DNA from: Myxococcota bacterium
GTDB lineage: Bacteria; Myxococcota_A; UBA796; CAJQPC01
Length of the DNA: 64,000 bases
Assembly: GCA_036012755.1 (NCBI GenBank)
Contig: DASCPX010000129.1
Span: forward strand, 128,001 to 192,000
Direction: 5' to 3'
Part shown: positions 1 through 64,000 of the stretch, one piece after another
How positions within the stretch are numbered: position 1 is the first letter of the stretch
Layout of the letters: every line of letters starts with the position of its first letter
The notes under the pieces: generated by a model
What the model was told of the DNA's origin: nothing
The model's database searches: none
Seen by the model: only the letters and a program-made list of their open reading frames with translations
Position numbers and translations under genes: made by a program

Positions 1-3000
1 AGCCCGCCGACGCCTGGTTGGGCGCCCTTGGGCATGGTGATGTGTTCAGTGACCTCGCCGGCCGAGGTCCCCGCGGTCGCGACGGTCTCCACCGGGATCG
101 GTCGCTCGATCGGGATGGTCACCTCCACGCGGTCACGATCCGGTCCGGCCTCGACGTCGAAGGTGAAGACGGCCTCGCCAGGCTCCGGCTCCTGGAGCTC
201 GAAGGCGACCTCGACGTTGCCCCGAGCTGGCACGGTGACGCTTGTGGTGCCATCGATCAGCTCCACGCCGACGGCCTCTGCGACGACCGCGACCTCGCGG
301 TCCTCGTCCACGTTGTTGTGCACGACGATGCCGGCCCGGGCCCGGTCACCGACCCGCAACAGCCGCGGCAGGGCAGGCTGCGCGATGAGGGGTCGGCTGA
401 CCTGGATCTCCCGCTCGGCGCTGCCGAAGCCCTCGGCCTCGTGGAGGACCACAGCCATGATCCTGAAGGTCGTGAGGTCGTCCGGCAGGGTGAAGGTCAC
501 CCGGACCTTGCCCTCTGCGTCGGCCTCCAGATCCGGCTCCCAGAGGGGAGTCGTCTCGAAGCGTGAGCGCAGGGCGGGCCCGGAGTCGCCGCCGCCGCCG
601 CCGGCTGGGGCGCCCTTGACCAGCAGCGCGCCGCGGTCGAGCACCTGCCGGCGGGAGTCGGCGGTGCGCACGTTCAAGGGATGGCTGCGCCAGTAGCGGT
701 CGAAGGGATCCGGGGTCTCGTAGGCGGTCAGGCTGAGGACGCCGTGGTCGACGGCGTAGAGCACCACCTGGGCGCCCTCGGCAGGGCTGCCGTTGCGCGT
801 GACCGAGACATCGACGGTGACATTCTGGCCGGGCTGGTACACCGAGTCGTCGCTCTCGATCGCGACGTCCAGGTGGCGACCCTCGGCGGAGACCTCGAGC
901 TCGGTGTAGCCGAGGTGCCAGCTCGGCGTTCCGGCGTCCGGGGAGTCCGCGGGCGGCGCGCTCTCGGTGAGCAGGACGGAGACGAAGACGTTGGGTGCGG
1001 CCTGCTCCGTCAGCGGGATCTCGACGGTCTCGGCAGCGGTCGCCAGCTTCACGACGCGGCGATCGAGGATGCGCTCGCGTTCTACGGTGATCAGGGCGGT
1101 CATGCCCTCCTTCGGGGCCTTCACGAGCAGCTTGGCCGTGTCGCCCGGGGCGTAGCTGCGCTTGTCGGGGACGAGCTCGACGAGGTTGTCGTCTCCGCGC
1201 GCCCAGCTGGCGCCGGAGCCCGCGACGTAGAGGCCTGCTTCGCCCTTGCTGGTCCGGCCCTCGCTGTCCTTCGCGCTGGCGCTGATGACGTAGTAGCCGG
1301 CCTCCTTCGGTGTGAAGGGCACCTTCGCGGCGGTCTCCTCGGAGCTCACGGTTGCCGTCTCGACGGCCTCGTCGGTGGGCTCGCTCTCCCAGGTCCAGTA
1401 GCCGTCCATGCCTTTCTTCCGGACGACGTCCCAGGTGCGCCTGGAGATGACGACATCGACCGGCACCCCGGCCTGGACCGTGCCCTCGGGGCTCACCGTG
1501 ACGAACTCGAAGGCGGCGCCCTCACCGGCCCTGCCCAGACCGGTCGTGCTTCGGAGGCCCACGTAGAAGCTGGCTGGATGCACCAGCGTGTGGGCCCGGT
1601 TCGCGACCCGTTGGCGGGCGGAGTCGGTGACCTGGACCTCGAGCTCGACCTCGAGGGTTCGGGCCTCGTCGCTGACGGGGACCGTCACGGAGAAGGGGAT
1701 CGCGCCGGTGGCGTCCAGGACGCCCGTTCCCTCTGCGAGGGTCTCTATGCCCTGGTACTCACGCTCCCACCATCCCCTGCTCTCGTCGCCGGCGAAGGTG
1801 AAATCGTCCCAGCCCTCCGGGCGTGGGCGGACCTCTGAAGCGCGGGCGACCCAGCGGGCCTCTGCGCCTCCCATGGCAGCTCCAAAGAGGAAGTTGCCGG
1901 TACCGGTGGCCTCGAGCTCATCACCGGCGATGCCGTGCTCGTCGGCCGAGACCTCGACCCTGAAGCTCGGCGCCCGGTAGGTGTGCACAGGCACGCTCGC
2001 GTAGGTGCTGCCTTGCAGTCCGTCCTTCGTCGCGAACTCGATCGAGCAGCCGGCGGAGCCCATCGCCATCTCTTCCGGCAGCTCGACGTCGAAGGAGAGG
2101 TGGCCATCATCGACCGTTGCCGCTCCATCGAGGAGCACAGCCCCGCGCGCGTCGCTGCAGCTCCAGTTGGCTTCGGCCGGCACGATTGCGAGACCCTCGT
2201 GGTTGGCGAGGCGGGCGCTGGCGGCCACGTGAGCGGTGTCGCCTGGCTTGTAGACGCCGCGGTCGGTGAAGCTGAAGGTCCGCAGCTCGCGGTCATCGTC
2301 CGCGCTGCCGCTGTAGCTCAGGTCGAAGTCCCAGAGGTACAGATCGTGGGGGTTGTCGGAGCTGGTGATTGCCGTGTCGCCGTCGCTCTGGACGACGGCG
2401 AAGATCGGCTCGGACCAGTACCGCCAGCCGGGCTCGACGACATCGGTGGAGACGGCGAGGCCGTCATCGTCGGTCACCCCCGTCCAGATGTTCCTTCTGC
2501 CGCGCACCAGCGTGACCGTGGCGCCGGCGACGGGCTCGCCATCGGAGAGGCGCGTGACCCAGGTGGTGACGCCGGAGGGGCCGGCCTTGACAGTCGTGCC
2601 AAGGTCCGAGACCTGGAGCAGCGCCTTCTGGTAGTAGGCGCTGCCGTCGTAGCGCGTCACCGATGGGCTCGACGTCTCGACCAGCAGCAGGGTGTCGCCC
2701 CGCTCCAGCCATGGGGCGAGGTCGATCCTGTCGATGTGGATGCTGTCGTCCTTTGCGCGAGCCGTGAAGAGCTTCTCTGGCTTCGCGACCTTGCGGCTCC
2801 GCGAGTCCATCAGGTTCGAGCCGCCACCAAGGACCGCGATGACCTGGTCGACGGTCAGAGCCTTCACGCCGACGGAGAGCTCGGAGACGTTGCGGGTTCG
2901 AGCCGGGAGCTCGGTCGGGTTCGTCGACGGGTAGAGCTTGGGGCCGCTCGCGGCGTCGACCATCGGGTCCATGTGACCTGTCGTGAAGCTCCACTCCAGC

Positions 3001-4091
3001 GGGGTCGCGTACTCCTGGCCGTGGCTGTCCTTCCAGCCACCCTCGACCTTCACGGTGTACTCGGTCATCGGCTCCAGCCGGACTCCATGACTCCAGGTCC
3101 AGTAGCTGTAGGCCTCCGCGGGATCCCAGCCGTCCGGGGGTTCTGGGCTGATCGAGATCTTCGCTCCGAGCTCCGCGGCGTCCGTCACCGTCGCGAGCTC
3201 CAGGCGGATCGCCGTGTAGGGATCCACCTCCCTGCCCGTGGGTTGGTGATCGGCGATCCCCGGAGGTGGGTAGGTCGAGAACGACAGCTCGAGCTCGCTC
3301 CCGGTGCCGCGGGAGCCCTCCATCCCGGGCAGGCCGGCGGCCAGGACGAGCTGGTAGGACGTGTTCGGGGCAAGGGTCGCCTCGAGGAGCACGGCGCGCT
3401 CGAGCTCCTTGGGGATGCGCACGTCGTCGAGGCTCTCGGGCTCCGGGCGAGAGGCCGTGAACTGGATGGAGTTCCCGGAGGTGTCGGCGATCGTCGTGCG
3501 AACGCGCACTTCTTCGGGGTCGGTGGGCTGATCGAAGACCAGGAGGATCGGGTCCTCCGGGTTGGCCTGGTCGGTGCCCTCACGAGGCCAGGTGCGACGC
3601 AGTTCGGGTGGCGCGGTGTGGAAGGTCCAGCTGAGCGCTTTCTCCAGTGAGCTGCCGTCTGTGGCCACGGTGCCGGCGGGCACGCTGCAAGTGATGTTGG
3701 AGCTGCGGGGGAAGTGGCCGCCCTCGGGTGAGAAGACGGCTGTGGTGGTCCCTGCCCACCGGGCGAGGCCCTCGACGCTGTCGCAGGACAGCGGCACCGT
3801 CGCCTCGTCGATGCTCGTGAGCGCCGTGAGGGGCCTGTCGAAGACCACGATGGCTTGCATCGGTCGGGCCTGGTCGCCTGTCGGACCGACGAAGCCAACC
3901 TGCAGACCCGCGCCGACGTCGATCTCGCCGGCTGGCGAGAGGTCGCCTCGGCCTATTGGGAGGATCTCGGCGAAGAACGCGGCGGCCGGTTCCACCTCGA
4001 GCGCGCTCGCGGCAGCCTTCCGCTTGGGACCGAGTGTCCGGGTCTGGACGTCATCGTCGCCCCAGCACGCAAGGGCTAGCATGAGCAACAC
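1..4091 (-). CDS. Bacterial alpha-2-macroglobulin family lipoprotein (YfhM-like), 3' part outside the window
   Basis: Open minus frame running off the left edge, so absent from the ORF track. GTG start 4091 after GGAGGT; N-terminus MLLMLALAC (lipobox). Near 1-600 it reads LRSRFETTPLWEPDLEADAEGKVRVTFTLPDDLTTFRIMAV...QPALPRLLRVGD, the typical A2M domain; FTDRGVYKPGD (MG2) near 2240-2270. Confidence 0.9.
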   Translation of the reverse strand, partial: MLLMLALACWGDDDVQTRTLGPKRKAAASALEVEPAAAFFAEILPIGRGDLSPAGEIDVGAGLQVGFVGPTGDQARPMQAIVVFDRPLTALTSIDEATVPLSCDSVEGLARWAGTTTAVFSPEGGHFPRSSNITCSVPAGTVATDGSSLEKALSWTFHTAPPELRRTWPREGTDQANPEDPILLVFDQPTDPEEVRVRTTIADTSGNSIQFTASRPEPESLDDVRIPKELERAVLLEATLAPNTSYQLVLAAGLPGMEGSRGTGSELELSFSTYPPPGIADHQPTGREVDPYTAIRLELATVTDAAELGAKISISPEPPDGWDPAEAYSYWTWSHGVRLEPMTEYTVKVEGGWKDSHGQEYATPLEWSFTTGHMDPMVDAASGPKLYPSTNPTELPARTRNVSELSVGVKALTVDQVIAVLGGGSNLMDSRSRKVAKPEKLFTARAKDDSIHIDRIDLAPWLERGDTLLLVETSSPSVTRYDGSAYYQKALLQVSDLGTTVKAGPSGVTTWVTRLSDGEPVAGATVTLVRGRRNIWTGVTDDDGLAVSTDVVEPGWRYWSEPIFAVVQSDGDTAITSSDNPHDLYLWDFDLSYSGSADDDRELRTFSFTDRGVYKPGDTAHVAASARLANHEGLAIVPAEANWSCSDARGAVLLDGAATVDDGHLSFDVELPEEMAMGSAGCSIEFATKDGLQGSTYASVPVHTYRAPSFRVEVSADEHGIAGDELEATGTGNFLFGAAMGGAEARWVARASEVRPRPEGWDDFTFAGDESRGWWEREYQGIETLAEGTGVLDATGAIPFSVTVPVSDEARTLEVELEVQVTDSARQRVANRAHTLVHPASFYVGLRSTTGLGRAGEGAAFEFVTVSPEGTVQAGVPVDVVISRRTWDVVRKKGMDGYWTWESEPTDEAVETATVSSEETAAKVPFTPKEAGYYVISASAKDSEGRTSKGEAGLYVAGSGASWARGDDNLVELVPDKRSYAPGDTAKLLVKAPKEGMTALITVERERILDRRVVKLATAAETVEIPLTEQAAPNVFVSVLLTESAPPADSPDAGTPSWHLGYTELEVSAEGRHLDVAIESDDSVYQPGQNVTVDVSVTRNGSPAEGAQVVLYAVDHGVLSLTAYETPDPFDRYWRSHPLNVRTADSRRQVLDRGALLVKGAPAGGGGGDSGPALRSRFETTPLWEPDLEADAEGKVRVTFTLPDDLTTFRIMAVVLHEAEGFGSAEREIQVSRPLIAQPALPRLLRVGDRARAGIVVHNNVDEDREVAVVAEAVGVELIDGTTSVTVPARGNVEVAFELQEPEPGEAVFTFDVEAGPDRDRVEVTIPIERPIPVETVATAGTSAGEVTEHITMPKGAQPGVGG

Positions 4092-4126
4092 CGTGCACCT
4101 CCGAAGGGGGAGGATAGGGTACGGAG

Positions 4127-5239
4127 GTGCAGGAATCCTGGCTGGACCGGGCTCCTTCCCACTCGGATGAGCTCCCGACCCGCTGCGACGTGTTGGTGGT
4201 CGGCGGCGGGCTGGCTGGCATCGGGTGCGCGCTGGAGTTGGCACGCGGGGGCGCCTCGGTCGTACTCTGCGAGGCCTCGGACCGCCTGGGCGGCGGTTCC
4301 ATCGGTCGTGACCCGGGCCTGGTCCAGGTCGGAACCAGCGAGCACACCCACCGCCTGCGAGCGGCGCTGGGTGACACGCGCTGCGCCGACTACCTCGCGG
4401 TCTCGCGGCGATCTTCCGCGCTTTTGAGCGAGCACGTCGCGGTGCGCGAGGGCCTCGTGCGCCTCGGTCTCGGGGCGGAGGTCGATGAGCTCGAAGCGGC
4501 CGTCGAGGCGGCCGTCGAGCTGGGTCTTCAGAGCCGCTTGGAGGAGACGGTGGCGGGTCCTGCACGCTCTGTCGAGGGCGATGGCCTGGTCGATCCAGTC
4601 GAGCTCGTCGAGGTCCTCGCGGCCAAGGCTCGGGAGGCCGGAGCCAGGCTGGTGACGCGCGCCCGGGTCCGTCACATCGCGCCGGGTCCGAGGGCTCGCG
4701 TCGACTGGCGGGAGCTGAGCTGCGAGATGGTGATCTACACCGCGGGGTACCAGACCCAGGGTCTCGACCGCTGGTTCGACGACAAGCTCTACCCGGTGCG
4801 CCTGCAGACGCTTGCCTTCGAGGGGGAGCTGCCGTTGGAGGGCGCGTCCGCTCAGCACGGCTACCTCACCTGGCGGCGGACCCCATGGGGCGTGCTGGCC
4901 GGTGGGGCCCGGTGGGCCACGCCGCACATGGAGCTCGGCGAGACCGACCCTGTGTGCTCAGCCATGGTCGGAGCCCGGATCTCGGCGATGACGGCCCGGA
5001 CCTTCCCCTCCGTCTCGAACGAGATCCTCGCCGCGCAGGCCCGCATCGAGTGCTTCACCTGCGACAACCTGCCGCTGGTCGGAGCCCTGCCCGGTCAGCC
5101 CCGGAAGCTGGTCTGCACCGGCTTCGGGGAGCACGCACTGTCACTGGCTCCAGGCTGCGCGGAAGGGCTCGCGCGGAGCATCCTCACAGGCGAAGCTGCC
5201 CTGCCCGAGCTGCTCTGTCCTGGCCGGATGGTGCTCTGA
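4127..5239 (+). CDS. FAD-dependent oxidoreductase (DAO/glycine oxidase-like)
   Basis: DVLVVGGGLAG Rossmann motif; C-terminal TCDNLPLVG...TGFGEHALSLAPG typical of the DAO family. Confidence 0.85.
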   Translation: MQESWLDRAPSHSDELPTRCDVLVVGGGLAGIGCALELARGGASVVLCEASDRLGGGSIGRDPGLVQVGTSEHTHRLRAALGDTRCADYLAVSRRSSALLSEHVAVREGLVRLGLGAEVDELEAAVEAAVELGLQSRLEETVAGPARSVEGDGLVDPVELVEVLAAKAREAGARLVTRARVRHIAPGPRARVDWRELSCEMVIYTAGYQTQGLDRWFDDKLYPVRLQTLAFEGELPLEGASAQHGYLTWRRTPWGVLAGGARWATPHMELGETDPVCSAMVGARISAMTARTFPSVSNEILAAQARIECFTCDNLPLVGALPGQPRKLVCTGFGEHALSLAPGCAEGLARSILTGEAALPELLCPGRMVL

Positions 5240-5245
5240 GGACGG

Positions 5246-5734
5246 TTAGTCGTCATCGACGGCAAGCTCCAGCTGCCAGTCCATCATGATGCCGACGTGG
5301 GCGTCCTCGACCGAGCCGTCGGGGCCGACGATGACCGTCGTCGGAAAGGTGTCGATGTCGTAGAGCGCCAGGGTCTCCTTGTCGCCGAGCAGGATCGGGT
5401 AGCGCATGTCGAGCTTCTTTCCGAAGGCCTTCAGCCCGGCTGGCGTACCGTCCGCTGCGATGCCGAGCACGGGTACGTCCGGGTGGTCGACGGCGAACTG
5501 GGAGAAGGTCGGGATCTCCGTCCGACAGGGCCCGCACCAGGTCGCCCAGAAGTTCAGGACCACGGTCTGGCCTTTGTAGTCGGACAGCGCGTGGGTCTCT
5601 CCGTCGACGTCCAGCAACACGAACTCGGGAGAGATCTCCGGCAGATCGGGCCCGGGGCGCAAGGCCGAGAAGGCCAGGTAGACAGCCGCCGCGATGGCGA
5701 TGCTGATGCCCCAGTCGCGGAGATAGCGCCACAT
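5246..5734 (-). CDS. TlpA/ResA-like thiol:disulfide oxidoreductase
   Basis: VLNFWATWCGPC motif, cis-Pro motif FPTT, N-terminal TM anchor; start re-called at ATG 5734 (MWRYLRDWG). Confidence 0.9.
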   Translation of the reverse strand: MWRYLRDWGISIAIAAAVYLAFSALRPGPDLPEISPEFVLLDVDGETHALSDYKGQTVVLNFWATWCGPCRTEIPTFSQFAVDHPDVPVLGIAADGTPAGLKAFGKKLDMRYPILLGDKETLALYDIDTFPTTVIVGPDGSVEDAHVGIMMDWQLELAVDDD

Positions 5735-5779
5735 ACTCTCTACGTATGCAGGATCGGGCCCTGCGGATACCCTCGCGGT

Positions 5780-6445
5780 GTGCTGTTGCTGTTTGCCTGC
5801 TCCGAGATCACCCCGATCGAGAGCGACGAGGACTTCACGAATCGCCTTCGCGACGAGGTCGCATCGCGCCTCACCGGGCACACGGTCGAACTCAGCGCCG
5901 AGCTCCAACTGAGCGTCACCGCACCCGACGGCTTCGAGCAGGAGCTCCACCTGGACTCTGTCCGAGCGGACTGCCTGAAGAGCCCTGATGGCTGCAAGCA
6001 GGCAGTGATCGCCTATGTCGATCGACAGGGGCGGATGGCCGAGGCCCGCTCCGAGCCCCTCCGCTTCGCGCTCTTGCGACCGATGCTCTTCAACGGCGGC
6101 GTCGCCCGCGCTCTCGAGCTGGAGCATCGCCCCTTCGTCGAGGACCTCGTCGTCGTGCTCGTCCTGGACAGCGACGACCGCACGCGCATCGTCGACACGA
6201 CCGAGCTTGCTTCCAGAGACTCCGACTTCGACACGGCGCTTTCCTACGCCATGGCCCAGCTGGGCACGGAGCCTCGCCGAGCTGCCGATCGCATGCTGGT
6301 CGCCGAGCTGTGGACCGACGAGTGCGTGAGGCCACTGTCCCCGGATTTGCTGTTGCTCGACGGGGAGCCCGAGCCGGCCTTGGAAGCTCCGAAGCTCTCC
6401 GAGCACCGCTTCTGTTGGCGAGGATCGAGCTGGATTCGGCTATGA
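5780..6445 (+). CDS. Hypothetical lipoprotein
   Basis: GTG start 6 nt after TACCCT; N-terminus MLLLFAC; coding-like codon bias from here on. Confidence 0.65.
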   Translation: MLLLFACSEITPIESDEDFTNRLRDEVASRLTGHTVELSAELQLSVTAPDGFEQELHLDSVRADCLKSPDGCKQAVIAYVDRQGRMAEARSEPLRFALLRPMLFNGGVARALELEHRPFVEDLVVVLVLDSDDRTRIVDTTELASRDSDFDTALSYAMAQLGTEPRRAADRMLVAELWTDECVRPLSPDLLLLDGEPEPALEAPKLSEHRFCWRGSSWIRL

Positions 6446-6473
6446 ACCGGTGCTTCCAGACGTTCTCGTGCAC

Positions 6474-7153
6474 ATGGACGCCACGGTCGCTTCGATCCGC
6501 TTCGGTCTGGGCCCCCGCCCAGGAGAGCTCGCCGACATCGGAGACGCGCCCCGCGACTGGCTGATCCGACAGCTCGGCGCCGCTGGCGGGCCGGATGGGC
6601 CGAGCCGCAGCGAGGTGGTCCACAGGCTCGTCCGTGCCTTCCGGAAGACAGACAAGGACGCCTTCCGGGAGGAGTCCAGGGAGCGCTACCGCGAGGACGC
6701 CGAGGCGGCGGCCCGCTACGCGGTCGAGACCGCCGCGCCCTTCTTCGAGCGGTTGGTGCGTTTCTTCAGCAACCACCTGGCCGTCAGCATCGACAGGCCG
6801 GAGATCGCCGGCCTCGTCGGAAGCTACGAGCGGCACGCCATCCGGCCGAACCTCCGCGGCAGCTATGCCCGCCTGCTCATCGCCTCCGTCATGCACCCGG
6901 CGATGCTCATCTACCTGGACAACAACGGCTCCATCGGCCCGAACAGCAAGGTCGGTCAGCGCAAGGGCAAGGGCCTCAACGAGAACCTCGCCAGGGAGAT
7001 CCTGGAGCTCCACACCCTGGGAGTGGACGGAGGCTACGAGCAGGCCGATGTCGAGGGCTTCGCCCGCATCCTCACCTGCTGGTCCTGGGGCGCGATCTGA
7101 GCCGGCGCGAGCTCGCTCTCTGGCTGGCCAGCCCGGAGTTCCAGCGCCGATGA
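6474..7153 (+). pseudogene. DUF1800 family gene with internal out-of-frame deletion
   Basis: ERLVRFFSNH, HPAMLIYLDN and NENLAREILELHTLG are DUF1800 motifs. The frame stops at 7100, but the family's usual C-terminus (LALWLASPEFQRR*) survives in another frame at 7112-7153. Confidence 0.8.
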
Positions 7154-7752
7154 GCAGTCGTCGCCAGTTCCTCCTCGGGAGCGCATCGTTGGGGCTGCTG
7201 GGCCTCTCCGAGCCGGTCTTCGCGCGGCCGAAGGCCCGCTTCGTGCTCCTGATCCTCCGCGGTGGGCTCGATGGGCTCAGCACGCTGGTGCCCTACGGCG
7301 GCCCCCACCACGCCCAGGCGCGTGGAGACGCTGCTGTGAGCGAGTTCTTCGACCTCGACGGTTTCTTCGGTCTGCACGAGTCCCTCGACCCGATCCGGCC
7401 CCTCTGGCGTCGCGGCGAGCTCCTGCCGGTCCACGCGGTCGGGCTGCCCTATCGGGAGCGGTCCCACTTCGACGCCCAGGATCTGTTGGAGAACGGCACG
7501 TCCAGCCCCAACGGTGCGCGGGATGGCTGGCTCGACCGGGCGCTGCGCATCACCGGGCTCAGCGGCGGGCGTGTGCTCTGCGACTGGCCGGGCCTGGACG
7601 AGCTGTACGAGGGCCGCGATCTGCGGGCCACCACGGACGTGCGCGGGCTCTTCAAGGGAGTCCTCCGAGACCACCTCGGCGTCGCAGTCTCAGATCTCGA
7701 CGAGGTGGTCTTCCCGGACAGCGAAGCGGTGCGGCCGGTCACTCTGGGCTGA
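7150..7752 (+). pseudogene. DUF1501 family protein, Tat signal, in-frame internally deleted (~200 aa)
   Basis: MSSRRQFLLG twin-Arg signal; LRGGLDGL and RSHFDAQD motifs; jumps from WLDRAL directly to the C-terminal GGRVLCDWPGL...YEGRDL...D.R block. ATGA-coupled to the DUF1800 remnant. Confidence 0.75.
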
Positions 7753-9379
7753 GCGCGGCCCTCGGGATGGAGTAGACGGTGGTCGTCGCCGTCCTCGCGT
7801 TGAAGGACTCCAGGGGCTCGAAGTTCGCGACGACCCAGGCGTCGAGCTCCTCGTTGGCGGCGTCGGCGACGCCGGTGACCCGGTTCTCGAGCACGTAGGG
7901 GAGGTCGCCGGAGCCGGTGCACTGCTGCCGGAGCTTGGCGAGGGACTCGGAGAGGGTCAGGTCGGGGGCCTCGGTCGTGCGAGGGCACATCTGGCGCTGG
8001 GCGTGGAAGCTGATGCCCTGGGTTCGCGTGATGATCGAGCCACCCGCGCCAAAGTGGTCCACCACGAACTCGCCGACCTCGCGGTTCTGCCAGCCCTCCT
8101 CCCAGGTGCCGGCCCCCGGACGTCGTTTCTCCAGGTGTGGCCAGGTCACGCACGCGGCGAGCAGGCAGGCCCCGAGCGCGATCCACCCCCCAGGCCAGGG
8201 CTTCCAGAAGCGCTGGATCACCAGGTCCAGCGGTGCGCACATCGAGGCGATGCCGCGACCGACGAGGAGGAAGACGAAGGGGTAGGCGTAGTAGCGGTAC
8301 CGGAAGGGCGCGCGGGCGGCCTCCTGCAACACCACCGGCGCCAGGATCACCAGGAACAGGATCCCCCAGCGCCAGTCCCAGGACAGCCGGCGATGGCGGT
8401 CCTGCGGTGGCAGTCCGATACCGAGCACGCCGAGCCAGAAGGCGACCAGCACCAGGCCCCAGGGCAGCCCTGCGTCCCGCACGAGCGCCAGACCTCGCTG
8501 GATCGCCATTGTCGGGGCGTCGCCCATGCGTTCGGTGACGAACTCGACGGCGGTTGTGAAGCCAGAGCCGGAGCCCGACTGGGCACCCAGGACCCCCTCG
8601 CTGTAGACATGGGTGACCTGGTCCATCGAGAAGTTCGGGTATGGCTCCATGAACCAGCGGAAGGTGAGGAAGCCAGCGCCGAGCAGGATCAGGGGGCCCA
8701 GGAGCCGCCGGCGCCAACTTCCCTGGTGCAACAGCAGCACCAGCGCGCATGGCAGCGGGAACAACAGGCCCATGTAGTGGGTGGCGGTCGCCGTCCCCGC
8801 GGCGACGCCGGCGAGCACGATGGCGATCGCGGGTCCCCGGGTCCCCCAGATCGTGAAGGCAATGAGCAAGGCCACCGAGAGGCTGAAGACCGGATCGACG
8901 CCATAGAGCTGTTGGCTCAGGAGCAGGTCCGGGCTGGTGGCGACGAAGAAGGCGGCCAACAGGGCTGGTCCCCGCCCGCTGGTCATGCGCCCGATCCAGT
9001 AGATGACGAGCGCTGTGAGGTAGCCGGCAAAGTGGTTGGCGAGGTGGCCTCCGAAGACCACGTCGTCGGTCCACAGAGCCATCCCTGCGGTCGCCCAGCC
9101 GTAGACCGGCAGGCGGTGGAGGTCCAGGTAGCCGCCCTCCATCAGGGCTCGGGCGTTCGCGGCCCAGTTCCCGGCGTCCGGTCCGAAGAGCACGAAGTCA
9201 CTGGCGGTGCCGTAGTCCCACCACCACTCCGGCACGTCGAGCTCCGGTACATGGTCCGGCTGTCCGCGCCTCCACGCCGAGGCGCGCATGTACGTGACGA
9301 ACCAGATGGCGCCTGCGTCTGCGAGGATCGCGACCAGGACGCGCAGGATGGGCCACAGGCGCTTCAGCGGAGCCTCCAC
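7739..9379 (-). CDS. Polytopic GT-C fold glycosyltransferase (ArnT/PMT-like)
   Basis: Many TM helices with an extracytoplasmic GPDAGNW loop after TM1. Start re-called at GTG 9379, overlapping the upstream gene's end; the 1025-aa track ORF is an extension over that gene. Confidence 0.65.
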   Translation of the reverse strand: MEAPLKRLWPILRVLVAILADAGAIWFVTYMRASAWRRGQPDHVPELDVPEWWWDYGTASDFVLFGPDAGNWAANARALMEGGYLDLHRLPVYGWATAGMALWTDDVVFGGHLANHFAGYLTALVIYWIGRMTSGRGPALLAAFFVATSPDLLLSQQLYGVDPVFSLSVALLIAFTIWGTRGPAIAIVLAGVAAGTATATHYMGLLFPLPCALVLLLHQGSWRRRLLGPLILLGAGFLTFRWFMEPYPNFSMDQVTHVYSEGVLGAQSGSGSGFTTAVEFVTERMGDAPTMAIQRGLALVRDAGLPWGLVLVAFWLGVLGIGLPPQDRHRRLSWDWRWGILFLVILAPVVLQEAARAPFRYRYYAYPFVFLLVGRGIASMCAPLDLVIQRFWKPWPGGWIALGACLLAACVTWPHLEKRRPGAGTWEEGWQNREVGEFVVDHFGAGGSIITRTQGISFHAQRQMCPRTTEAPDLTLSESLAKLRQQCTGSGDLPYVLENRVTGVADAANEELDAWVVANFEPLESFNARTATTTVYSIPRAALSPE

Positions 9380-11127
9380 ACGCCGTAGCGTCCAGACTCG
9401 AAGAGCAGCACGCCGTCCTCGAGCAGCAGCTCCGCGAGCTGCTCCTCTGGAGCTCGGAACTGCTCCTCGAAGGTGGCCTCCGACAGGAAGGGGTAGGACT
9501 TGTGGATGAAGTTCACGCGGCCAGCCAGCACATGAGTGACGCCCTCTCGACGTAGCCAGTCGAGCGTGTCGTCGCCGTGGACGTAGATCAGGTGCCGCGT
9601 CGGGACGTGGTCCTCGACGCTGGAGAGCACGTAGGGGCGGTCGAGGTAGTAGTCGGGCCAGGCGAACAGGACGGCGAGCCGCGCATCCTCTGGGAGGTGC
9701 TCGCTGGCGAAGCGCGCTGCGTCGTGGCCGGGCACCCGGGCCTCGAGATCCACCTCGCCGACGGGGACCTGCTCGAGCCAGGGTCCGAGGTTCGAGGGCA
9801 GCCCGGCGAGCCAGGCGGCGCCGATCCCAGCGAGCCCCCAGCGCGGCAGCGCCGAGGCGCCGATCCCAGCGACGATGGCGAGGATCGGCAGGGTCGGCAG
9901 CAGGTAGCGCAGCCAGTGCGGACCGGCAGCCCAGCCGACGCAGCCCACCAGCGCGACGGCTGCGACTGCCAGGAGGTCCCCGCGCTTCCTGATCACCACG
10001 ACCAGCGCCAGGATCGCGCCGAGCAGGAACAGGGGTGAGATGCGGCCGAGGAACACGTAGGTCGTCGTCTCCGCGTGCACCGTGGCGTTCCAGGGCAACA
10101 GGAGCAGATCGATGGCCTCTCTGCCGAGGCCGTAGCGCTCGACGAAGACGAACTCGAAGCGCTCGGATGTCCAGCCCTCGAAGGGGAAGAGCGGGTGGAG
10201 GCCCTCCAGCGCGTTGCGCAGCCACCACGGGACCAGCGAGGACAGGGCCGCGCCGCCGGTCGCCAGGGTGCTCTTCGTCTCGCGCGTTCGAACGAGGTGG
10301 ACCAACCAGATGCCGGCGAGCACCGGCGCCGCCGTGTACTTCAGCGAGATGGCGACGGCCCCGAACAGCGCCATGCGCCAGTGTCTCCCCTGGAGCGCCG
10401 CGTCGAGACACAACAGGCACGCCAGCGCCATGGGCAGGTTGTTGTAGGCGAGGCCAAGCTCGCGGACGAAGGTGTAGCTCCCAGCCAGGGCCAACACGGC
10501 GATGACCCCCGCAGCGGGACCGGCGAGGCGCCGCGCGAGGGCCTCTGTGCGGAGCAGCAGCAACAGGCCGATGCAGAGATGGAGGAGCTTGGCGGCGGTG
10601 GCTCCGCCAACGGCCATCGCCGCCGCGTAGACCAGGTGCAGGGGCAAGGGCCTCGCGGCGTTCGGGCGGAGCTCTCCGGTGGGCAGGGAGCCCTCGGACA
10701 AGAGCTGCTTGGGCAGCGCGAGGTGCTGGTAGACCTCGTCGGTGTCGGTCGGCTCGCCGAGGGCGACGAGGCCGGCGACGATGGCCAGCGGGAGCAGGAG
10801 CGCGAGCACCCCCCACGGCGCCGCGGGCAGACGCACCACCGGGCGCCGCAGCCAGCCAGCCGTGGCGAGGAGCAGGGCGCCGCCGAAGAGGATGGGCTGG
10901 GCGACGCCGAAGGTCAGTGGCAGGAGCAGGACTCCCAGGAGCCCGAGACCGGCCATCAGCGCTTCATCGATCTCGGCGTCCCCGAGCAGCGCCGCGCCGA
11001 GGCCGGTACAACCGATGCCCGCCACCAACAGCCCGGCGAGCCCCCTGAGCGCTGGAGGGGGGCCGACCACGGCGAACGCCAGGAGCAGGATCCCCGCGGC
11101 GAGCAGGTGCGGGAGGAGGCGCCTCAC
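9364..11127 (-). CDS. Polytopic GT-C fold glycosyltransferase-like membrane protein
   Basis: Roughly 14 TM segments; acidic TDTDEVYQHLALPK loop; SLKYT, PWWLRN and RYLLP motifs common in ArnT-like proteins. Confidence 0.65.
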   Translation of the reverse strand: MRRLLPHLLAAGILLLAFAVVGPPPALRGLAGLLVAGIGCTGLGAALLGDAEIDEALMAGLGLLGVLLLPLTFGVAQPILFGGALLLATAGWLRRPVVRLPAAPWGVLALLLPLAIVAGLVALGEPTDTDEVYQHLALPKQLLSEGSLPTGELRPNAARPLPLHLVYAAAMAVGGATAAKLLHLCIGLLLLLRTEALARRLAGPAAGVIAVLALAGSYTFVRELGLAYNNLPMALACLLCLDAALQGRHWRMALFGAVAISLKYTAAPVLAGIWLVHLVRTRETKSTLATGGAALSSLVPWWLRNALEGLHPLFPFEGWTSERFEFVFVERYGLGREAIDLLLLPWNATVHAETTTYVFLGRISPLFLLGAILALVVVIRKRGDLLAVAAVALVGCVGWAAGPHWLRYLLPTLPILAIVAGIGASALPRWGLAGIGAAWLAGLPSNLGPWLEQVPVGEVDLEARVPGHDAARFASEHLPEDARLAVLFAWPDYYLDRPYVLSSVEDHVPTRHLIYVHGDDTLDWLRREGVTHVLAGRVNFIHKSYPFLSEATFEEQFRAPEEQLAELLLEDGVLLFESGRYGVWRLR

Positions 11128-11136
11128 CGGCGCAGG

Positions 11137-11961
11137 TTACTCCGAGGCCGGATCCGGAGCGGCCACCGGCAGGCGGACGAGCCGGGTCTGGCCATTCTCT
11201 CGGTAGAGCAGCCACCCCTCGCTGCGCGATGGCCCGCGTTGGTGTCCGGGCCCATCGACACCGAAGCCGTCCGAGCAGGCGATGTCGACGTCCTCGCCAT
11301 TCCAGCTCTCCCAGCAAGCCACGTCCCCGTCGAGGCTGAGCCCACGCGCCGTGTGGGCGTCCGTCCACGTGCACTGCTTCATGGCGCCGACGCGCTGCAG
11401 GCAGACGCGCTCATCGTCGAGCCAGGCGATGGTGGGTCCGTCCGCCGACACGTGGCGGCCCTCGGCCCACTGCACGGCGGCGCCGTCCTCTGGGGCCATC
11501 ATCACGACCTCGTCCTCGACCCAGGCCACGAAGCCGTCGCCGATCGCGGGGGCTCGCCACGGCGTCGGGGCTGCCTCGATCGACTCTCGGGTGTTCCCGT
11601 CGAGGATCTCGATGGACACGGGGGTGGTGACGACCGCCCGCTGGCCGTCCGTCGAGAAGGGCCCGATGGCTTCCACCGGGCTGGGCTTGTCGGTGGGTGT
11701 GCCGCTCGGCAGGTGCCACCAGCCCGCGGCTCCGATGAGCACGCCGTCGGCCAGGCCCGGGGAGTCCACGGCTCGCTCGAGCTCGACCTGCTGTCCCGTC
11801 TCGAGGTTCACCGCTCGGTTGACCGGGCCGCCGAAGCAGCCGACCGCCCAGTCTCCGGCCAGCGCGGGATAGCGAGCGTCACGACAGGTACCCCCCAGCC
11901 ACGGCAAGGAGGTCCTCTCCGTCGCCAGGGCGGGGGACAACGACAGGAGGGCGAGGATTAC
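11137..11961 (-). CDS. Secreted hypothetical protein (probable beta-propeller); no canonical start codon
   Basis: Signal-like ILALLSLSPALA|TER followed by Trp-rich repeats (VAWVE, IAWLD, ACWES). The putative first codon is GTA overlapping the upstream TAA. Confidence 0.55.
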   Translation of the reverse strand, partial: VILALLSLSPALATERTSLPWLGGTCRDARYPALAGDWAVGCFGGPVNRAVNLETGQQVELERAVDSPGLADGVLIGAAGWWHLPSGTPTDKPSPVEAIGPFSTDGQRAVVTTPVSIEILDGNTRESIEAAPTPWRAPAIGDGFVAWVEDEVVMMAPEDGAAVQWAEGRHVSADGPTIAWLDDERVCLQRVGAMKQCTWTDAHTARGLSLDGDVACWESWNGEDVDIACSDGFGVDGPGHQRGPSRSEGWLLYRENGQTRLVRLPVAAPDPASE

Positions 11962-13349
11962 TCCTCTTCCTCGCAGTAGGCGCCTGTGTCCTCGCTGACG
12001 CCGCAGCAGGTCACGGTGATGATGGCCGTGGCCTCTGTGGACTCGCCCGTGCAGTCCGAGACGGTCAGCTTGAGCTCGTACTCGTTGCTGTCGCAGACCC
12101 CGGGCTCGGTGGCCTCTGCGTCCTCGAGCTTGAGGAAGGTCACGAGCGAGGTGTCGTCCGTGAAGGTGCCGTTGCCGGTGACCAGCTCCCACTGGTAGGT
12201 CAGCGGGTCGCTGTCGGCGTCGGTGACCGTCACGTCGGTCCCGATCTCGAGCGTCTGGTCCGTGCAGTCGTCGCAGTTGAAGACGTAGCCGCTCGGCGAG
12301 CAGCACGAGAGCCCCGCGTCGATGGTGTCGGGCGTCGGGAAGTTCACGACTGGGAGCGCGTTGGAGAGGCGCTCCTCGAGGACGAGGGTGATGAGGTCCG
12401 GGATCGACCAGTTGTTTCCGTCGGAGACCGTCAGCGACAGCACGTAGGTGCCCGCCACGTCCCCGTAGAAGGTCGCGTCCCCATCGGTCCGGGCGGAGAA
12501 GTTCGCGTTGGTCGCGGCGCTCTCCGCCGGCTTGTTCTGGAGCTCCCAGAAGAACGACAGCTCGTCGTCGTCCGGATCGACCGAGCCGGAGCCGTCCAGC
12601 GCCACGTGCGTGCAGTCGTAGGAGGTGATGTCCTCGCCCGCGCTGGCGGTCGGTGCACCGTCTTCTCCGGTGACGGTCACGACCGTCGAGTCGGCGAGTC
12701 CGCAGCTGTAGTCGTTGCAGACCAGGAGGTTGAAGACGAAGACGCCCCGCTCGTCGGGGGTGAAGCTGGCGGTCTCCGCTGTGGCGTCGGTGATGTCTGC
12801 GTCGGTGAGGGCCGACTTGTCGGGCCACTGCTCCAGCGACCAGCCGTAGGTCAGGCCCTTGCCCAGCGGGTCGTAGGAGGCTGATCCGTCCAGCGTGAGG
12901 GTGGTGTCGACCTCTGTGGTCTGGTCAGCACCCGCGTCGGCGACCGGGAGATCCTCCGGCAGCATGGCCTCGACGACTGCGAAGTCGGTGGCGGACCAGA
13001 GCTTGGAGTCGTTGACGGACAGGGCGACGACGTAGGTGCCGACCTTGTCCGGGCTGAAGCAGACCGTCACCGCCGTGGGGCTGTTGTTCGGCGCGAAGCT
13101 GTCCTCGTTCACCGCGGAGCCCTCCGGCACCCACTCGAAGGTCCACTTGTAGGACAGGGCGTCCCCGTCCGGATCGTGGCTCTTGGAGCCGTCCAGGCAG
13201 ACCTGTTGGTCGGCGTAGAGGGCCTGATCCTCGCCAGCGTCGGCGGTCGGGGCGTCGTTGGTCTCGACGATGCCGCTGTCAGGGTTGTCCTTGTTGCAGG
13301 CGACGAGCATGAGCCCAGCCGCGAGCGCCATCGGGATGGTGGTGCGCAT
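11958..13349 (-). CDS. PKD/REJ-like Ig-fold repeat lipoprotein
   Basis: MRTTIPMALAAGLMLVAC lipobox; repeated P.A.AG.D...LDGS.S.DP.G..L.Y.W units; GGAG SD upstream. Confidence 0.85.
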   Translation of the reverse strand: MRTTIPMALAAGLMLVACNKDNPDSGIVETNDAPTADAGEDQALYADQQVCLDGSKSHDPDGDALSYKWTFEWVPEGSAVNEDSFAPNNSPTAVTVCFSPDKVGTYVVALSVNDSKLWSATDFAVVEAMLPEDLPVADAGADQTTEVDTTLTLDGSASYDPLGKGLTYGWSLEQWPDKSALTDADITDATAETASFTPDERGVFVFNLLVCNDYSCGLADSTVVTVTGEDGAPTASAGEDITSYDCTHVALDGSGSVDPDDDELSFFWELQNKPAESAATNANFSARTDGDATFYGDVAGTYVLSLTVSDGNNWSIPDLITLVLEERLSNALPVVNFPTPDTIDAGLSCCSPSGYVFNCDDCTDQTLEIGTDVTVTDADSDPLTYQWELVTGNGTFTDDTSLVTFLKLEDAEATEPGVCDSNEYELKLTVSDCTGESTEATAIITVTCCGVSEDTGAYCEEEE

Positions 13350-13357
13350 GGGGTCTC

Positions 13358-14764
13358 CTATTTGCCTTCGCCAGTGCATGTGATGGTCAGCCGTACGGTG
13401 TCTGTGTCGCTGGCGTTGCAGTCGGCCACGAGGAGCTCCAGGTCGTACTCGTAGGTCGCTCCGCTGTTGTAGACACCCGGCAGCGGCGGGGTCTGGACCG
13501 TGGTGGCGGCGGTGTACTCGGAGTCGATCGTCATCTCGCCGGTGGCCTCGGTCCAGCGGTAGGACAGCTGGTCGCCGTCTGGATCGAGTGAACCCGAGCC
13601 GTCCAGGTCGAACTCGAAGGAGGGGCAGTCCTCGCAGTTCCAGCCGCTGTAGCTGAGGCGCTCGCAGTCCGTGGTCGACGAGACGCTGTCCGCGGCGCCC
13701 GCGTTGGCGATGGGCGGCTCGTTCTCCGTGATGTCCGAGGTGGTCATCGTGACGACGTCGGGGGCCGACCACTGCGAGCCGTCGAAGACCTGCAGCTGGA
13801 AGGTGTAGTCCCCCGGGACATCCCAGGTGAAGGTCGCGTTGGGCAGGGTCGCGTCGTCGAAGTTCGCGTCCGTCGCGGTGGACTCGGCAGGGGCGGTGAC
13901 CAGCGACCACTGGTAGGTCAGCTCAGCTCCGTCGGGGTCCCAGGAGCCGTAGCCGTTGAGCGTCAGCTCGTTTCCGTCGCAGGGCGGCGCCTCGTCGGCG
14001 TCACCGGCGTCCGCGATGGGGGCGGCGTCGCCTTCGCTGCAGCTCACCGAGGCGTAGTCCGGCTCGGACCACTGGAAGCCATCGGAGACGACCAGGGAGA
14101 CGACGAAGACGCCTTCGCAGTCGCAGATGAGCGACGGTGTCGCCGTGCCCTGGTTGTAGAGGTCATCGCTCTCGAGCTCCGAGCAGTCGGGCGAGGACGA
14201 CAGCGCCCAGTCGAACTCGATCTCCTCGCCCTCTGGATCCGAGGAGCCGGAGCCGTCGAGGGTCACCCGGGTGTCGACCGAGGTGTCGTGATCCGGGCCC
14301 GCGTCGGCGATCGGTCTGGCGTCGCCGGGTGCGACGTCGATGATGACGATGTCCGGCTCGGAGCTCTCGAGGTCGTCGCTGACGACCAGCGCGAGCACGT
14401 AGGTGCCTGCGACATCCGGGACGAAGCTGGTCGCGACCGCTGTCGCCCCGTTGTTGTCGGTGAGCGCGACTTCGTCCACGATCGAGGCGGTCGGGACGGA
14501 CTCGAAGCTCCAGGCGTAGGCCGGAACGAACTTGTCCTGGGCGCAGCCTTCCGGGTAGCCGCTGGGGCCAAGCCCGTTCTCTTCGTCGATCTGGTCGCCC
14601 GAGAGCTCCGCCGTGACGCCGAGAGAAAGTGACTGGTCGGCGCCGGCGTATGCCACCGGCGCGCAGTAGGGATCGCCCGTGTCCACGTCCTTGTCGCAGC
14701 CCGCTGACAACAGCAGCGAGGCACCGATCAAGCCGAGGAGGGGCTTTCTGGTCTGGTCGAGCAT
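13358..14764 (-). CDS. PKD/REJ-like Ig-fold repeat lipoprotein (paralog of the adjacent gene)
   Basis: LSAGC lipobox; four PIADAG.D...LDGSGS.DP.G..L.Y.W-type repeats; Cys pairs. Confidence 0.85.
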   Translation of the reverse strand: MLDQTRKPLLGLIGASLLLSAGCDKDVDTGDPYCAPVAYAGADQSLSLGVTAELSGDQIDEENGLGPSGYPEGCAQDKFVPAYAWSFESVPTASIVDEVALTDNNGATAVATSFVPDVAGTYVLALVVSDDLESSEPDIVIIDVAPGDARPIADAGPDHDTSVDTRVTLDGSGSSDPEGEEIEFDWALSSSPDCSELESDDLYNQGTATPSLICDCEGVFVVSLVVSDGFQWSEPDYASVSCSEGDAAPIADAGDADEAPPCDGNELTLNGYGSWDPDGAELTYQWSLVTAPAESTATDANFDDATLPNATFTWDVPGDYTFQLQVFDGSQWSAPDVVTMTTSDITENEPPIANAGAADSVSSTTDCERLSYSGWNCEDCPSFEFDLDGSGSLDPDGDQLSYRWTEATGEMTIDSEYTAATTVQTPPLPGVYNSGATYEYDLELLVADCNASDTDTVRLTITCTGEGK

Positions 14765-14834
14765 GGGGGTGCTCCAAAAAGCTGGTCGTGGGCGCGCCGG
14801 ACCCCTTGCAAAAAAGGGGTCCTCGGGCTGCGCT

Positions 14835-14864
14835 AAGCTACCCGCTTGGTGAAGGGAGCGTCAA
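14835..14864 (-). promoter_or_regulatory. sigma70-type promoter for the PKD lipoprotein operon
   Basis: Minus strand TTGACG (14864-14859), N18, TAGCTT (14840-14835). The leader contains the hairpin GACCCCTT-N6-AAGGGGTC (~14800-14821). Confidence 0.55.
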
Positions 14865-14868
14865 CAAA

Positions 14869-15615
14869 GTGAAAGCGGTGCTCCTCGCCGCGTCTGCCGC
14901 GGGTGTGGGCGCACCAGCAGCGCCGCTTCATGGACCCTCCGTAGAGGCCGTCAGCAGCCTCCAGGTGTCAGCAGGGTATCGCGTCGGCGAGATGCCGCCA
15001 TTTTCTGCCTCCGAGAGGGACATCGGGGCATTCGGATTGGGGGGGCGTTGGGCGCCTCACCCCTCCGTCGAGCTTCGGGCGGCCTGGGAAGGGCTGAGGG
15101 CGACCTGGCCGGCTGGCAACACGGCACTCGGCTCCGGCGATCTGCATCTCGGGACCCGGGCGCGTCCCTACGCCGGGGCCGGCGCGGTCCCGGGGGTCTG
15201 GCTCGACTGGGAGGTGAAGCTCCCCAACGCCCCAGAGGACACGGGGCTCGGCACCGACGAGACGGACGTGCTGGGGCTGCTCTACCTCGCCTGGAGCGGT
15301 GAGCGATGGCGCCTCCAGGCCGGCGGTGGACTGGCCATCCTGGGGAGCCCGGTGCAGCACGCGGCTCAGGACGACGCAGCGCTCGTCCACGCCCGCGGCG
15401 CCCTGATGCTCGGTCCCACCTGGCTGTCCGCCGGCCTCGACGGTCGCCTCGCTTCCCCCCGCAACCCCCTGGACCTGAGCCTCGATGTCGGAGCCAGCTG
15501 GACTCGCGGGCGCCTGCAGCTCGGTGTGGAGGGCCTCGCTGGGCTGAGCCCGGCGGCACCGGACTACGGGGGCCGGCTGGTGGTGGGCCTTGTCCCACTG
15601 CCCGAGGGGTCTTAG
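14869..15615 (+). CDS. Putative outer-membrane beta-barrel protein
   Basis: MKAVLLAASAA signal; alternating amphipathic strands; GSGDLHLG and VKLPNA...GLGTDETD resemble phenol_MetA-like barrels. Confidence 0.5.
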   Translation: MKAVLLAASAAGVGAPAAPLHGPSVEAVSSLQVSAGYRVGEMPPFSASERDIGAFGLGGRWAPHPSVELRAAWEGLRATWPAGNTALGSGDLHLGTRARPYAGAGAVPGVWLDWEVKLPNAPEDTGLGTDETDVLGLLYLAWSGERWRLQAGGGLAILGSPVQHAAQDDAALVHARGALMLGPTWLSAGLDGRLASPRNPLDLSLDVGASWTRGRLQLGVEGLAGLSPAAPDYGGRLVVGLVPLPEGS

Positions 15616-15624
15616 GACGGCGGC

Positions 15625-16353
15625 ATGCTGCCGATGATCCTCCAGACGATGTTCGCCGGCCGTGACGGCAAGGTGCGCATCTACGCCAAGAAGATCCGCA
15701 ACAAGGACACGCCGGTCGAAGAGCGCCAGAACATGGCCTACTGGCTGGCAGAGGACGGCAAGCCGGACGCGATCCTGGCCATGCTCGGTCGCTTCGAGAT
15801 GACCTACGAGCACGGCATGAAGGACGTGGACGAGAAGGAGATCGTCGAGAACCTCGTCCTCGAGCTCGGCGAAGACGCCGTGGAGCCGCTGGCGACCTTC
15901 TTGCGACGCTGCCACATGTTCGCTCGGCCCATGGGGCTGTACGAGCGCCTCGCCGGTCCCGAGCGGGCCAGGGCGCTGATCCTGGAGCTCCTCCAGGTCG
16001 AGTACGAGAAGAGCGAGCTCAAGCCCAAGAAGAAGAAGGACCTGTTGATCCGCCTCGCGGACTTCAAGGGCGAGGACGTCATCGCGTCCGCCGTGCGCTT
16101 CCTGGACGACTTCGACGAGGGCTGTCGCTACGGCGCGGTCGAGGTGCTCCTTGCGCAGGAAGAGGTCCCGGAGATCCGGGATCCGCTGATCGCGATGCTG
16201 GCCGATCCCGACGAGGAGTCGGGGCGGCTGCAGCACCGGATCGCAGAGGGCGCCGCGGCGCGCGCGTGGGATCTCGGGGAGCACGCCAAGGCGATCGGCG
16301 ATCGTCCGCCGACGAACTTCAAGGTGGTCGGCAGGAAGCTCGTCTCCGGCTGA
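15625..16353 (+). CDS. HEAT-repeat hypothetical protein
   Basis: Helical repeats (LGEDAVEPL, FLDDFDEGCRYGAVEVL); strong codon bias. Confidence 0.7.
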   Translation: MLPMILQTMFAGRDGKVRIYAKKIRNKDTPVEERQNMAYWLAEDGKPDAILAMLGRFEMTYEHGMKDVDEKEIVENLVLELGEDAVEPLATFLRRCHMFARPMGLYERLAGPERARALILELLQVEYEKSELKPKKKKDLLIRLADFKGEDVIASAVRFLDDFDEGCRYGAVEVLLAQEEVPEIRDPLIAMLADPDEESGRLQHRIAEGAAARAWDLGEHAKAIGDRPPTNFKVVGRKLVSG

Positions 16354-16362
16354 TGGGCTGAC

Positions 16363-17064
16363 TCACTCGGCGTCTTCTTCGCCCGCTGCCTCCTCCAACC
16401 GGAGGCTCAGGTGGGCGAGCTTGCCCAGCATCCTGTCGGCCGTGCGCTGGAGCTCCCGAGTCCGCTCGGGCCCCAGCCGGTCCAGCTGCTCGTCCTCGAG
16501 GTCCGCGAAGCCCCCCTCGGCGAGCATCCGCTCCATCTTGTCCAGCGAGCGCGCGAAGCGCGGCTTGGGGCGCCGACCTCTTCGGGGGCCGGACGTCTTC
16601 CTGTGGGCGGCGACCGCTGCGAGCAGCTCGCGCGTCGTCCAGCTTCCGCCCCGTGCCCGAGCCAGGAGGTCCTCCTGCACCGGCCCGGGTAGCCCGAGCA
16701 CCGCGAAGCCATGGCTTGCCGTCAGCTGTTCCAGCGCTGAGACGCCGAGCCGGTCCTCCAGCTCCACCAGGCCGCACGCGCGAAACAGGGTCGAGGGGCT
16801 CACGCCCCCCTCGCCGTGGCGCGACAGCGCCCGCCCCAACGCCCGAAACGAAGGGTCGTTCTGCCCGCGGGTCCTCCAGGCCCCGACGTCGCCGTCGTAG
16901 AGCTCGCGGATCACCAGGGTGCCGATCTCCAGCGCCGTGTTCCTGACCATGCTGCGGGCCAGCTCCACCACCGCCGCCGCCGTGCGATCGATTCGCTCCG
17001 GAGGCAGCGCCGAGAGCACCTCGGTCCCCGGCGTCAGCGGGCTCTGGTCGTCGGCCTTCGACAT
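16363..17064 (-). CDS. Hypothetical protein, possible DNA-binding (DUF1016 N-terminal/ParB-like helical)
   Basis: ALEIGTLV...SFRALG...GVSPSTLFR...SH...L...WTTREL pattern; basic linker; GGAG SD upstream. Confidence 0.55.
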   Translation of the reverse strand: MSKADDQSPLTPGTEVLSALPPERIDRTAAAVVELARSMVRNTALEIGTLVIRELYDGDVGAWRTRGQNDPSFRALGRALSRHGEGGVSPSTLFRACGLVELEDRLGVSALEQLTASHGFAVLGLPGPVQEDLLARARGGSWTTRELLAAVAAHRKTSGPRRGRRPKPRFARSLDKMERMLAEGGFADLEDEQLDRLGPERTRELQRTADRMLGKLAHLSLRLEEAAGEEDAE

Positions 17065-17097
17065 GGGTGAACTCCGCCCTCGGAGCCTATCAGGCGC

Positions 17098-18465
17098 TCA
17101 ACGCTCCAGCTGGTACGGGCCCCCCCCCAGGTTCCATCGCGCCATGGCCATCCCCAGTCGGGCAGCCTCCCGCAGCGCCCCGCTGGCCACCGCGTCGCGC
17201 GCGAGCCGCGCCATGGGCTCGGGCCGCAGGTAGAAGCTGCGCCACGCGTAGCGCATCAGCGAGGACAGCTCAGCAGGCGGGAGATCCGTCACGGTCTTGC
17301 GGTGGACGTCCCCGTCGACCGGGTTTCGCACATCGGCACCGGAGAGGTGGCCGTAGTCCTCGAACAACGGTGTGCCGGGAAAGGCGACCAGCGAGGAGAA
17401 CTGGACGTAGTCGGCGCCGATCTCCCGCGCGAAGCGGATCGTGCGCCGCACGTCCTCGCGCCCTTCGCCCGGAGCACCGAGGATGATGTAGGCCAGCGGC
17501 CGGATCCCGGCGGCCCGTGTGGCCGAGAAGGCAGCCCGCACGGCCTCGATGGAGACGTCCTTTCGCAGCAGCTCCAGGGTCTCGGCGTTCCCGGACTCGA
17601 CCCCGTAGGCGACCACCCGGCAGCCCGCCCGCCGCATGAGCCGGAGCGTCTCGGCGTCCACGCCGTCCACGCGCCCCTCGCACTTCCACTCGAGGTCCAG
17701 TCCGCGGCGCAGGATGTCCTCGCAGATCTCCCGCACCCGTCGGCCATGGAGGGTGAAGTTGTCGTCGTAGAAGTTGACGAAGCCGACGCCCGAGCGAGCC
17801 AGGTCCTCCATCTCGTCGACGACGTCCGTTGCGCTGCGGGCCCGCCAGCGGCTGCCCGAGACGCTCTTGTCGCAGAAGCTGCAGCGGAAGGGACAGCCTC
17901 GCGAGGTGATCATCGTGGCGAAGCCCGGTCGCGTCGCCATGAGGTAGCGGTAGCCCCCTTGCGGCAGCAGATCCCTGGCTGGACGAGCGATGTCCTCCAC
18001 CGCGCGCACAGGCTCGTGCTCTTCGAAGAGCACGTCCCGCGTCATCACGCCGGGGGGTGGTGGACCGCCGCTGGCCAGCCAGTCCAGGTAGGGGACCACG
18101 ACCTCTTCGCCCTCGCCGATGACGAGGTGGTCGATGTCGGGGCATTCCTCGAAGACCTGCTCGCGGACAGCGGTGGCGTGTGGTCCACCGAGCACGATGG
18201 TCTCTACGAATGGCCGCGCCAGCGAGGCGGCGCGGTAGGCGACGTCCGAGACCGGCGTCATCGCACCGAGCCCGAGCACGCGCGGCCGGCGCCGACGGAT
18301 CTCCGCTTCGAACTCCGCCCAGCTCGAGCCCTGCGCGTAGGCATCGAGGATCTGGACCGCCCTCCCACACCGGATGAGCTCGGCGGCCAGGTAGGCGAGT
18401 CCCAGCGGCGGGACCGCGAGGCCCGCGTCGCGGGCGTTCCGGCGCGGAGGGCGAACCAGGAGCAC
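17098..18465 (-). CDS. Cobalamin-binding radical SAM protein (class B methyltransferase-like)
   Basis: PPLGLAYLAA, GGPHAT and GEGE in the B12 domain; SRGCPFRCSFC CxxxCxxC motif; YGVESG. Confidence 0.9.
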   Translation of the reverse strand: MLLVRPPRRNARDAGLAVPPLGLAYLAAELIRCGRAVQILDAYAQGSSWAEFEAEIRRRRPRVLGLGAMTPVSDVAYRAASLARPFVETIVLGGPHATAVREQVFEECPDIDHLVIGEGEEVVVPYLDWLASGGPPPPGVMTRDVLFEEHEPVRAVEDIARPARDLLPQGGYRYLMATRPGFATMITSRGCPFRCSFCDKSVSGSRWRARSATDVVDEMEDLARSGVGFVNFYDDNFTLHGRRVREICEDILRRGLDLEWKCEGRVDGVDAETLRLMRRAGCRVVAYGVESGNAETLELLRKDVSIEAVRAAFSATRAAGIRPLAYIILGAPGEGREDVRRTIRFAREIGADYVQFSSLVAFPGTPLFEDYGHLSGADVRNPVDGDVHRKTVTDLPPAELSSLMRYAWRSFYLRPEPMARLARDAVASGALREAARLGMAMARWNLGGGPYQLER

Positions 18466-18483
18466 GGTCCCGAGGATACCCGC

Positions 18484-20133
18484 CTACCAGGTCAACTCCG
18501 TCAGCCGTTCTCGTGCGCGTGGCGCGTAGACGTCGTCCCCGCAGCGGTCGAGGAAGGCGTTGTAGCGACCGACCGCGGCGGTCTTGTTGTCCAGGTTGTC
18601 CGCGTAGAGGTCCCCGAGCAGCCGGTTCGCCAGGCAGTTTCGGGGGCAGTACTGCAGGGTCGTCAAGAGCTCCATCTCTGCGGCCTTGTACTCCCCGTTG
18701 CGTCCGTACAGGAGCCCGAGGTTGTTGTGGCCCTTGCAGTAGGACGGTGACTCCCTCAGGGCGGAGAGGAAGGCCTCTTCGGCCTCGTCGCGGTTGCCGA
18801 GGATCGCCTCCTCCCGGCCGAGGTTGTTCCACGCGTCGAGGTAGCCCGGATCGGCCTCGACGGCGCGCCGGTAGGCTGCGCGTGCGAGCCCGAACTCCTG
18901 GTCGAGGTGCAGCGCTTCGCCGTAGCCGTACCAAGCCTCTGCCGAGTCCGGGTTGCGCTCCGTCGCCTGGGCCCAGAGCGTCGGTTCGGTGTGCCAGACG
19001 CGGTTCTGGAAGAAGGTGAGCGCCATGAGCGAGAGCGCCAGGAAGACCGCTGCGACGTGCCCTTGCCGCCCGAGGCGATCGAGCCCCAGCGCCGCGGCTG
19101 TGGTGAAGCCCAGCAGGCTGAGGTGCACGCGGTGCTCCGCCATCGTCTCTTTCAGCGCGACGAAGGACGACGAGGGCAGCAGCAAGAGCGCGAACCAGAG
19201 CCAGCAGAAGGCCAGCATCGGGTGCTTCTTCGCCTTCCAGATCGCCACCGCCGTCCCGCCGAGGACCCCCGCCATCGCCGCGACAGAGCGCAGCGTCGGC
19301 CCGGTCTCCGGGTGGTCGTGGAAGACGCTCTGTCCCCAGGGAAGGACGCTGAGCTGCACGTAGCGGATCCAGACCTCGAACTGGGTGAAGACCTGGACGT
19401 CCAGCGGCCTCTGGGGTGGCAGTGGCGAGGTCACGGTGCCGTACATCGAGTAGCGCCACGCGAAGAAGCCGAGCACGCCGACGAGACCGGGGAGGTGGTC
19501 CCGCCAGCGCAGGGCGCGCCAGTTCATCGAGCGCAGCGCCACCACGTCGATGAGCAGGAAGGCCACAGGCATCGTGACCGCGACCTCCTTCGTGAAGGCC
19601 CCCGCCAGTACGGAGAGCCACGCCCCGGCGAAGTGCTGCCAGCCACCCACCTGGCGCCAGCGCACGAAGCTCCAGCAGCCGAGCAGGTAGAACAGCGCGC
19701 AGAGCTGCTCGCTGCGGCCCGTGACGTAGCTGACGGACTCGGTGTTGAGCGGGTGGGCTGCCCAGAGTCCAGCGGCGATCGCGCCCACGACCAGGGGGCG
19801 GGCGTGGCCCCGGAGCTCGGCGATCGCGGAGATCAGCAGGAAGGCGAGGCCCACCTCCAGCCCGAAGATGACCGCGTCGACGAGGTGGTAGAGGAAGGGC
19901 TCCTGCTCGGCGAAGTGGTAGTTGAGCGCGTAGCTCGCGATGGTGATGGGCCGGCTCAGGTTGTAGCCGAGCATCATCTTCCAGTGCTCGAGCATCCGGA
20001 TGGTCCGGTTGCCGATGACCTCGACCTTGTCGTCGTAGGTGAAGGCGCCCTCGAGGGAGTTGAAGTACGCCAGCGCTACGACTGCCAGCAGGGCCGCCCA
20101 GGTGATCCAGCGCTGGGCCTCTCGGCTGTTCAT
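18484..20133 (-). CDS. TMTC-like GT-C glycosyltransferase with C-terminal TPRs
   Basis: FTYDD after TM1, HPLNTESVSYVTGRSEQL, TKE and AEHRVHL motifs, then about 5 TPR repeats. Confidence 0.85.
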   Translation of the reverse strand: MNSREAQRWITWAALLAVVALAYFNSLEGAFTYDDKVEVIGNRTIRMLEHWKMMLGYNLSRPITIASYALNYHFAEQEPFLYHLVDAVIFGLEVGLAFLLISAIAELRGHARPLVVGAIAAGLWAAHPLNTESVSYVTGRSEQLCALFYLLGCWSFVRWRQVGGWQHFAGAWLSVLAGAFTKEVAVTMPVAFLLIDVVALRSMNWRALRWRDHLPGLVGVLGFFAWRYSMYGTVTSPLPPQRPLDVQVFTQFEVWIRYVQLSVLPWGQSVFHDHPETGPTLRSVAAMAGVLGGTAVAIWKAKKHPMLAFCWLWFALLLLPSSSFVALKETMAEHRVHLSLLGFTTAAALGLDRLGRQGHVAAVFLALSLMALTFFQNRVWHTEPTLWAQATERNPDSAEAWYGYGEALHLDQEFGLARAAYRRAVEADPGYLDAWNNLGREEAILGNRDEAEEAFLSALRESPSYCKGHNNLGLLYGRNGEYKAAEMELLTTLQYCPRNCLANRLLGDLYADNLDNKTAAVGRYNAFLDRCGDDVYAPRARERLTELTW

Positions 20134-21275
20134 CGAGCGGAGCTCACGACCTCATCGTAGAGCGCCGCGTGCTGGCGGGCGACCGTCGCGAAGGACAGGC
20201 GTTCGGTGACGTAGTCGCGACCGCGCGTTGCCATCGCGTTCGCCGCCGCTGTGTCGTCGAGCAAGGTGCGGATGCGCTCGCGGAGACCCTCGACGTCCGC
20301 GTGGCGCACGAGCAGGCCGGCCCCGGCCTGGGAGATGAGCTCACCGCAGCCACAGTCGCCGCCGACCACCACGGGGGTGCCGCACATGAGGCCCTCGAAG
20401 GGCACCAGCCCGAAGACCTCGTCCGTCGAGGGGTAGACGAGCACGTCTGCGTCCACGAGCAGCGCGAGGCGCTCGGGCCCCTCCAGCAGGCCGGTGAAGA
20501 CGACGCTGCTGGAGGCTCGCTCCCGGGCGGTGTTCATGCCCCCCATGTCGTTCCCGCCGACCACCAGGGTGGCGTCCGAGATGCCGGTCTGGAATGCCTC
20601 CACGAGGTGCTCGACCCCTTTCCTCGGGCTGACCTGGCCGAGGTAGGCGACGATGCGGCCCTCGACCCCCCAGCGCTCTCTGAAGAGCCCTTTCTCGGGC
20701 AGATCCTCGAACTCGTCGAGCATCAGCCCGTTGGGGATGGTGGCGATCCTCTCGGGGCGGAAACCGTCCTGCACGAAGCGCCCTGCTTCGCTCCTGCTGA
20801 CGGCGATGAGCTTGCGAGCGCCGCCGGGCAGGCGTCCCGAGAAGAGCAGGTCCCAGACCAGCTTGGCGCCGACCTTGCGCTCGTGTCGACGCAGGGTCCC
20901 GTTGGGTGTCATGACGTAGGGGATGCTCCGCCGCCCGGCGAAAGCCACCGCCGCGTTGTTGAGCAGGTGGCGGTGGCCGTGCAGGTGGACGAGATCCACG
21001 TCGTCGAGGATGTCCAGGGGCACGTCTCGCGGGACGAAGAGCTGGTGCTGGTAGGCCAGCGTGTTGCTCCAGTTCATCGACGTCAGGACGCGCACGCCGT
21101 CGTGGACGCGATCTCGCGGTACGCGGGCTCGGGCGGCGTCGCAGGCGTCGGTGGTCCAGACGCTGCACTCGACTCCCTGCTCGGAGAGCGCGCGGGTCAG
21201 ACCGTGCACGATTCGGGGGATCCCGCCATAGGCCCAGGTCGGCGGGAAGTAGGGGCTCACGTGGAGCACGTGCAT
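20130..21275 (-). CDS. GT4 family glycosyltransferase
   Basis: HVSPYFPPTWAYGG N-terminus; RKGVEHL; EVFGLVPFE (E-x7-E) motif. Confidence 0.9.
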   Translation of the reverse strand: MHVLHVSPYFPPTWAYGGIPRIVHGLTRALSEQGVECSVWTTDACDAARARVPRDRVHDGVRVLTSMNWSNTLAYQHQLFVPRDVPLDILDDVDLVHLHGHRHLLNNAAVAFAGRRSIPYVMTPNGTLRRHERKVGAKLVWDLLFSGRLPGGARKLIAVSRSEAGRFVQDGFRPERIATIPNGLMLDEFEDLPEKGLFRERWGVEGRIVAYLGQVSPRKGVEHLVEAFQTGISDATLVVGGNDMGGMNTARERASSSVVFTGLLEGPERLALLVDADVLVYPSTDEVFGLVPFEGLMCGTPVVVGGDCGCGELISQAGAGLLVRHADVEGLRERIRTLLDDTAAANAMATRGRDYVTERLSFATVARQHAALYDEVVSSAR

Positions 21276-21313
21276 CGGAGACGTCCTATCACAGGGGCTT
21301 TGCACCGGGTGCG

Positions 21314-21343
21314 TTGACGCTCACCCTCGGGCAGCCATACGCT
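21314..21343 (+). promoter_or_regulatory. sigma70-type promoter
   Basis: TTGACG (21314-21319), N18, TACGCT (21338-21343), followed by AAGGAGAGG SD before ATG 21368. Confidence 0.6.
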
Positions 21344-21367
21344 GCTGCCGGTTCCAAGGAGAGGCCC

Positions 21368-21715
21368 ATGCTCGTCCTGCTCATGTCGCTGACTGGTTGC
21401 GGTCCGAACTGCCAGTCGACCTGCCAGCGTCTCTACGGTGACGGAGTTCAGACCGTCAACGGCGAGCAACAAGAGGACTGCGGGATCGAACGCGCGGGTC
21501 GGAAGAGCAACGACCTCGTCGACACCTGCATGGAAGAGTGCGACGACGCGCTGGACACACCCGGCGAGATGGGCCCCTACGATCCGTACACGCGGACCGG
21601 CTCCAACGAGTCAGTCGACCTCGACAACGAGCGCCAGGCGGCCATCTGGATGCAGTGCGTCGCCGAGACCAGCTGCGACCGCCTCACGGAGGGCTACTGC
21701 GCGCCGGTCTGGTAG
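21368..21715 (+). CDS. Small Cys-rich lipoprotein
   Basis: MLVLLMSLTGC lipobox plus 8 further Cys; strong SD. Confidence 0.75.
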   Translation: MLVLLMSLTGCGPNCQSTCQRLYGDGVQTVNGEQQEDCGIERAGRKSNDLVDTCMEECDDALDTPGEMGPYDPYTRTGSNESVDLDNERQAAIWMQCVAETSCDRLTEGYCAPVW

Positions 21716-21732
21716 GGGTTAGTCGAGCCCCG

Positions 21733-21999
21733 ATGTTCTTCCTCAGCTTGCTGTGGGGCTGCAACGCCACCTGCTCCCAGGCCTGCAAGCGCCTGCTGGA
21801 GTGCGACGCCGTGGACACCACCGGCGTCGAGCGCGACCTCTGCGAGGAGACCTGCCGCGTGCAGGAGCAGACCTACGAAGACTGGGAGGACGAGGACCTC
21901 CAGGAGCGCTTCGACGAGGCCCGCAACTGCATCCGCGATTCGACCTGCGCGGACATCGCGGACGGTGTCTGCTACGACGAAGAGCTGTTTCCCTACTGA
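21733..21999 (+). CDS. Small Cys-rich lipoprotein, paralog of the upstream gene
   Basis: MFFLSLLWGC plus 8 Cys in the same spacing pattern. Confidence 0.7.
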   Translation: MFFLSLLWGCNATCSQACKRLLECDAVDTTGVERDLCEETCRVQEQTYEDWEDEDLQERFDEARNCIRDSTCADIADGVCYDEELFPY

Positions 22000-22003
22000 A
22001 GAC

Positions 22004-22975
22004 GTGAGACTGCTCTTCCTCCACACCGGCGGCACCCTCGGCATGAAGGGGGAGCCCGGCCCGCTGGAACCAGAGGACTACGAGGAGACCGTCCTTCCCT
22101 TCGTCCGGGGCCTCGAGGAGCTCGGCGAGATCGAGCACCGGTTCCTCTGCAACATCGACAGCTCCGACATGGATCCGACCCGCTGGCAGGACATCGCTCG
22201 GACGGTCGCAGAGAACATCGACACCTACTGTGGCTTCGTCGTGCTCCACGGCACGGACACGATGGCTTACAGCGCGGCAGCCTGCGCCCTGTTGCTGGAG
22301 AACCTCCCCAAGCCGGTGGTCTTCACCGGAGCCCAGCGGCCGATCCACCAGCTGCGCAGCGACGGACGCCAGAACCTCATCCACGCGACCATCTGCGCCA
22401 CCCGCGACGTTCCAGAGGTCGCCGTCTACTTCGACGGCAAGCTCCTGCGCGCCTCGCGGACCACGAAGTACTCGGTCCAGAGCTACTCGGCCTACCGCTC
22501 CCCGGGCACCCCTCCGCTGATGACGATGGGCGCTGACATCCTGCAGCCGCTGGTGCCCAGGCGCCCACGCGGGCCCTTTCGCCTGCGGTCCGGCTTCGAG
22601 CGTCACGTCGCGGTCCTGACGCTCTTTCCGGGCATCGAGTCGCGGGTGCTCGACGCGGTCGTCGACGGCGGAGCGCGTGGGGTCATCCTGCGCTCGTTCG
22701 GCGCGGGCAACGTTCCCTTGATGGGGTGGCCAGAGGCCGTCGCCCGAGCCCGGGCCGCCGGGGCGGTGGTCATCGTCGCCACCCAGTGCGTGGAGGGAAG
22801 GGTGGAGCTCGGTCGCTACGCTGGCTCGGCGGCCGTGCTCGACGCGGGTGCCCTGAGCGCAGCCGACATGACGCTCGAGGGTGCCCTCACGAAGACCATG
22901 TTCCTCCTGGCCCAGGACGAGGCCTTCGAGGAGTCCTGGCCCCACGATCTGGCAGGCGAGGTCTCACCGCACTGA
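22004..22975 (+). CDS. ansA: L-asparaginase, type I (cytoplasmic)
   Basis: HTGGT and HGTDTMAY catalytic Thr motifs; PVVFTGAQRP; GAGN. Confidence 0.9.
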   Translation: MRLLFLHTGGTLGMKGEPGPLEPEDYEETVLPFVRGLEELGEIEHRFLCNIDSSDMDPTRWQDIARTVAENIDTYCGFVVLHGTDTMAYSAAACALLLENLPKPVVFTGAQRPIHQLRSDGRQNLIHATICATRDVPEVAVYFDGKLLRASRTTKYSVQSYSAYRSPGTPPLMTMGADILQPLVPRRPRGPFRLRSGFERHVAVLTLFPGIESRVLDAVVDGGARGVILRSFGAGNVPLMGWPEAVARARAAGAVVIVATQCVEGRVELGRYAGSAAVLDAGALSAADMTLEGALTKTMFLLAQDEAFEESWPHDLAGEVSPH

Positions 22976-23278
22976 GGCGAGGAAGCTCCGGTGGGCGTCC
23001 GTCGTCTCCGCGTGGGGGCTGCCTGTCGTGCTCCCGCGGAGCCCCGGAACCCCAGTGCTGTCGAGCTCCGCTCCGGCGTGGCAGTGGGCGCAGCCGTCGT
23101 GGAGGAAGGCCTCCAGTCCAGCGAGCTCCCCGGCGCTCAGGCTGTCCTCGCCAGCGAGCCAGCGGTCGAAGCGGGTGTCTCCGGCCGGGGCGAAGACCTT
23201 CGTCGCCCGCTCGCGCAGGTCCGGCTCGCGGTGGGTCTCCTCGACGTCTCCGGAGCAGGCGATCAGCAAGATCAGCAA
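22964..23278 (-). CDS. Miniature monoheme cytochrome c lipoprotein (cytochrome c peroxidase C-domain remnant)
   Basis: MLILLIAC; TRFDRWLAG..LS..EL.GL..F...GCAHCHAG and VPGLR match the CcP/MauG second domain. Confidence 0.6.
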   Translation of the reverse strand: MLILLIACSGDVEETHREPDLRERATKVFAPAGDTRFDRWLAGEDSLSAGELAGLEAFLHDGCAHCHAGAELDSTGVPGLRGSTTGSPHAETTDAHRSFLASVR

Positions 23279-23796
23279 GGAAACTCCTGGATTCTCTCGG
23301 GCACCTCGGCGAGGAAGCCGAGGACCGCGACGCCGAAGGTGACGGCGAGGACAGCCTCCGCGTTGGCGGGGGTGATGCCGCCGAGGGCGAAGACTGGAAT
23401 GCCCAGCCGACGCTGTGCCGCCTCCAGCCCTTCGAGCCCGAGGGTGGGTCTGTCGTCTTCGGGCTTCGAGGTGGGTCGGAAGACGGGACTCAACAGCACG
23501 TAGTCGGCCCCGGCGTCCTCGGCGGAGAGCGCCTCCTCGAGGGAGTGCGTGGAGACACCGAGGAGTCCCTCGTGGGCGCGCCAGGCCCCGATGTCCTCGC
23601 CGCTGGGCAGGTGAAGCCCACAGCCGGCCACCGGGGCGTCCGGGCAGCGGAGGTGCACGATGTGACCGGCGGCGAGGTGAGCCACCGGGACCTGCTCACG
23701 GATCAGGGCGGGCCGTCCGACCGCCGAGAGCCAGTCCCGGAGCTGTCCTCGGCCAGGCGAGATCGGTAGGATCCGCCTCATCATCTGGAGCGGCAT
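23272..23796 (-). CDS. thiE: Thiamine-phosphate synthase / TenI family
   Basis: GVSTHS, GADYVLLSPVFRPTSKP and PVFALGGIT motifs; adjacent to thiG; N-terminal part divergent. Confidence 0.75.
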   Translation of the reverse strand: MPLQMMRRILPISPGRGQLRDWLSAVGRPALIREQVPVAHLAAGHIVHLRCPDAPVAGCGLHLPSGEDIGAWRAHEGLLGVSTHSLEEALSAEDAGADYVLLSPVFRPTSKPEDDRPTLGLEGLEAAQRRLGIPVFALGGITPANAEAVLAVTFGVAVLGFLAEVPERIQEFPC

Positions 23797-23805
23797 CCCG
23801 GCAGT

Positions 23806-24576
23806 CTACCCGCGGCCGATGAGCCCCTCGATGGGCGAGGACGCAGTCGCGTAGAGCTTCTTCGGGATGCGGCCGGCTTCGAAGGCCATGCGCCCGGCCT
23901 CGGTCGCCGCTCTCATCGCGCCAGCCATCTTCAGGGGGTCCTTCGCGGCAGCGATGGCCGTGTTCATGAGCAGCCCGTCGACCCCGAGCTCCATCGCGAT
24001 GGCGGCGTCGCTGGCGGTCCCGACCCCGGCGTCCACGATGACCGGGACCTTCGCCGCGTCGAGGATCAACGCCAGGTTGTAGGGGTTTCGGATGCCGAGA
24101 CCCGAGCCGATGGGCGCCGCCAGCGGCATGACGGCCGCGCAGCCGATGTCCTCGAGCTTCCTGCAGACGATCGGGTCGTCCAGGCAGTAGGGCATCACGG
24201 TGAAGCCGTCCTCGCAGAGCACGCGAGCGGCCTCCAGGGTCCCCTCGTTGTCGGGGAAGAGCGTCTTCGGATCTCCGATGACCTCGAGCTTCACGAGCTC
24301 TGTGCCCAACAGCTCCCGCGCGAGACGGGCCGTGACGATGGCCTCTTCCGCCGTGAAGCAGCCCGCCGTGTTGGGCAGGATGAGGATCCTGTCCCGATCT
24401 ATGAAGTCCAGGATGTTGTGGCCCTTGGCCGCCGTGAGGTCGACCCGGCGCACCGCGATGGTGACCATGGCCGTCCCAGTGGCCTCGTGACAGGCCTGCA
24501 TCTCAGGAAAGTCCTTGTACTTTCCGGTGCCTACGATGAGTCGCGAAGAGAGGGTGTGGGAGCCGATCTGGAGCAT
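23806..24576 (-). CDS. thiG: Thiazole synthase
   Basis: [36 protein letters not shown] and VDAGVG motifs. Confidence 0.97.
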
Positions 24577-24595
24577 GGCGCGCACCTAACGCGGC

Positions 24596-25379
24596 TCAGA
24601 GCTCGGTGACGTTCACCCGGGTCGCGAAGCTCCATCCCGAATCCGCCGTCAACGACGCCGTGCCGCTGTAGACATCGCTGGTGCCGTAGCCCCCCTGGAC
24701 CGTGAGATCCCGTACGTCCACCTCGATGTTCTCTCCGTCCACCTCGATCACCGTGCCGAGGTCTCCGCCATCGAGGGTCACGCGCATCGCGTCACCGCTG
24801 TCGCTCTTGACGACCACGCTGCCCGAAAACAGCAGGTTCACGTAGAAGGTGCCGTCGCAGAAGACCAGCTCGCCCTCATCGCTGAAGGTCGCCGTCGCCG
24901 GGGCGTCTGCGGTCCCTGTCAGGGCCGCGGTCTGGTCCGTCGGGCTTCCGTCTGTGTCGAGCCAGACCGCCGTGTTCGTGTCGACGTCTTCGTCGCAGTC
25001 ATCCGGGTTGTCCGCGTAGCCGGGGCAGCTCACAGGCGCTCACGGTGCCCTCGCCCCCGTAGCCGTCTCCGTCGCTGTCCTCGTAGTAGGTCGTGCCGTC
25101 GATGGGGTCGTCGTCCGGCACCCCGTCACAGTCGTCGTCGATGTCGTTGCAGATCTCGTCGGCGTCGGGGTTCACCAGCTCCCTGCCGTCATCGCAGTCG
25201 CTGCCGTCGCTGAGGTAGCCGTCGGGCATCTCGCAGTCGTCGTTGGTCGTGTCGGGATCGCCGAAGCCGTCGCCGTCAGCGTCGGCGTACCACTCTACGG
25301 CGCAGCCGACGTCCCCGCTGTCTCCCGAGTCGGTCCCGGGTGGTGTCTTGGTGCAGGCGAGAGCCAGGACAACGAGCAT
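24596..25379 (-). pseudogene. MopE-like putative metal-binding-motif lipoprotein, frameshifted
   Basis: MLVVLALAC; WYADADGDGFGD...DCDD...NPDADEICNDIDDDCDG repeat. The frame breaks at ~25022-25026 and continues as GYADNPDDCD in another frame. Confidence 0.75.
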
Positions 25380-25442
25380 GTTTCCGCCGTCGGCGGGAGG
25401 GTACTCGGCCCGTGATAGGGTCGCGCGCTTCCAGAGGTTCCC

Positions 25443-27212
25443 ATGGTCCAGCGGCCCTACGCCGAGCTGTCCTTTCCCGGCATCGCGCTGGGGGTGATCC
25501 AGGGCATCCTGATGACCGCCGCCTTCGTCTACATCGCGCTGAAGCTGGGCTTTGGCCTTGGTGGTTCGACCGTCGCAGCGATCATCGGCTTCACCTTCCT
25601 CCGCGGCGCGCTGCGGCGGAAGTCGATCGTCGAGAACAACATCAACCAGACGGTGGCCTCCGGTATCAACACCGCCTCGGCGGGTGTGGTCTTCACCCTG
25701 CCGGCGCTGCTGTTGCTCAGCGTCGACGACCCCAGCCTCCGTGACTTCCCGATCGGTCCGCTCATCTTCGCGGCGGTCGCCGGCTCGCTGATGGGCATCG
25801 TGCTCATCATTCCGCTGCGAAAGCAGATGATCGAGTTCGAGCGCCTGCGCTTCCCGAGCGGGACCGCTGTCGCGACGCTCTTGCGCTCTCCTGGAGAGGG
25901 CCTCGCCCAGGGCATCCTCTTGCTCGTCGGAGCCTTGCTGGCCCTGGGGCTCACGGTGCTGGTGAACATGGCGTTCATCCCAGAGGAGATCGACATCGGG
26001 CACGCCTTGGAGCTGCCCGCCTGGCTTCCCTTCGCCCTCTACATCTCCGCGGCCAACTTCGGCGCCGGGCTGCTCTCCGGGAAGGGCGGCCTGCCCTTTG
26101 CCCTCGGCGGGGTCCTGGCCTGGTGGATCATCACGCCCATCGCCGTGTCCTCCGGCTGGATCGACCCTCCGGCGACCATGGCCGCAGCGGACGTCGCGGT
26201 CTGGCAGGCGGGCGAGGCATACAGCCAGATGCTGAGACCGCTGGGCATCGGCATGCTCATCGGTGGTGCCCTCGCGGGGGTCGCCTCCGCGTTGCCGGCG
26301 GTGAAGGGTGCGTTCCAGTCCCTCCAGGCGGCCGCGAAGCTCGCCCGGGACAAGGGCGTCTCACCCGACGAGATGTCGCCCAAGCTGCTCGCCGGCGGGG
26401 CCGTGGGAGCCTTCGTCCTGCTGTTCATCGCGTCGATGCTCGCCAGCGGCCTCGGGCCTGCACATTCCTTGATGATCGCCGTCGTTGCGGCGCTCTGGCT
26501 CGGCCTCGCCGGAGTCATCGTCGCCACCGCGACCGGGCACACGGACATCAGCCCGCTGTCGGGCCTGGCCCTGATCGCGGTCACGCTGATGTACTTCCTG
26601 ACCGACGGCAACGTGACCGCTGCGATCCTCATCGGCGTCTCGGTCTGTATCGCGACGAACCAGTGCGCCGACATGATGAGCGACCTCAAGACGGGTCACC
26701 TCGTCGGCGCCACTCCGCGCAACCAGCAGATCGCCCAGCTGTTGTTGTGCTGGCTCGGCCCGCTGGTCGCCATCGGCGTGCTCTTCCTCCTCTGGGAGAT
26801 GCCAGGGGACGGCTCCCCGGGCTTCGGGCCGGACTCGTTGGCCTGTATCGAGGAGACCGCGGACTGCCTGCTGGCCCCTCAGGCTGGCGCGCTGCAAGGC
26901 ATGATCGAGGCCCTGCGCGACTCCGACGCCGCCGTCGACAAGTACATCGGCGGGACCGTCATCGGCGGCGCGCTGAGCGTCTTCCCCATCGGCGGCGTCG
27001 CGGTGCTCGTCGGGCTGGCGATGTACCTGCCCTTTTCGATCACCCTGGCCTATGGCGTCGGCTGCGTGCTCGCGATGGCGCTCCAGAAGTACATGGGTCG
27101 GGCCTTCATCGGCAAGAAGCTCGTCCCCTTCGCGGCTGGCCTCATCGTCGGCGAGGCGCTCACCCAGCTCGCCTGGTCCATCTACCGCATGGCGACCGGA
27201 GGTGGAGAGTGA
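25443..27212 (+). CDS. OPT/YSL family oligopeptide transporter
   Basis: ENNINQTVAS, LRFPSGTAVA, DLKTGHLVGATPRNQ and AAGLIVGE motifs; about 16 TM segments. Confidence 0.92.
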   Translation: MVQRPYAELSFPGIALGVIQGILMTAAFVYIALKLGFGLGGSTVAAIIGFTFLRGALRRKSIVENNINQTVASGINTASAGVVFTLPALLLLSVDDPSLRDFPIGPLIFAAVAGSLMGIVLIIPLRKQMIEFERLRFPSGTAVATLLRSPGEGLAQGILLLVGALLALGLTVLVNMAFIPEEIDIGHALELPAWLPFALYISAANFGAGLLSGKGGLPFALGGVLAWWIITPIAVSSGWIDPPATMAAADVAVWQAGEAYSQMLRPLGIGMLIGGALAGVASALPAVKGAFQSLQAAAKLARDKGVSPDEMSPKLLAGGAVGAFVLLFIASMLASGLGPAHSLMIAVVAALWLGLAGVIVATATGHTDISPLSGLALIAVTLMYFLTDGNVTAAILIGVSVCIATNQCADMMSDLKTGHLVGATPRNQQIAQLLLCWLGPLVAIGVLFLLWEMPGDGSPGFGPDSLACIEETADCLLAPQAGALQGMIEALRDSDAAVDKYIGGTVIGGALSVFPIGGVAVLVGLAMYLPFSITLAYGVGCVLAMALQKYMGRAFIGKKLVPFAAGLIVGEALTQLAWSIYRMATGGGE

Positions 27213-28117
27213 AGAAGACCATCGCTTTTCTGATGCTCTTCGTCGGGCTCGGCGTCGCGGCTGCGTCGGGCTCGCGGAACGGAGAGAGCCACGCGGCCTA
27301 CCGGATCGCGCTCACGGAACTCCCAGGGGTCGAGGCCTCCTTCGTCGAAGTCGAGGCCCAGGCCACCGGCATCGAGGAGGAGGAGGAGCAACTTCGAGAG
27401 GATGTCTTCCAGATCCAGGCCGCCTGGCGGGCCGAGGACGACGCCGAGCGGACCCTCGCCGAGGAAGAGGGCCGCGAGTTCGTGGCCCCGGAGCGAGAGG
27501 ACCCCTTCACCGCGCGACGCGAGGATCTCGCTGCCCGAAGTGCGGACGTCATGCAGCGCTACGACGAGCTCGCCGAGCGCAAGGCGACCCTGGAAGCGGC
27601 CTCCCTGCCCGAGCCCGCCCAGCGGCTGTCCGAGTGGTTCGCGGTCGGAGGTGTCGGCTGGATCGTCGGCCTGGTCTTGATCGCGGCGGGCGCCGTGCTC
27701 GCGCGGCGACAGATCGAGGCGGAGAATCGAGGAGAGACCACGGGAAGCGACGAAGACTCCGTCGACTTCCTCGTGAACCTCCAGAAGGTCCAGGAGCGCC
27801 TCGAGAAGCTCAGCGAGGACATCGCGGAGCTGCCGATGGACGATGACGCCCCGGCGGCCCGCCAGTTCATCGACGACACTTTCGACGAGCTGATCATGCC
27901 CATAGTCGACGCTCGCGGCCGCTACTCGGCTCGTCACGGCGTCGGGGTCTTCGCCAGCTACTTCGGCGCTTTTGCCGGCGGGGAGCGCAACCTCTCCCGC
28001 ACCTGGTCCGCCCTCACCGACGGCCACGCGGAGGAGGCGCGGGCCTCTCTGGTCAAGGCGCGTGACGCCTTCGCGGAGGCTGAAGACGCCTGGAACGAGG
28101 CCGAGGCCAAGGGCTAG
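27209..28117 (+). CDS. Hypothetical 2-TM protein with acidic coiled-coil loop, coupled to OPT
   Basis: GTGA overlap with the OPT stop; MKKTIAFLMLF...; second TM GWIVGLVLIAAGAVL; FAGGERNLSRTWSALTDGH. Confidence 0.75.
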   Translation: MKKTIAFLMLFVGLGVAAASGSRNGESHAAYRIALTELPGVEASFVEVEAQATGIEEEEEQLREDVFQIQAAWRAEDDAERTLAEEEGREFVAPEREDPFTARREDLAARSADVMQRYDELAERKATLEAASLPEPAQRLSEWFAVGGVGWIVGLVLIAAGAVLARRQIEAENRGETTGSDEDSVDFLVNLQKVQERLEKLSEDIAELPMDDDAPAARQFIDDTFDELIMPIVDARGRYSARHGVGVFASYFGAFAGGERNLSRTWSALTDGHAEEARASLVKARDAFAEAEDAWNEAEAKG

Positions 28118-29085
28118 AAGCAGCTCCCCCACTGCCGGCCTGGTGCGTCGGACTCGACCGGGGGGAGCGTATCGAGCACCCTGGCGAGCCTCTCCGTGAT
28201 GAGCGTCCGACCCTGGCGAGTGGCGTGCCAGTCACGGCTCAACGAGTCCGCCGGCAGCGTCTCGGTGCTGAAGTCGACGAGGTCGACGGGCTGCTCCGAC
28301 CACCAGGCCCGGGTGGGGGCGAGCTCGTCCTCGCAGTGGAAGTCGCCGCGTCCGGCGGGTAGGACGACCACGAGCCGGGCGTTGGCATCGAGGCTCCGTT
28401 GCACCAACAGCGGCATCAGGCTCTCGTCCAACGAAGCCCGGGTCGGCCAGGGCTCCGGGGCCGGCTCCCGTCCGACGGGGTCTTCCAACAGGCGAGGCGC
28501 CTCGTTCGGGCCGATCTCCTCGGCGAAGAGGCGCTCCGTGGCGGGCCCCACGATCGGCCCTTCCTTGTGCAGACCGAGGATTGCCTCGGCCGGCGTGTTC
28601 GCGATGCCCTCGACGACCTGCCGTCGCAGGGACACCCGGTTCCGCAGGGCGAGCTGCAGGGCGGCGTTGTCATCGGGCAGAGCCCGCCCCGTGAGCTCCG
28701 GATCTGCGCTGCTGAGGAGTTGCAGGAGCGCCTCCTGGTCGTCCGGATCGTCGAGCACCACGTCGTCCATGCTCTGGGGCGAGACATAGAGCACGACACG
28801 GTCGAGGTCCCGGGCCCTCTGCAGGACCGCGATCCAGTGCGCGGGGCTGGCGCCGCTGACGGATCCAGCGGTGGCGCCGAGGGTCCGGGGATCGAGGCCC
28901 GCCTGGGTCACGGAGTTGCCGATCAGCAGGACGGGAGCTGGCCCCTCGAGGCGGCCGATCAGGGGCCCGGTCCTGGGGCTGGTCGGCGTGTCGACCCCCT
29001 GAAGCAACATCGCGCCGATCCCTACCACCAGGAGCGGCAGCCCGACCGACAGGGCGATCTCAGAAGCGGAAGTAGATGAAGTCAC
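28114..29085 (-). CDS. SGNH-like/DltD-like partner of MBOAT acyltransferase
   Basis: N-terminal TM; VLLIGNS block I and DWH block V; overlaps the MBOAT gene end; exact start uncertain. Confidence 0.65.
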   Translation of the reverse strand: MTSSTSASEIALSVGLPLLVVGIGAMLLQGVDTPTSPRTGPLIGRLEGPAPVLLIGNSVTQAGLDPRTLGATAGSVSGASPAHWIAVLQRARDLDRVVLYVSPQSMDDVVLDDPDDQEALLQLLSSADPELTGRALPDDNAALQLALRNRVSLRRQVVEGIANTPAEAILGLHKEGPIVGPATERLFAEEIGPNEAPRLLEDPVGREPAPEPWPTRASLDESLMPLLVQRSLDANARLVVVLPAGRGDFHCEDELAPTRAWWSEQPVDLVDFSTETLPADSLSRDWHATRQGRTLITERLARVLDTLPPVESDAPGRQWGSCF

Positions 29086-30451
29086 GTGCCGTGTCGCGGG
29101 AGAAGAGGAAGATGGCGAAGACCGCCAGGCCCCAGAGCGTGGTCACCACGGGGGTCAGGTGAGGGCGGGCCCAGAGCCGGCGCAGCCAGCGGCCGCCCTC
29201 GCTGCCACAGAGCAGCACCAGTCCGCCGCCGGCGCTGATCGAGAGCACGACGACGGCGCCGACGAGCTCCTCCCACGAGCCGGCGAAGGGGTTCCGTACG
29301 AGGTGGCCGGCCAGGGCCGGGAGTGAGGTCTCTCGGAAGATCAGCCAGCCGACGCAGGTGAAGAAGAACATCGACACCACCGCCGACATCCTGCCGAAGC
29401 GACTGGCGACAACGGCGGCCGGCACGCGCCTCGAGAGGCTGCGGTAGAGCATCAACAGCGCAGCGTGGTAGCCGCCCCAGATGACGAAATGCCAGGCGGC
29501 GCCATGCCAGAGTCCGGACAACAACAGCGCCCCGCTGGTCGCCAGCGCGGTGCGCATCGGGCCCCGGCGGGAGCCTCCGAAGGGCACGTAGACGTACTCG
29601 TGGATCCAGGACGAGAGCGAGATGTGCCAGCGCTTCCAGAAGTCCGAGGGGCTGGTCGCACGGTAGGGGTTGTCGAAGTTCCGGCGCAGCTCGAAACCCA
29701 GCATGCGGGCCGTTCCGCGGGCGATGTCCGTGTAGCCGCTGAAGTCCGCCAGGATCTGCACGGCGAAGCCGATGGTCGCGGCGTGCACCAGCCAGCCTCC
29801 AGGCTCCTCCATCGCGAAGACCCGGTCGGCGTAGAGGCCCACCGTGTCTGCCACCACGACCTTCTGCACCGCTCCCCAGAGCGCCAGCGTCAACCCGCTC
29901 GCGAAGCGCTCGCCCGACAGCTTCCGCGGGCTCTCGACCTGTGGCAACAAGTCTCGAGCGCGCTCGATGGGCCCCGCGACGAGCTGCGGGAACATGCAGA
30001 CGTAGGTCGCGTAGTCCAGCAGATCCCGGCGCGGCTCGACCTTTCCCCGGTAGACATCGAAGGTGTACGACATCGTCTGGAAGGTGAAGAAGCTGATGCC
30101 CACCGGCAGCAGGATGCCCAGCGTGCTCGGCGTGCCGAGGCCCAGGGCGGCGACGTTCTCGAGGAAGAAGTCGAAGTACTTGAAGACACCGAGCAGACCG
30201 AGGTTTCCGGTCAGGCTCAGGGCCAGCAGCCACCTCTTGTGGTCCGGGTGGCGCCCCATCGCAAGGCCCACCCCGTAGTCGAGGAAGGTCGAGAACAGGA
30301 TGAGCAGGACGAACCAGGGGTGGACCCAGCCGTAGAAGACCAGCGACGCCGACAGCAGCACCGCGTTCTGGGCGCGTCGGTGGCGGACCCCCCAGAAGAC
30401 GACCAGGACGGCGGCGAAGAAGACAGGGAACTGCCACTGGACGAAGCTCAC
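29060..30451 (-). CDS. MBOAT family O-acyltransferase (AlgI/PatA-like)
   Basis: LPVGISFFTFQ, FPQLVAGPI, DFSGYTD, FWKRWHISLS and GLWHGA (catalytic His) motifs. Confidence 0.95.
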   Translation of the reverse strand: MSFVQWQFPVFFAAVLVVFWGVRHRRAQNAVLLSASLVFYGWVHPWFVLLILFSTFLDYGVGLAMGRHPDHKRWLLALSLTGNLGLLGVFKYFDFFLENVAALGLGTPSTLGILLPVGISFFTFQTMSYTFDVYRGKVEPRRDLLDYATYVCMFPQLVAGPIERARDLLPQVESPRKLSGERFASGLTLALWGAVQKVVVADTVGLYADRVFAMEEPGGWLVHAATIGFAVQILADFSGYTDIARGTARMLGFELRRNFDNPYRATSPSDFWKRWHISLSSWIHEYVYVPFGGSRRGPMRTALATSGALLLSGLWHGAAWHFVIWGGYHAALLMLYRSLSRRVPAAVVASRFGRMSAVVSMFFFTCVGWLIFRETSLPALAGHLVRNPFAGSWEELVGAVVVLSISAGGGLVLLCGSEGGRWLRRLWARPHLTPVVTTLWGLAVFAIFLFSRDTARDFIYFRF

Positions 30452-30496
30452 GCGGCGCCAGACTACTCCGGGCCGGGCGCTCTCCCGATTGCGCGT

Positions 30497-31012
30497 CTAC
30501 TCGTCGTCGCTCGGGCGTGCTCCCGCGTGCTTCCACCACTCCTCGATATTGCCAAGGTGGCGCTGGAACGCGAACGCCCCTGTGGCCAGGAGCAAGTCGG
30601 TGTAGTGGAGGTGGGACGTGAAGTCCGGCAGCCCCTGAGTCAGCCCCCAGAATGACCACTGTTCGGATCTGCTCGATCCGGCGAACTACCCGAATCTGGT
30701 CGGAGCCCGCGAGTAGGAGCGCTGTCTGCCAGCAGCCGAACAGGCTCCAGACCATCCAACCAACGCAAAGAGCAACCACCGCCTCCTGGGGCCACGCTCG
30801 GATGGAGTCTTCGATGTCGATGTCCCCTGGCGCGCCTGTTGCGAGCACCCACGCGCCCTCGAACCCCAGAGCATCAGAAACCAGGGGAAGACGAGCACGC
30901 GCGCGAGAACCAACCACCTCCACCCATCGAGCAGGGCGAACCGCTGGGCCCGTCGCTCGGGCTCCCGGAACCGTGCGACTGTCAAGAGGTGCGTGTGGAA
31001 GCGTGTCAGCAC
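30497..31012 (-). pseudogene. Small membrane protein split over three frames
   Basis: GTG 31012 lies 6 nt after TAGCGT. Hydrophobic segments continue across shifts at G-runs ~30864-30867 and ~30644-30648, ending ...WWKHAGARPSDDE* at 30497. Confidence 0.45.
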
Positions 31013-31184
31013 ACGACGACGCTACATAGTGCCGGATGGCAGTCCGTCAAGATGGCCGGTCTGCGGTGATCCGGCGGTCGAGGGACATGATCAGCAGTGG
31101 CCTTCCCGCGTGGGGTGAGTTCGTTAAGGAAGCCATCTTCTGCCAGGTGCCGAACCGACAACACCACGAGGTGTCTCTCTCAGC

Positions 31185-31766
31185 ATGTTCATAGCACTCA
31201 TTTCCTTGGTTCACTCCGCCGAGCCTGCCCTCGCCGACGGAGATCTCGTCTTCCAGCGCTCCCGCTCGGACCAGGCCGCGGCCATCGCGCTCGCGACCGG
31301 GTCGCCGTGGACCCACATGGGCGTAGTCTTCCTCGTCGACGGCGAGCCGATGGTGCTCGAGGCCGTCCAGCCGGTGAAGTGGACACCCTATTCGGCGTGG
31401 GTGGCTCGAGGAGTCGACGGCGAGGTCCACGTGAAGCGGCTGAAGGAGCCACCGGACGCCGAACAGATCGCGGCCATGCGGACCCTCGGCGAGTCCTGGG
31501 TGGGCCTCGACTACGACCTCGCCTTCGGCTGGAGCGACGATCGGATGTACTGCTCGGAGCTCGCGTGGAAGCTCTACGACCGAGGCGCCGACGAGCAGGT
31601 CGGTGAGCTGGCGCGCTTCGGTGACCACGCGCTGGAGCACCCGGAGGTTCGCCGGAAGCTGGAGCAGCGCTACGGGAAGGACCTGCCCCTCGCGGAGACG
31701 GTCATCAGCCCGGGGGCGATGTACGACGATCCCGATTTGACCCTGGTCCTGCCCAGCGCCGAGTAG
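31185..31766 (+). CDS. YiiX/YebB-like permuted papain (NlpC/P60) amidase
   Basis: GDLVFQ, THMG (His), YDLAF and MYCSEL (Cys) motifs; short signal MFIALISLVHSA. Confidence 0.92.
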   Translation: MFIALISLVHSAEPALADGDLVFQRSRSDQAAAIALATGSPWTHMGVVFLVDGEPMVLEAVQPVKWTPYSAWVARGVDGEVHVKRLKEPPDAEQIAAMRTLGESWVGLDYDLAFGWSDDRMYCSELAWKLYDRGADEQVGELARFGDHALEHPEVRRKLEQRYGKDLPLAETVISPGAMYDDPDLTLVLPSAE

Positions 31767-31769
31767 GCG

Positions 31770-32210
31770 CTACCAGCGGGGGCGACCCGGCACGCCGCCG
31801 ACGTACTCCGCGCTGTGGCCTTGGAAGCTGCTGACGATCGGGGTCGAGGCCAGGCCCCCCCAGGTGCGCGCGACGGGGACCAGCAGCAGGGCGGCGAGGG
31901 TGGCCAGGGCCAGCCATGAGCGCCGCTTCGCGGGGCGCCAGCCCTTGTGGACTGCGCGCAGACCCATCGCGACGACACAGGCCCCGTTGAGGTGTTCGTG
32001 AACCCGTCGCCCGAAGACCCCAAGGGCGAGCACGTGACCGGCGAGGTTCAAGCGTGCGCGGTTGGTAACAGCGATGAACGCGAGCGCGGCGATGGCCGGG
32101 ATCGGGTCTACGACCCAGTGGCCCGCGGGTTCGTAGAGGAAGCAGCCGCCGGGACGGCTGACGATCGCGAGTGAGTCTGTCCACTCCCACCAAAGGTATG
32201 AGGGTCCCAT
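31770..32210 (-). CDS. Hypothetical membrane protein (possibly a fragment)
   Basis: Fills the gap between flanking genes; several hydrophobic segments; no family recognised. Confidence 0.35.
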   Translation of the reverse strand: MGPSYLWWEWTDSLAIVSRPGGCFLYEPAGHWVVDPIPAIAALAFIAVTNRARLNLAGHVLALGVFGRRVHEHLNGACVVAMGLRAVHKGWRPAKRRSWLALATLAALLLVPVARTWGGLASTPIVSSFQGHSAEYVGGVPGRPRW

Positions 32211-32272
32211 GTGCCGATCGACCGCCGGTCTACGATCGGGTTCGACAAGAACGTGTAGAGTCGCCTGGGCCG

Positions 32273-33796
32273 CTACCCCTGGAACTCCTGCGAGGCCGCC
32301 CTGTCCTTGGCCCGCTGGTTCTTCTGCATCGCGTCCGCGAAGCCCTTCACCATCGAGAGCGAGGGCTTCTCCATGTTGTAGAAGAGGAAGCTGAACAGGT
32401 TGGAAGCTTGTATGTACTTGTAGACGTGACGCCAGTGCTCGATACCCTCGAGGTGCCGGGCGAGGGTCACCGGCCGGAAGTAGAACTCCCGGTAGAACTG
32501 CCGGTGGTACTCGATGATGTCTTCACTCTCGAGGCCCCAGGGCACGAAGGTCGGCTCCCAGAAGCTGTTCTCAGAGGTCGTCTCGCTGATGACCCGACCC
32601 CACTTGCTGCCTTCGCGCAGCCAGACCTCCATCTGTGGGGTCTGGGGCAACAGCGTGTTGATCTGGACCGTCACGTCGTGGAGAGGGATCGACTTGGCGA
32701 ACTCTATCGTCTCGCGGATCGTGTCATGTGTGTCCGGCATGTGGCCGACCATGAAGAAGGCCTTGGGGCGCAGGCCGACCTCGTGAGCCCAGGTGATGGC
32801 GTTGCGGATCTTCTCCTTCGTGATGCCCTTGGAGATGAACTCGAGGACCTCGTCGGAGCCGCTCTCGATGCCGAAGCGGGTGCGCCAGCAGCCGGCGTCC
32901 TTCATCCGCTGGAGCATCTCCCTGTCGACGACCTCGACTCGGGAGGAGCAGGTCCAGCTGACCCTCACCCCGCGCCGGATGATCTCGTCACAGATCTTCA
33001 ACACGCGGCGCTTGTTGGCGCAGAAGAGCGAGTCGACGAAGGCGATGTCCTGGACGCCGAAGTCCCGGACCAGGTGCTCGATCTCGTCCACGATGGCCCT
33101 GGGATCCCTGGAGCGGTATCCGCTTCGGGACTTTTGGCAGAAGGCGCAGGCGTGCGGGCAGCCGCGTGAGGTGACCATCGCGAACTTGGGCATCGCGTGC
33201 TCGTCGACGGGCACGGGTTTGTAGAGATTTGGCGGGAGCAGGTGGCGGGACGGAAAGGGAAACTCGTCCAGCTTTCGGAAGGTCTTTCTGTGTGGCGTGT
33301 GGTGGATGGTGCCGTCATCGAGTCTGTAGACAATGCCTTCGATGCTGTCGGCTGTCCGTAGACCCTTGTAGAAGTCCACGACGTCACACATCGTGTGCTC
33401 GCCCTCGTGGATGACCCCGATGTCGAAGCACTCGTGCTCCATCGCCTCGTCGGGGAGCAGCGTGACGTGGTAGCCACCGAGCACGATCGGCACCTCGGGC
33501 AGGGCCTGCTTCAGCTTCTCGGCGAGCTCTATGGCGCCGTCGAAGACCACCGTGGTGCTGCCGATTCCGATGACGTCGGGCCTGAAGTCCCTGATGCGCC
33601 GGACGGTGGCGGGGATGTCGAGCTTCTCTGCAGCGGCGTCGATGCAGGCGAGGGTCTCTCCGCGGCGCTCCAGCACGGCGGCGATGTAGAGCAGGCCCAG
33701 GGGCGCCGAGTTGTAGAACAGGTAGGAGGTGACGGGGTCGACGTTCCCGTCGCGCAGCACCGAATCGAGCGGCGGGTTGATCAGGATGATGCGCAA
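32273..33796 (-). CDS. Cobalamin-binding radical SAM protein
   Basis: RIILINPP, PLGLLYIAA, GGYH, HEGE, SRGCPHACAFC and FGIESG motifs; start may be 33796 or 33823. Confidence 0.9.
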   Translation of the reverse strand: MRIILINPPLDSVLRDGNVDPVTSYLFYNSAPLGLLYIAAVLERRGETLACIDAAAEKLDIPATVRRIRDFRPDVIGIGSTTVVFDGAIELAEKLKQALPEVPIVLGGYHVTLLPDEAMEHECFDIGVIHEGEHTMCDVVDFYKGLRTADSIEGIVYRLDDGTIHHTPHRKTFRKLDEFPFPSRHLLPPNLYKPVPVDEHAMPKFAMVTSRGCPHACAFCQKSRSGYRSRDPRAIVDEIEHLVRDFGVQDIAFVDSLFCANKRRVLKICDEIIRRGVRVSWTCSSRVEVVDREMLQRMKDAGCWRTRFGIESGSDEVLEFISKGITKEKIRNAITWAHEVGLRPKAFFMVGHMPDTHDTIRETIEFAKSIPLHDVTVQINTLLPQTPQMEVWLREGSKWGRVISETTSENSFWEPTFVPWGLESEDIIEYHRQFYREFYFRPVTLARHLEGIEHWRHVYKYIQASNLFSFLFYNMEKPSLSMVKGFADAMQKNQRAKDRAASQEFQG

Positions 33797-33863
33797 CGGG
33801 GGGCCTCCGAGGGAGCTGAGCATAGCGCTCGCCACCGAGTGTTAGGGTCCCCCACCACGGAGG

Positions 33864-34406
33864 TTGCAGCTGGCCGGGCCCGACGTCTTCAGCGACATGT
33901 TGGTTGGGACTGAGCGGATCGTCGCCGTGCTCGGTGCTCCGGGTACCACCCGCGACAAGAAGGTCACCTGGTGGCAGGTCGCGCTCACCGAGTACCGCGT
34001 CCTGGTCGTGCGCATGTCCAGCGAGGAGGGCAAGACCTGGCACACGGAGGTGCGGTGGGCAAAGGACCGGCCCGCCATCGGTGTCGCCCAGTACCCCCGG
34101 GCGGGCGAGGCTCGCGCACGCCTGGCGATCAGCGGCTTCCCAGAGCCCGTCGTGCTCATGGAGATCGACCAGCCGGACATCCACCCCCACCTCGCGCCCT
34201 TCCTGGTCGCGTGGGGCGCCGAGATCGAGGGTGTTCCAGAGGTCCCCGTGTCGATGGACGCTCCGAAGACAGAGGACGGCAAGACCGACCAGCAGCGGCT
34301 GATGGTCGCGGTCATCGGCGGGCTGGCGTTCATCGTGCTCTGCTGTGGCTGCGGTGGCGTGATGGTCTTCCTCAGAGACAGCATCGTGGCCTTCGTCAGC
34401 GGATGA
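33864..34406 (+). CDS. Hypothetical protein with C-terminal TM (CCGCGG)
   Basis: Biased codons; GGAGG upstream; stop overlaps the next ATG. Confidence 0.65.
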   Translation: MQLAGPDVFSDMLVGTERIVAVLGAPGTTRDKKVTWWQVALTEYRVLVVRMSSEEGKTWHTEVRWAKDRPAIGVAQYPRAGEARARLAISGFPEPVVLMEIDQPDIHPHLAPFLVAWGAEIEGVPEVPVSMDAPKTEDGKTDQQRLMVAVIGGLAFIVLCCGCGGVMVFLRDSIVAFVSG

Positions 34407-35356
34407 AGGACCTGGCGCGCTGGGCCTTCTGGGTGCCCTTCCGCGAACTCCTCGATCCCCACCGTCCCGAGCAGCTTGCTCGGCTCTACCCCCTCTGGCG
34501 CCTGCAATATCGGAGCGGCGGCGCTCAGCGTCAGCTCATGCGCGAGGAGCTCCAGCGCTGCTTCGGGGTCGGCGAGGAGACCGTGCGCGAGGCCTACCGC
34601 GTCGCCTTCCGGGTGCACCTCGAGGAGCTCCTGCTGGGCAAGCTGGACCCCGACACGGTGGGCCTCTACATGCGCTGGGAGGGGCGCGAGAACCTGGACG
34701 CCGCGATGGAGCGCGGGCGCGGGGCGGTCCTCGCGCTGCCCCACGCCGGCAACGTCATGATGATGATCGCGCTGCTGGCGCTGTCCGGCTACCGCTACAC
34801 CCAGTACGCGGCGCGGGGACTGGCGCCAGAGGACGTCGCGCGGGCCAACCCTCGCGAGTTCGGCCACAACCGCTGGCGCACCGCCGTCAGGCAGGCCCGA
34901 GAGGACAACGAGGACCGCCTGCCAGCCTCCTTCCTCACCCTCGATGTCTCGGTGCGCGAGCTCTACCGCCGCCTCGGGCGGAACGAGACCGTCGGGATCG
35001 CGTACGACGGGCGCATCGGGAACAAGTTCGTCCTCTTCGACTACCTCGGCCGGCGGGCGCTGTTGAACCCCGGCCCCTTCCGCATGGCGGCCTCCACTGG
35101 CGCGGCGCTCGTGCCCATGTTCAACGCCTGTCCTGCCGGCGGCCCCAACGTCTGCCACGTCGCCGAGCCGCTGTATGGCAAGGACTGGCGCGACCTCGCC
35201 GAGCGCTTCCTCGCAGTGGCCCAGGCGTGGCTGCGAGCCCACCCAGCCGAGTACGGCATCTGGCTGGCCCACGCCCGCGAGCGCCGAGCGGTGGACGACC
35301 ACCCCTTCTTCGTCGACTACGCCCCTGACGCCCGCTGGCAGAAGTGGCAGGAGTAG
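34403..35356 (+). CDS. Lipid A lauroyl/lysophospholipid acyltransferase family (LpxL-like)
   Basis: EGRENLDAAMERGRGAVLALPHAGN; YLGR...GPFRMAASTGAALVP; HPAEYGIW. Confidence 0.8.
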   Translation: MKDLARWAFWVPFRELLDPHRPEQLARLYPLWRLQYRSGGAQRQLMREELQRCFGVGEETVREAYRVAFRVHLEELLLGKLDPDTVGLYMRWEGRENLDAAMERGRGAVLALPHAGNVMMMIALLALSGYRYTQYAARGLAPEDVARANPREFGHNRWRTAVRQAREDNEDRLPASFLTLDVSVRELYRRLGRNETVGIAYDGRIGNKFVLFDYLGRRALLNPGPFRMAASTGAALVPMFNACPAGGPNVCHVAEPLYGKDWRDLAERFLAVAQAWLRAHPAEYGIWLAHARERRAVDDHPFFVDYAPDARWQKWQE

Positions 35357-35421
35357 GGGTCGGCGAGGTCGACAGCCCCGAGCCAGACGGGACACACTGA
35401 GCCCTTCGAGAGGTAGGACAG

Positions 35422-36959
35422 ATGTGGATCCTCCTGATGGCCTGCAGCCCAGAGTCACAGCCCGAGGTGCTCGGACCCTAGGTCCACCTCGAGCCGGCCG
35501 CAGTGGACTTCGGCTCGTTCTCGGCTGGCACCACCGCCTCCGAGGTCGTCACGCTGCGGAACCTCGGTGACGAGGACCTCGCCATTCTCGATCTTCGCGT
35601 CGACGACCTCGACGCCGGCGTGGACCTCGGCCCGCTCGGCCAGGTCCTGTTGGGGCCAGGCGAGGACACCGACTTCGTCCTCTCCTTCTCTCCGCAGACC
35701 GCCCAGGGGCTCGAGACGCGCCTGTGGGTCGACTCGAACGACCCCGAACGGCCCTCGGTCGAGGTGCCCATCGAGGGTGTCGGCGTCGCACCGATCCTCG
35801 ACGTGGAACCGCTGGAGTACGACTTCGGGACCGTCTACCTGGGCTGCGACCTCAGCCAGATCCTGAGCCTCTCGAACGTCGGCAACGAGGCGCTCTCGAT
35901 CGAGGAGCTCGCCTATGACGGCTCGGAGTTCTCCCTCGCCGAGGTCGAGGAGCTCCCCTGGACGCTGGAGCCCGAACAGCGCGTCGTCGTCGTCGTCGAG
36001 TACTCACCCGAGGAAGTGGGCGAGGCCACCGGCACCCTCACCATCGACAGCAGCGACCCGGCGAGCCCGCTCGAGGCCGTCCAGATGGGCGAGGGCGTTC
36101 TCTACGACGAGAGGACGGACACCTTCCAGCAGGTCCAGGCCACGGAGACCGACATCCTCCTCGCGGTGGACACCACCGGCGGCATGCTGGCGCACCTCTC
36201 CGACATGCGGGATCACTTCGCGGACTTCGTGGGCGCCCTGGAGGGGGTCGACTACCACATCGCCGTCGTGACGAGGGACGACGGCTGCGTGGCCGGCGAC
36301 CAGCCCTACATCGACAGCAGTATGTCCCTGGACGAGCAGGAGACGGTCTTTGCCGCGATGCTCTGCGCTGATGGCTCCGAGGTGGCGTGTGGAGGGGGAG
36401 ACGACGCCGAGCGCGGCTTCATGCTCCTGGAGTCCGCCCTGGACGACTCGAACCTCTCGGGCTGCAACGCCGGCTTCTACCGCGAGGACGCCACGCTCGA
36501 CCTCGTCGGTGTCGCCGATGACCCCGATCAGTCCGACAACGACTACAGCTACTACGTCTCGCTCTTCCAGAGCATGAAGTCGGACCCTGACGACGTCGTC
36601 ATTCACGCCATCGGGGGGGACTACCCGGCCGGTTGTGGGAAGGTGCCCCCTACAGCGGGTTCTTCGAGGCGACGGTCGCCACCGGCGGCCAGCTCCTGAG
36701 CATCTGCACGCCCGACTACGCCGAGCTGATGGACTCCCTGGGTGTCGCCGTTGCCGCGACGGTGTTCACGGACAGCTTCTACCTGACCGGGATCCCGGTG
36801 CCGGCCACCATCGAGGTCGTCGTCGACGACGTCACGGTGACGACCGGCTGGAGCTACGACAGCGACGACAACACAATCGTCTTCGAAGAGCCCCATGTGC
36901 CCGATGCCAACTCCACGATCGAGGTCTCCTACGGGCGCTACGGGGACTGCGACGACTAA
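35422..36959 (+). pseudogene. Choice-of-anchor-D/ASPM-Ig + vWA-like lipoprotein interrupted by TAG and a frameshift
   Basis: MWILLMAC start in frame with the 35503 ORF but TAG at 35479-35481; VDFG...LRNLG and SNDP Ig motifs; DILLAVDTTGGM vWA-like motif; shift at ~36636-36645 into PYSGFFEATVATGG. Confidence 0.8.
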
Positions 36960-36963
36960 GGCA

Positions 36964-38160
36964 TCAGTCGAGGTATCCGGCAGCCCGGAGCAGCTCTTCG
37001 ACCTCGAACTCGATGTCGCCATCGTCCCGACCATCCTCGAGCAGTCGGGCCCCGTGCGCGGCGAGGTCCTTGTCCTGCACCGGCGTGCGCACACCGGCGA
37101 CCTCTGAGTAGGTGACTCCCTCTGACCAGACCCTCTTGTCGTCGCCCCACCGGGCGACCTCGGTCGAGCAGAAGGCCTCGCCGTGGGTGCGTGCGCAGCG
37201 GCGGAGGTGGGGCCAGGCCTCGCTGATCGGAGCGTGGCGTTTTCTGGACTCGAGCAAGAGCGCGTGGGCGTCCATCGCCGACAGCCAGCCCTCCGGCAGG
37301 GTCCCAGTCGAGGTGTACAGCGGCACCACCGCGTTCTCGTCCCAGACGTTCTGGCCGTGGTCGAGGAGCCCGTGCTCGCCGAGCAGCTCGCCGTGATCGG
37401 AGGTGATGACGACCCGGCAGTTTTCTCCACAGTGGGCGCTCAGGATGGCGCCGAGCGAGGCATCCGCTCGCCGGACCGCGTTGTCGTAGAGCAGGTCGAT
37501 GCGTGCCTTCAGCGGCAGCCACTGCGTCTCGGGCAGCTCGCCTCGCATGTAGCGCGCCCACTCCCTGTTCTCGTCCGTCTTGTTCCAGCGGAGCCCGACC
37601 GCGCCTGGGACGCTCGGCCAGGGCTGGTGAGCGTCCCCGATGTTCACGAACAAGAACGTCGATCGTTCAGGATCCAGCTGGCTGACCAGGGCGTCGACCC
37701 GCGCCGGCAGCTCGGGCCCGAAGTAGAGCCCCCAGGCGGGCGCCACGTCGACGGTGTCGAAGCCGCGCAGCAGGCCCATCTGCTCGCTGACGACCGGGTT
37801 TCCGGAGACCGCCACGGTCTGGTAGCCCTTGTCCGCGAAGTGCTCGGCAAGGGTCGGCAGCGCCTCGTTCAGCGGCCGGCTCCGCGCACCGGTGCCAGAG
37901 AGATCGTCGACGCCGCTGGTGATGCAGTGGGCGTGGTGGTCGACTGGCATCGTGCCTGTCATGAAGGAGGCGTGGGAGGGCAGGGTCCACGAGCCCGGGG
38001 CCACCGCCGTGCAGGAGAGGCTGCCCTCGAGCGCCTCGAGGTTCGGCGAGGTCTCGGTGTCGTACCCGCAGGCGCTGAGCCGATCGGCGCGGACGGTGTC
38101 CAGGACGATGAAGATCACCGTCTCGGGCGGAGACGAGCAGGCCAGGAGGAGCCAGAACAC
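36964..38160 (-). CDS. Sulfatase-like hydrolase/transferase lipoprotein (alkaline phosphatase superfamily)
   Basis: MFWLLLAC; LDTVRADRL, WTLPSHAS and TSDHGE...GEHG..DHG motifs; start re-called at GTG 38160. Confidence 0.85.
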   Translation of the reverse strand: MFWLLLACSSPPETVIFIVLDTVRADRLSACGYDTETSPNLEALEGSLSCTAVAPGSWTLPSHASFMTGTMPVDHHAHCITSGVDDLSGTGARSRPLNEALPTLAEHFADKGYQTVAVSGNPVVSEQMGLLRGFDTVDVAPAWGLYFGPELPARVDALVSQLDPERSTFLFVNIGDAHQPWPSVPGAVGLRWNKTDENREWARYMRGELPETQWLPLKARIDLLYDNAVRRADASLGAILSAHCGENCRVVITSDHGELLGEHGLLDHGQNVWDENAVVPLYTSTGTLPEGWLSAMDAHALLLESRKRHAPISEAWPHLRRCARTHGEAFCSTEVARWGDDKRVWSEGVTYSEVAGVRTPVQDKDLAAHGARLLEDGRDDGDIEFEVEELLRAAGYLD

Positions 38161-38226
38161 GCCCTCTTGTAAGGTGTGGCGGTCGAAAGTGTGAAGCTGA
38201 TCTAAAGGCGAGGTTCCACGGGCCGT

Positions 38227-39075
38227 ATGGGGTGTGTGCACCTCGAGGAACGACTCCGAAGAACGATCGGCCCCGCCCGCCTCGCCTGGGCTGACCTCCC
38301 TCCGCCCATCGAGCTGGTCCGTGTCCGCCGCACCCTCGGGCGCACCGACCTGGATGTCGCCACCGTCGGTCGCATCGTCGCCGGTGACCGTGTCCTGGCC
38401 CGCAGGCTCGTCCGGATCGCCAACTCCGGCTTCTTCGGGCTCCCGCGACGGGTGAGCGATCCGCGGCACGCGGTGGCCTTCCTCGGGCTCGACGCCGTCC
38501 GGCGGATCGCCTCCACCCTCGCGATCCTGAACGCCTTCCCAGGCAACACCTCCCATGGCGGACGGCGCCTGCGGCGGCACGCACAGACCACCACGCTGGT
38601 CACCCGCAGCTTCGCCGCCCGCTTCGAGCCGCTGCTCGACGCACGCGAGCTCTGGGCTCCCGCCATGCTCCACGAGCTCGGCAGCCTGGTCCTGTTGGCG
38701 AGCGCCCCGGACCGCTGGCAGCAGCTCAACCTCCATGCGGAGCGGCATGGCTGCACCCTGGACGAGTCAGAGCGCCTGCTGCGCCTTCCTCGGCGCCGAG
38801 ACCTGGCCGCCCTGGTCGCCGGTCGCTGGGGGCTCGACCTCGATGGTCTGTGGCACGACACCACCGGGCCCACCGAGCGGGCGACTCGCCGCATCGTCGA
38901 GTCCGCGAGCGAGGTGACGATGCTCGCCTTCCGGACACTGCGCCAGAGCTCGCGGGAGTACCTGCAGGTGAGGGTCTGCACCCGCCTCGGGATCCCCCTG
39001 GAGGCCTTCGTTGCGTTGATGGCGGGTGTCTACAGGCTCGGAGCCGAGGTGGAGGAGCACGCATTCGCCGGATAG
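38227..39075 (+). CDS. Stand-alone HDOD domain protein
   Basis: D..LARRLVRIANSGFFG...V....HAV.FLG and MLHELGSLVL motifs. Confidence 0.8.
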   Translation: MGCVHLEERLRRTIGPARLAWADLPPPIELVRVRRTLGRTDLDVATVGRIVAGDRVLARRLVRIANSGFFGLPRRVSDPRHAVAFLGLDAVRRIASTLAILNAFPGNTSHGGRRLRRHAQTTTLVTRSFAARFEPLLDARELWAPAMLHELGSLVLLASAPDRWQQLNLHAERHGCTLDESERLLRLPRRRDLAALVAGRWGLDLDGLWHDTTGPTERATRRIVESASEVTMLAFRTLRQSSREYLQVRVCTRLGIPLEAFVALMAGVYRLGAEVEEHAFAG

Positions 39076-39084
39076 AGGGCGTGG

Positions 39085-41316
39085 ATGCTGCTCTTGTTCC
39101 TGGCATGCAAGCCCGCCAGCACCGGCGCCTGGTCGCTCCTCTACGGCGACGACGGGTCCTTCGATCTCCTCCACGAGCGCCACGGGCCGGTGTTGGAGGA
39201 CGTCCACCTTGCCAGCGGGCTCGGAGAGGTGGACGTCCTCTTCGCCGTCGGCAGCTATCGCTTCACCGAGCAGACGGAGGATCTCGTAGCAGCCGGGCGC
39301 ATCCGCAAGGTCCGCGAGATCGCAGGCGGTCTGCACCTGGAGCTCCAAGACGCGGACAAGGAGCCGCTCGGAACGCTCGTCGTCACGGCGGCTGGGGACA
39401 CGGCGGTCCTGTTCACCTGGGTCGCCGACGTCGACGCCAACCGGGCCGAGCTCAGCTTCGCCTGTGGCGACGAGCCGCTCATGGGCCTGGGCTCGCACGC
39501 CTTCGACGTAGAACACTCGGGCGAGGACTTCGCGCTGTGGACCTCTGAGCCGGGCATCGGCAAGTCCGACAGCGACGAGTACCCGGCTGACTGGTACCTG
39601 ACCGGGACACGGCACGCGACCTCGTTCCCCATGCCCTGGGTGCTGCGACCCGATCACAACAGCGGTGTCCTCGCCGACACCACGGCGAGGGTCGAGGCCA
39701 GGCTCTGTACCGACGGGCGGATCGCCCTCAGGAGCTGGGAGGCGGACAGTCGGTGGGTCGTGTTCGCCTCGGACGACACACTCGACACGATTCGAGCACT
39801 GGGCCTGGCCAGTGGCCCATACGAGCTGCCGGAGCCCTGGGTCTTTGCCCCGTGGAACGACGCCATCCGGGGCGAGGAGCGGGTTCGCGAGGTCCTTTCG
39901 TCCATCCGGCAGAGCGGCGCCGCCTCCACCGTCATCTGGACAGAGGACTGGAAGGGCGCGGAGGAAGGCCCCACCGGCTACCACCTGAAGGGCGAGTGGT
40001 TCCTCGACCGGGAGTTCTATCCCAACGCCGAGGACGTCGCGCAGGAGCTCAGGGACTCGGGGATCTACTGGTTTGCGTACTTCTCTCCGTTCCTCTACGA
40101 AGACACACAGACCTACGAGGACGCGGCGGGGCTGACCATCGAGACAGAGGACGGCGAGCCATACCTGTTCACCGGTCCGACCTTTGGCGAGATGACGATG
40201 ATCGACCTCACCTTGCCAGAGGCTCGGGAGTTCGCCCTCGAGCACATGGAGGACGCCATCGAGGTCGGCTTCAGGGGGTGGATGGCGGACTACGCCGAGT
40301 GGCTCCCGACGGACGCCGTGCTCGCGGGTGGCGACGCCTGGATCGAACACAATCGCTGGCCGCTGGCGTGGCAGGCGCTGAACCGCGAGGCCTTCGACGG
40401 TGTCGACGGGTCCTTCTTCGTGCGCTCCGGCTGGACCGGAACCACCGGGCTCGCGCCGGTGGTCTGGCTGGGTGATCAGCGCACCAGCTTCGACACTGAC
40501 GACGGCTTCCCCACGATCGTGCCCCTGGCGCTCGGACTCAGCGCCGGAGGCGTGCCGGTCGTGACCCATGACGTCGCCGGATACCAGTCGATCGGCAATG
40601 AACCGACCACGGAGGAGCTCTGGTACCGATGGACCGCCCTGGGGGCCTTCTCTCCGATCATGCGGACCCACCACGGCGCCTTCGAGGACGAGAACTTCCA
40701 GTTCGACCACGACGAGGACAGCCTCGCATTCTGGGCCGAGATGACGCACGAGCACATGCGCATCTGGCCCTACCGCTACGGGCTCGCGGCCAAGGCAGCG
40801 ACGGACGGCACGCCGATGTTGCTCCACCCCGCCTGGGTGTACGAGGGCGAGGACCACGCCCGGATCGACGCCTGGCTCATGGGTGAGGGGATGCTCGTTC
40901 GACCGGTCGTGGAGGAGGGCGCCGCGAGCGTCCAGGTCGACCTCCCAGCCGGCCGCTGGTGGGACTGGTGGACCATGGAAGAGGCCAACAGTGGCCCCTA
41001 CGAGGTGCCACTCGATACGATCCCGGTCTTCGTCGCCGAGGGCAGCATCGTCCCCACCTTCGACGTCATCCCGGAGACCCTGCTCGACGGAACGGATCTC
41101 GTCGACTTCGACGACGCCGACGTATCACGTACGATCTACGTGTTCGGTGACGGGGGCCACTTCGTCGAGGCCGACGGCACGATCTACGCCGCGGATGGTG
41201 CAGCGACCGGCACGGCCACAGAGACCCTGAAGAGCGGCACGATCAGCGTGGGTGGCCTGGAGTTGATGGTCTCGGGCTCGGTCGAGCGCGTCTACACGGT
41301 GGTCGCGGTCGACTGA
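39085..41316 (+). CDS. Glycoside hydrolase family 31 lipoprotein (YihQ-related)
   Basis: GWMADYAEWLP nucleophile, WLGDQ acid/base and MRTHHG motifs; MLLLFLAC lipobox. Confidence 0.9.
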   Translation: MLLLFLACKPASTGAWSLLYGDDGSFDLLHERHGPVLEDVHLASGLGEVDVLFAVGSYRFTEQTEDLVAAGRIRKVREIAGGLHLELQDADKEPLGTLVVTAAGDTAVLFTWVADVDANRAELSFACGDEPLMGLGSHAFDVEHSGEDFALWTSEPGIGKSDSDEYPADWYLTGTRHATSFPMPWVLRPDHNSGVLADTTARVEARLCTDGRIALRSWEADSRWVVFASDDTLDTIRALGLASGPYELPEPWVFAPWNDAIRGEERVREVLSSIRQSGAASTVIWTEDWKGAEEGPTGYHLKGEWFLDREFYPNAEDVAQELRDSGIYWFAYFSPFLYEDTQTYEDAAGLTIETEDGEPYLFTGPTFGEMTMIDLTLPEAREFALEHMEDAIEVGFRGWMADYAEWLPTDAVLAGGDAWIEHNRWPLAWQALNREAFDGVDGSFFVRSGWTGTTGLAPVVWLGDQRTSFDTDDGFPTIVPLALGLSAGGVPVVTHDVAGYQSIGNEPTTEELWYRWTALGAFSPIMRTHHGAFEDENFQFDHDEDSLAFWAEMTHEHMRIWPYRYGLAAKAATDGTPMLLHPAWVYEGEDHARIDAWLMGEGMLVRPVVEEGAASVQVDLPAGRWWDWWTMEEANSGPYEVPLDTIPVFVAEGSIVPTFDVIPETLLDGTDLVDFDDADVSRTIYVFGDGGHFVEADGTIYAADGAATGTATETLKSGTISVGGLELMVSGSVERVYTVVAVD

Positions 41317-41317
41317 A

Positions 41318-42439
41318 TCAGATCTCGTAGACCCGCAGGATGTAGTTCCCGTCGATCATGATCTCGAACTCGCGGTCGGCGTCGAGGTCGATCGGGAAGG
41401 CCTCCTCCAGGGGCGCGACGACGTCCTCGTCGATGAGGGCGCCGACGTCTTCGAGCCAGATGACTCCGCCCTCGTCGCAGTACCGGAGAGCGTAGACGTC
41501 CTGGTAGTCGCCGTTCTGTACTCCCACGATCGGGTCGCTCACGTAGTCCCCGTCCAGGTCTGACCAGCCCATCGGGATCGTGTCGTTTCCGCTCTTCGAC
41601 ACGAGCGAGAACACGGCGTCGTTCAGGTCGGGCCCGGTCCACTCGGGGGCGCCGCGAACCACGCCGGTCTTGCCGCCGTAGCCGATCATGATGTCGCTGT
41701 AGCCGTCTCCGTCCATGTCGCCTGCGTGGAGCGCCCGTTCGTAGGCCGTGCCCTCTCCGAGCACCATGACGTCCTCTCCGGCGACGTTGCCCTCGAGCTT
41801 CGTGCCACCGTAGAGGATGCCCAGCCCCGTGCCGTCCCAGAGGTGTGACTGGTCCAGCACGCCGTCTCCGTTCCAGTCCCCCTCGCCGATGCCCCAGTAG
41901 ATGTAGGTCCCCGGCACGGTCAGGTGGGCCTCTGTGCCGTCGCCGTAGGTGACGTTCCAGGCCGTCCAGTCGTCGCCGTCACGATCGAAGACGTCGTCGA
42001 CGCCGTCACCGTCGTAGTCGTCCTCTGAGGCGGCGTAGAAGGTGTGGTCGACGTCCATCAGGTCGGGCTCTTCGCCGGGCACGAGCTCGTACATGCCGTC
42101 GTAGCACCCGGCGATCGCCTGTGGCTCGGCGCCGGTGTAGTGGTTCGTGATGAAAACCACGCAGTAGTAGGAGGTGTCCCAGGTGCCGATCTCCTCGTAG
42201 CCGTCGCTGAGCAGGGTGACGACACCCCCCGTGACGTGGGGGCCCGTCCACACCGGGTAGTGCATCAAGAGCTCCGCCGAGCCGTAGCCGAGGCGCCCGT
42301 AGTCCTCTCGCCCTCCGTCGAGCACGACGGGGTCGCCCATGGAGGGCTCGAGCGGCTCCTGGTCTGCGCAGGGCGGGTCCGCCGCGCCGGAGTAGCGGGG
42401 TTCCTCGGTTTCGCAGGCGAGCAGGATCAGGGCGGTCAT
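41318..42439 (-). CDS. FG-GAP/integrin-alpha repeat lipoprotein
   Basis: MTALILLAC; DYDGDGVDD, GDWNGDGVLD, GDMDGDGYSDIMIG and DLDGD repeats. Confidence 0.8.
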   Translation of the reverse strand: MTALILLACETEEPRYSGAADPPCADQEPLEPSMGDPVVLDGGREDYGRLGYGSAELLMHYPVWTGPHVTGGVVTLLSDGYEEIGTWDTSYYCVVFITNHYTGAEPQAIAGCYDGMYELVPGEEPDLMDVDHTFYAASEDDYDGDGVDDVFDRDGDDWTAWNVTYGDGTEAHLTVPGTYIYWGIGEGDWNGDGVLDQSHLWDGTGLGILYGGTKLEGNVAGEDVMVLGEGTAYERALHAGDMDGDGYSDIMIGYGGKTGVVRGAPEWTGPDLNDAVFSLVSKSGNDTIPMGWSDLDGDYVSDPIVGVQNGDYQDVYALRYCDEGGVIWLEDVGALIDEDVVAPLEEAFPIDLDADREFEIMIDGNYILRVYEI

Positions 42440-42558
42440 GCTCGGATCCTACGGGGAGCCCAGGCCATTGTTGCTTCGGGGCGGGCTTCTCTGCCCACTG
42501 CAGGCGTGGCGGAATCGGGCGGAAGGTCGCGGAGTTGGTAACATCCGTCCTCGCTCCG

Positions 42559-44328
42559 ATGGGATCTGGTGTGCTGTCCTCGCTGCTGCTGAACGTCGCC
42601 CTGGCTGCCGAGCCTCCCAGCGTCGACTCCCCCGAGCGCAGCGGCGTGCGCAGCTGGCGTGACGCCATGGTCGTCATCGGCGTCGAGGACTACGAGCACC
42701 TGCCGGACATCCCCCACGCCGCCAACGACGCCGCGGCCATGGATGCCTGGTTCCGGCTCGTCCGCGGGCCGTCGACCCGGCGCATCTTCACGGTCCAGAA
42801 CCCGAGCACCCAGGAAATGGACACGGCGCTGAAGCGCGGCGTCGCCCGGGTGCGCAGCCGAGGCACGCTCTGGATCTACTTCTCGGGGGCTGGCTGGATC
42901 GGTGACGATGGGGTGCCACGCCTGTTGCCGGCGGACGCAGCGCCCAACGGGCTGGAGGACGCGTTCTCGCTCGCGGAGGTCGAGCAGATGGCCGCCCGGT
43001 CGCGGGCCGAGCGCGTGGTCATCCTGATCGACGCGCCCTTCGACGAGTCCCTCCGGGCCGAGATGGAGCCTGGCAAGGAGCTCGACAGCGTCGCCTGGAG
43101 CACCGAAGTGAGCGACAAGGTCGTCGTCTGGGTCGCCGACACCGGGGGCTCGGGGGATGTCTATGGGCCCTCCTCCCACGGCCTCTTCACGTGGCTCTTC
43201 CTCGCCGGAGTGCAGGGGTGGGCCGATCTCGACGGTGATGGGGTCGTGAAGCTCTGGGAGGCCCAGGAGTTCGTCCACTCGGGCAGCGCCCTGCTCGGTC
43301 GCTCCCAGACCTCGAGCGTGGATCTGCGGGAGGAACCCCGGAACTGGGCGCTGTCGATCGGCGCCCTGCGAGAGGACCAGCTCCTGCCAGCCGACTGGAC
43401 GACGCTATCGGTGGAAGATCGCGACCGCCGCATGCAGCTCGCCGTGAGCGAAGCGGAGGAGTCAGCGGTCGAGGACATGCTCGCTCGCATGGCCAGCATC
43501 AAGCAGGGCGAGGCCGGCCCGGAGCTGCTCGAAGACTTCGTCTCCGACTGGGAGCACCGCGAGATCGTGGTGCGCTGGGTCCCTCCGATAGAGGCGGTAG
43601 ACGAGGCCAAGATGCTCCTGGAGAACCCAGAGGCCCTGATGCCCGAGACCGTCGTGACCACCGAGGAGGGGGACACCGGGGACACGGCAGTGACTGCGCC
43701 GGTCGCGCCGATCGGGCCCACGCTCTCCGACGACACCTGCGACGACCTCATCACGATGGAGCCCGACGCGCTGATGGGCATCTTCGGCCCTGGGCGGATC
43801 GAGTGTGTCGAGGCGCGCATCTCGGAGGCGCCGCAGACAGAGAAGGACAAGCTGTCGCGCCTGTTGTTGGCCGACGCCGACTCCAAGGGCGACATGGCGG
43901 AGTGGGAGCGACTGATGGCCCGCCACCTCAACGAGATCGACCGCTCCGACCCCGACATGTGCTTCCTCTACGCGCGTCACACGCACAACAAGGGTGTCGC
44001 CTGGGGCGAAGAGGCCATCCAGTTCGCCGACTACGCGCTGGAGAACAAGCAGAAGTGGGCGGGCGAGACCTACACCTCTCGCCTCTATGGTCTGTATCGA
44101 TTGCGCGCCGAGGCTGCGAACGAGCTGTGGAAGGACGCCGAACAGAACCTCATCGCAGACCCCACTGACGAGAACGACGCAATCACGCAGAAGTGGCGCG
44201 GCAAGTCGAAGAACTACGCTCGTGAGTGGTACGACTACGCCAAGGCAAGCGACCAGAACCCTGACCGGGCGCTCATGATCTGTGTCTCTGCAGCTGGGAC
44301 CAAGGCCGCCTGTGTAGCGCGCGACTGA
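42559..44328 (+). CDS. Secreted caspase-like (C14) domain protein lacking the catalytic dyad, plus helical C-terminal domain
   Basis: AMVVIGVEDY, ANDAAAM, YFSGAG, LIDAPF and HGLFT...GVQGWADLDGDG motifs; signal-like LLLNVALA. Confidence 0.8.
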   Translation: MGSGVLSSLLLNVALAAEPPSVDSPERSGVRSWRDAMVVIGVEDYEHLPDIPHAANDAAAMDAWFRLVRGPSTRRIFTVQNPSTQEMDTALKRGVARVRSRGTLWIYFSGAGWIGDDGVPRLLPADAAPNGLEDAFSLAEVEQMAARSRAERVVILIDAPFDESLRAEMEPGKELDSVAWSTEVSDKVVVWVADTGGSGDVYGPSSHGLFTWLFLAGVQGWADLDGDGVVKLWEAQEFVHSGSALLGRSQTSSVDLREEPRNWALSIGALREDQLLPADWTTLSVEDRDRRMQLAVSEAEESAVEDMLARMASIKQGEAGPELLEDFVSDWEHREIVVRWVPPIEAVDEAKMLLENPEALMPETVVTTEEGDTGDTAVTAPVAPIGPTLSDDTCDDLITMEPDALMGIFGPGRIECVEARISEAPQTEKDKLSRLLLADADSKGDMAEWERLMARHLNEIDRSDPDMCFLYARHTHNKGVAWGEEAIQFADYALENKQKWAGETYTSRLYGLYRLRAEAANELWKDAEQNLIADPTDENDAITQKWRGKSKNYAREWYDYAKASDQNPDRALMICVSAAGTKAACVARD

Positions 44329-44329
44329 C

Positions 44330-45625
44330 TCAGTACATGTAGCCCAGCGCCTTGAGTCTGTTCGCGTCGAGCATTCGACGTTCGTCCTCTTCCTCTGGCG
44401 CCGGCTCGACCAGCTGGTCCCGGTAGAACTGGACCGCCTCCAGCTCGTCGTCGAGGTCCCCCTCGATCATCACCTCCGAGAACTCGATCAGCGTCTCCTC
44501 CAGGACCTGGGCGGCCTCCTCGGCCTGACCTTGGGCCTGCAGGTCCACCGCCCGCTCCAGGGCCTTGCCCGCGGAGGCCTGGGCTGCCTTCGAGCGGCGG
44601 CGCGCGCTGGCGGCAGATGCTGGGGCCGGTTGCACATCCTCGGTGGCGATGCGCGTCGTGATCTTGCCCTCCTTGCCGTCCTTTTCGCCCGTCGCCGGGT
44701 CCCGCCAGCGGATGTCGACCGCCGCGACGTCGATCTCGCCGCGGAGGTGGCCAGGGACGCGCACCTTCGCGACCACCTTGCGGGGCTCTCCAGCCTGCAT
44801 GTCGCCCAGCAGGATCCGCCACCCGCCGTCGATTGCGTAGCCGTCGTACTCCTCGTAGCCAAGGACCTCGACGAGCTCGACGCCGTCGCCGAGCTGCAGC
44901 TCGACCGTCGTAGAGAGCGCCGCGACCTGCTGCATGCGCTCCAGCTCCTCGTCGAACAGCGCCACGACCTCTTCCGGGTCGTTGCCGTAGCGGTAGATGC
45001 CGCCGCCGGCGTCGGCGATGGCGATGAGCGTGGGCGCATCGAACTCGAGGCCGAGCCCCACTGTGCTGACCGTGACCCCCGCCTGCTGGGCGTCGGTGGC
45101 CAGGCCAGCGAGGGTGCGGCGATCGGTGGGACCTGCGGTGGCCTCGCCGTCGGACAAGAGCAGCACGCGCCGTCGCGGGTTGTCCAGGAAGCGCTGGAGC
45201 TGGTCCAGCCCCTGCTGCAGACCCCCGTAGATGTTCGTACCGCCCTGGGGTGTGAGCAGACCGATCGCATAGACGACCTCTGCGGGGTTGAGGATGCGGC
45301 CCTGGCGGCGCACGACCTTGGGCTCGCTGCCGAAGCCGATCAGCGACAGGGTGTCCCCGGGACGCAGGCGATCCACCAGCTTCGAGGCGGCCGCGCGCGC
45401 GTACTCCAGCTTGCCGCGGTCCTTCATCGAGCCAGAGGTGTCCAGCACCAGGGACTGGTGGGTGGGTCGTTCGGCCGCATCGGGATCGATCTCGGGCGCC
45501 TGGACCTCGACCACGAGCCACTGCGTGAAAGCACTCTCGTTGGTGGGGACGAGGACATCGACGTCGAGACCGGCGTCGAACGACATGGTGTCCTGCGCGA
45601 GGCAGAGGGAGACGAGCGCGAGCAT
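44330..45625 (-). CDS. Secreted vWA domain protein (YfbK-like)
   Basis: LVLDTSGSM MIDAS, GGTN, LLSDG and IADAGGG.Y motifs; signal MLALVSLCLA. Confidence 0.9.
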   Translation of the reverse strand: MLALVSLCLAQDTMSFDAGLDVDVLVPTNESAFTQWLVVEVQAPEIDPDAAERPTHQSLVLDTSGSMKDRGKLEYARAAASKLVDRLRPGDTLSLIGFGSEPKVVRRQGRILNPAEVVYAIGLLTPQGGTNIYGGLQQGLDQLQRFLDNPRRRVLLLSDGEATAGPTDRRTLAGLATDAQQAGVTVSTVGLGLEFDAPTLIAIADAGGGIYRYGNDPEEVVALFDEELERMQQVAALSTTVELQLGDGVELVEVLGYEEYDGYAIDGGWRILLGDMQAGEPRKVVAKVRVPGHLRGEIDVAAVDIRWRDPATGEKDGKEGKITTRIATEDVQPAPASAASARRRSKAAQASAGKALERAVDLQAQGQAEEAAQVLEETLIEFSEVMIEGDLDDELEAVQFYRDQLVEPAPEEEDERRMLDANRLKALGYMY

Positions 45626-45676
45626 GACGGGACCTTAGACGCGTGCGCTGCAGAGACGGTGCCGAGATACCGTCGC

Positions 45677-47455
45677 TTACAGGTGTTTTGCCCGCGGGAA
45701 GGGCCTTTCCTTCCTCCTCCGGACCAGCGCTGGCAGCAGGAACATGCCGAGCCAACCCCCGGCGGCCCCGGCCGATGCGCATCCGCGGGTCTCGGCGCGC
45801 GGGGTGGCTTCCTCGTCGAGCTCCTCCCAGAGGCAGACCCCCGCCTCGTCGTCGCAGGTGCTCAGGTAGCCCTCGCGCTCTCCGCAGTCGCGCAGGACAC
45901 CGCCGCACACCCCGGCGCCGCAGGTGTCGCTCTCCGTGCACCAGGCGCCGTCGTCGCAGGGCGCGCCGTCGAAGCGGGGCTCGGCCGTGCAGCCGCCCGT
46001 CTGGGGGTCGCAGACTCCCACGCTGCACTCGCTGTCGAGCTCCGCGCAGTCGGGAGCGTCCTGGTGGATGCAGAAGCCATCCTGGCAAGCCTCGGTCCCC
46101 GTGCAGAGGCTGTCGTCCAGGCAGTCGCTGTCTTGTTGGCAGAGCTCCAGCGAGCGCGTGGGGTCGCCGTAGAGATTGAACATGGCCCGCGTCGCCCAGG
46201 CGAAGCCGGTCGTGTCCACCCACGCGTAGACCTCGGTCCAGCCGTCGCCGGGGAGCTCGGACTTGGTCCGCGCCAGCGCCTCTCCAGAGGTCGCTCCGTC
46301 AGTGAGCGCCAGCGCGTAGTAGTACGAGGCGGTCGTCCCGCCGGCCAGCTCGGGGCGCGGCTCCCAGGTCTCGCCGAAGTCGGGGGTGCTGCCGTACGAG
46401 ACGCGCGTCGCAGCCACCGTGCCGGCTGCTCCTCCCGAGAGCAGTGCGGTCGCCAGGTTGTCCTCGCTCTCCGGCCAGGCGTTGTCGCAGGAGACGTGCC
46501 AGGTGAAGGCCCCGCCCGCCGAGACCAGCTCCGCCTCGTCTCCGGACTCGATGAAGCTGGGAGAGATGACCTCGTCGTCGTCGCCGATCCCGTCTTCGTC
46601 GAGGTCCGCCACCCAGACCACGCGATGGGTGGAGTCCTTCCATCCGTGTCCCGCCCAGACGACCACCCCCGCACCCTGTGCCCAGGTCTCCAGCAGCTGG
46701 TCACGGCTCAGATCGAGGTCGCGTTCGTAGGCGCTCTCCAGCAGGCCCTCGCCTTCGAAGAGGCGCACGCTCTCGAACACGGCTGGGAGATCCCGGTGGA
46801 TGGTCGCCAGGATGCCGCCGCCGTCGCTGTGCCCCTGGTAGATGCCCCCCGACACGGTCGAGGTGCCGTCGATGCCGAAGAGCGCTCCCGGCAGCAGCAC
46901 CGTGTGGCGGTAGGACTTGTCGGTCTCCAGGTCGCGCTCCAGGGCGCGCTCCAACAAGGCGTCCATCGTCCCGACGTCCCCGTCGTACACAGGCAGCCGC
47001 CCGACGTAGAGCTCGGGCATCATGTCCATGCACCCCTCTCCGATGTCCCTGGGGTAGTGCCACGGCCGCCCGTCGCCGTCGCAGTCCCATTCGCCGGTCA
47101 GCTCGGCGTAGTAGAAGTCCGTGGGGATCGGGCTCATGTTGGTCTGGAGCTCGGGCGGGTAGTAGTGCAGGAGGCTGGCGATCGGGTAGGTCTCGAGCAT
47201 GGGGATGTCGCCCGTCGCCGGGTCGGGATCGCCGATCAAGAGCAGGAAAGCGCCGGGGTCCTCTGCGTACCGCTCCTTCAGCCACGCCCGGATGCGGTCC
47301 TGGCGGCTGTCCGCGCTGGTCTGTGCTGGATGGTCCCAGTCGGTCTCTGTGGCCAGGGTGACCTCCCAGCCCTCCGCTTCTCGAAAGGCGACGAAGCGGG
47401 GTAGCTCACGGCTGCCGGCGGCGAGCTCCGATGTGGTCAGGACGATCAGCTCCAT
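45677..47455 (-). CDS. Gingipain-family (C25) cysteine peptidase with Cys-rich repeats and MYXO-CTERM-like tail
   Basis: LLIGD, PTDFYY, YVGRLP, WAGHG (His), VSC (Cys) and NLYGDP motifs; C-terminal RGCASAG...WLGMFLLPALVRRRK. Confidence 0.85.
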   Translation of the reverse strand: MELIVLTTSELAAGSRELPRFVAFREAEGWEVTLATETDWDHPAQTSADSRQDRIRAWLKERYAEDPGAFLLLIGDPDPATGDIPMLETYPIASLLHYYPPELQTNMSPIPTDFYYAELTGEWDCDGDGRPWHYPRDIGEGCMDMMPELYVGRLPVYDGDVGTMDALLERALERDLETDKSYRHTVLLPGALFGIDGTSTVSGGIYQGHSDGGGILATIHRDLPAVFESVRLFEGEGLLESAYERDLDLSRDQLLETWAQGAGVVVWAGHGWKDSTHRVVWVADLDEDGIGDDDEVISPSFIESGDEAELVSAGGAFTWHVSCDNAWPESEDNLATALLSGGAAGTVAATRVSYGSTPDFGETWEPRPELAGGTTASYYYALALTDGATSGEALARTKSELPGDGWTEVYAWVDTTGFAWATRAMFNLYGDPTRSLELCQQDSDCLDDSLCTGTEACQDGFCIHQDAPDCAELDSECSVGVCDPQTGGCTAEPRFDGAPCDDGAWCTESDTCGAGVCGGVLRDCGEREGYLSTCDDEAGVCLWEELDEEATPRAETRGCASAGAAGGWLGMFLLPALVRRRKERPFPRAKHL

Positions 47456-48212
47456 GCGGGGTTCCGGGGCCATAGCCCACGTCCACGAGGAAGCCGCCGT
47501 CGTCGTCCTCGCAGCCGCGGTTGTAGCCGCTCCAGGTGCTCATGCTCTCGCCCAGGTGCGCGATGGCGATGCTGTTGCAGAAGTCGGGATCCAGGTGGTC
47601 GAGGAGCTCGCCATCCAGGCTCGGGGCGTTGGTCGTGACGGCCAGGTCGACGAGGGCTTCAGGGTCCATCTCGAGGGCCACGACCTCGGTCCCTCCCCAG
47701 GTCACCGTGCTGAACTCGAAGCTCGCCTCCTCCTCCCCCACCGCTCGTGTGTATGCGAGGTAGCTGTCCTCGCTGGGGGCGTCGGTCGGGCCGAAGAAGA
47801 GGACGTAGCTGCCCGAGGGCGCGCCGGTGACGGTGCCGGTGACGGTCATCGACTCCGTCGCGTAGCCGTCGAGGCTGCGCTGGTGGGTCCGGAGGTCCAG
47901 CGGCATCGTCACCTCCGACAACACGACCCCGGAGTAGGTGACAGCCATGTGGTCCTCGGCTGCGACCGTGATGCTGACGGGCACATCGCCGGGCAGTCCA
48001 GGCATGGAGAAGGAGCCGTCGGCGCCGGTGCGGATGCTCAGCTGCTCGTCTGTGGTGTCGATCAGCACCCAGGCCCCGTCGACGGGCAGCAGGTCGAGGT
48101 AGGGATCGGTGACGGTCCCGCTGAGCTCGACGGTCGGCTCGGACTCGGCTGAGTCGTTGTCGGCGGGGCCTCGACCACAGGCGAGGATTGGGGCGAGGAG
48201 GAAGGTCTTCAT
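47406..48212 (-). CDS. Carboxypeptidase-regulatory-like (Cna-B type) domain lipoprotein
   Basis: MKTFLLAPILAC; LSGTVTD...PVDGAWV...TGADGSF; the last ~17 codons look out of frame. Confidence 0.65.
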   Translation of the reverse strand: MKTFLLAPILACGRGPADNDSAESEPTVELSGTVTDPYLDLLPVDGAWVLIDTTDEQLSIRTGADGSFSMPGLPGDVPVSITVAAEDHMAVTYSGVVLSEVTMPLDLRTHQRSLDGYATESMTVTGTVTGAPSGSYVLFFGPTDAPSEDSYLAYTRAVGEEEASFEFSTVTWGGTEVVALEMDPEALVDLAVTTNAPSLDGELLDHLDPDFCNSIAIAHLGESMSTWSGYNRGCEDDDGGFLVDVGYGPGTPHGADRPDHIGARRRQP

Positions 48213-48330
48213 CGAATCCTTCCGGGGTGCAGTGACGACGACGGGAGCAGGATAGCGGCACTTGTGGGTGTCGGGACAGGGCGAGTTCGTCAACACGGGC
48301 TAGTAGGGTGGACCAGCCTGAGAGGTCCCA

Positions 48331-51300
48331 ATGTTGTTGCTGCTGGCCTGCACCGGGCCCGGTCCCGAGCCGACGGTCATCGAGTCCGTCGAGGAGACCG
48401 ACAGCTTCATGCTGCACGGCCTCGAGTGCCGGGCACATGTCGTGCGCACCGAGCTCGATGTGCCCCACATCTATGCCTACACGCGCGAGGACGCCGCGAG
48501 GGTCTTCGGCTTCACCATCGCGCGCGACCGCTACTTCGAGATGGAGCTGGCCCGTCGACTGGCCACGGGAGAGATCAGCAACCTGCTCGGCGACGCCGCC
48601 CTGGAGACCGACATCGAGTCCCGCGGGCAGGGCAGTCGGCACGTCGCCGATCGCCTCTTTGCATCGCTCACCACCGAGCAGGAGCTGGAGATGGCGGCCT
48701 TCGCAGAGGGCGTCAACAGCTACATCGCCCTGGTGGCGCTGGAGCAGCACGCCGCTCCGAGCGAGCTGGACTTCGCCTTCGCCCTGCTCGGGGGGGACTC
48801 CCCAGCGGCGCTCATGGAGCCCTGGACCAGCTACGACGTCGCCGCGGTCGGGGCGACCATCATCTACAACCTCGGCTACGAGACCGGTGACGTCGGCCGC
48901 GCCTACACCGAGTCGGTCCTGCCCGATCTCTTCGCGGGCGCCGCCCTGGAGGACCTGCGTCAGGCCGGTGTCTATGACGATCTGTGGCGGCCCGTGGCTC
49001 CGCCGGCGCCCTACGCCTCCGCGCCTGGCTGGGGCCTCAACGAGGGCTACCGCGACGCCATCCCACAGCGAGAGCGGCGCATCGACGCGCCCCAGAGCTT
49101 GCTGAAGCGCACCTCCGAGCGCCTCGCCCGCCGCCAGGCGGCGATGGGCCGCGACTGGGACATGGGCTTCGGCTCCAACGTCTGGGCTGTCGACGCGGAC
49201 CACTCGGCGGACGGTCGCGCGCTGCTCGCGGGTGACGGGCACCTACCGCTCGACATCCCCTCGCTCTTCTACAGCTTCGGCGTCGACACCAAGCTCCTGG
49301 GCGGCGGGGACATGCGCCAGGTCGGCGTCACGATCCCGGGCTTCCCGATCATGGCGGTCGGCACAAACGGTGACATCGCCTGGGGCCAGACCCAGCTGAT
49401 GGGCGACATCACCGACTGGTACACGGAGGAGGTCCAGCTCGACGCCTCCGGCGAGCCCTCCGCGGTGTTCCACGACGGCCAGTGGAAGGACCTCGTCAGG
49501 ATCGAAGAGGTCTACGAGGTGGCGGACGTGCCCTCCCTCGGCTCGACCGGGCGGACCGAGACCTGGGCCCGCTGGGAGACATGGGACGGCCGCTGGCTCG
49601 CCGACATCGAAGGCGCCAGCGTGGAGAAGGAGGAGGCCGTCGTCACGATGCAGGGGGACTGGCTCGTGCCCGGAGACACGGACGGGGACGGGGTCATCAC
49701 CGGCATCACCTTCGACTACGCAGGCCTGGATGACGCCAACATCCTCCTCGCCAGCCAGCGCATGGGCGAGTCCAGGAGCGTCGACGAGTACCGGGACGCG
49801 ACCCGAGGTCTGGTGGCCTACTCGCAGAACCTCATCGCCGCAGACTCCGCCGGCGACATCTTCTACACCGGGTACCAGGCCGTTCCCTGCCGGGAGTACC
49901 TCGATCGCAACGGAGACGGAAGCTGGACAGAGGGCAGCGACCCCTCCCAGCTCCTCGACGGGACCAGGTACGGTGGGTTCTCCATCGAGGTCGACTCGGA
50001 CGGCTACGTCGTCGAGGACGGCGAGCACTGCGTGGTTCCATTCGACGAGTATCCGCAGGCCAAGAACCCCGCGAGCGGGTACCTGCTCAACGCCAACAAC
50101 GACCCGGGCAACATCAGCCTCGACGACGATTTGTTGAACGATCCGTGGTATATCGGCGGTTCCTGGATCGAGGGATACAGGGCCGTCCGCATCGACACCT
50201 TCCTCGCCGATGCCACACAGAATGACTGGGCTGACGTCGACGGGATGAGCGCCATCCAAGGGGACACGCGGAGCTCCCTCGGCGCGCAGTTCTCTCCGGT
50301 GCTGATCGAGGCCATCGAGCTGGCAGCAGCGCTCTCTGAGGTCGATCGTGAGCTCACGGATGACGAGCAGCGTCTCTTCGATCTGTACGAGTCCGACGCC
50401 CCGGCCATCGACGAGGTCCACCAGAGGCTGCTCGACTGGGCCGCAGAGGATCACCCGACGCCAGCCGGCGTCGACGCCTTCTACCACCCGCTGCTCGACG
50501 GCGAGGAGGACCAGGCGGTCGCGACCATGCTCCACAACGCCTGGTTTGGTCGTTTCGTGTCAGGAGTCTTCTCGGACGAGGGCCTCCCGGACGTCTGGGA
50601 GCCCACCGGCGGGACCGGACAGACACGCGCGCTCACCAAGCTGATCGACGGGCGCGGGCCGGACAACCCCGAAGGGCTCTCCTCCTGGAACGCTGACACA
50701 GAGGAGAGCGCCTTCTTCGACGTGCTCGGGACCGACGAGGTCGAGACCAGCCACGAGGTGGCCCTGAGCGCCCTGCTCGACGCCCTCGTCTTCCTGCGCT
50801 CGGCGCCAGAGGACGACTCGCTCGGCGGCTTCGGCACAGAAGAGATGAGCGAGTGGATCTGGGGGTACAAGCACGTCGTGCGCTTCGAGTCCATCCTCGC
50901 CGGCTTCCTCGGCGACGACCCGACCTACTCGGTCATCACCGACCAGTTCTCGATCACCACGGAGACCCTGCCGCTGGCCAGCGGGATGGCGCCGACGGAT
51001 CCACGCGCTGACCTCGTCGGCTTCCCGCGCCCCGGTGACACCTTCAGCGTCGACGCGGCGAACAACGGCTTCTCGCACAGTGACTTCGACCACGGGAGCG
51101 GTCCGGTCTTCCGAATGGTCATCGCGGTCGGCGGCGAGGACGATACCGTCGGCGTGAACATCATCCCAGGTGGCCAGTCGGGCATGACGGACTCAGCGCA
51201 CTTCTCCGACCAGGCGGCGCTCTGGCTCGCCAACGAGACCCTCCCCATGCGCCTGTCTCCAGAACAGGTGGTCGACGGCGCCACGGGACGCGAGGCCTAC

Positions 51301-51336
51301 CATCCCGGCCGCGGCGGAAATCTGTGTGGCTTCTGA
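48331..51336 (+). CDS. Penicillin/AHL acylase family (S45 Ntn hydrolase) lipoprotein
   Basis: VPHIYA, RDRYFEM, GSNVWAV (N-terminal nucleophile Ser), NANND and PGGQSG motifs. Confidence 0.92.
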   Translation: MLLLLACTGPGPEPTVIESVEETDSFMLHGLECRAHVVRTELDVPHIYAYTREDAARVFGFTIARDRYFEMELARRLATGEISNLLGDAALETDIESRGQGSRHVADRLFASLTTEQELEMAAFAEGVNSYIALVALEQHAAPSELDFAFALLGGDSPAALMEPWTSYDVAAVGATIIYNLGYETGDVGRAYTESVLPDLFAGAALEDLRQAGVYDDLWRPVAPPAPYASAPGWGLNEGYRDAIPQRERRIDAPQSLLKRTSERLARRQAAMGRDWDMGFGSNVWAVDADHSADGRALLAGDGHLPLDIPSLFYSFGVDTKLLGGGDMRQVGVTIPGFPIMAVGTNGDIAWGQTQLMGDITDWYTEEVQLDASGEPSAVFHDGQWKDLVRIEEVYEVADVPSLGSTGRTETWARWETWDGRWLADIEGASVEKEEAVVTMQGDWLVPGDTDGDGVITGITFDYAGLDDANILLASQRMGESRSVDEYRDATRGLVAYSQNLIAADSAGDIFYTGYQAVPCREYLDRNGDGSWTEGSDPSQLLDGTRYGGFSIEVDSDGYVVEDGEHCVVPFDEYPQAKNPASGYLLNANNDPGNISLDDDLLNDPWYIGGSWIEGYRAVRIDTFLADATQNDWADVDGMSAIQGDTRSSLGAQFSPVLIEAIELAAALSEVDRELTDDEQRLFDLYESDAPAIDEVHQRLLDWAAEDHPTPAGVDAFYHPLLDGEEDQAVATMLHNAWFGRFVSGVFSDEGLPDVWEPTGGTGQTRALTKLIDGRGPDNPEGLSSWNADTEESAFFDVLGTDEVETSHEVALSALLDALVFLRSAPEDDSLGGFGTEEMSEWIWGYKHVVRFESILAGFLGDDPTYSVITDQFSITTETLPLASGMAPTDPRADLVGFPRPGDTFSVDAANNGFSHSDFDHGSGPVFRMVIAVGGEDDTVGVNIIPGGQSGMTDSAHFSDQAALWLANETLPMRLSPEQVVDGATGREAYHPGRGGNLCGF

Positions 51337-52859
51337 TCCTGGGTTGCGGAGGCTCCCCGGTCGGTCCAGAGGTCGACTCCCAGGAGCCCGAACGTGCCCA
51401 GAACGTGCTGGTGGTGGTGTTCGACGATGTCGGCGTCGACAAGGTCTCGAGCTACGCCGACGACTTCCCGGAGTATGAGCCCGAGTACCTTCCCAACACA
51501 CAGACCTTCGACCAGGTCGGCGCGGCGGGTGTGCGCTTCACGGAGGTGTGGTCCGCTCCGTTGTGCTCGCCGACGCGAGCCAGCATCCTCACCGGTGTGC
51601 ACCCGTATCGGCACGGGGTCGGGACCGTCGTTCCGCAGGGCCCGCCGCTCTCGACAGACGCCGTCACCCTCCCTGAGTTGGTGCCCGAGACCCACACCAC
51701 CGGACTCTTCGGCAAGTGGCACCTGGGCATCAGCGGGTTGGACACCGACGCGGTGCCGCACCCGGAGTGGGACGCGGAGGCGGACGGGCACACCCGTGAA
51801 GACCCAGGCTCGATCAAGCACACACTCAATCCCATCCAGCAGGGCTGGGACCACTACGCGGGGGGTTTGTCCGGCACGGTCTGCACGATGGTCCTCGATG
51901 GTGACTGTGTGGGCGGGTACGACCACTGGATCCTCACCCGGGGTTCGGCCGAGACTCCCGGGGTCACGAAGCTCTGGTGGGAGGATGGCTACGCCACCGA
52001 GGTGGAGGTGGACGACGCCCTCGCATGGATCCGGGAGCAGGAGGGACCATGGGTCACGATGCTCGCGTTCCACGCGCCCCACCAGCCCTCTCACGGGACC
52101 GCGCGTTTTGGTTGCCAGCGGACGACCGTCCTCCCCTCTCCGAGGCCCAATCGCGTCGCGCTGTACGTCGGCATGTTGGAGTGCGCTGACACCCACCTGG
52201 AGCGCATGCTCTGGGAGCTCGATGCCATGGGCGAGCTCGACGACACGCTGCTGGTCGTCGCGGGGGACAACGGAGTCGAGACCTTCCTGCGCGAGTCGAT
52301 CATGGGAGCCGACAGGACGATCAAGGGGACCGCCTACGAGAGCAGCGTGCACGTACCGCTGGCGATCTCGACTGGAGCCTCCTGGGCCTCGGTCGCCAGC
52401 GGGGGCGAGCCCCTCGAGAGTGACCATGTCGCCCTGCCGGGCCGCACGGTCGACCAGATGGTGCACACCACCGATCTCTTCGCGACGGTGCTGGAGTGGG
52501 TCGGCGGTGACCGCTCGGGGGGTGTGGACTCCCTGAGCCTGGCGCCCCTGCTCCGGGGTCCCTCGGTGGAGATGCCCCGGGACTTCCTCTACACCGAGCG
52601 CTTCATCCCCTCGGATGACTTCGGGCTCTTAGGTCTGGCTGCCATCCGGGACCCGGAGGGCAACAAGCTGGTCGCGGACGTGCATCCAGAGGAGGAGGCG
52701 CTCTGCCGGGAGCTCCAGCTCTTCGAGGACGGCCCGGTCGATTTGCTCGATCGCTATGGCGATGCCGAGCTGGCAGAGGTCCAGGAGACCCTGGAGGGCG
52801 AGCTCGCTGCGCGCATCGAAGACGGCGCCGCGTGGCTCGACCACCCTCCCTGCCCCTGA
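51324..52859 (+). CDS. Cys-type (formylglycine) sulfatase lipoprotein
   Basis: NVLVVVFDDVG, CSPTRASILTG, GKWHLG, FHAPH, GDNG and KGTAYE motifs. Confidence 0.92.
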   Translation: MWLLILGCGGSPVGPEVDSQEPERAQNVLVVVFDDVGVDKVSSYADDFPEYEPEYLPNTQTFDQVGAAGVRFTEVWSAPLCSPTRASILTGVHPYRHGVGTVVPQGPPLSTDAVTLPELVPETHTTGLFGKWHLGISGLDTDAVPHPEWDAEADGHTREDPGSIKHTLNPIQQGWDHYAGGLSGTVCTMVLDGDCVGGYDHWILTRGSAETPGVTKLWWEDGYATEVEVDDALAWIREQEGPWVTMLAFHAPHQPSHGTARFGCQRTTVLPSPRPNRVALYVGMLECADTHLERMLWELDAMGELDDTLLVVAGDNGVETFLRESIMGADRTIKGTAYESSVHVPLAISTGASWASVASGGEPLESDHVALPGRTVDQMVHTTDLFATVLEWVGGDRSGGVDSLSLAPLLRGPSVEMPRDFLYTERFIPSDDFGLLGLAAIRDPEGNKLVADVHPEEEALCRELQLFEDGPVDLLDRYGDAELAEVQETLEGELAARIEDGAAWLDHPPCP

Positions 52860-52998
52860 GGGCTGGAGATGCTGTCAAGGCGGTGTGAGGGAATTCCGGA
52901 ACCCTCTCCGGATCCCGCGGTCTGAGCGCTCGATCCTGCTCTCGATGGCGGCCTGGCCGCCAGCTGGAGGAGTGCGTGTCGAATCCCGGAGACCAGCC

Positions 52999-55900
52999 AT
53001 GACCCTTCTACTTTCCCTGGTGTTGTCGTCTGCGCTCGCCGAAGACGACGGTGACGTACGCCGAGCACGCCGCACTGTCGACGTCGAGATGGCGGAGCGC
53101 GCCGCCCAGACCGAGCTCGCCAAGGCCGAGGCCACCCGGAAGCGCCACCTCGAGATGGAAGCCGCCGAGCGGTTGCTGTCCGAGAACCGCAGCCTGTCCT
53201 CCGACCAGCGGGCCGATCTGATGCTGCGCCTGGCAGACCTCTACTTCCGCGAGGGGCGGGCGTCCTACCTGGACGAGATGCTCCCCTACACCGAAGCGGT
53301 GGATGCGTGCTTCGACGACCCGGACTGCCCGGACACCTCCAACATCGTGCCGGACCACACGGAGTCCTCCGGGTGGCACGCGAAGAGCATCCGACTGTAT
53401 CGGATCATCCTGGACAACTACCCTCACTACCCCCGCGCGGACGAGGCCCAGTTCTACCTGGCGAGCGCGCTGGATGACCTCGACCGCGACGACGAAGCCC
53501 TGAAGGAGTACGTGCGGCTGGTCCGGTCCTACCCGGAGTCGACCTACGCCCCGAACGCCTACATGATGATTGGGGAGATCCAGTTCGAGGAGGGCGAGGT
53601 CTATCGGGCGCTGCTCGCCTACAAGAAGACGACCGCCTATCGCCACCACCAGTACTACAGCCTGGCTCTCTACAAGCTGGCCTGGTGCTACTACAACGTC
53701 GGCGAGTACGGGCTCGCCCTCGACACGCTCAAGAGGGTCATCACGTGGTCCGACGACACCCTCGAGGGCAAGGACAACCGAGGCGCCTTCGATCTGCGCG
53801 AGGACGCCTACCGCGACCTCGTGCGTTTCTGTGCCGACGGTGGCGACCTCGACGAGTGCGTGCACTTCATCAAGGCCCGCGGGCGCGACGACCTCGTGCG
53901 AGACACCATGGTCAGGCTGGGCTCGACCTACTTGGAGCAGGGCAAGAACGAAGAGGCCATGCGGCTCTACAAGCGTCTCATCGCCTCTGACCCGACACAC
54001 CTCGACGCTGCCGGATATCAGGGGGAGATCGTTCAGATATCTGTGAGGATGGGGCGCGTAGAGGAGACCGTCGACGAGCTGAACCGGCTGCGGCGCGACT
54101 ACGGAGGTACGTCCTCGTGGGCTCAGGCCAACGCGGTGGAGCCCGAGGAGGTCCAGGAGGTCCAGGACCAGACCGCGAGGCGCATCGCGAAGACGGCGAT
54201 CGAGTGGCAGAAGGAGGCCCGGAGGCTGGGAACGGGTCCTCGAGCCAAGCGTCTCTACGAAGCCTCTGACTCGCTCTACGCGGTCTATCGAAGGGACTTC
54301 CCGGAGGGCGAGCACCTCTACGACGTGACCTTCGCTCATGCCGAGCTCCAGTACGTCACCGGGCAGAAGGAGCTGGCCTTCTTCAGCTACATGGCGGTGC
54401 TCGAGATGGACCACCGGGGCAAGAGCTCGCTGTTCGCGGCGGAGGCTGCCATCAAGACCGCCGGAGTGCTCGCGGGCACACCCGGCGCCCCAGATGGCAG
54501 GGACGTCATTGCCCTCGACGAGTGGGAGGCGAACTATCTCAGGGCCTTGGATCGCTACGCCGAGCTCTATCCGGAGGGGGAGAAGCGCCAGTTCGCTCTC
54601 TACAAGGCCGCCTGGCTGCTCTATCACCACAACGACTTCGTCAAGGCCGCCGAGCGCTTCCGCGTCGTCATCGCGCTGGATCCCAGGTCCAAGGAGGCCG
54701 AGTACGCCGCCAACCTGATCCTCGACGGCCTCGCGCTGGTGGAGGACTGGGGGACGCTGCGGGAGACGGCGCTCTACTTCTTCGAGATGGATGGTCTCGG
54801 GGGCACGACCTTCAAGCAGACCTGCGCCAACGTCTACGAGCGGGCCAGCTTCAAGCTCATCGAGGTCGACCGGGAGCAGAGTGGAGACGACGTGGCAGCG
54901 GCGGACGCGCTGGTCGCCTTTGCGGGCGAGTTTCCGCAGAGCGACGTCGCGGACCTCGCCCTGAACAACGCCGCGGTCTGGTTCACCGAGGGCGGCCGGA
55001 GAGCCGATGCGATGCGGACCCGGCGGCTGCTCCTCGACGGCTATCCGACGACCCGCTTCGCCGCGGACACCATCGTGGCGCTGGCCTTCGACCACGAGGC
55101 CATCGGGCGCTTCGAGCGCTCCGCGGAGCTCTACGAGGCCCTGGCCGCGGAATACCCCAAGCACGACAGCGCCACCACCGCCCTCTACTCCGCGGCCTTG
55201 TTCCGCAAGGCGCTTGGCCAGAACGAGCAGGCCCTCGACGACACGCGCAGGCTCCTCGCGATGGACCCGGACCGGGATGACGCTCGGATCCTGGAGCTGC
55301 AGGTCGCGCGGCTCCACCGGGCCCTCGGAGACGAGCGGGCGGCGGAGGGGACCCTGCGGGTGATGCTCGCGGCCGATCCGGACCCCGAGCTGCGCATGGT
55401 CGCCTACCTGGAGCTCTCAGAGGTCGCTGGTGACCCGGCGGCCGTCCGCGCAGAGGCGCTGGCCTATGTGGTCGAGGAAGGGCTCGATTCGCCACAAGTC
55501 AAGGAGATCGCGGGACGTCTGCGCTTCGAGCAGGGTGCGGACGACTGGAAGGCGTACACAGAGCTGCGCATCCCCGGTCCCTCCACCATCGGCTCGCCGA
55601 AGCAGCAGAACATCGTCCTCGCGGACCAGCTCCTGCGCAAGACGGAGTCGCTCGCGACGATCGAGGCGCACTCCGCGGCTGTCATCGAGACCGGCTCGGG
55701 CCCCTGGGGTGTGGCCGCGCTGGTCCGTCTCGGCGCTGCATACGAGGACTACGCGGTGACCATCGAGGAGAGCTGGATTCCCGACTACCTCACCGAGGAG
55801 CAGAAGGGGATGTACCGGCAGGACCTCGCCGACCGGTCCGCGTTGATCCGACTGAAGAGCCAGGCAGCCTACGAAGCGGCGATGGCCGAGGCGATCCGAC

Positions 55901-56049
55901 TCGACGTCTACGACGACTCGGCCGAGACCGCGCGGCTCAGGCTGCAGGAGCTGGATCCCGACAGTCACCAGCCCACCTACGAGGTGCTTCCGGAGAAGAC
56001 CTGGACCAGCGGCGTCACCGTGCGCGCCGGCTTCGAGGAGGAGCTGTGA
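52999..56049 (+). CDS. Large periplasmic TPR protein, GltD/AgmU-like
   Basis: Signal MTLLLSLVLSSALA; LMLRLADLY...YPRADEAQFYLA...ALYKLAWCYYNVG TPR arrays; ~1016 aa, followed by a TPR lipoprotein as in myxobacterial gltD-gltE. Confidence 0.75.
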   Translation: MTLLLSLVLSSALAEDDGDVRRARRTVDVEMAERAAQTELAKAEATRKRHLEMEAAERLLSENRSLSSDQRADLMLRLADLYFREGRASYLDEMLPYTEAVDACFDDPDCPDTSNIVPDHTESSGWHAKSIRLYRIILDNYPHYPRADEAQFYLASALDDLDRDDEALKEYVRLVRSYPESTYAPNAYMMIGEIQFEEGEVYRALLAYKKTTAYRHHQYYSLALYKLAWCYYNVGEYGLALDTLKRVITWSDDTLEGKDNRGAFDLREDAYRDLVRFCADGGDLDECVHFIKARGRDDLVRDTMVRLGSTYLEQGKNEEAMRLYKRLIASDPTHLDAAGYQGEIVQISVRMGRVEETVDELNRLRRDYGGTSSWAQANAVEPEEVQEVQDQTARRIAKTAIEWQKEARRLGTGPRAKRLYEASDSLYAVYRRDFPEGEHLYDVTFAHAELQYVTGQKELAFFSYMAVLEMDHRGKSSLFAAEAAIKTAGVLAGTPGAPDGRDVIALDEWEANYLRALDRYAELYPEGEKRQFALYKAAWLLYHHNDFVKAAERFRVVIALDPRSKEAEYAANLILDGLALVEDWGTLRETALYFFEMDGLGGTTFKQTCANVYERASFKLIEVDREQSGDDVAAADALVAFAGEFPQSDVADLALNNAAVWFTEGGRRADAMRTRRLLLDGYPTTRFAADTIVALAFDHEAIGRFERSAELYEALAAEYPKHDSATTALYSAALFRKALGQNEQALDDTRRLLAMDPDRDDARILELQVARLHRALGDERAAEGTLRVMLAADPDPELRMVAYLELSEVAGDPAAVRAEALAYVVEEGLDSPQVKEIAGRLRFEQGADDWKAYTELRIPGPSTIGSPKQQNIVLADQLLRKTESLATIEAHSAAVIETGSGPWGVAALVRLGAAYEDYAVTIEESWIPDYLTEEQKGMYRQDLADRSALIRLKSQAAYEAAMAEAIRLDVYDDSAETARLRLQELDPDSHQPTYEVLPEKTWTSGVTVRAGFEEEL

Positions 56050-56879
56050 TGTTGTTGCTGCTGGCCTGTGTCAAGCTCACCGTCATCGAACCGTTGGCCG
56101 CGCCGCACCTCGAAGAGGTCGCTGAAGTGGTCGAGATCGTTACCGTCGAGGTCACCGATCCAGCGACCCTCTACTCTCGGATCGCAGCTGATGGCGCTGA
56201 TGGAGAGGCCTGGATGGCCCTGGCGCGGTGGCACTTCCAAGAGGGCAAGATCGACGTCGCCGAGATCTGCGCCAGCCGGGCGGCCGCGCTCGGCGTCACC
56301 GACCCATCGCTGGACAACGACCGTGGCGTCGCCGCGCTGGAGGCGGGTGACACCCCGCGGGCGCTGCGGTCCTTCCGAGATGCCCTCGAGGCGGACCCTG
56401 GGCACGTCGACGCGAACCTGAACATCGCGGCGCTGGCTCTGCGCGCCGCCGACTTCGACGAGGCGCGCTCGCGCTTCTCGGTCGTCTTGAGGCAAGACCC
56501 GACACACGAGGAGGCCATGATAGGCCTGGGCGCTGCCCTTGCTGGTCTAGGCGAGATCGACGCGGCCATCGCCGAGATCGACGGCTACCTGGTCGCCGCC
56601 CACGCGCCGGACCCGGACGCCTACCGCCTGCGGGACTCGCTGGTGCTGGCTCGGGATGCGGAAGTGCAGGCCCTGGTCGTCAAGCGCATGGCCGAGAAGC
56701 AGGCCGAGGCGGACGCCTCCTTCCTGGCTGGCTACCTCGAGGGGCTCGAGGGCTGTGACCCCCTGATCCTCGACCACTTTCGAGAGGTCGTCGCCAAGGG
56801 GGACCCTGCCGAGCTAGCCAGCACCGTCGCCTACGTCAACGAGGATCCGGACGGGCTGAGGTCGATGATCTGTCCATGA
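56046..56879 (+). CDS. TPR lipoprotein, GltE/AglT-like
   Basis: GTGA overlap with the upstream stop; MLLLLAC; NDRGVAAL, ANLNIAALAL and AMIGLGAAL TPRs. Confidence 0.7.
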   Translation: MMLLLLACVKLTVIEPLAAPHLEEVAEVVEIVTVEVTDPATLYSRIAADGADGEAWMALARWHFQEGKIDVAEICASRAAALGVTDPSLDNDRGVAALEAGDTPRALRSFRDALEADPGHVDANLNIAALALRAADFDEARSRFSVVLRQDPTHEEAMIGLGAALAGLGEIDAAIAEIDGYLVAAHAPDPDAYRLRDSLVLARDAEVQALVVKRMAEKQAEADASFLAGYLEGLEGCDPLILDHFREVVAKGDPAELASTVAYVNEDPDGLRSMICP

Positions 56880-56895
56880 GTTAGCTCTGGCGGCG

Positions 56896-57306
56896 ATGCC
56901 GTACGTCCACCCCGTCCAGATCTACTATGAGGACACCGATCACTCGGGCGTCGTCTACCACGCCAACTATCTCAAGTACTTCGAGCGAGCGCGGGAGCAC
57001 TTGCTGGGTGTGGACGAGCTCGTCCGGCTCTGGGAGGAAGAGGGCATCGGCTTCGTCGTCTACCAGGTCCGGGTCAAGTTCCGCGAAGGCGCTCGTCACG
57101 GCCGGACCTACGAGATCCGCACATCCCTGAAGCAAGGGAGCCCCTTCCGGGCGATCTTCACGCAGCAGGTGTGGGAGCCCGGGGGCAGCTCGTGGATGGT
57201 CGATGGCGAGGTGGAGCTCTGCTGCGTCGACCGCGAGGGCAAGCTGGTGCAACTGCCCGGCTCTGTTCAGACCCTCATCGCGACGGTGCTGTCAGAGCCT
57301 GCTTGA
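56896..57306 (+). CDS. ybgC: YbgC/FadM family acyl-CoA thioesterase
   Basis: YYEDTDHSGVVYHANYLKYFERAR signature. Confidence 0.9.
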   Translation: MPYVHPVQIYYEDTDHSGVVYHANYLKYFERAREHLLGVDELVRLWEEEGIGFVVYQVRVKFREGARHGRTYEIRTSLKQGSPFRAIFTQQVWEPGGSSWMVDGEVELCCVDREGKLVQLPGSVQTLIATVLSEPA

Positions 57307-57433
57307 GCTCGACGATGGCGGGCTCGAAGTCGACGCCGGTCACCTTCCAGCCTTCCTCGGTCTTCTCCATGTCTGCCACCAGGAAGGTCTCGGTCTCGTA
57401 GGCGACGATCGGCAGCATCAGCGTCGTGGCCAG
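57275..57433 (-). pseudogene. 3' remnant of an unknown gene
   Basis: About 52 strongly biased codons (LATTLMLPIVAYETETFLVADMEKTEEGWKVTGVDFEPAIVELKQ...) that abut the TPR gene on the opposite strand. Confidence 0.5.
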
Positions 57434-58414
57434 GTGCTGCGCAACAGGACCGAGGCGCTCCTCGAGCGCAGTCGATACGAGGAGGCCATCGCGGTCGCCG
57501 ACCGGGTGCTGCAGCATCGAGAGCGCCCGGGCTGGGGCTACCTGGCCGCGAAGGCCATCGCCTGCCGGGGCCGCGGCCATCGAGCGATGGGGAGCTACGA
57601 CGAGGCGGCAGAGGACCTGGAGCTTGCGGTGGGTCTCTTCCGCGAGTTGGGCGAGCAGCACGCCGCGGCCCATGCACTTCATGGCCTTGGTCTCGTAGAC
57701 AAGATCCAGGGTCGCCTGGAGCTGGCCGAGGAGCGGGTCGCGGAGGCTCTCGAGATCCTGATTCGCCACGGCGCCGCCGAAAACCCGATCGGGAGCGCCT
57801 GGATGTCGAGGGGCAGCATCGCCCTGGTCGCGGGTCAGCTCGATCTCGCCGAGCGCTGTGTGACCGAGGCACTCCGCATCGGCCGGGAGCTCGGCATGGA
57901 CATCCTGACCGCTTCTGCGTTGGCGGGACTGGCCGAGATCGACCGGGAGCTGGGACGTCTGGACCAGGCCGAGACGAGGTACGAAGAAGCCTGGCGGATG
58001 CTGAGGGAGGCCGGGCTCGGTCGAGCTCTCGTCGTACGGCTCAACCTCGGCATCGTGTACGGACTGCGCGGTGACCATGGACGGTCCCGGTCCACGCTCC
58101 TGGAGATCCAGCGGGCTGTGCGTCGCCAGGGGAGGAAGGGCCTGGACGGGGTCTGCGCCGGGTTGGTGCTGCCTGCCTGTGTGGGGCTCGGCCGCCTGGA
58201 CGAAGCGGCGGAGCAGCTGGCGCTGGCCCGGGAGATCCTGGATGTGCTCGGGGTAGCGGAGCCCGACGTCGCGCGAGCAGCGGAGATGGCGGCGGCCGCC
58301 TGCTCCGGTGAGCTGTCCCAGGGCTGTCTGGAGCTCGCCGAGAGCCAGTGGGGCCGGGCTCGGCGAGAGGATGACCGGGCGCGGGTCGCGGCGGCTCTGG
58401 CTCTGGTTCGCTAG
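57434..58414 (+). CDS. TPR-repeat protein, probably N-terminally truncated
   Basis: MalT/kinase-associated type TPRs (AAHALHGLG, ASALAGLAE, VRLNLG); no SD or -10 motif before GTG 57434. Confidence 0.7.
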   Translation: MLRNRTEALLERSRYEEAIAVADRVLQHRERPGWGYLAAKAIACRGRGHRAMGSYDEAAEDLELAVGLFRELGEQHAAAHALHGLGLVDKIQGRLELAEERVAEALEILIRHGAAENPIGSAWMSRGSIALVAGQLDLAERCVTEALRIGRELGMDILTASALAGLAEIDRELGRLDQAETRYEEAWRMLREAGLGRALVVRLNLGIVYGLRGDHGRSRSTLLEIQRAVRRQGRKGLDGVCAGLVLPACVGLGRLDEAAEQLALAREILDVLGVAEPDVARAAEMAAAACSGELSQGCLELAESQWGRARREDDRARVAAALALVR

Positions 58415-58821
58415 GGTCTGCCCTGGCCGTGCATCAGCACGGAGATCTTCGAGAGCTGTGCCGTCCAGACCTCCTCCAGCTCTGGGGACCAGCCCGAGTC
58501 CCCCAGCTGCGAGAGGGCGTCGACGAGGCACCCGCACACCTGGTCGTACATCTCCGGCGTGACCTTCCAGTCGACGTGGGCGCGACCGAGCGCGCGGAGC
58601 TGGAGCGCGACCCACTCGGCGTCCTCGACGTACATGGAGTCGTGCACTCCAGCGAGGATCTGGGTCAGCATCTGGGTCCGCTGGGTGGACTCCGGGCCGA
58701 AGCTGTCCATCAAGCTCGGGTGGCGGGTCTCGAGCAAGCCGTAGAAGACCACCCCGAGCTCGTCGGTGCGATCGGCGATGTTCTCGAGATGGCGCATGAG
58801 GATGGGCTGGGAGTCGGTCAT
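58411..58821 (-). CDS. Single-domain globin
   Basis: FY (B10), HP...F (CD1), LGRAH (proximal F8 His), VTPEMYD and WSPELEEVW motifs. Confidence 0.85.
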   Translation of the reverse strand: MTDSQPILMRHLENIADRTDELGVVFYGLLETRHPSLMDSFGPESTQRTQMLTQILAGVHDSMYVEDAEWVALQLRALGRAHVDWKVTPEMYDQVCGCLVDALSQLGDSGWSPELEEVWTAQLSKISVLMHGQGRP

Positions 58822-58881
58822 GGTGCCCCCATAACGAGGCGGTCCCGAGCCGACCGTCTGCCCGCGACGTATGCTCCCGCG

Positions 58882-59823
58882 ATGATCCTGTGGACCCTCG
58901 CCTGCACCGCTTCTTCAGATGAGCGGACCCCCGTGCCCGACACGGACGCCGCCGTCGACTCCCAGCCCCTGCCGGACCCGATGGAGCTGGGCAGCCGGGT
59001 CTCCGAGGACAACCTCACTGCCACCATCGGGGCTCTTCAGGACATGGGGACGCGGTACACGGCGACGCAGGGAAACAGCGACGCCCGGGACTGGCTGACC
59101 ATGCAGCTCGAGGACTACGGTTACCTGGTCGAAGAGGACCCCTTCTCCTTCGACGGGACCGACGCGGTCAATCTCGTCGCGCGCAAGGAGGGCTCCGCCT
59201 CTCCGGACGCGGTCTGGATCCTCTCGGCCCATTACGACTCGACCTCCACCCAAGCCGCGACCAACGCTCCTGGCGCCGACGACAACGCCTCCGGTGTCGC
59301 CGTGGTCCTGGAAGCGGCGCGGATCCTCGCAGAGGTGGAGCTCGAAGACAGCGTGTGGTTCGTCCTCACCGGTGCCGAGGAGCAAGGGAGCAAGGGCTCC
59401 GCCCACATGGTCGACTGGCTCGACGCGCAGGGGGTCGAGGTCCAGGGCGTGATGGCCCCCGACATGGTCGGCTACTGGCCGTTGGGCGAAGGTGACGCGA
59501 TGGACATCCTCGGTGACTCCGACTCTCAGTTCCTCGTGGACCACATGGCCGCGATGGCCGACGCGATGGGGGTGGCCAACAAGACGTGGATCCGACACGG
59601 TTACTGCTACGGCGATGATCACACGAACTTCCAGGAGGCCGGCTACCCGGCGATCTCGCCCATGGACTGCGTCGAGGCTCACAACGTCCCCTCGTCCGGT
59701 GAGGAGCTACCTCACTACCACCAGACCACTGACAGCCTGGACACGCTGCACATGCCCTTCACGACCCGGGTCGCGCAGGTGATGGTCGCTACCGTCGCGG
59801 ACTGGGCGGAGCCCATGCGCTGA
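58882..59823 (+). CDS. M28 family aminopeptidase lipoprotein
   Basis: SAHYDS, PGADDNASG, AEEQG, DMVGY, DH and YH Zn ligands; MILWTLAC 6 nt after TATGCT. Confidence 0.92.
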   Translation: MILWTLACTASSDERTPVPDTDAAVDSQPLPDPMELGSRVSEDNLTATIGALQDMGTRYTATQGNSDARDWLTMQLEDYGYLVEEDPFSFDGTDAVNLVARKEGSASPDAVWILSAHYDSTSTQAATNAPGADDNASGVAVVLEAARILAEVELEDSVWFVLTGAEEQGSKGSAHMVDWLDAQGVEVQGVMAPDMVGYWPLGEGDAMDILGDSDSQFLVDHMAAMADAMGVANKTWIRHGYCYGDDHTNFQEAGYPAISPMDCVEAHNVPSSGEELPHYHQTTDSLDTLHMPFTTRVAQVMVATVADWAEPMR

Positions 59824-59839
59824 GCTTCACCTTCGTGGG

Positions 59840-61930
59840 TCAGGGCCCGACGTGGATGCGCGACCTCCCGACGGTGAGGCCGTCGACTTCCAACACGATC
59901 TCGTGAGCCCCCGCCTCGGGAACCCACCGCGCCGCTGCATCCTCGGCCACGACGACACCGTCGATGGACCACCGGACGTCAGAGCCCCGCGGTGCTGTCG
60001 CCCTGAGCGCGATGGCCTGCTGCTCCCTGGGACGGTCGGCTTCGACGTACCAGGTCGTGCCGTCCTCTGGGCTGATCAGGGCAGGTCCTGGACCAGCCCC
60101 GTGTTCGCAGGTCTCGGTGGGCGCGGTGCCCGGAAGGAAGCGCTCCAGGATGGCGTTGTCACAGTCCGGGCCTCGCCGCTCTCCGGTCTCCGGGCAGATG
60201 GGTCCCTCGACCAGGCTGGGATGCCCAAACTCCTCGTTCCGTCCTGTGTGAACGATCTCAGCTACCTGCCGTAGGATCGGTCCGGCCCCGCTGATGCCGC
60301 TCACGTTCACCATCGGCGAGCCGTCGAAGTTGCCGACCCAGACCCCGACCACCACCTCCGAGGTGACGCCCACGGCCCAGTTGTCGCGCCAACCGACGCT
60401 AGTTCCCGTCTTGGCGGCCATCGGGAAGTCCGGCTCCAGGACGGAGTCCACTCCAAAAGCGGCAGCCCTGGCGTCGGGGTCGTCGAGGACGTCCAGGACC
60501 AGGGCTGCTGCAGCTGGGTCTCCTACCGTCCGGGCTCGGGACCGTGGGTCCCCGGGCTGCCGGCGAAGGGGTCGCACGCGGCCTCCGTTCGCCAGGGCGA
60601 CGTATGCGGCGACCAGTTCGTCCAGCCTGACCTCGCCATCACCCAGCGCGAGGGCCAGGCCGTAGTGGTCGGCCCGCTCCGACAAGGTGCTGAGCCCGAG
60701 GTCCTGCAGGCGCCGGTGGAGCTCCGCCACGCCGACCATCTCCAGGACCCGCACCGCCGGCAGGTTGCGGCTGCTGGCGAGGGCTACGCGGGCGCGTACG
60801 GGCCCGTAGAAGGTCTCGTCGTAGTTCGTCGGTGACCACGTTCCGTGGGTCGTCGACCAGCTCCCCGGGAGGTCATCTACCAGTGAAGCCATCGTGATCG
60901 TTCTGGTTTCCAGTCCAAGCCAGTAGACGAAGGGCTTCAGCGCGGAGCCCGGGGAGCGCTCCGCCATGACGCCGTCCACCTGACCGTCATCGGCCTCCCA
61001 GTCCGCGGAGCCGACATAGGCCAGGATCTCCGCCGTCTCGCGGTCGACGACGATGACAGCGGCGTGGTCGACGTTGCGGTCCTCGAGGTCACGAAGAGCC
61101 GCGGCGATGATGGCCTCGACGTCCTCTTGGAGGTCGAGGTCGAGGGTCGTAGGGTTGTCCCCCGGCGAGAGCTCCAGGGTGCGAACGAAGTGCGGCGCGT
61201 GGCCGTATGGAAGCTCCGTGCGGAGCGCGAGTGGCTCCGACCGTGCCACCGCCAGATCTTCGATCGAGGCCCACCCGAGCGTCTCGACGCGCTCCAGCAC
61301 CCGGTCCCGCGCCGCGAGGGCCTCCAGGGGGGCCTTCCACGGATCGAGCTCGCTGGGGCGGCGAGGGAGGGCGGCGAGCACAGCAGCCTCTGCCAGCGAG
61401 AGGTGAGCCGGTTCCTTGTCGAAGTAGGTCTGCGATGCAGCCTCGACTCCCCAGGCGAGGTGACCGAAGTAGACCCGGTTCGCGTAGGCCTCGAGGAGCT
61501 CGTCCTTGGAGAGCCGAAGCTCCAGGCGAAGCGCTGTCCCGGCCTCCCAGAGCTTGCCGCGCAGACCTGGTGGACGCGTCCACGCCGTGCGCACGAGCTG
61601 CTGGGTGATCGTGCTGCCACCCTGTACGATCTCAGCACCTTGGAGGTTGACCACCGTCGCGCGAGCGATTCCGATGGGATCGATGCCGGGGTGGTAGCGA
61701 AAGCGATGGTCCTCTGCAGCCAACAGGGCGATCTCGAGCACCTCCGGCAAGGAGGACACTGGCCCGCCCGCCCGAGCACCGGGCCCGGGCAGCTCGGCGA
61801 TGGTCTGGTCGTTTCGGTCCAGCACCCGCGGTGACTCCGGAGCTTCAGGCAGGGGGTCCATCGGCCAGCCGAGGAACACCAGGACGGCCGCGGCCCCGGC
61901 GGCAATGCCGATGCGAAGGCCTCGCTTCAC
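59840..61930 (-). CDS. pbpC: Penicillin-binding protein 1C
   Basis: EDHRF and GGSTITQQ transglycosylase motifs; SALK, SRN and KTGT transpeptidase motifs; C-terminal BiPBP-like tail. GTG 61930 overlaps the upstream stop. Confidence 0.9.
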   Translation of the reverse strand: MKRGLRIGIAAGAAAVLVFLGWPMDPLPEAPESPRVLDRNDQTIAELPGPGARAGGPVSSLPEVLEIALLAAEDHRFRYHPGIDPIGIARATVVNLQGAEIVQGGSTITQQLVRTAWTRPPGLRGKLWEAGTALRLELRLSKDELLEAYANRVYFGHLAWGVEAASQTYFDKEPAHLSLAEAAVLAALPRRPSELDPWKAPLEALAARDRVLERVETLGWASIEDLAVARSEPLALRTELPYGHAPHFVRTLELSPGDNPTTLDLDLQEDVEAIIAAALRDLEDRNVDHAAVIVVDRETAEILAYVGSADWEADDGQVDGVMAERSPGSALKPFVYWLGLETRTITMASLVDDLPGSWSTTHGTWSPTNYDETFYGPVRARVALASSRNLPAVRVLEMVGVAELHRRLQDLGLSTLSERADHYGLALALGDGEVRLDELVAAYVALANGGRVRPLRRQPGDPRSRARTVGDPAAAALVLDVLDDPDARAAAFGVDSVLEPDFPMAAKTGTSVGWRDNWAVGVTSEVVVGVWVGNFDGSPMVNVSGISGAGPILRQVAEIVHTGRNEEFGHPSLVEGPICPETGERRGPDCDNAILERFLPGTAPTETCEHGAGPGPALISPEDGTTWYVEADRPREQQAIALRATAPRGSDVRWSIDGVVVAEDAAARWVPEAGAHEIVLEVDGLTVGRSRIHVGP

Positions 61931-63921
61931 GTCTCGCGGCGGCGGAGTGCCGCCGCCAGGATCACGCCGAGGCCCATTCCAGCCGGGAGGAAGAGACCGA
62001 TGCCCACCACCACCCCGGCGCCGAGTCCAATTGCGAAGGGCCACTGCTGCGGCCAGCCGAGCTCCGTCTCACGGGTCAGCGTGTAGCCCGACCACGTCCA
62101 GATCTCGTCCACGTCCGCCTGGTAGGCGGCGAGGTCGTGGACGTCGACGCGGTCTTTCAAGACGACGAGATCGTAGCGTTCCTCGACCCGGGCCTTCGAG
62201 ATCTCGGTGGTCACCGTGAAGCGGAACCACTCGTTGTCCACGCTGCCTGTGCGGTCCTCGAAGACCCAGTCGTCCGGCACGTCGAGCACCAGCGTGTCCA
62301 CCTCGTGGAGGCCGAGGGGGAGCGCCAGCTGGGTAGTGCGGTGCTGCTCCGGGTATGGCAGCGCGTCGAAGAGGGTGAGCTCGAAGAGCGGGAAGGACTC
62401 GCCCCCGGCCGGGTCCGGCTGCCAGGCACCGACGACACGGTAGGCCTCGCTCAGCTCGATGACGTTGGCGTCCCGATCGTCCTGGATGCCCGCGGCCTCC
62501 AGGCTGATCAGGCTCTCTCCGGTTCGCTCGAGCTGGCTTCGGAGCTGATCCTGGAGGACATCGTGGCTCGTGGACGCGAACCAGGCGCGGAGGTTGTCGG
62601 CCCGCATGCCCTCGGCACGAGTCACGGTCCGCAGCGTCGGTGAGAGCATGGCGTCGACGGTGTAGTGCCAGCGGACTTCTGAGAAGCCGACCCTGGCCGG
62701 CCCCATGTCGACCAGCTCGGTGGTCCCTGGTCGGACGAGCAGGGCCTGGCCATAGGCCGGCGTGTAGCGCTCGGCGGCGGCACCCCCCTGGAGCCGGTAG
62801 GTCGGGTCGACCCAATGACCACCGTTGTCGTCCTCGACATGGACGATGAGGTGGTCGAAGGCGCCGGGGCTCGGCGCCCAGGTCTCCACCGGGCGGGCCT
62901 CTGAGGAGACCAGGGCCGGCCAGGCATCGATGCCCACCTCGCGCAACAGCGCCACCAACAGCAGGGTCTTGTCCTTGCAGTCGCCGTAGCGGTTCTCCAG
63001 CACCACGCCGGGTTGCCGGGGGACGTGGCTCCCCTCACCGAGCTCCAGTCCGAGGTAGCGGACATCGTCCTGGACCCAGTCGAGCGCGGCGGTCTCGTAG
63101 TCTGCGCCAGAGGTCCGGAGCTGCTCGACGAGCTCGTCGAGTCCCCCCCTGTCCTCGATCTCGTAGAGGGGAAGCGCCCACTGGACGACCTCTGCCCAGG
63201 ACTGGAACTCGGAGGCCTGGACGAAGGGCGCGCTCAGGACATCAGGTGGAGCGCCCCAGAGGGTCGGCCAGGCCGGCACGCCCCCTATCCACCACACCCA
63301 CTCGTGCTCCCCCTTCACCAGGCCGGAGCTGATGCCGTGGGCCTTGACGTCGAGCGGGCGGTCCTCTGCGGCCCGGATGTGGAGGTAGCGCTGGGAGACA
63401 GGCTCTGACCAGCCCATCGAGAAGGAGTCGAACCAGCGGCCCTGGAAGACCGGGTCGTGGCTCTCGATGCTGTAGCTGTAGCGGAGCACGTCTCCGACAG
63501 AGAGCTGGGGGACCAGGGCGACGAAGCTCCTCCGGCCCGACAGCAGGCCGAGCCAGAGCTCGTCCTCTGGCTGGATCAGCGCCGTGTGGGCGTCTTCGAT
63601 GCGGTCGCTCCAGCTCCCGTCCCGGTAGACGGAGATGTCGTGGAGGTGGATGAGCTCCGTGTCCGGATCGAAGTCGATCTCGACACGCCCGCCGTTGTCC
63701 AGGCCCTCGTGCGTCACGATCCGGTAGGCGCGCTGTACGAAGCGCGTGGCGCCGCCGTCGGCCTCGAAGCGCGTCTGGTCGTCGCAGAGGAGGTACTGGG
63801 TGGAGGCGAGGCTCTCCCCGCTCGGCACCGGGAGGTCGACAGCCACCTCGATCGGGACGACCCAGTCCGGGATCGGATCCTCGACCACCTCTGCACGAGC
63901 CAGTGTCAACAGTGCGAACAC
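61927..63921 (-). CDS. DUF3857 + transglutaminase-like domain protein with C-terminal TM
   Basis: GDVLRYSY; WVQDDVRY...RYGDCKDK (Cys), FDH (His), VDPT (Asp); signal MFALLTLARA. Confidence 0.9.
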   Translation of the reverse strand: MFALLTLARAEVVEDPIPDWVVPIEVAVDLPVPSGESLASTQYLLCDDQTRFEADGGATRFVQRAYRIVTHEGLDNGGRVEIDFDPDTELIHLHDISVYRDGSWSDRIEDAHTALIQPEDELWLGLLSGRRSFVALVPQLSVGDVLRYSYSIESHDPVFQGRWFDSFSMGWSEPVSQRYLHIRAAEDRPLDVKAHGISSGLVKGEHEWVWWIGGVPAWPTLWGAPPDVLSAPFVQASEFQSWAEVVQWALPLYEIEDRGGLDELVEQLRTSGADYETAALDWVQDDVRYLGLELGEGSHVPRQPGVVLENRYGDCKDKTLLLVALLREVGIDAWPALVSSEARPVETWAPSPGAFDHLIVHVEDDNGGHWVDPTYRLQGGAAAERYTPAYGQALLVRPGTTELVDMGPARVGFSEVRWHYTVDAMLSPTLRTVTRAEGMRADNLRAWFASTSHDVLQDQLRSQLERTGESLISLEAAGIQDDRDANVIELSEAYRVVGAWQPDPAGGESFPLFELTLFDALPYPEQHRTTQLALPLGLHEVDTLVLDVPDDWVFEDRTGSVDNEWFRFTVTTEISKARVEERYDLVVLKDRVDVHDLAAYQADVDEIWTWSGYTLTRETELGWPQQWPFAIGLGAGVVVGIGLFLPAGMGLGVILAAALRRRET

Positions 63922-64000
63922 GGCGCATCGTAGAGTACGCGGAGCGCTTCGACGATGGCGAGGCGCCGTTCCAGCTCTTCGCGCGGTTGTACGGCTTCAG

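Follow-up and report, generated by a model that had tools for sequence, protein, structure and literature searches.

Few sorting signals are as well studied as signal peptides, whose description as a basic n-region followed by a hydrophobic core of membrane length is fixed in textbooks, in PROSITE-style rules and in the pattern searches used for lipoproteins. An h-region that is able to sit in the membrane comprises approximately 7 to 22 residues. Experiments with E. coli prl alleles of secY, which suppress signal-sequence defects, and with engineered minimal poly-Leu signals have established that the Sec system accepts signals that are defective, or that are very short and very hydrophobic, and that hydrophobicity can offset the loss of charge. 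For lipoproteins, we used the definition of the canonical signal given in an excerpt of a review (PMC9360617), and the excerpted text of a study on Parageobacillus lipoproteins gives a mean of 21.4 +/- 2.7 (PMC13068155), which can be compared with the Cys at residues 6 to 12 in the leaders described below. These leaders share with the E. coli Lpp-type Sec/SPase II signal an N-terminal location, a hydrophobic stretch, a lipobox (Leu at -3, Ala, Gly or Ser at -1 and Cys at +1) and a genome that encodes both Lgt and LspA. They differ from it in lacking a basic n-region, in the early position of the Cys and in a position -2 that is dominated by Leu. Literature searches for such ultra-short, uncharged lipoprotein leaders returned no description.

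The window analysed here is a 64,000-nucleotide stretch from the genome of an uncultured, marine, myxobacterium-like bacterium. An earlier note on this DNA had reported 15 genes whose products carry a lipobox Cys at residue 7 to 12, and all were found where it had placed them, with the qualification that M had also been written for four GTG starts and one TTG start, the other ten being ATG. Several of the products belong to exported-type families by Pfam, namely alpha-2-macroglobulin, two sulfatases, GH31, penicillin amidase, M28 peptidase and Ig-like domains. The leader MLLMLALAC (4065..4091, reverse strand, GTG, Cys 9), with GGAGG directly upstream, begins a 1363-aa bacterial alpha-2-macroglobulin whose A2M domains are recognized by Pfam, and MLLLFLAC (39085..39108, forward, ATG, Cys 8) begins a 743-aa GH31 glycosidase. 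A 1001-aa protein of the penicillin-amidase family starts with MLLLLAC (48331..48351, forward, ATG, Cys 7), and 13 bases inside the end of its gene lies the start of a 511-aa sulfatase with the leader MWLLILGC (51324..51347, forward, GTG, Cys 8). The other sulfatase, of 398 aa, carries MFWLLLAC (38137..38160, reverse, GTG, Cys 8) and matches its Pfam family from residue 14, and MILWTLAC (58882..58905, forward, ATG, Cys 8) precedes a 313-aa M28 peptidase. The leader MWILLMAC (35422..35445, forward, ATG, Cys 8) opens a frame that is interrupted by an in-frame TAG after 19 codons (35479-35481) and then continues as a 398-aa Ig-like/ASH-domain protein; this TAG recurs in a contig of run X5 that shows 0 differences.

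The remaining window leaders precede other proteins. On the forward strand these are MLLLFAC (5780..5800, GTG, Cys 7; 221 aa, no Pfam family), MLVLLMSLTGC (21368..21400, ATG, Cys 11; a 115-aa Cys-rich protein), MFFLSLLWGC (21733..21762, ATG, Cys 10; 88 aa) and a second MLLLLAC (56049..56069, ATG, Cys 7; a 276-aa TPR protein). On the reverse strand they are MLILLIAC (23255..23278, TTG, Cys 8; 104 aa, with AGGAG upstream), MLVVLALAC (25353..25379, ATG, Cys 9; 126 aa, with a weak MopE-type metal-binding motif), MTALILLAC (42413..42439, ATG, Cys 9; 373 aa, with a weak FG-GAP match) and MKTFLLAPILAC (48177..48212, ATG, Cys 12; a 268-aa CarboxypepD_reg-domain protein). This last leader is the only one of the 15 that contains Lys or Arg, exactly as had been claimed.

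Throughout the genome, hundreds of exported-type proteins have an uncharged N-terminus that consists of Met, a few greasy residues and a lipid-attachment Cys. The genome-wide count of Cys position and charge that the earlier note had proposed placed a lipobox Cys at or before residue 12, measured from the first possible ATG, GTG or TTG, in 409 of 4979 coding ORFs, as called by a rule on GC3, the GC content at third codon positions, and not by a trained gene finder. The Cys falls at residues 6 to 12, with a mode of 8, and 397 of the 409 leaders are free of Lys and Arg. These leaders are about one-third the length of a textbook signal peptide. A motif of M, 3 to 9 uncharged residues and [GAS]C matched 380 of 4973 peptides read from the first possible start, compared with 306 of 75940 at internal start-like codons, a control that is contaminated by true starts. 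At the DNA level, the pattern ATG(NTN)5GCNTGY, which represents Met, five hydrophobic residues and Ala-Cys, occurs 42 times in this genome, whereas two decoys yielded 6 and 7 matches and a reversed control yielded 0.

A lipobox emerges even when the residue at -1 is not forced. Among 416 uncharged N-termini with the first Cys at residue 6 to 13, position -1 is Ala, Gly or Ser in 390 (292, 51 and 47, respectively) and position -3 is Leu in 245, while position -2 is Leu in 266, a residue that falls outside the usual lipobox set. The uncharged run that precedes the Cys, with lipobox residues included, averages 5.7 residues when the Cys is at or before residue 8 (n=187) and 7.7 when it is at 9 to 12 (n=222), as opposed to 11 to 13 residues in relatives, and an h-region of membrane length is therefore not present. 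A helix of about 5.7 residues could not reach across a bilayer, which counts against handling by an ordinary Sec/Lgt/LspA route. Shorter leaders are also greasier, in that the Leu fraction climbs from 0.30 (Cys at 17 to 35) to 0.51 (Cys at or before 8), and mean hydropathy from 2.10 to 2.95 between the same classes. The mature N-terminus is acidic, with a net charge of about -2 over 15 residues, and thus a charge difference across the core persists even without Lys or Arg.

Surveys of the order and of the phylum were made with the one narrow pattern given above, which demands an ATG, Ala at -1 and the Cys as residue 8. Within the order, some families have up to 103 matches and 33 of 151 genomes have at least 20, whereas 257 genomes from the rest of the phylum have 0 to 4; judged by these counts, the ultra-short leader trait is lineage-specific. 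ORFs of lipobox type total 13 to 18 per 100 in each of G000, G039, G015 and G094. Leaders of up to 12 residues account for 8.2 (G000) and 9.7 (G039) per 100 ORFs versus 2.2 (G015) and 2.3 (G094), and the class of 13 to 16 residues for 1.0 and 1.8 versus 5.7 and 4.2. Because the total is steady and only the length classes shift, longer leaders appear to have been replaced rather than supplemented. The Arg-bearing leaders of the low-trait relatives (for example MRSLFLILPLVAC and MRALPLLFGLAAC) come from the same order and protein families and have the same lipobox and acidic mature N-terminus, but they keep one Lys or Arg after Met (23 of 27 in the class of 13 to 16 residues, G015 and G094 combined) and have a core about twice as long. 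A few short uncharged leaders occur in low-trait relatives as well (5 of 279 and 5 of 262 ORFs). Two other high-trait families show a weaker contrast in small samples, with 8 short uncharged leaders versus 10 of 13 to 35 residues bearing Lys or Arg in G112, and 7 versus 17 in G081. Genomes of 61-65% GC were read with a relaxed GC3 rule.

Orthologue comparison, another check that had been suggested, revealed short N-termini in the high-trait genera, with graded shortening among relatives. Penicillin-amidase orthologues form a graded series over 30 loci, with leaders such as MLLLLAC, MLLLLLGC and VLFLMLAC in high-trait genera and MRSSPLLFVLAAC, MRSTLPLLALLAQLAC and MRAPVLLLLLAVPGVLTSC outside them, so that the evolutionary path is traceable among relatives. 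For alpha-2-macroglobulin, 8 of the 12 loci read have leaders of 9 to 11 residues.

We consider it probable that these N-termini are true starts that encode reduced Sec/lipoprotein signals, which pass through the ordinary Lgt/LspA pathway. A leader of Met, 4 to 9 mostly Leu residues and Ala-, Gly- or Ser-Cys at the true translation start would bring the nascent chain to the general SecYEG channel, Lgt would add diacylglycerol to the Cys, LspA would cleave before it, and the protein would remain lipid-anchored in the envelope. In certain lineages of one uncultured Myxococcota-like order, the basic n-region would have been lost and the hydrophobic core about halved, starting from ancestors whose leaders were presumably already short (13 to 16 residues, with one Arg); the richer Leu content that accompanies shortening may be a compensation, and canonical leaders would still be processed by the same cells. 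The proposal in the earlier note that a minimal Met-hydrophobic-Cys tag replaces the canonical signal in this lineage fits every sequence test, although export and lipidation are what we infer from it and the tag is not confined to lipoproteins. A look through RNA runs found none that contains this stretch of DNA. The rise in Leu and hydropathy follows the same trend as the prl and poly-Leu work, yet those were laboratory mutants and constructs, whereas this is a natural, proteome-wide state with a SecY that shows no trait-tracking change (over 5 contrasts).

The short leaders could instead be an artefact of start choice, with real starts upstream, at other ATG, GTG or TTG codons or at a rare CTG, that encode ordinary leaders with a basic n-region. 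Upstream in-frame starts do exist for 8 of the 15 window genes, at distances of 18 to 208 codons for the nearest (51 for 4091 and 208 for 25379), and the start at 21368, preceded by AAGGAGAGG, is ambiguous since a TTG sits only 18 codons upstream with Lys, Glu and Arg in between. Arg-rich in-frame translations are frequent just upstream of short starts, and translation from the first possible start yields 209+34 lipobox ORFs genome-wide with a Lys/Arg n-region, some of which could be real. However, upstream strings such as RR and SKERP are read-outs of GGAGG or AAGGAGAGG ribosome-binding sites or of an overlapping upstream gene. The earlier note was right that 23278, 39085, 42439, 48331 and 51324 lack an upstream in-frame start, each being the first ATG, GTG or TTG after a stop, and the same is true of 35422; for 39085 (TAG), 42439 and 48331 (TGA) that stop is only 3 codons away. 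At 56049, where the ATG shares bases with the TGA that ends the preceding TPR gene (TGATG), the sole alternative is a GTG one codon upstream. Across the short-motif set, 109 of 380 members have a stop 0 to 3 codons upstream, and in-frame GC3 stays flat at 0.60-0.63 over all 40 codons that lead to the start codon, then stands at 0.83-0.91 from codon 1 on, with 0.91 in the first five codons; individual starts behave alike (0.57 upstream and 0.87 downstream at 5780, 0.53 and 1.0 at 21733). Independent contigs also agree with the short starts, those at 38160, 39085 (runs X5 and X7) and 42439 (X5, X8 and X9, 0 differences) being reproduced in runs of four studies, and the same pipeline returns mostly leaders of 13 to 35 residues with Lys or Arg in relatives. 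A start artefact is thus extremely improbable.

If the starts are genuine, the tag might function only through lineage-specific remodelling of SecA, SRP, SecY, Lgt and LspA, which is close to the adapted SecA/SRP/Lgt/LspA that had been inferred before. A five-residue core is hard to square with unmodified machinery, and the genome, which has SecY and Ffh, carries two LspA (PF01252) and five Lgt (PF01790) matches, all above the curated cut-offs and arranged as a tandem lspA-lspA-lgt-lgt plus three further Lgt matches. However, LspA copy number (1 to 3 matches per genome across the 151 genomes of the order) does not track the trait, the two strongest-trait genomes having one LspA each, and Lgt matches number 3 to 6 in 15 high-trait and 15 low-trait genomes alike. 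No SecY column among 76 sequences tracks the trait, in a test that has only 5 independent contrasts and hence no power. The best-separating column (G000 residue 114) is a small residue in 26 of 33 high-trait versus 2 of 31 low-trait rows, but this rests on about two clade events, the 5 independent pairs give no signal, and the 'high-trait' residue is found in E. coli too, as Gly. Of the six residues that we take to form the E. coli SecY pore ring, five are identical here, as is F286. The sixth, I187, is Ala or Ser throughout the order, and Ile in 49 of 78 other SecY records; against a link with the trait, high- and low-trait genomes share the Ala or Ser, and Thr occurs in 11 of those outside records, most of which carry an Alphaproteobacteria or Rhizobiales-type label and are assumed to have ordinary leaders. 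The Ffh M domain is intact, with no gross change, in 3 high-trait and 2 low-trait genomes, and canonical leaders persist. Neither a dedicated LspA or Lgt paralogue nor a change in SecY is thus seen to accompany the trait, and, on the evidence of LspA, Lgt, SecY and Ffh, we regard obligatory remodelling as unlikely. Less likely still, and very improbable in our estimate, is a signal outside cleaved Sec export, be it an uncleaved leaflet anchor, acylation of the Cys on the cytoplasmic face or another translocase. The core is below transmembrane-helix length, cleavage is a prediction from sequence, and strict Cys conservation would also suit another Cys-directed modification; yet the LspA/Lgt lipobox is matched at -3, -1 and +1 without being imposed, the cargo families are of extracytoplasmic types, orthologues in relatives have ordinary lipoprotein leaders whose Cys occupies the same place, and lipobox-type ORFs keep a constant total while the short class grows. 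A twin-arginine-like motif within the first 25 residues was seen in only 1 of the 409 short leaders. A bolder and tentative reading, somewhat unlikely on balance, is that a signal below membrane-spanning length acts in a way physically unlike the textbook hairpin, such that a formyl-capped, uncharged Met-Leu(n) stub opens the channel and then sits entirely in the outer leaflet for Lgt and LspA, with a SecY pore loosened across the order (Ala or Ser at I187) being permissive. In that event, what Sec targeting and recognition by Lgt and LspA minimally require would have to be redefined, and a large part of the envelope proteome in an entire bacterial order would escape standard predictors.

With pared-down signals on the ordinary pathway as the favoured reading, about 8% of genes carrying an uncharged leader of 7 to 12 residues would let the minimal requirements of SecYEG, Lgt and LspA be probed in a natural lineage, and the short leaders are directly testable at the bench. 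For these genomes, current annotation is predicted to list too few of the proteins that are exported or lipid-anchored. Should they function in other hosts, the leaders might also serve engineering as very short export and lipidation tags.

Comparable shortening is seen beside the lipoprotein type. The equally short SPase I-type peptides that the earlier note had described were confirmed as first possible starts: MLALVSLCLA (45596..45625, reverse; a 431-aa von Willebrand A protein, with a stop 3 codons upstream), MFALLTLARA (63892..63921, reverse, GTG; a 664-aa DUF3857/transglutaminase protein) and MFIALISLVHSA (31185..31220, forward; a 193-aa C92 amidase). By a crude rule, the three in the window and 107 of 4979 ORFs across the genome have candidate Sec/SPase I signals, in which an uncharged hydrophobic run ends in a small-x-small site and acidic residues come next, but these leaders have only 9 to 13 residues and no n-region. 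Short leaders of this type reach 2.15 and 2.2 per 100 ORFs versus 0.7 and 1.15 in relatives, small numbers that give a weaker contrast than for lipoproteins. Canonical leaders coexist with the short ones in the same genome. Two PKD lipoproteins in the window had been called canonical; both exist, and the description holds for the one that carries the 23-residue leader MLDQTRKPLLGLIGASLLLSAGC (14696..14764, reverse, Cys 23).

The 15 short N-termini that the earlier note described in the window (GC content 0.67-0.71; the source assembly comprises 6.73 Mb in 250 contigs) were all recovered where it placed them, each with a lipobox Cys at residue 7-12, and Lys or Arg indeed occurs in a single leader, that at 48212 (MKTFLLAPILAC). 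Ten begin with ATG, four with GTG (4091, 5780, 38160 and 51324) and one with TTG (23278). The five starts said to lack an in-frame alternative upstream (23278, 39085, 42439, 48331 and 51324) are each the first ATG, GTG or TTG after an in-frame stop, as is a sixth at 35422, and at 39085, 42439 and 48331 this stop lies only three codons upstream. For eight window starts there are more distant in-frame alternatives, located 18-208 codons upstream. The in-frame strings 'RR' and 'SKERP' directly upstream of window starts are GGAGG-type ribosome-binding sites read as protein. Three short SPase I-type leaders likewise begin at the first possible start, and a PKD protein at 14764 (- strand) carries a lipoprotein leader of canonical type (23 residues).

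Sequencing runs from four studies yield contigs that reproduce the window around the starts 38160, 39085 and 42439, which argues against assembly error. No RNA run is listed as containing the stretch 38000-43000. By Pfam, the cargo in the window includes an alpha-2-macroglobulin, two sulfatases, a GH31 enzyme, a penicillin amidase, an M28 peptidase, proteins with Ig-like/ASH domains and CarboxypepD_reg, which are, by their annotation, families of extracytoplasmic type. The sulfatase GTG at 51324 is located within the amidase gene, 13 bases from its 3' end. At 56049, the start codon of a 276-aa TPR lipoprotein and the stop codon of a 1097-aa TPR/YfiO-like gene overlap (TGATG). Such overlaps suggest translational coupling.

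Across the source genome (G000), a codon-position GC rule called 5059 coding ORFs, 4979 of them with an upstream stop. Met followed by three to nine uncharged residues and then Gly, Ala or Ser plus Cys was found in 380 of 4973 first-possible-start peptides versus 306 of 75,940 internal start-like codons, a control that itself contains true starts lying downstream of long open frames. Among the 380, the Cys occupies residue 6 (6 ORFs), 7 (67), 8 (138), 9 (87), 10 (47), 11 (25) or 12 (10), and the start is ATG (238), GTG (128) or TTG (14). An in-frame stop lies 0-3 codons upstream in 109 of them, and exactly three codons upstream in 76. This frequent stop at -4 codons arises because a weak T-A-G-G motif is present at -12 to -9; the ribosome-binding region often itself provides the stop that fixes the start. 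In-frame GC content at third codon positions (GC3) is flat at 0.60-0.63 over the 40 upstream codons and reaches 0.91 in codons 1-5. For a large core of the short leaders, a wrongly called start is ruled out.

When the rule for position -1 was dropped to avoid circularity, 416 uncharged N-termini with the first Cys at residue 6-13 were obtained, with Ala (292), Gly (51) or Ser (47) at -1, Leu at -3 in 245 and at -2 in 266, and Leu (176), Ile (78) or Phe (37) as residue 2. The genome-wide count of first-Cys position and charge proposed in the earlier note bears out what is seen in the window: a lipobox Cys falls at or before residue 12 in 409 of 4979 ORFs (397 without Lys or Arg), at 13-16 in 52, at 17-35 in 184 and beyond in 59, the longer classes including upstream over-extensions of short leaders. 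For SPase I-type leaders, a crude rule that required hydrophobic residues from position 2-3 onwards and no lipobox was discarded after yielding 6.25, 3.96, 1.79 and 4.96 per 100 ORFs without separating genomes with many short uncharged leaders (high-trait) from those with few (low-trait); the stricter rule substituted for it gave 107 in the source genome. Genes with canonical leaders bear no compositional sign of foreign origin (GC3 0.904 vs 0.910), under an 'unambiguous canonical' label that admits some genes with an internal short start.

Canonical lipoprotein signals are defined in PMC9360617, and PMC13068155 places the lipobox Cys of a Gram-positive lipoproteome at a mean position of 21.4 +/- 2.7, whereas the Cys of the short leaders lies at residue 6-12. 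A full-text literature search, with subscription journals outside its reach, returned no description of proteome-wide use of uncharged leaders no longer than 12 residues.

The DNA pattern ATG(NTN)5GCNTGY, which encodes Met, five hydrophobic residues and Ala-Cys, matches 42 times in the source genome versus 6-7 times for decoys. Among 151 genomes of the order, 33 hold at least 20 matches and 35 hold none. In family f7 every one of the 33 genomes has a high count (up to 103), as have the window's genus (42, 48 and 42), genus g6 (44-90) and parts of f6; most genomes of families f2, f3 and f5 have 0-4. Outside the order, the maximum among 257 genomes (14 of the same class, 243 from the rest of the phylum) is 4. 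High-trait states fall into three or more distinct groups on a SecY tree. By SecY, the nearest named records are metagenome-assembled genomes that bear the label Proteobacteria or Myxococcota bacterium.

Comparison genomes were scanned as fetched samples with the same pipeline. Per 100 ORFs, leaders with Cys at or before residue 12, at 13-16 and at 17-35 number 8.2, 1.0 and 3.7 in the source genome; 9.7 (22/227), 1.8 and 5.3 in G039, from a high-trait genus of the same family; 2.2 (6/279), 5.7 and 6.1 in G015, from a low-trait genus of that family; and 2.3 (6/262), 4.2 and 6.1 in G094, from another family. In each of the four genomes from the order, lipobox-type N-termini add up to 13-18 per 100 coding ORFs, so the short class replaces longer leaders and is not an added class. 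This total is also a very high share. The strict GC3 filter passed few ORFs in G356 (14; another class), G112 (51) and G081 (129), and a relaxed filter that admits more false ORFs was therefore applied. With it, short uncharged leaders versus Lys/Arg-bearing leaders of 13-35 residues number 31 vs 15 in G039, 6 vs 26 in G094 and 5 vs 30 in G015; G112 (8 vs 10) and G081 (7 vs 17), from two other high-trait families, lean weakly towards the high-trait pattern in small samples. The shortest class in G356 comprises 3 of 331 ORFs, all with Lys or Arg.

Of 12 alpha-2-macroglobulin loci read, 8 (low-trait genus g4 among them) encode uncharged leaders of 9-11 residues; the others include one canonical leader of 25 residues and one N-terminal membrane anchor. 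Across 30 penicillin-amidase loci in all, the proteins of high-trait genera begin with MLLLLAC, MLLLLLSAC, VLFLMLAC or MLLLLLGC, whereas those of other genera begin with MRSSPLLFVLAAC, MRSTLPLLALLAQLAC, MRAPVLLLLLAVPGVLTSC or MARPLSRLLLLALPLSGC. The uncharged run becomes richer in Leu and more hydrophobic as leaders shorten: from the longest class to the shortest, its Leu fraction and mean hydropathy are 0.30 and 2.10, 0.33 and 2.26, 0.41 and 2.46, and 0.51 and 2.95. Whatever the length class, the 15 residues after the Cys carry about -2 net charge, also in low-trait relatives, and residues +2 to +16 are richer than mid-protein sequence in Asp/Glu (0.195 vs 0.148) and Pro (0.131 vs 0.052) and poorer in Lys/Arg (0.056 vs 0.092).

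Judged from sequence, the short leaders fit real, minimal Sec/lipoprotein signals. Within one order, the n-region would have been lost stepwise and the core halved, with greater hydrophobicity compensating for the loss, and the short signals would be processed by the ordinary pathway, where canonical leaders are still handled. The lipobox, the cargo families and the orthologues make a role outside Sec unlikely. How SecY, Lgt and LspA would engage a core of five to seven residues is the point of interest. Specific remodelling of the targeting and lipidation machinery in short-leader lineages is a less likely possibility: the comparisons of LspA and Lgt copy number, SecY and the Ffh M domain gave no support to the adapted SecA, SRP, Lgt and LspA that the earlier note proposed. 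The source genome has an lspA-lspA-lgt-lgt tandem (G000:C59:100000-102591; loci L001-L003 and L005) and three further Lgt matches elsewhere. Copy number was rejected as a correlate: genomes of the order have 1-3 LspA matches, with one in the strongest-trait genus, and 15 high-trait genomes do not differ from 15 low-trait ones in their Lgt matches (3-6 in both groups). Multi-copy Lgt is order-wide. The Ffh M domain exhibits no gross change between three high-trait and two low-trait genomes.

We take the pore ring of E. coli SecY to comprise I82, I86, I187, I191, I278 and I408. The SecY of the source genome (L041:1303-2634, + strand), aligned to the E. coli protein via PDB chain 5abb_A, keeps I82, I86, I191, I278, I408 and F286. 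The I187 position (G000 residue 180) is Ala or Ser in high- and low-trait genomes both, and is accompanied by Thr at the F192 position in 26 of 27 SecY sequences of the order; of 78 other bacterial records, 49 have Ile at the I187 position and 11 have Thr. Ala/Ser there has no link to the trait among these 27 sequences, and could represent a permissive background. Screens of 27 and then 76 sequences found columns separating high from low trait at G000 residues 114, 22, 225, 87, 365 and 308. The best is residue 114, with a small amino acid in 26 of 33 high-trait versus 2 of 31 low-trait rows (76 sequences); this reflects about two clade events, and E. coli has Gly there. Among the column summaries listed, an independent-pairs test gave only five usable contrasts and no direction. 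The exception at the I187 position is in G058 (family f2), which has two full-length SecY matches (loci L038 and L065); one, on a long branch (0.73) and with Ile at this position, may be a second, divergent SecY.

The gene at 35422-36699 (+ strand) has a lipoprotein-type start (MWILLMAC) that is followed, after 19 codons, by an in-frame TAG at 35479-35481. Past this codon, the same frame encodes a 398-aa HYDIN/VesB-like protein with Ig and ASH domains, for which the first possible start is GTG at 35503. The TAG could denote a pseudogene, a population-wide nonsense allele or read-through, and it recurs with 0 differences in a contig of sequencing run X5.
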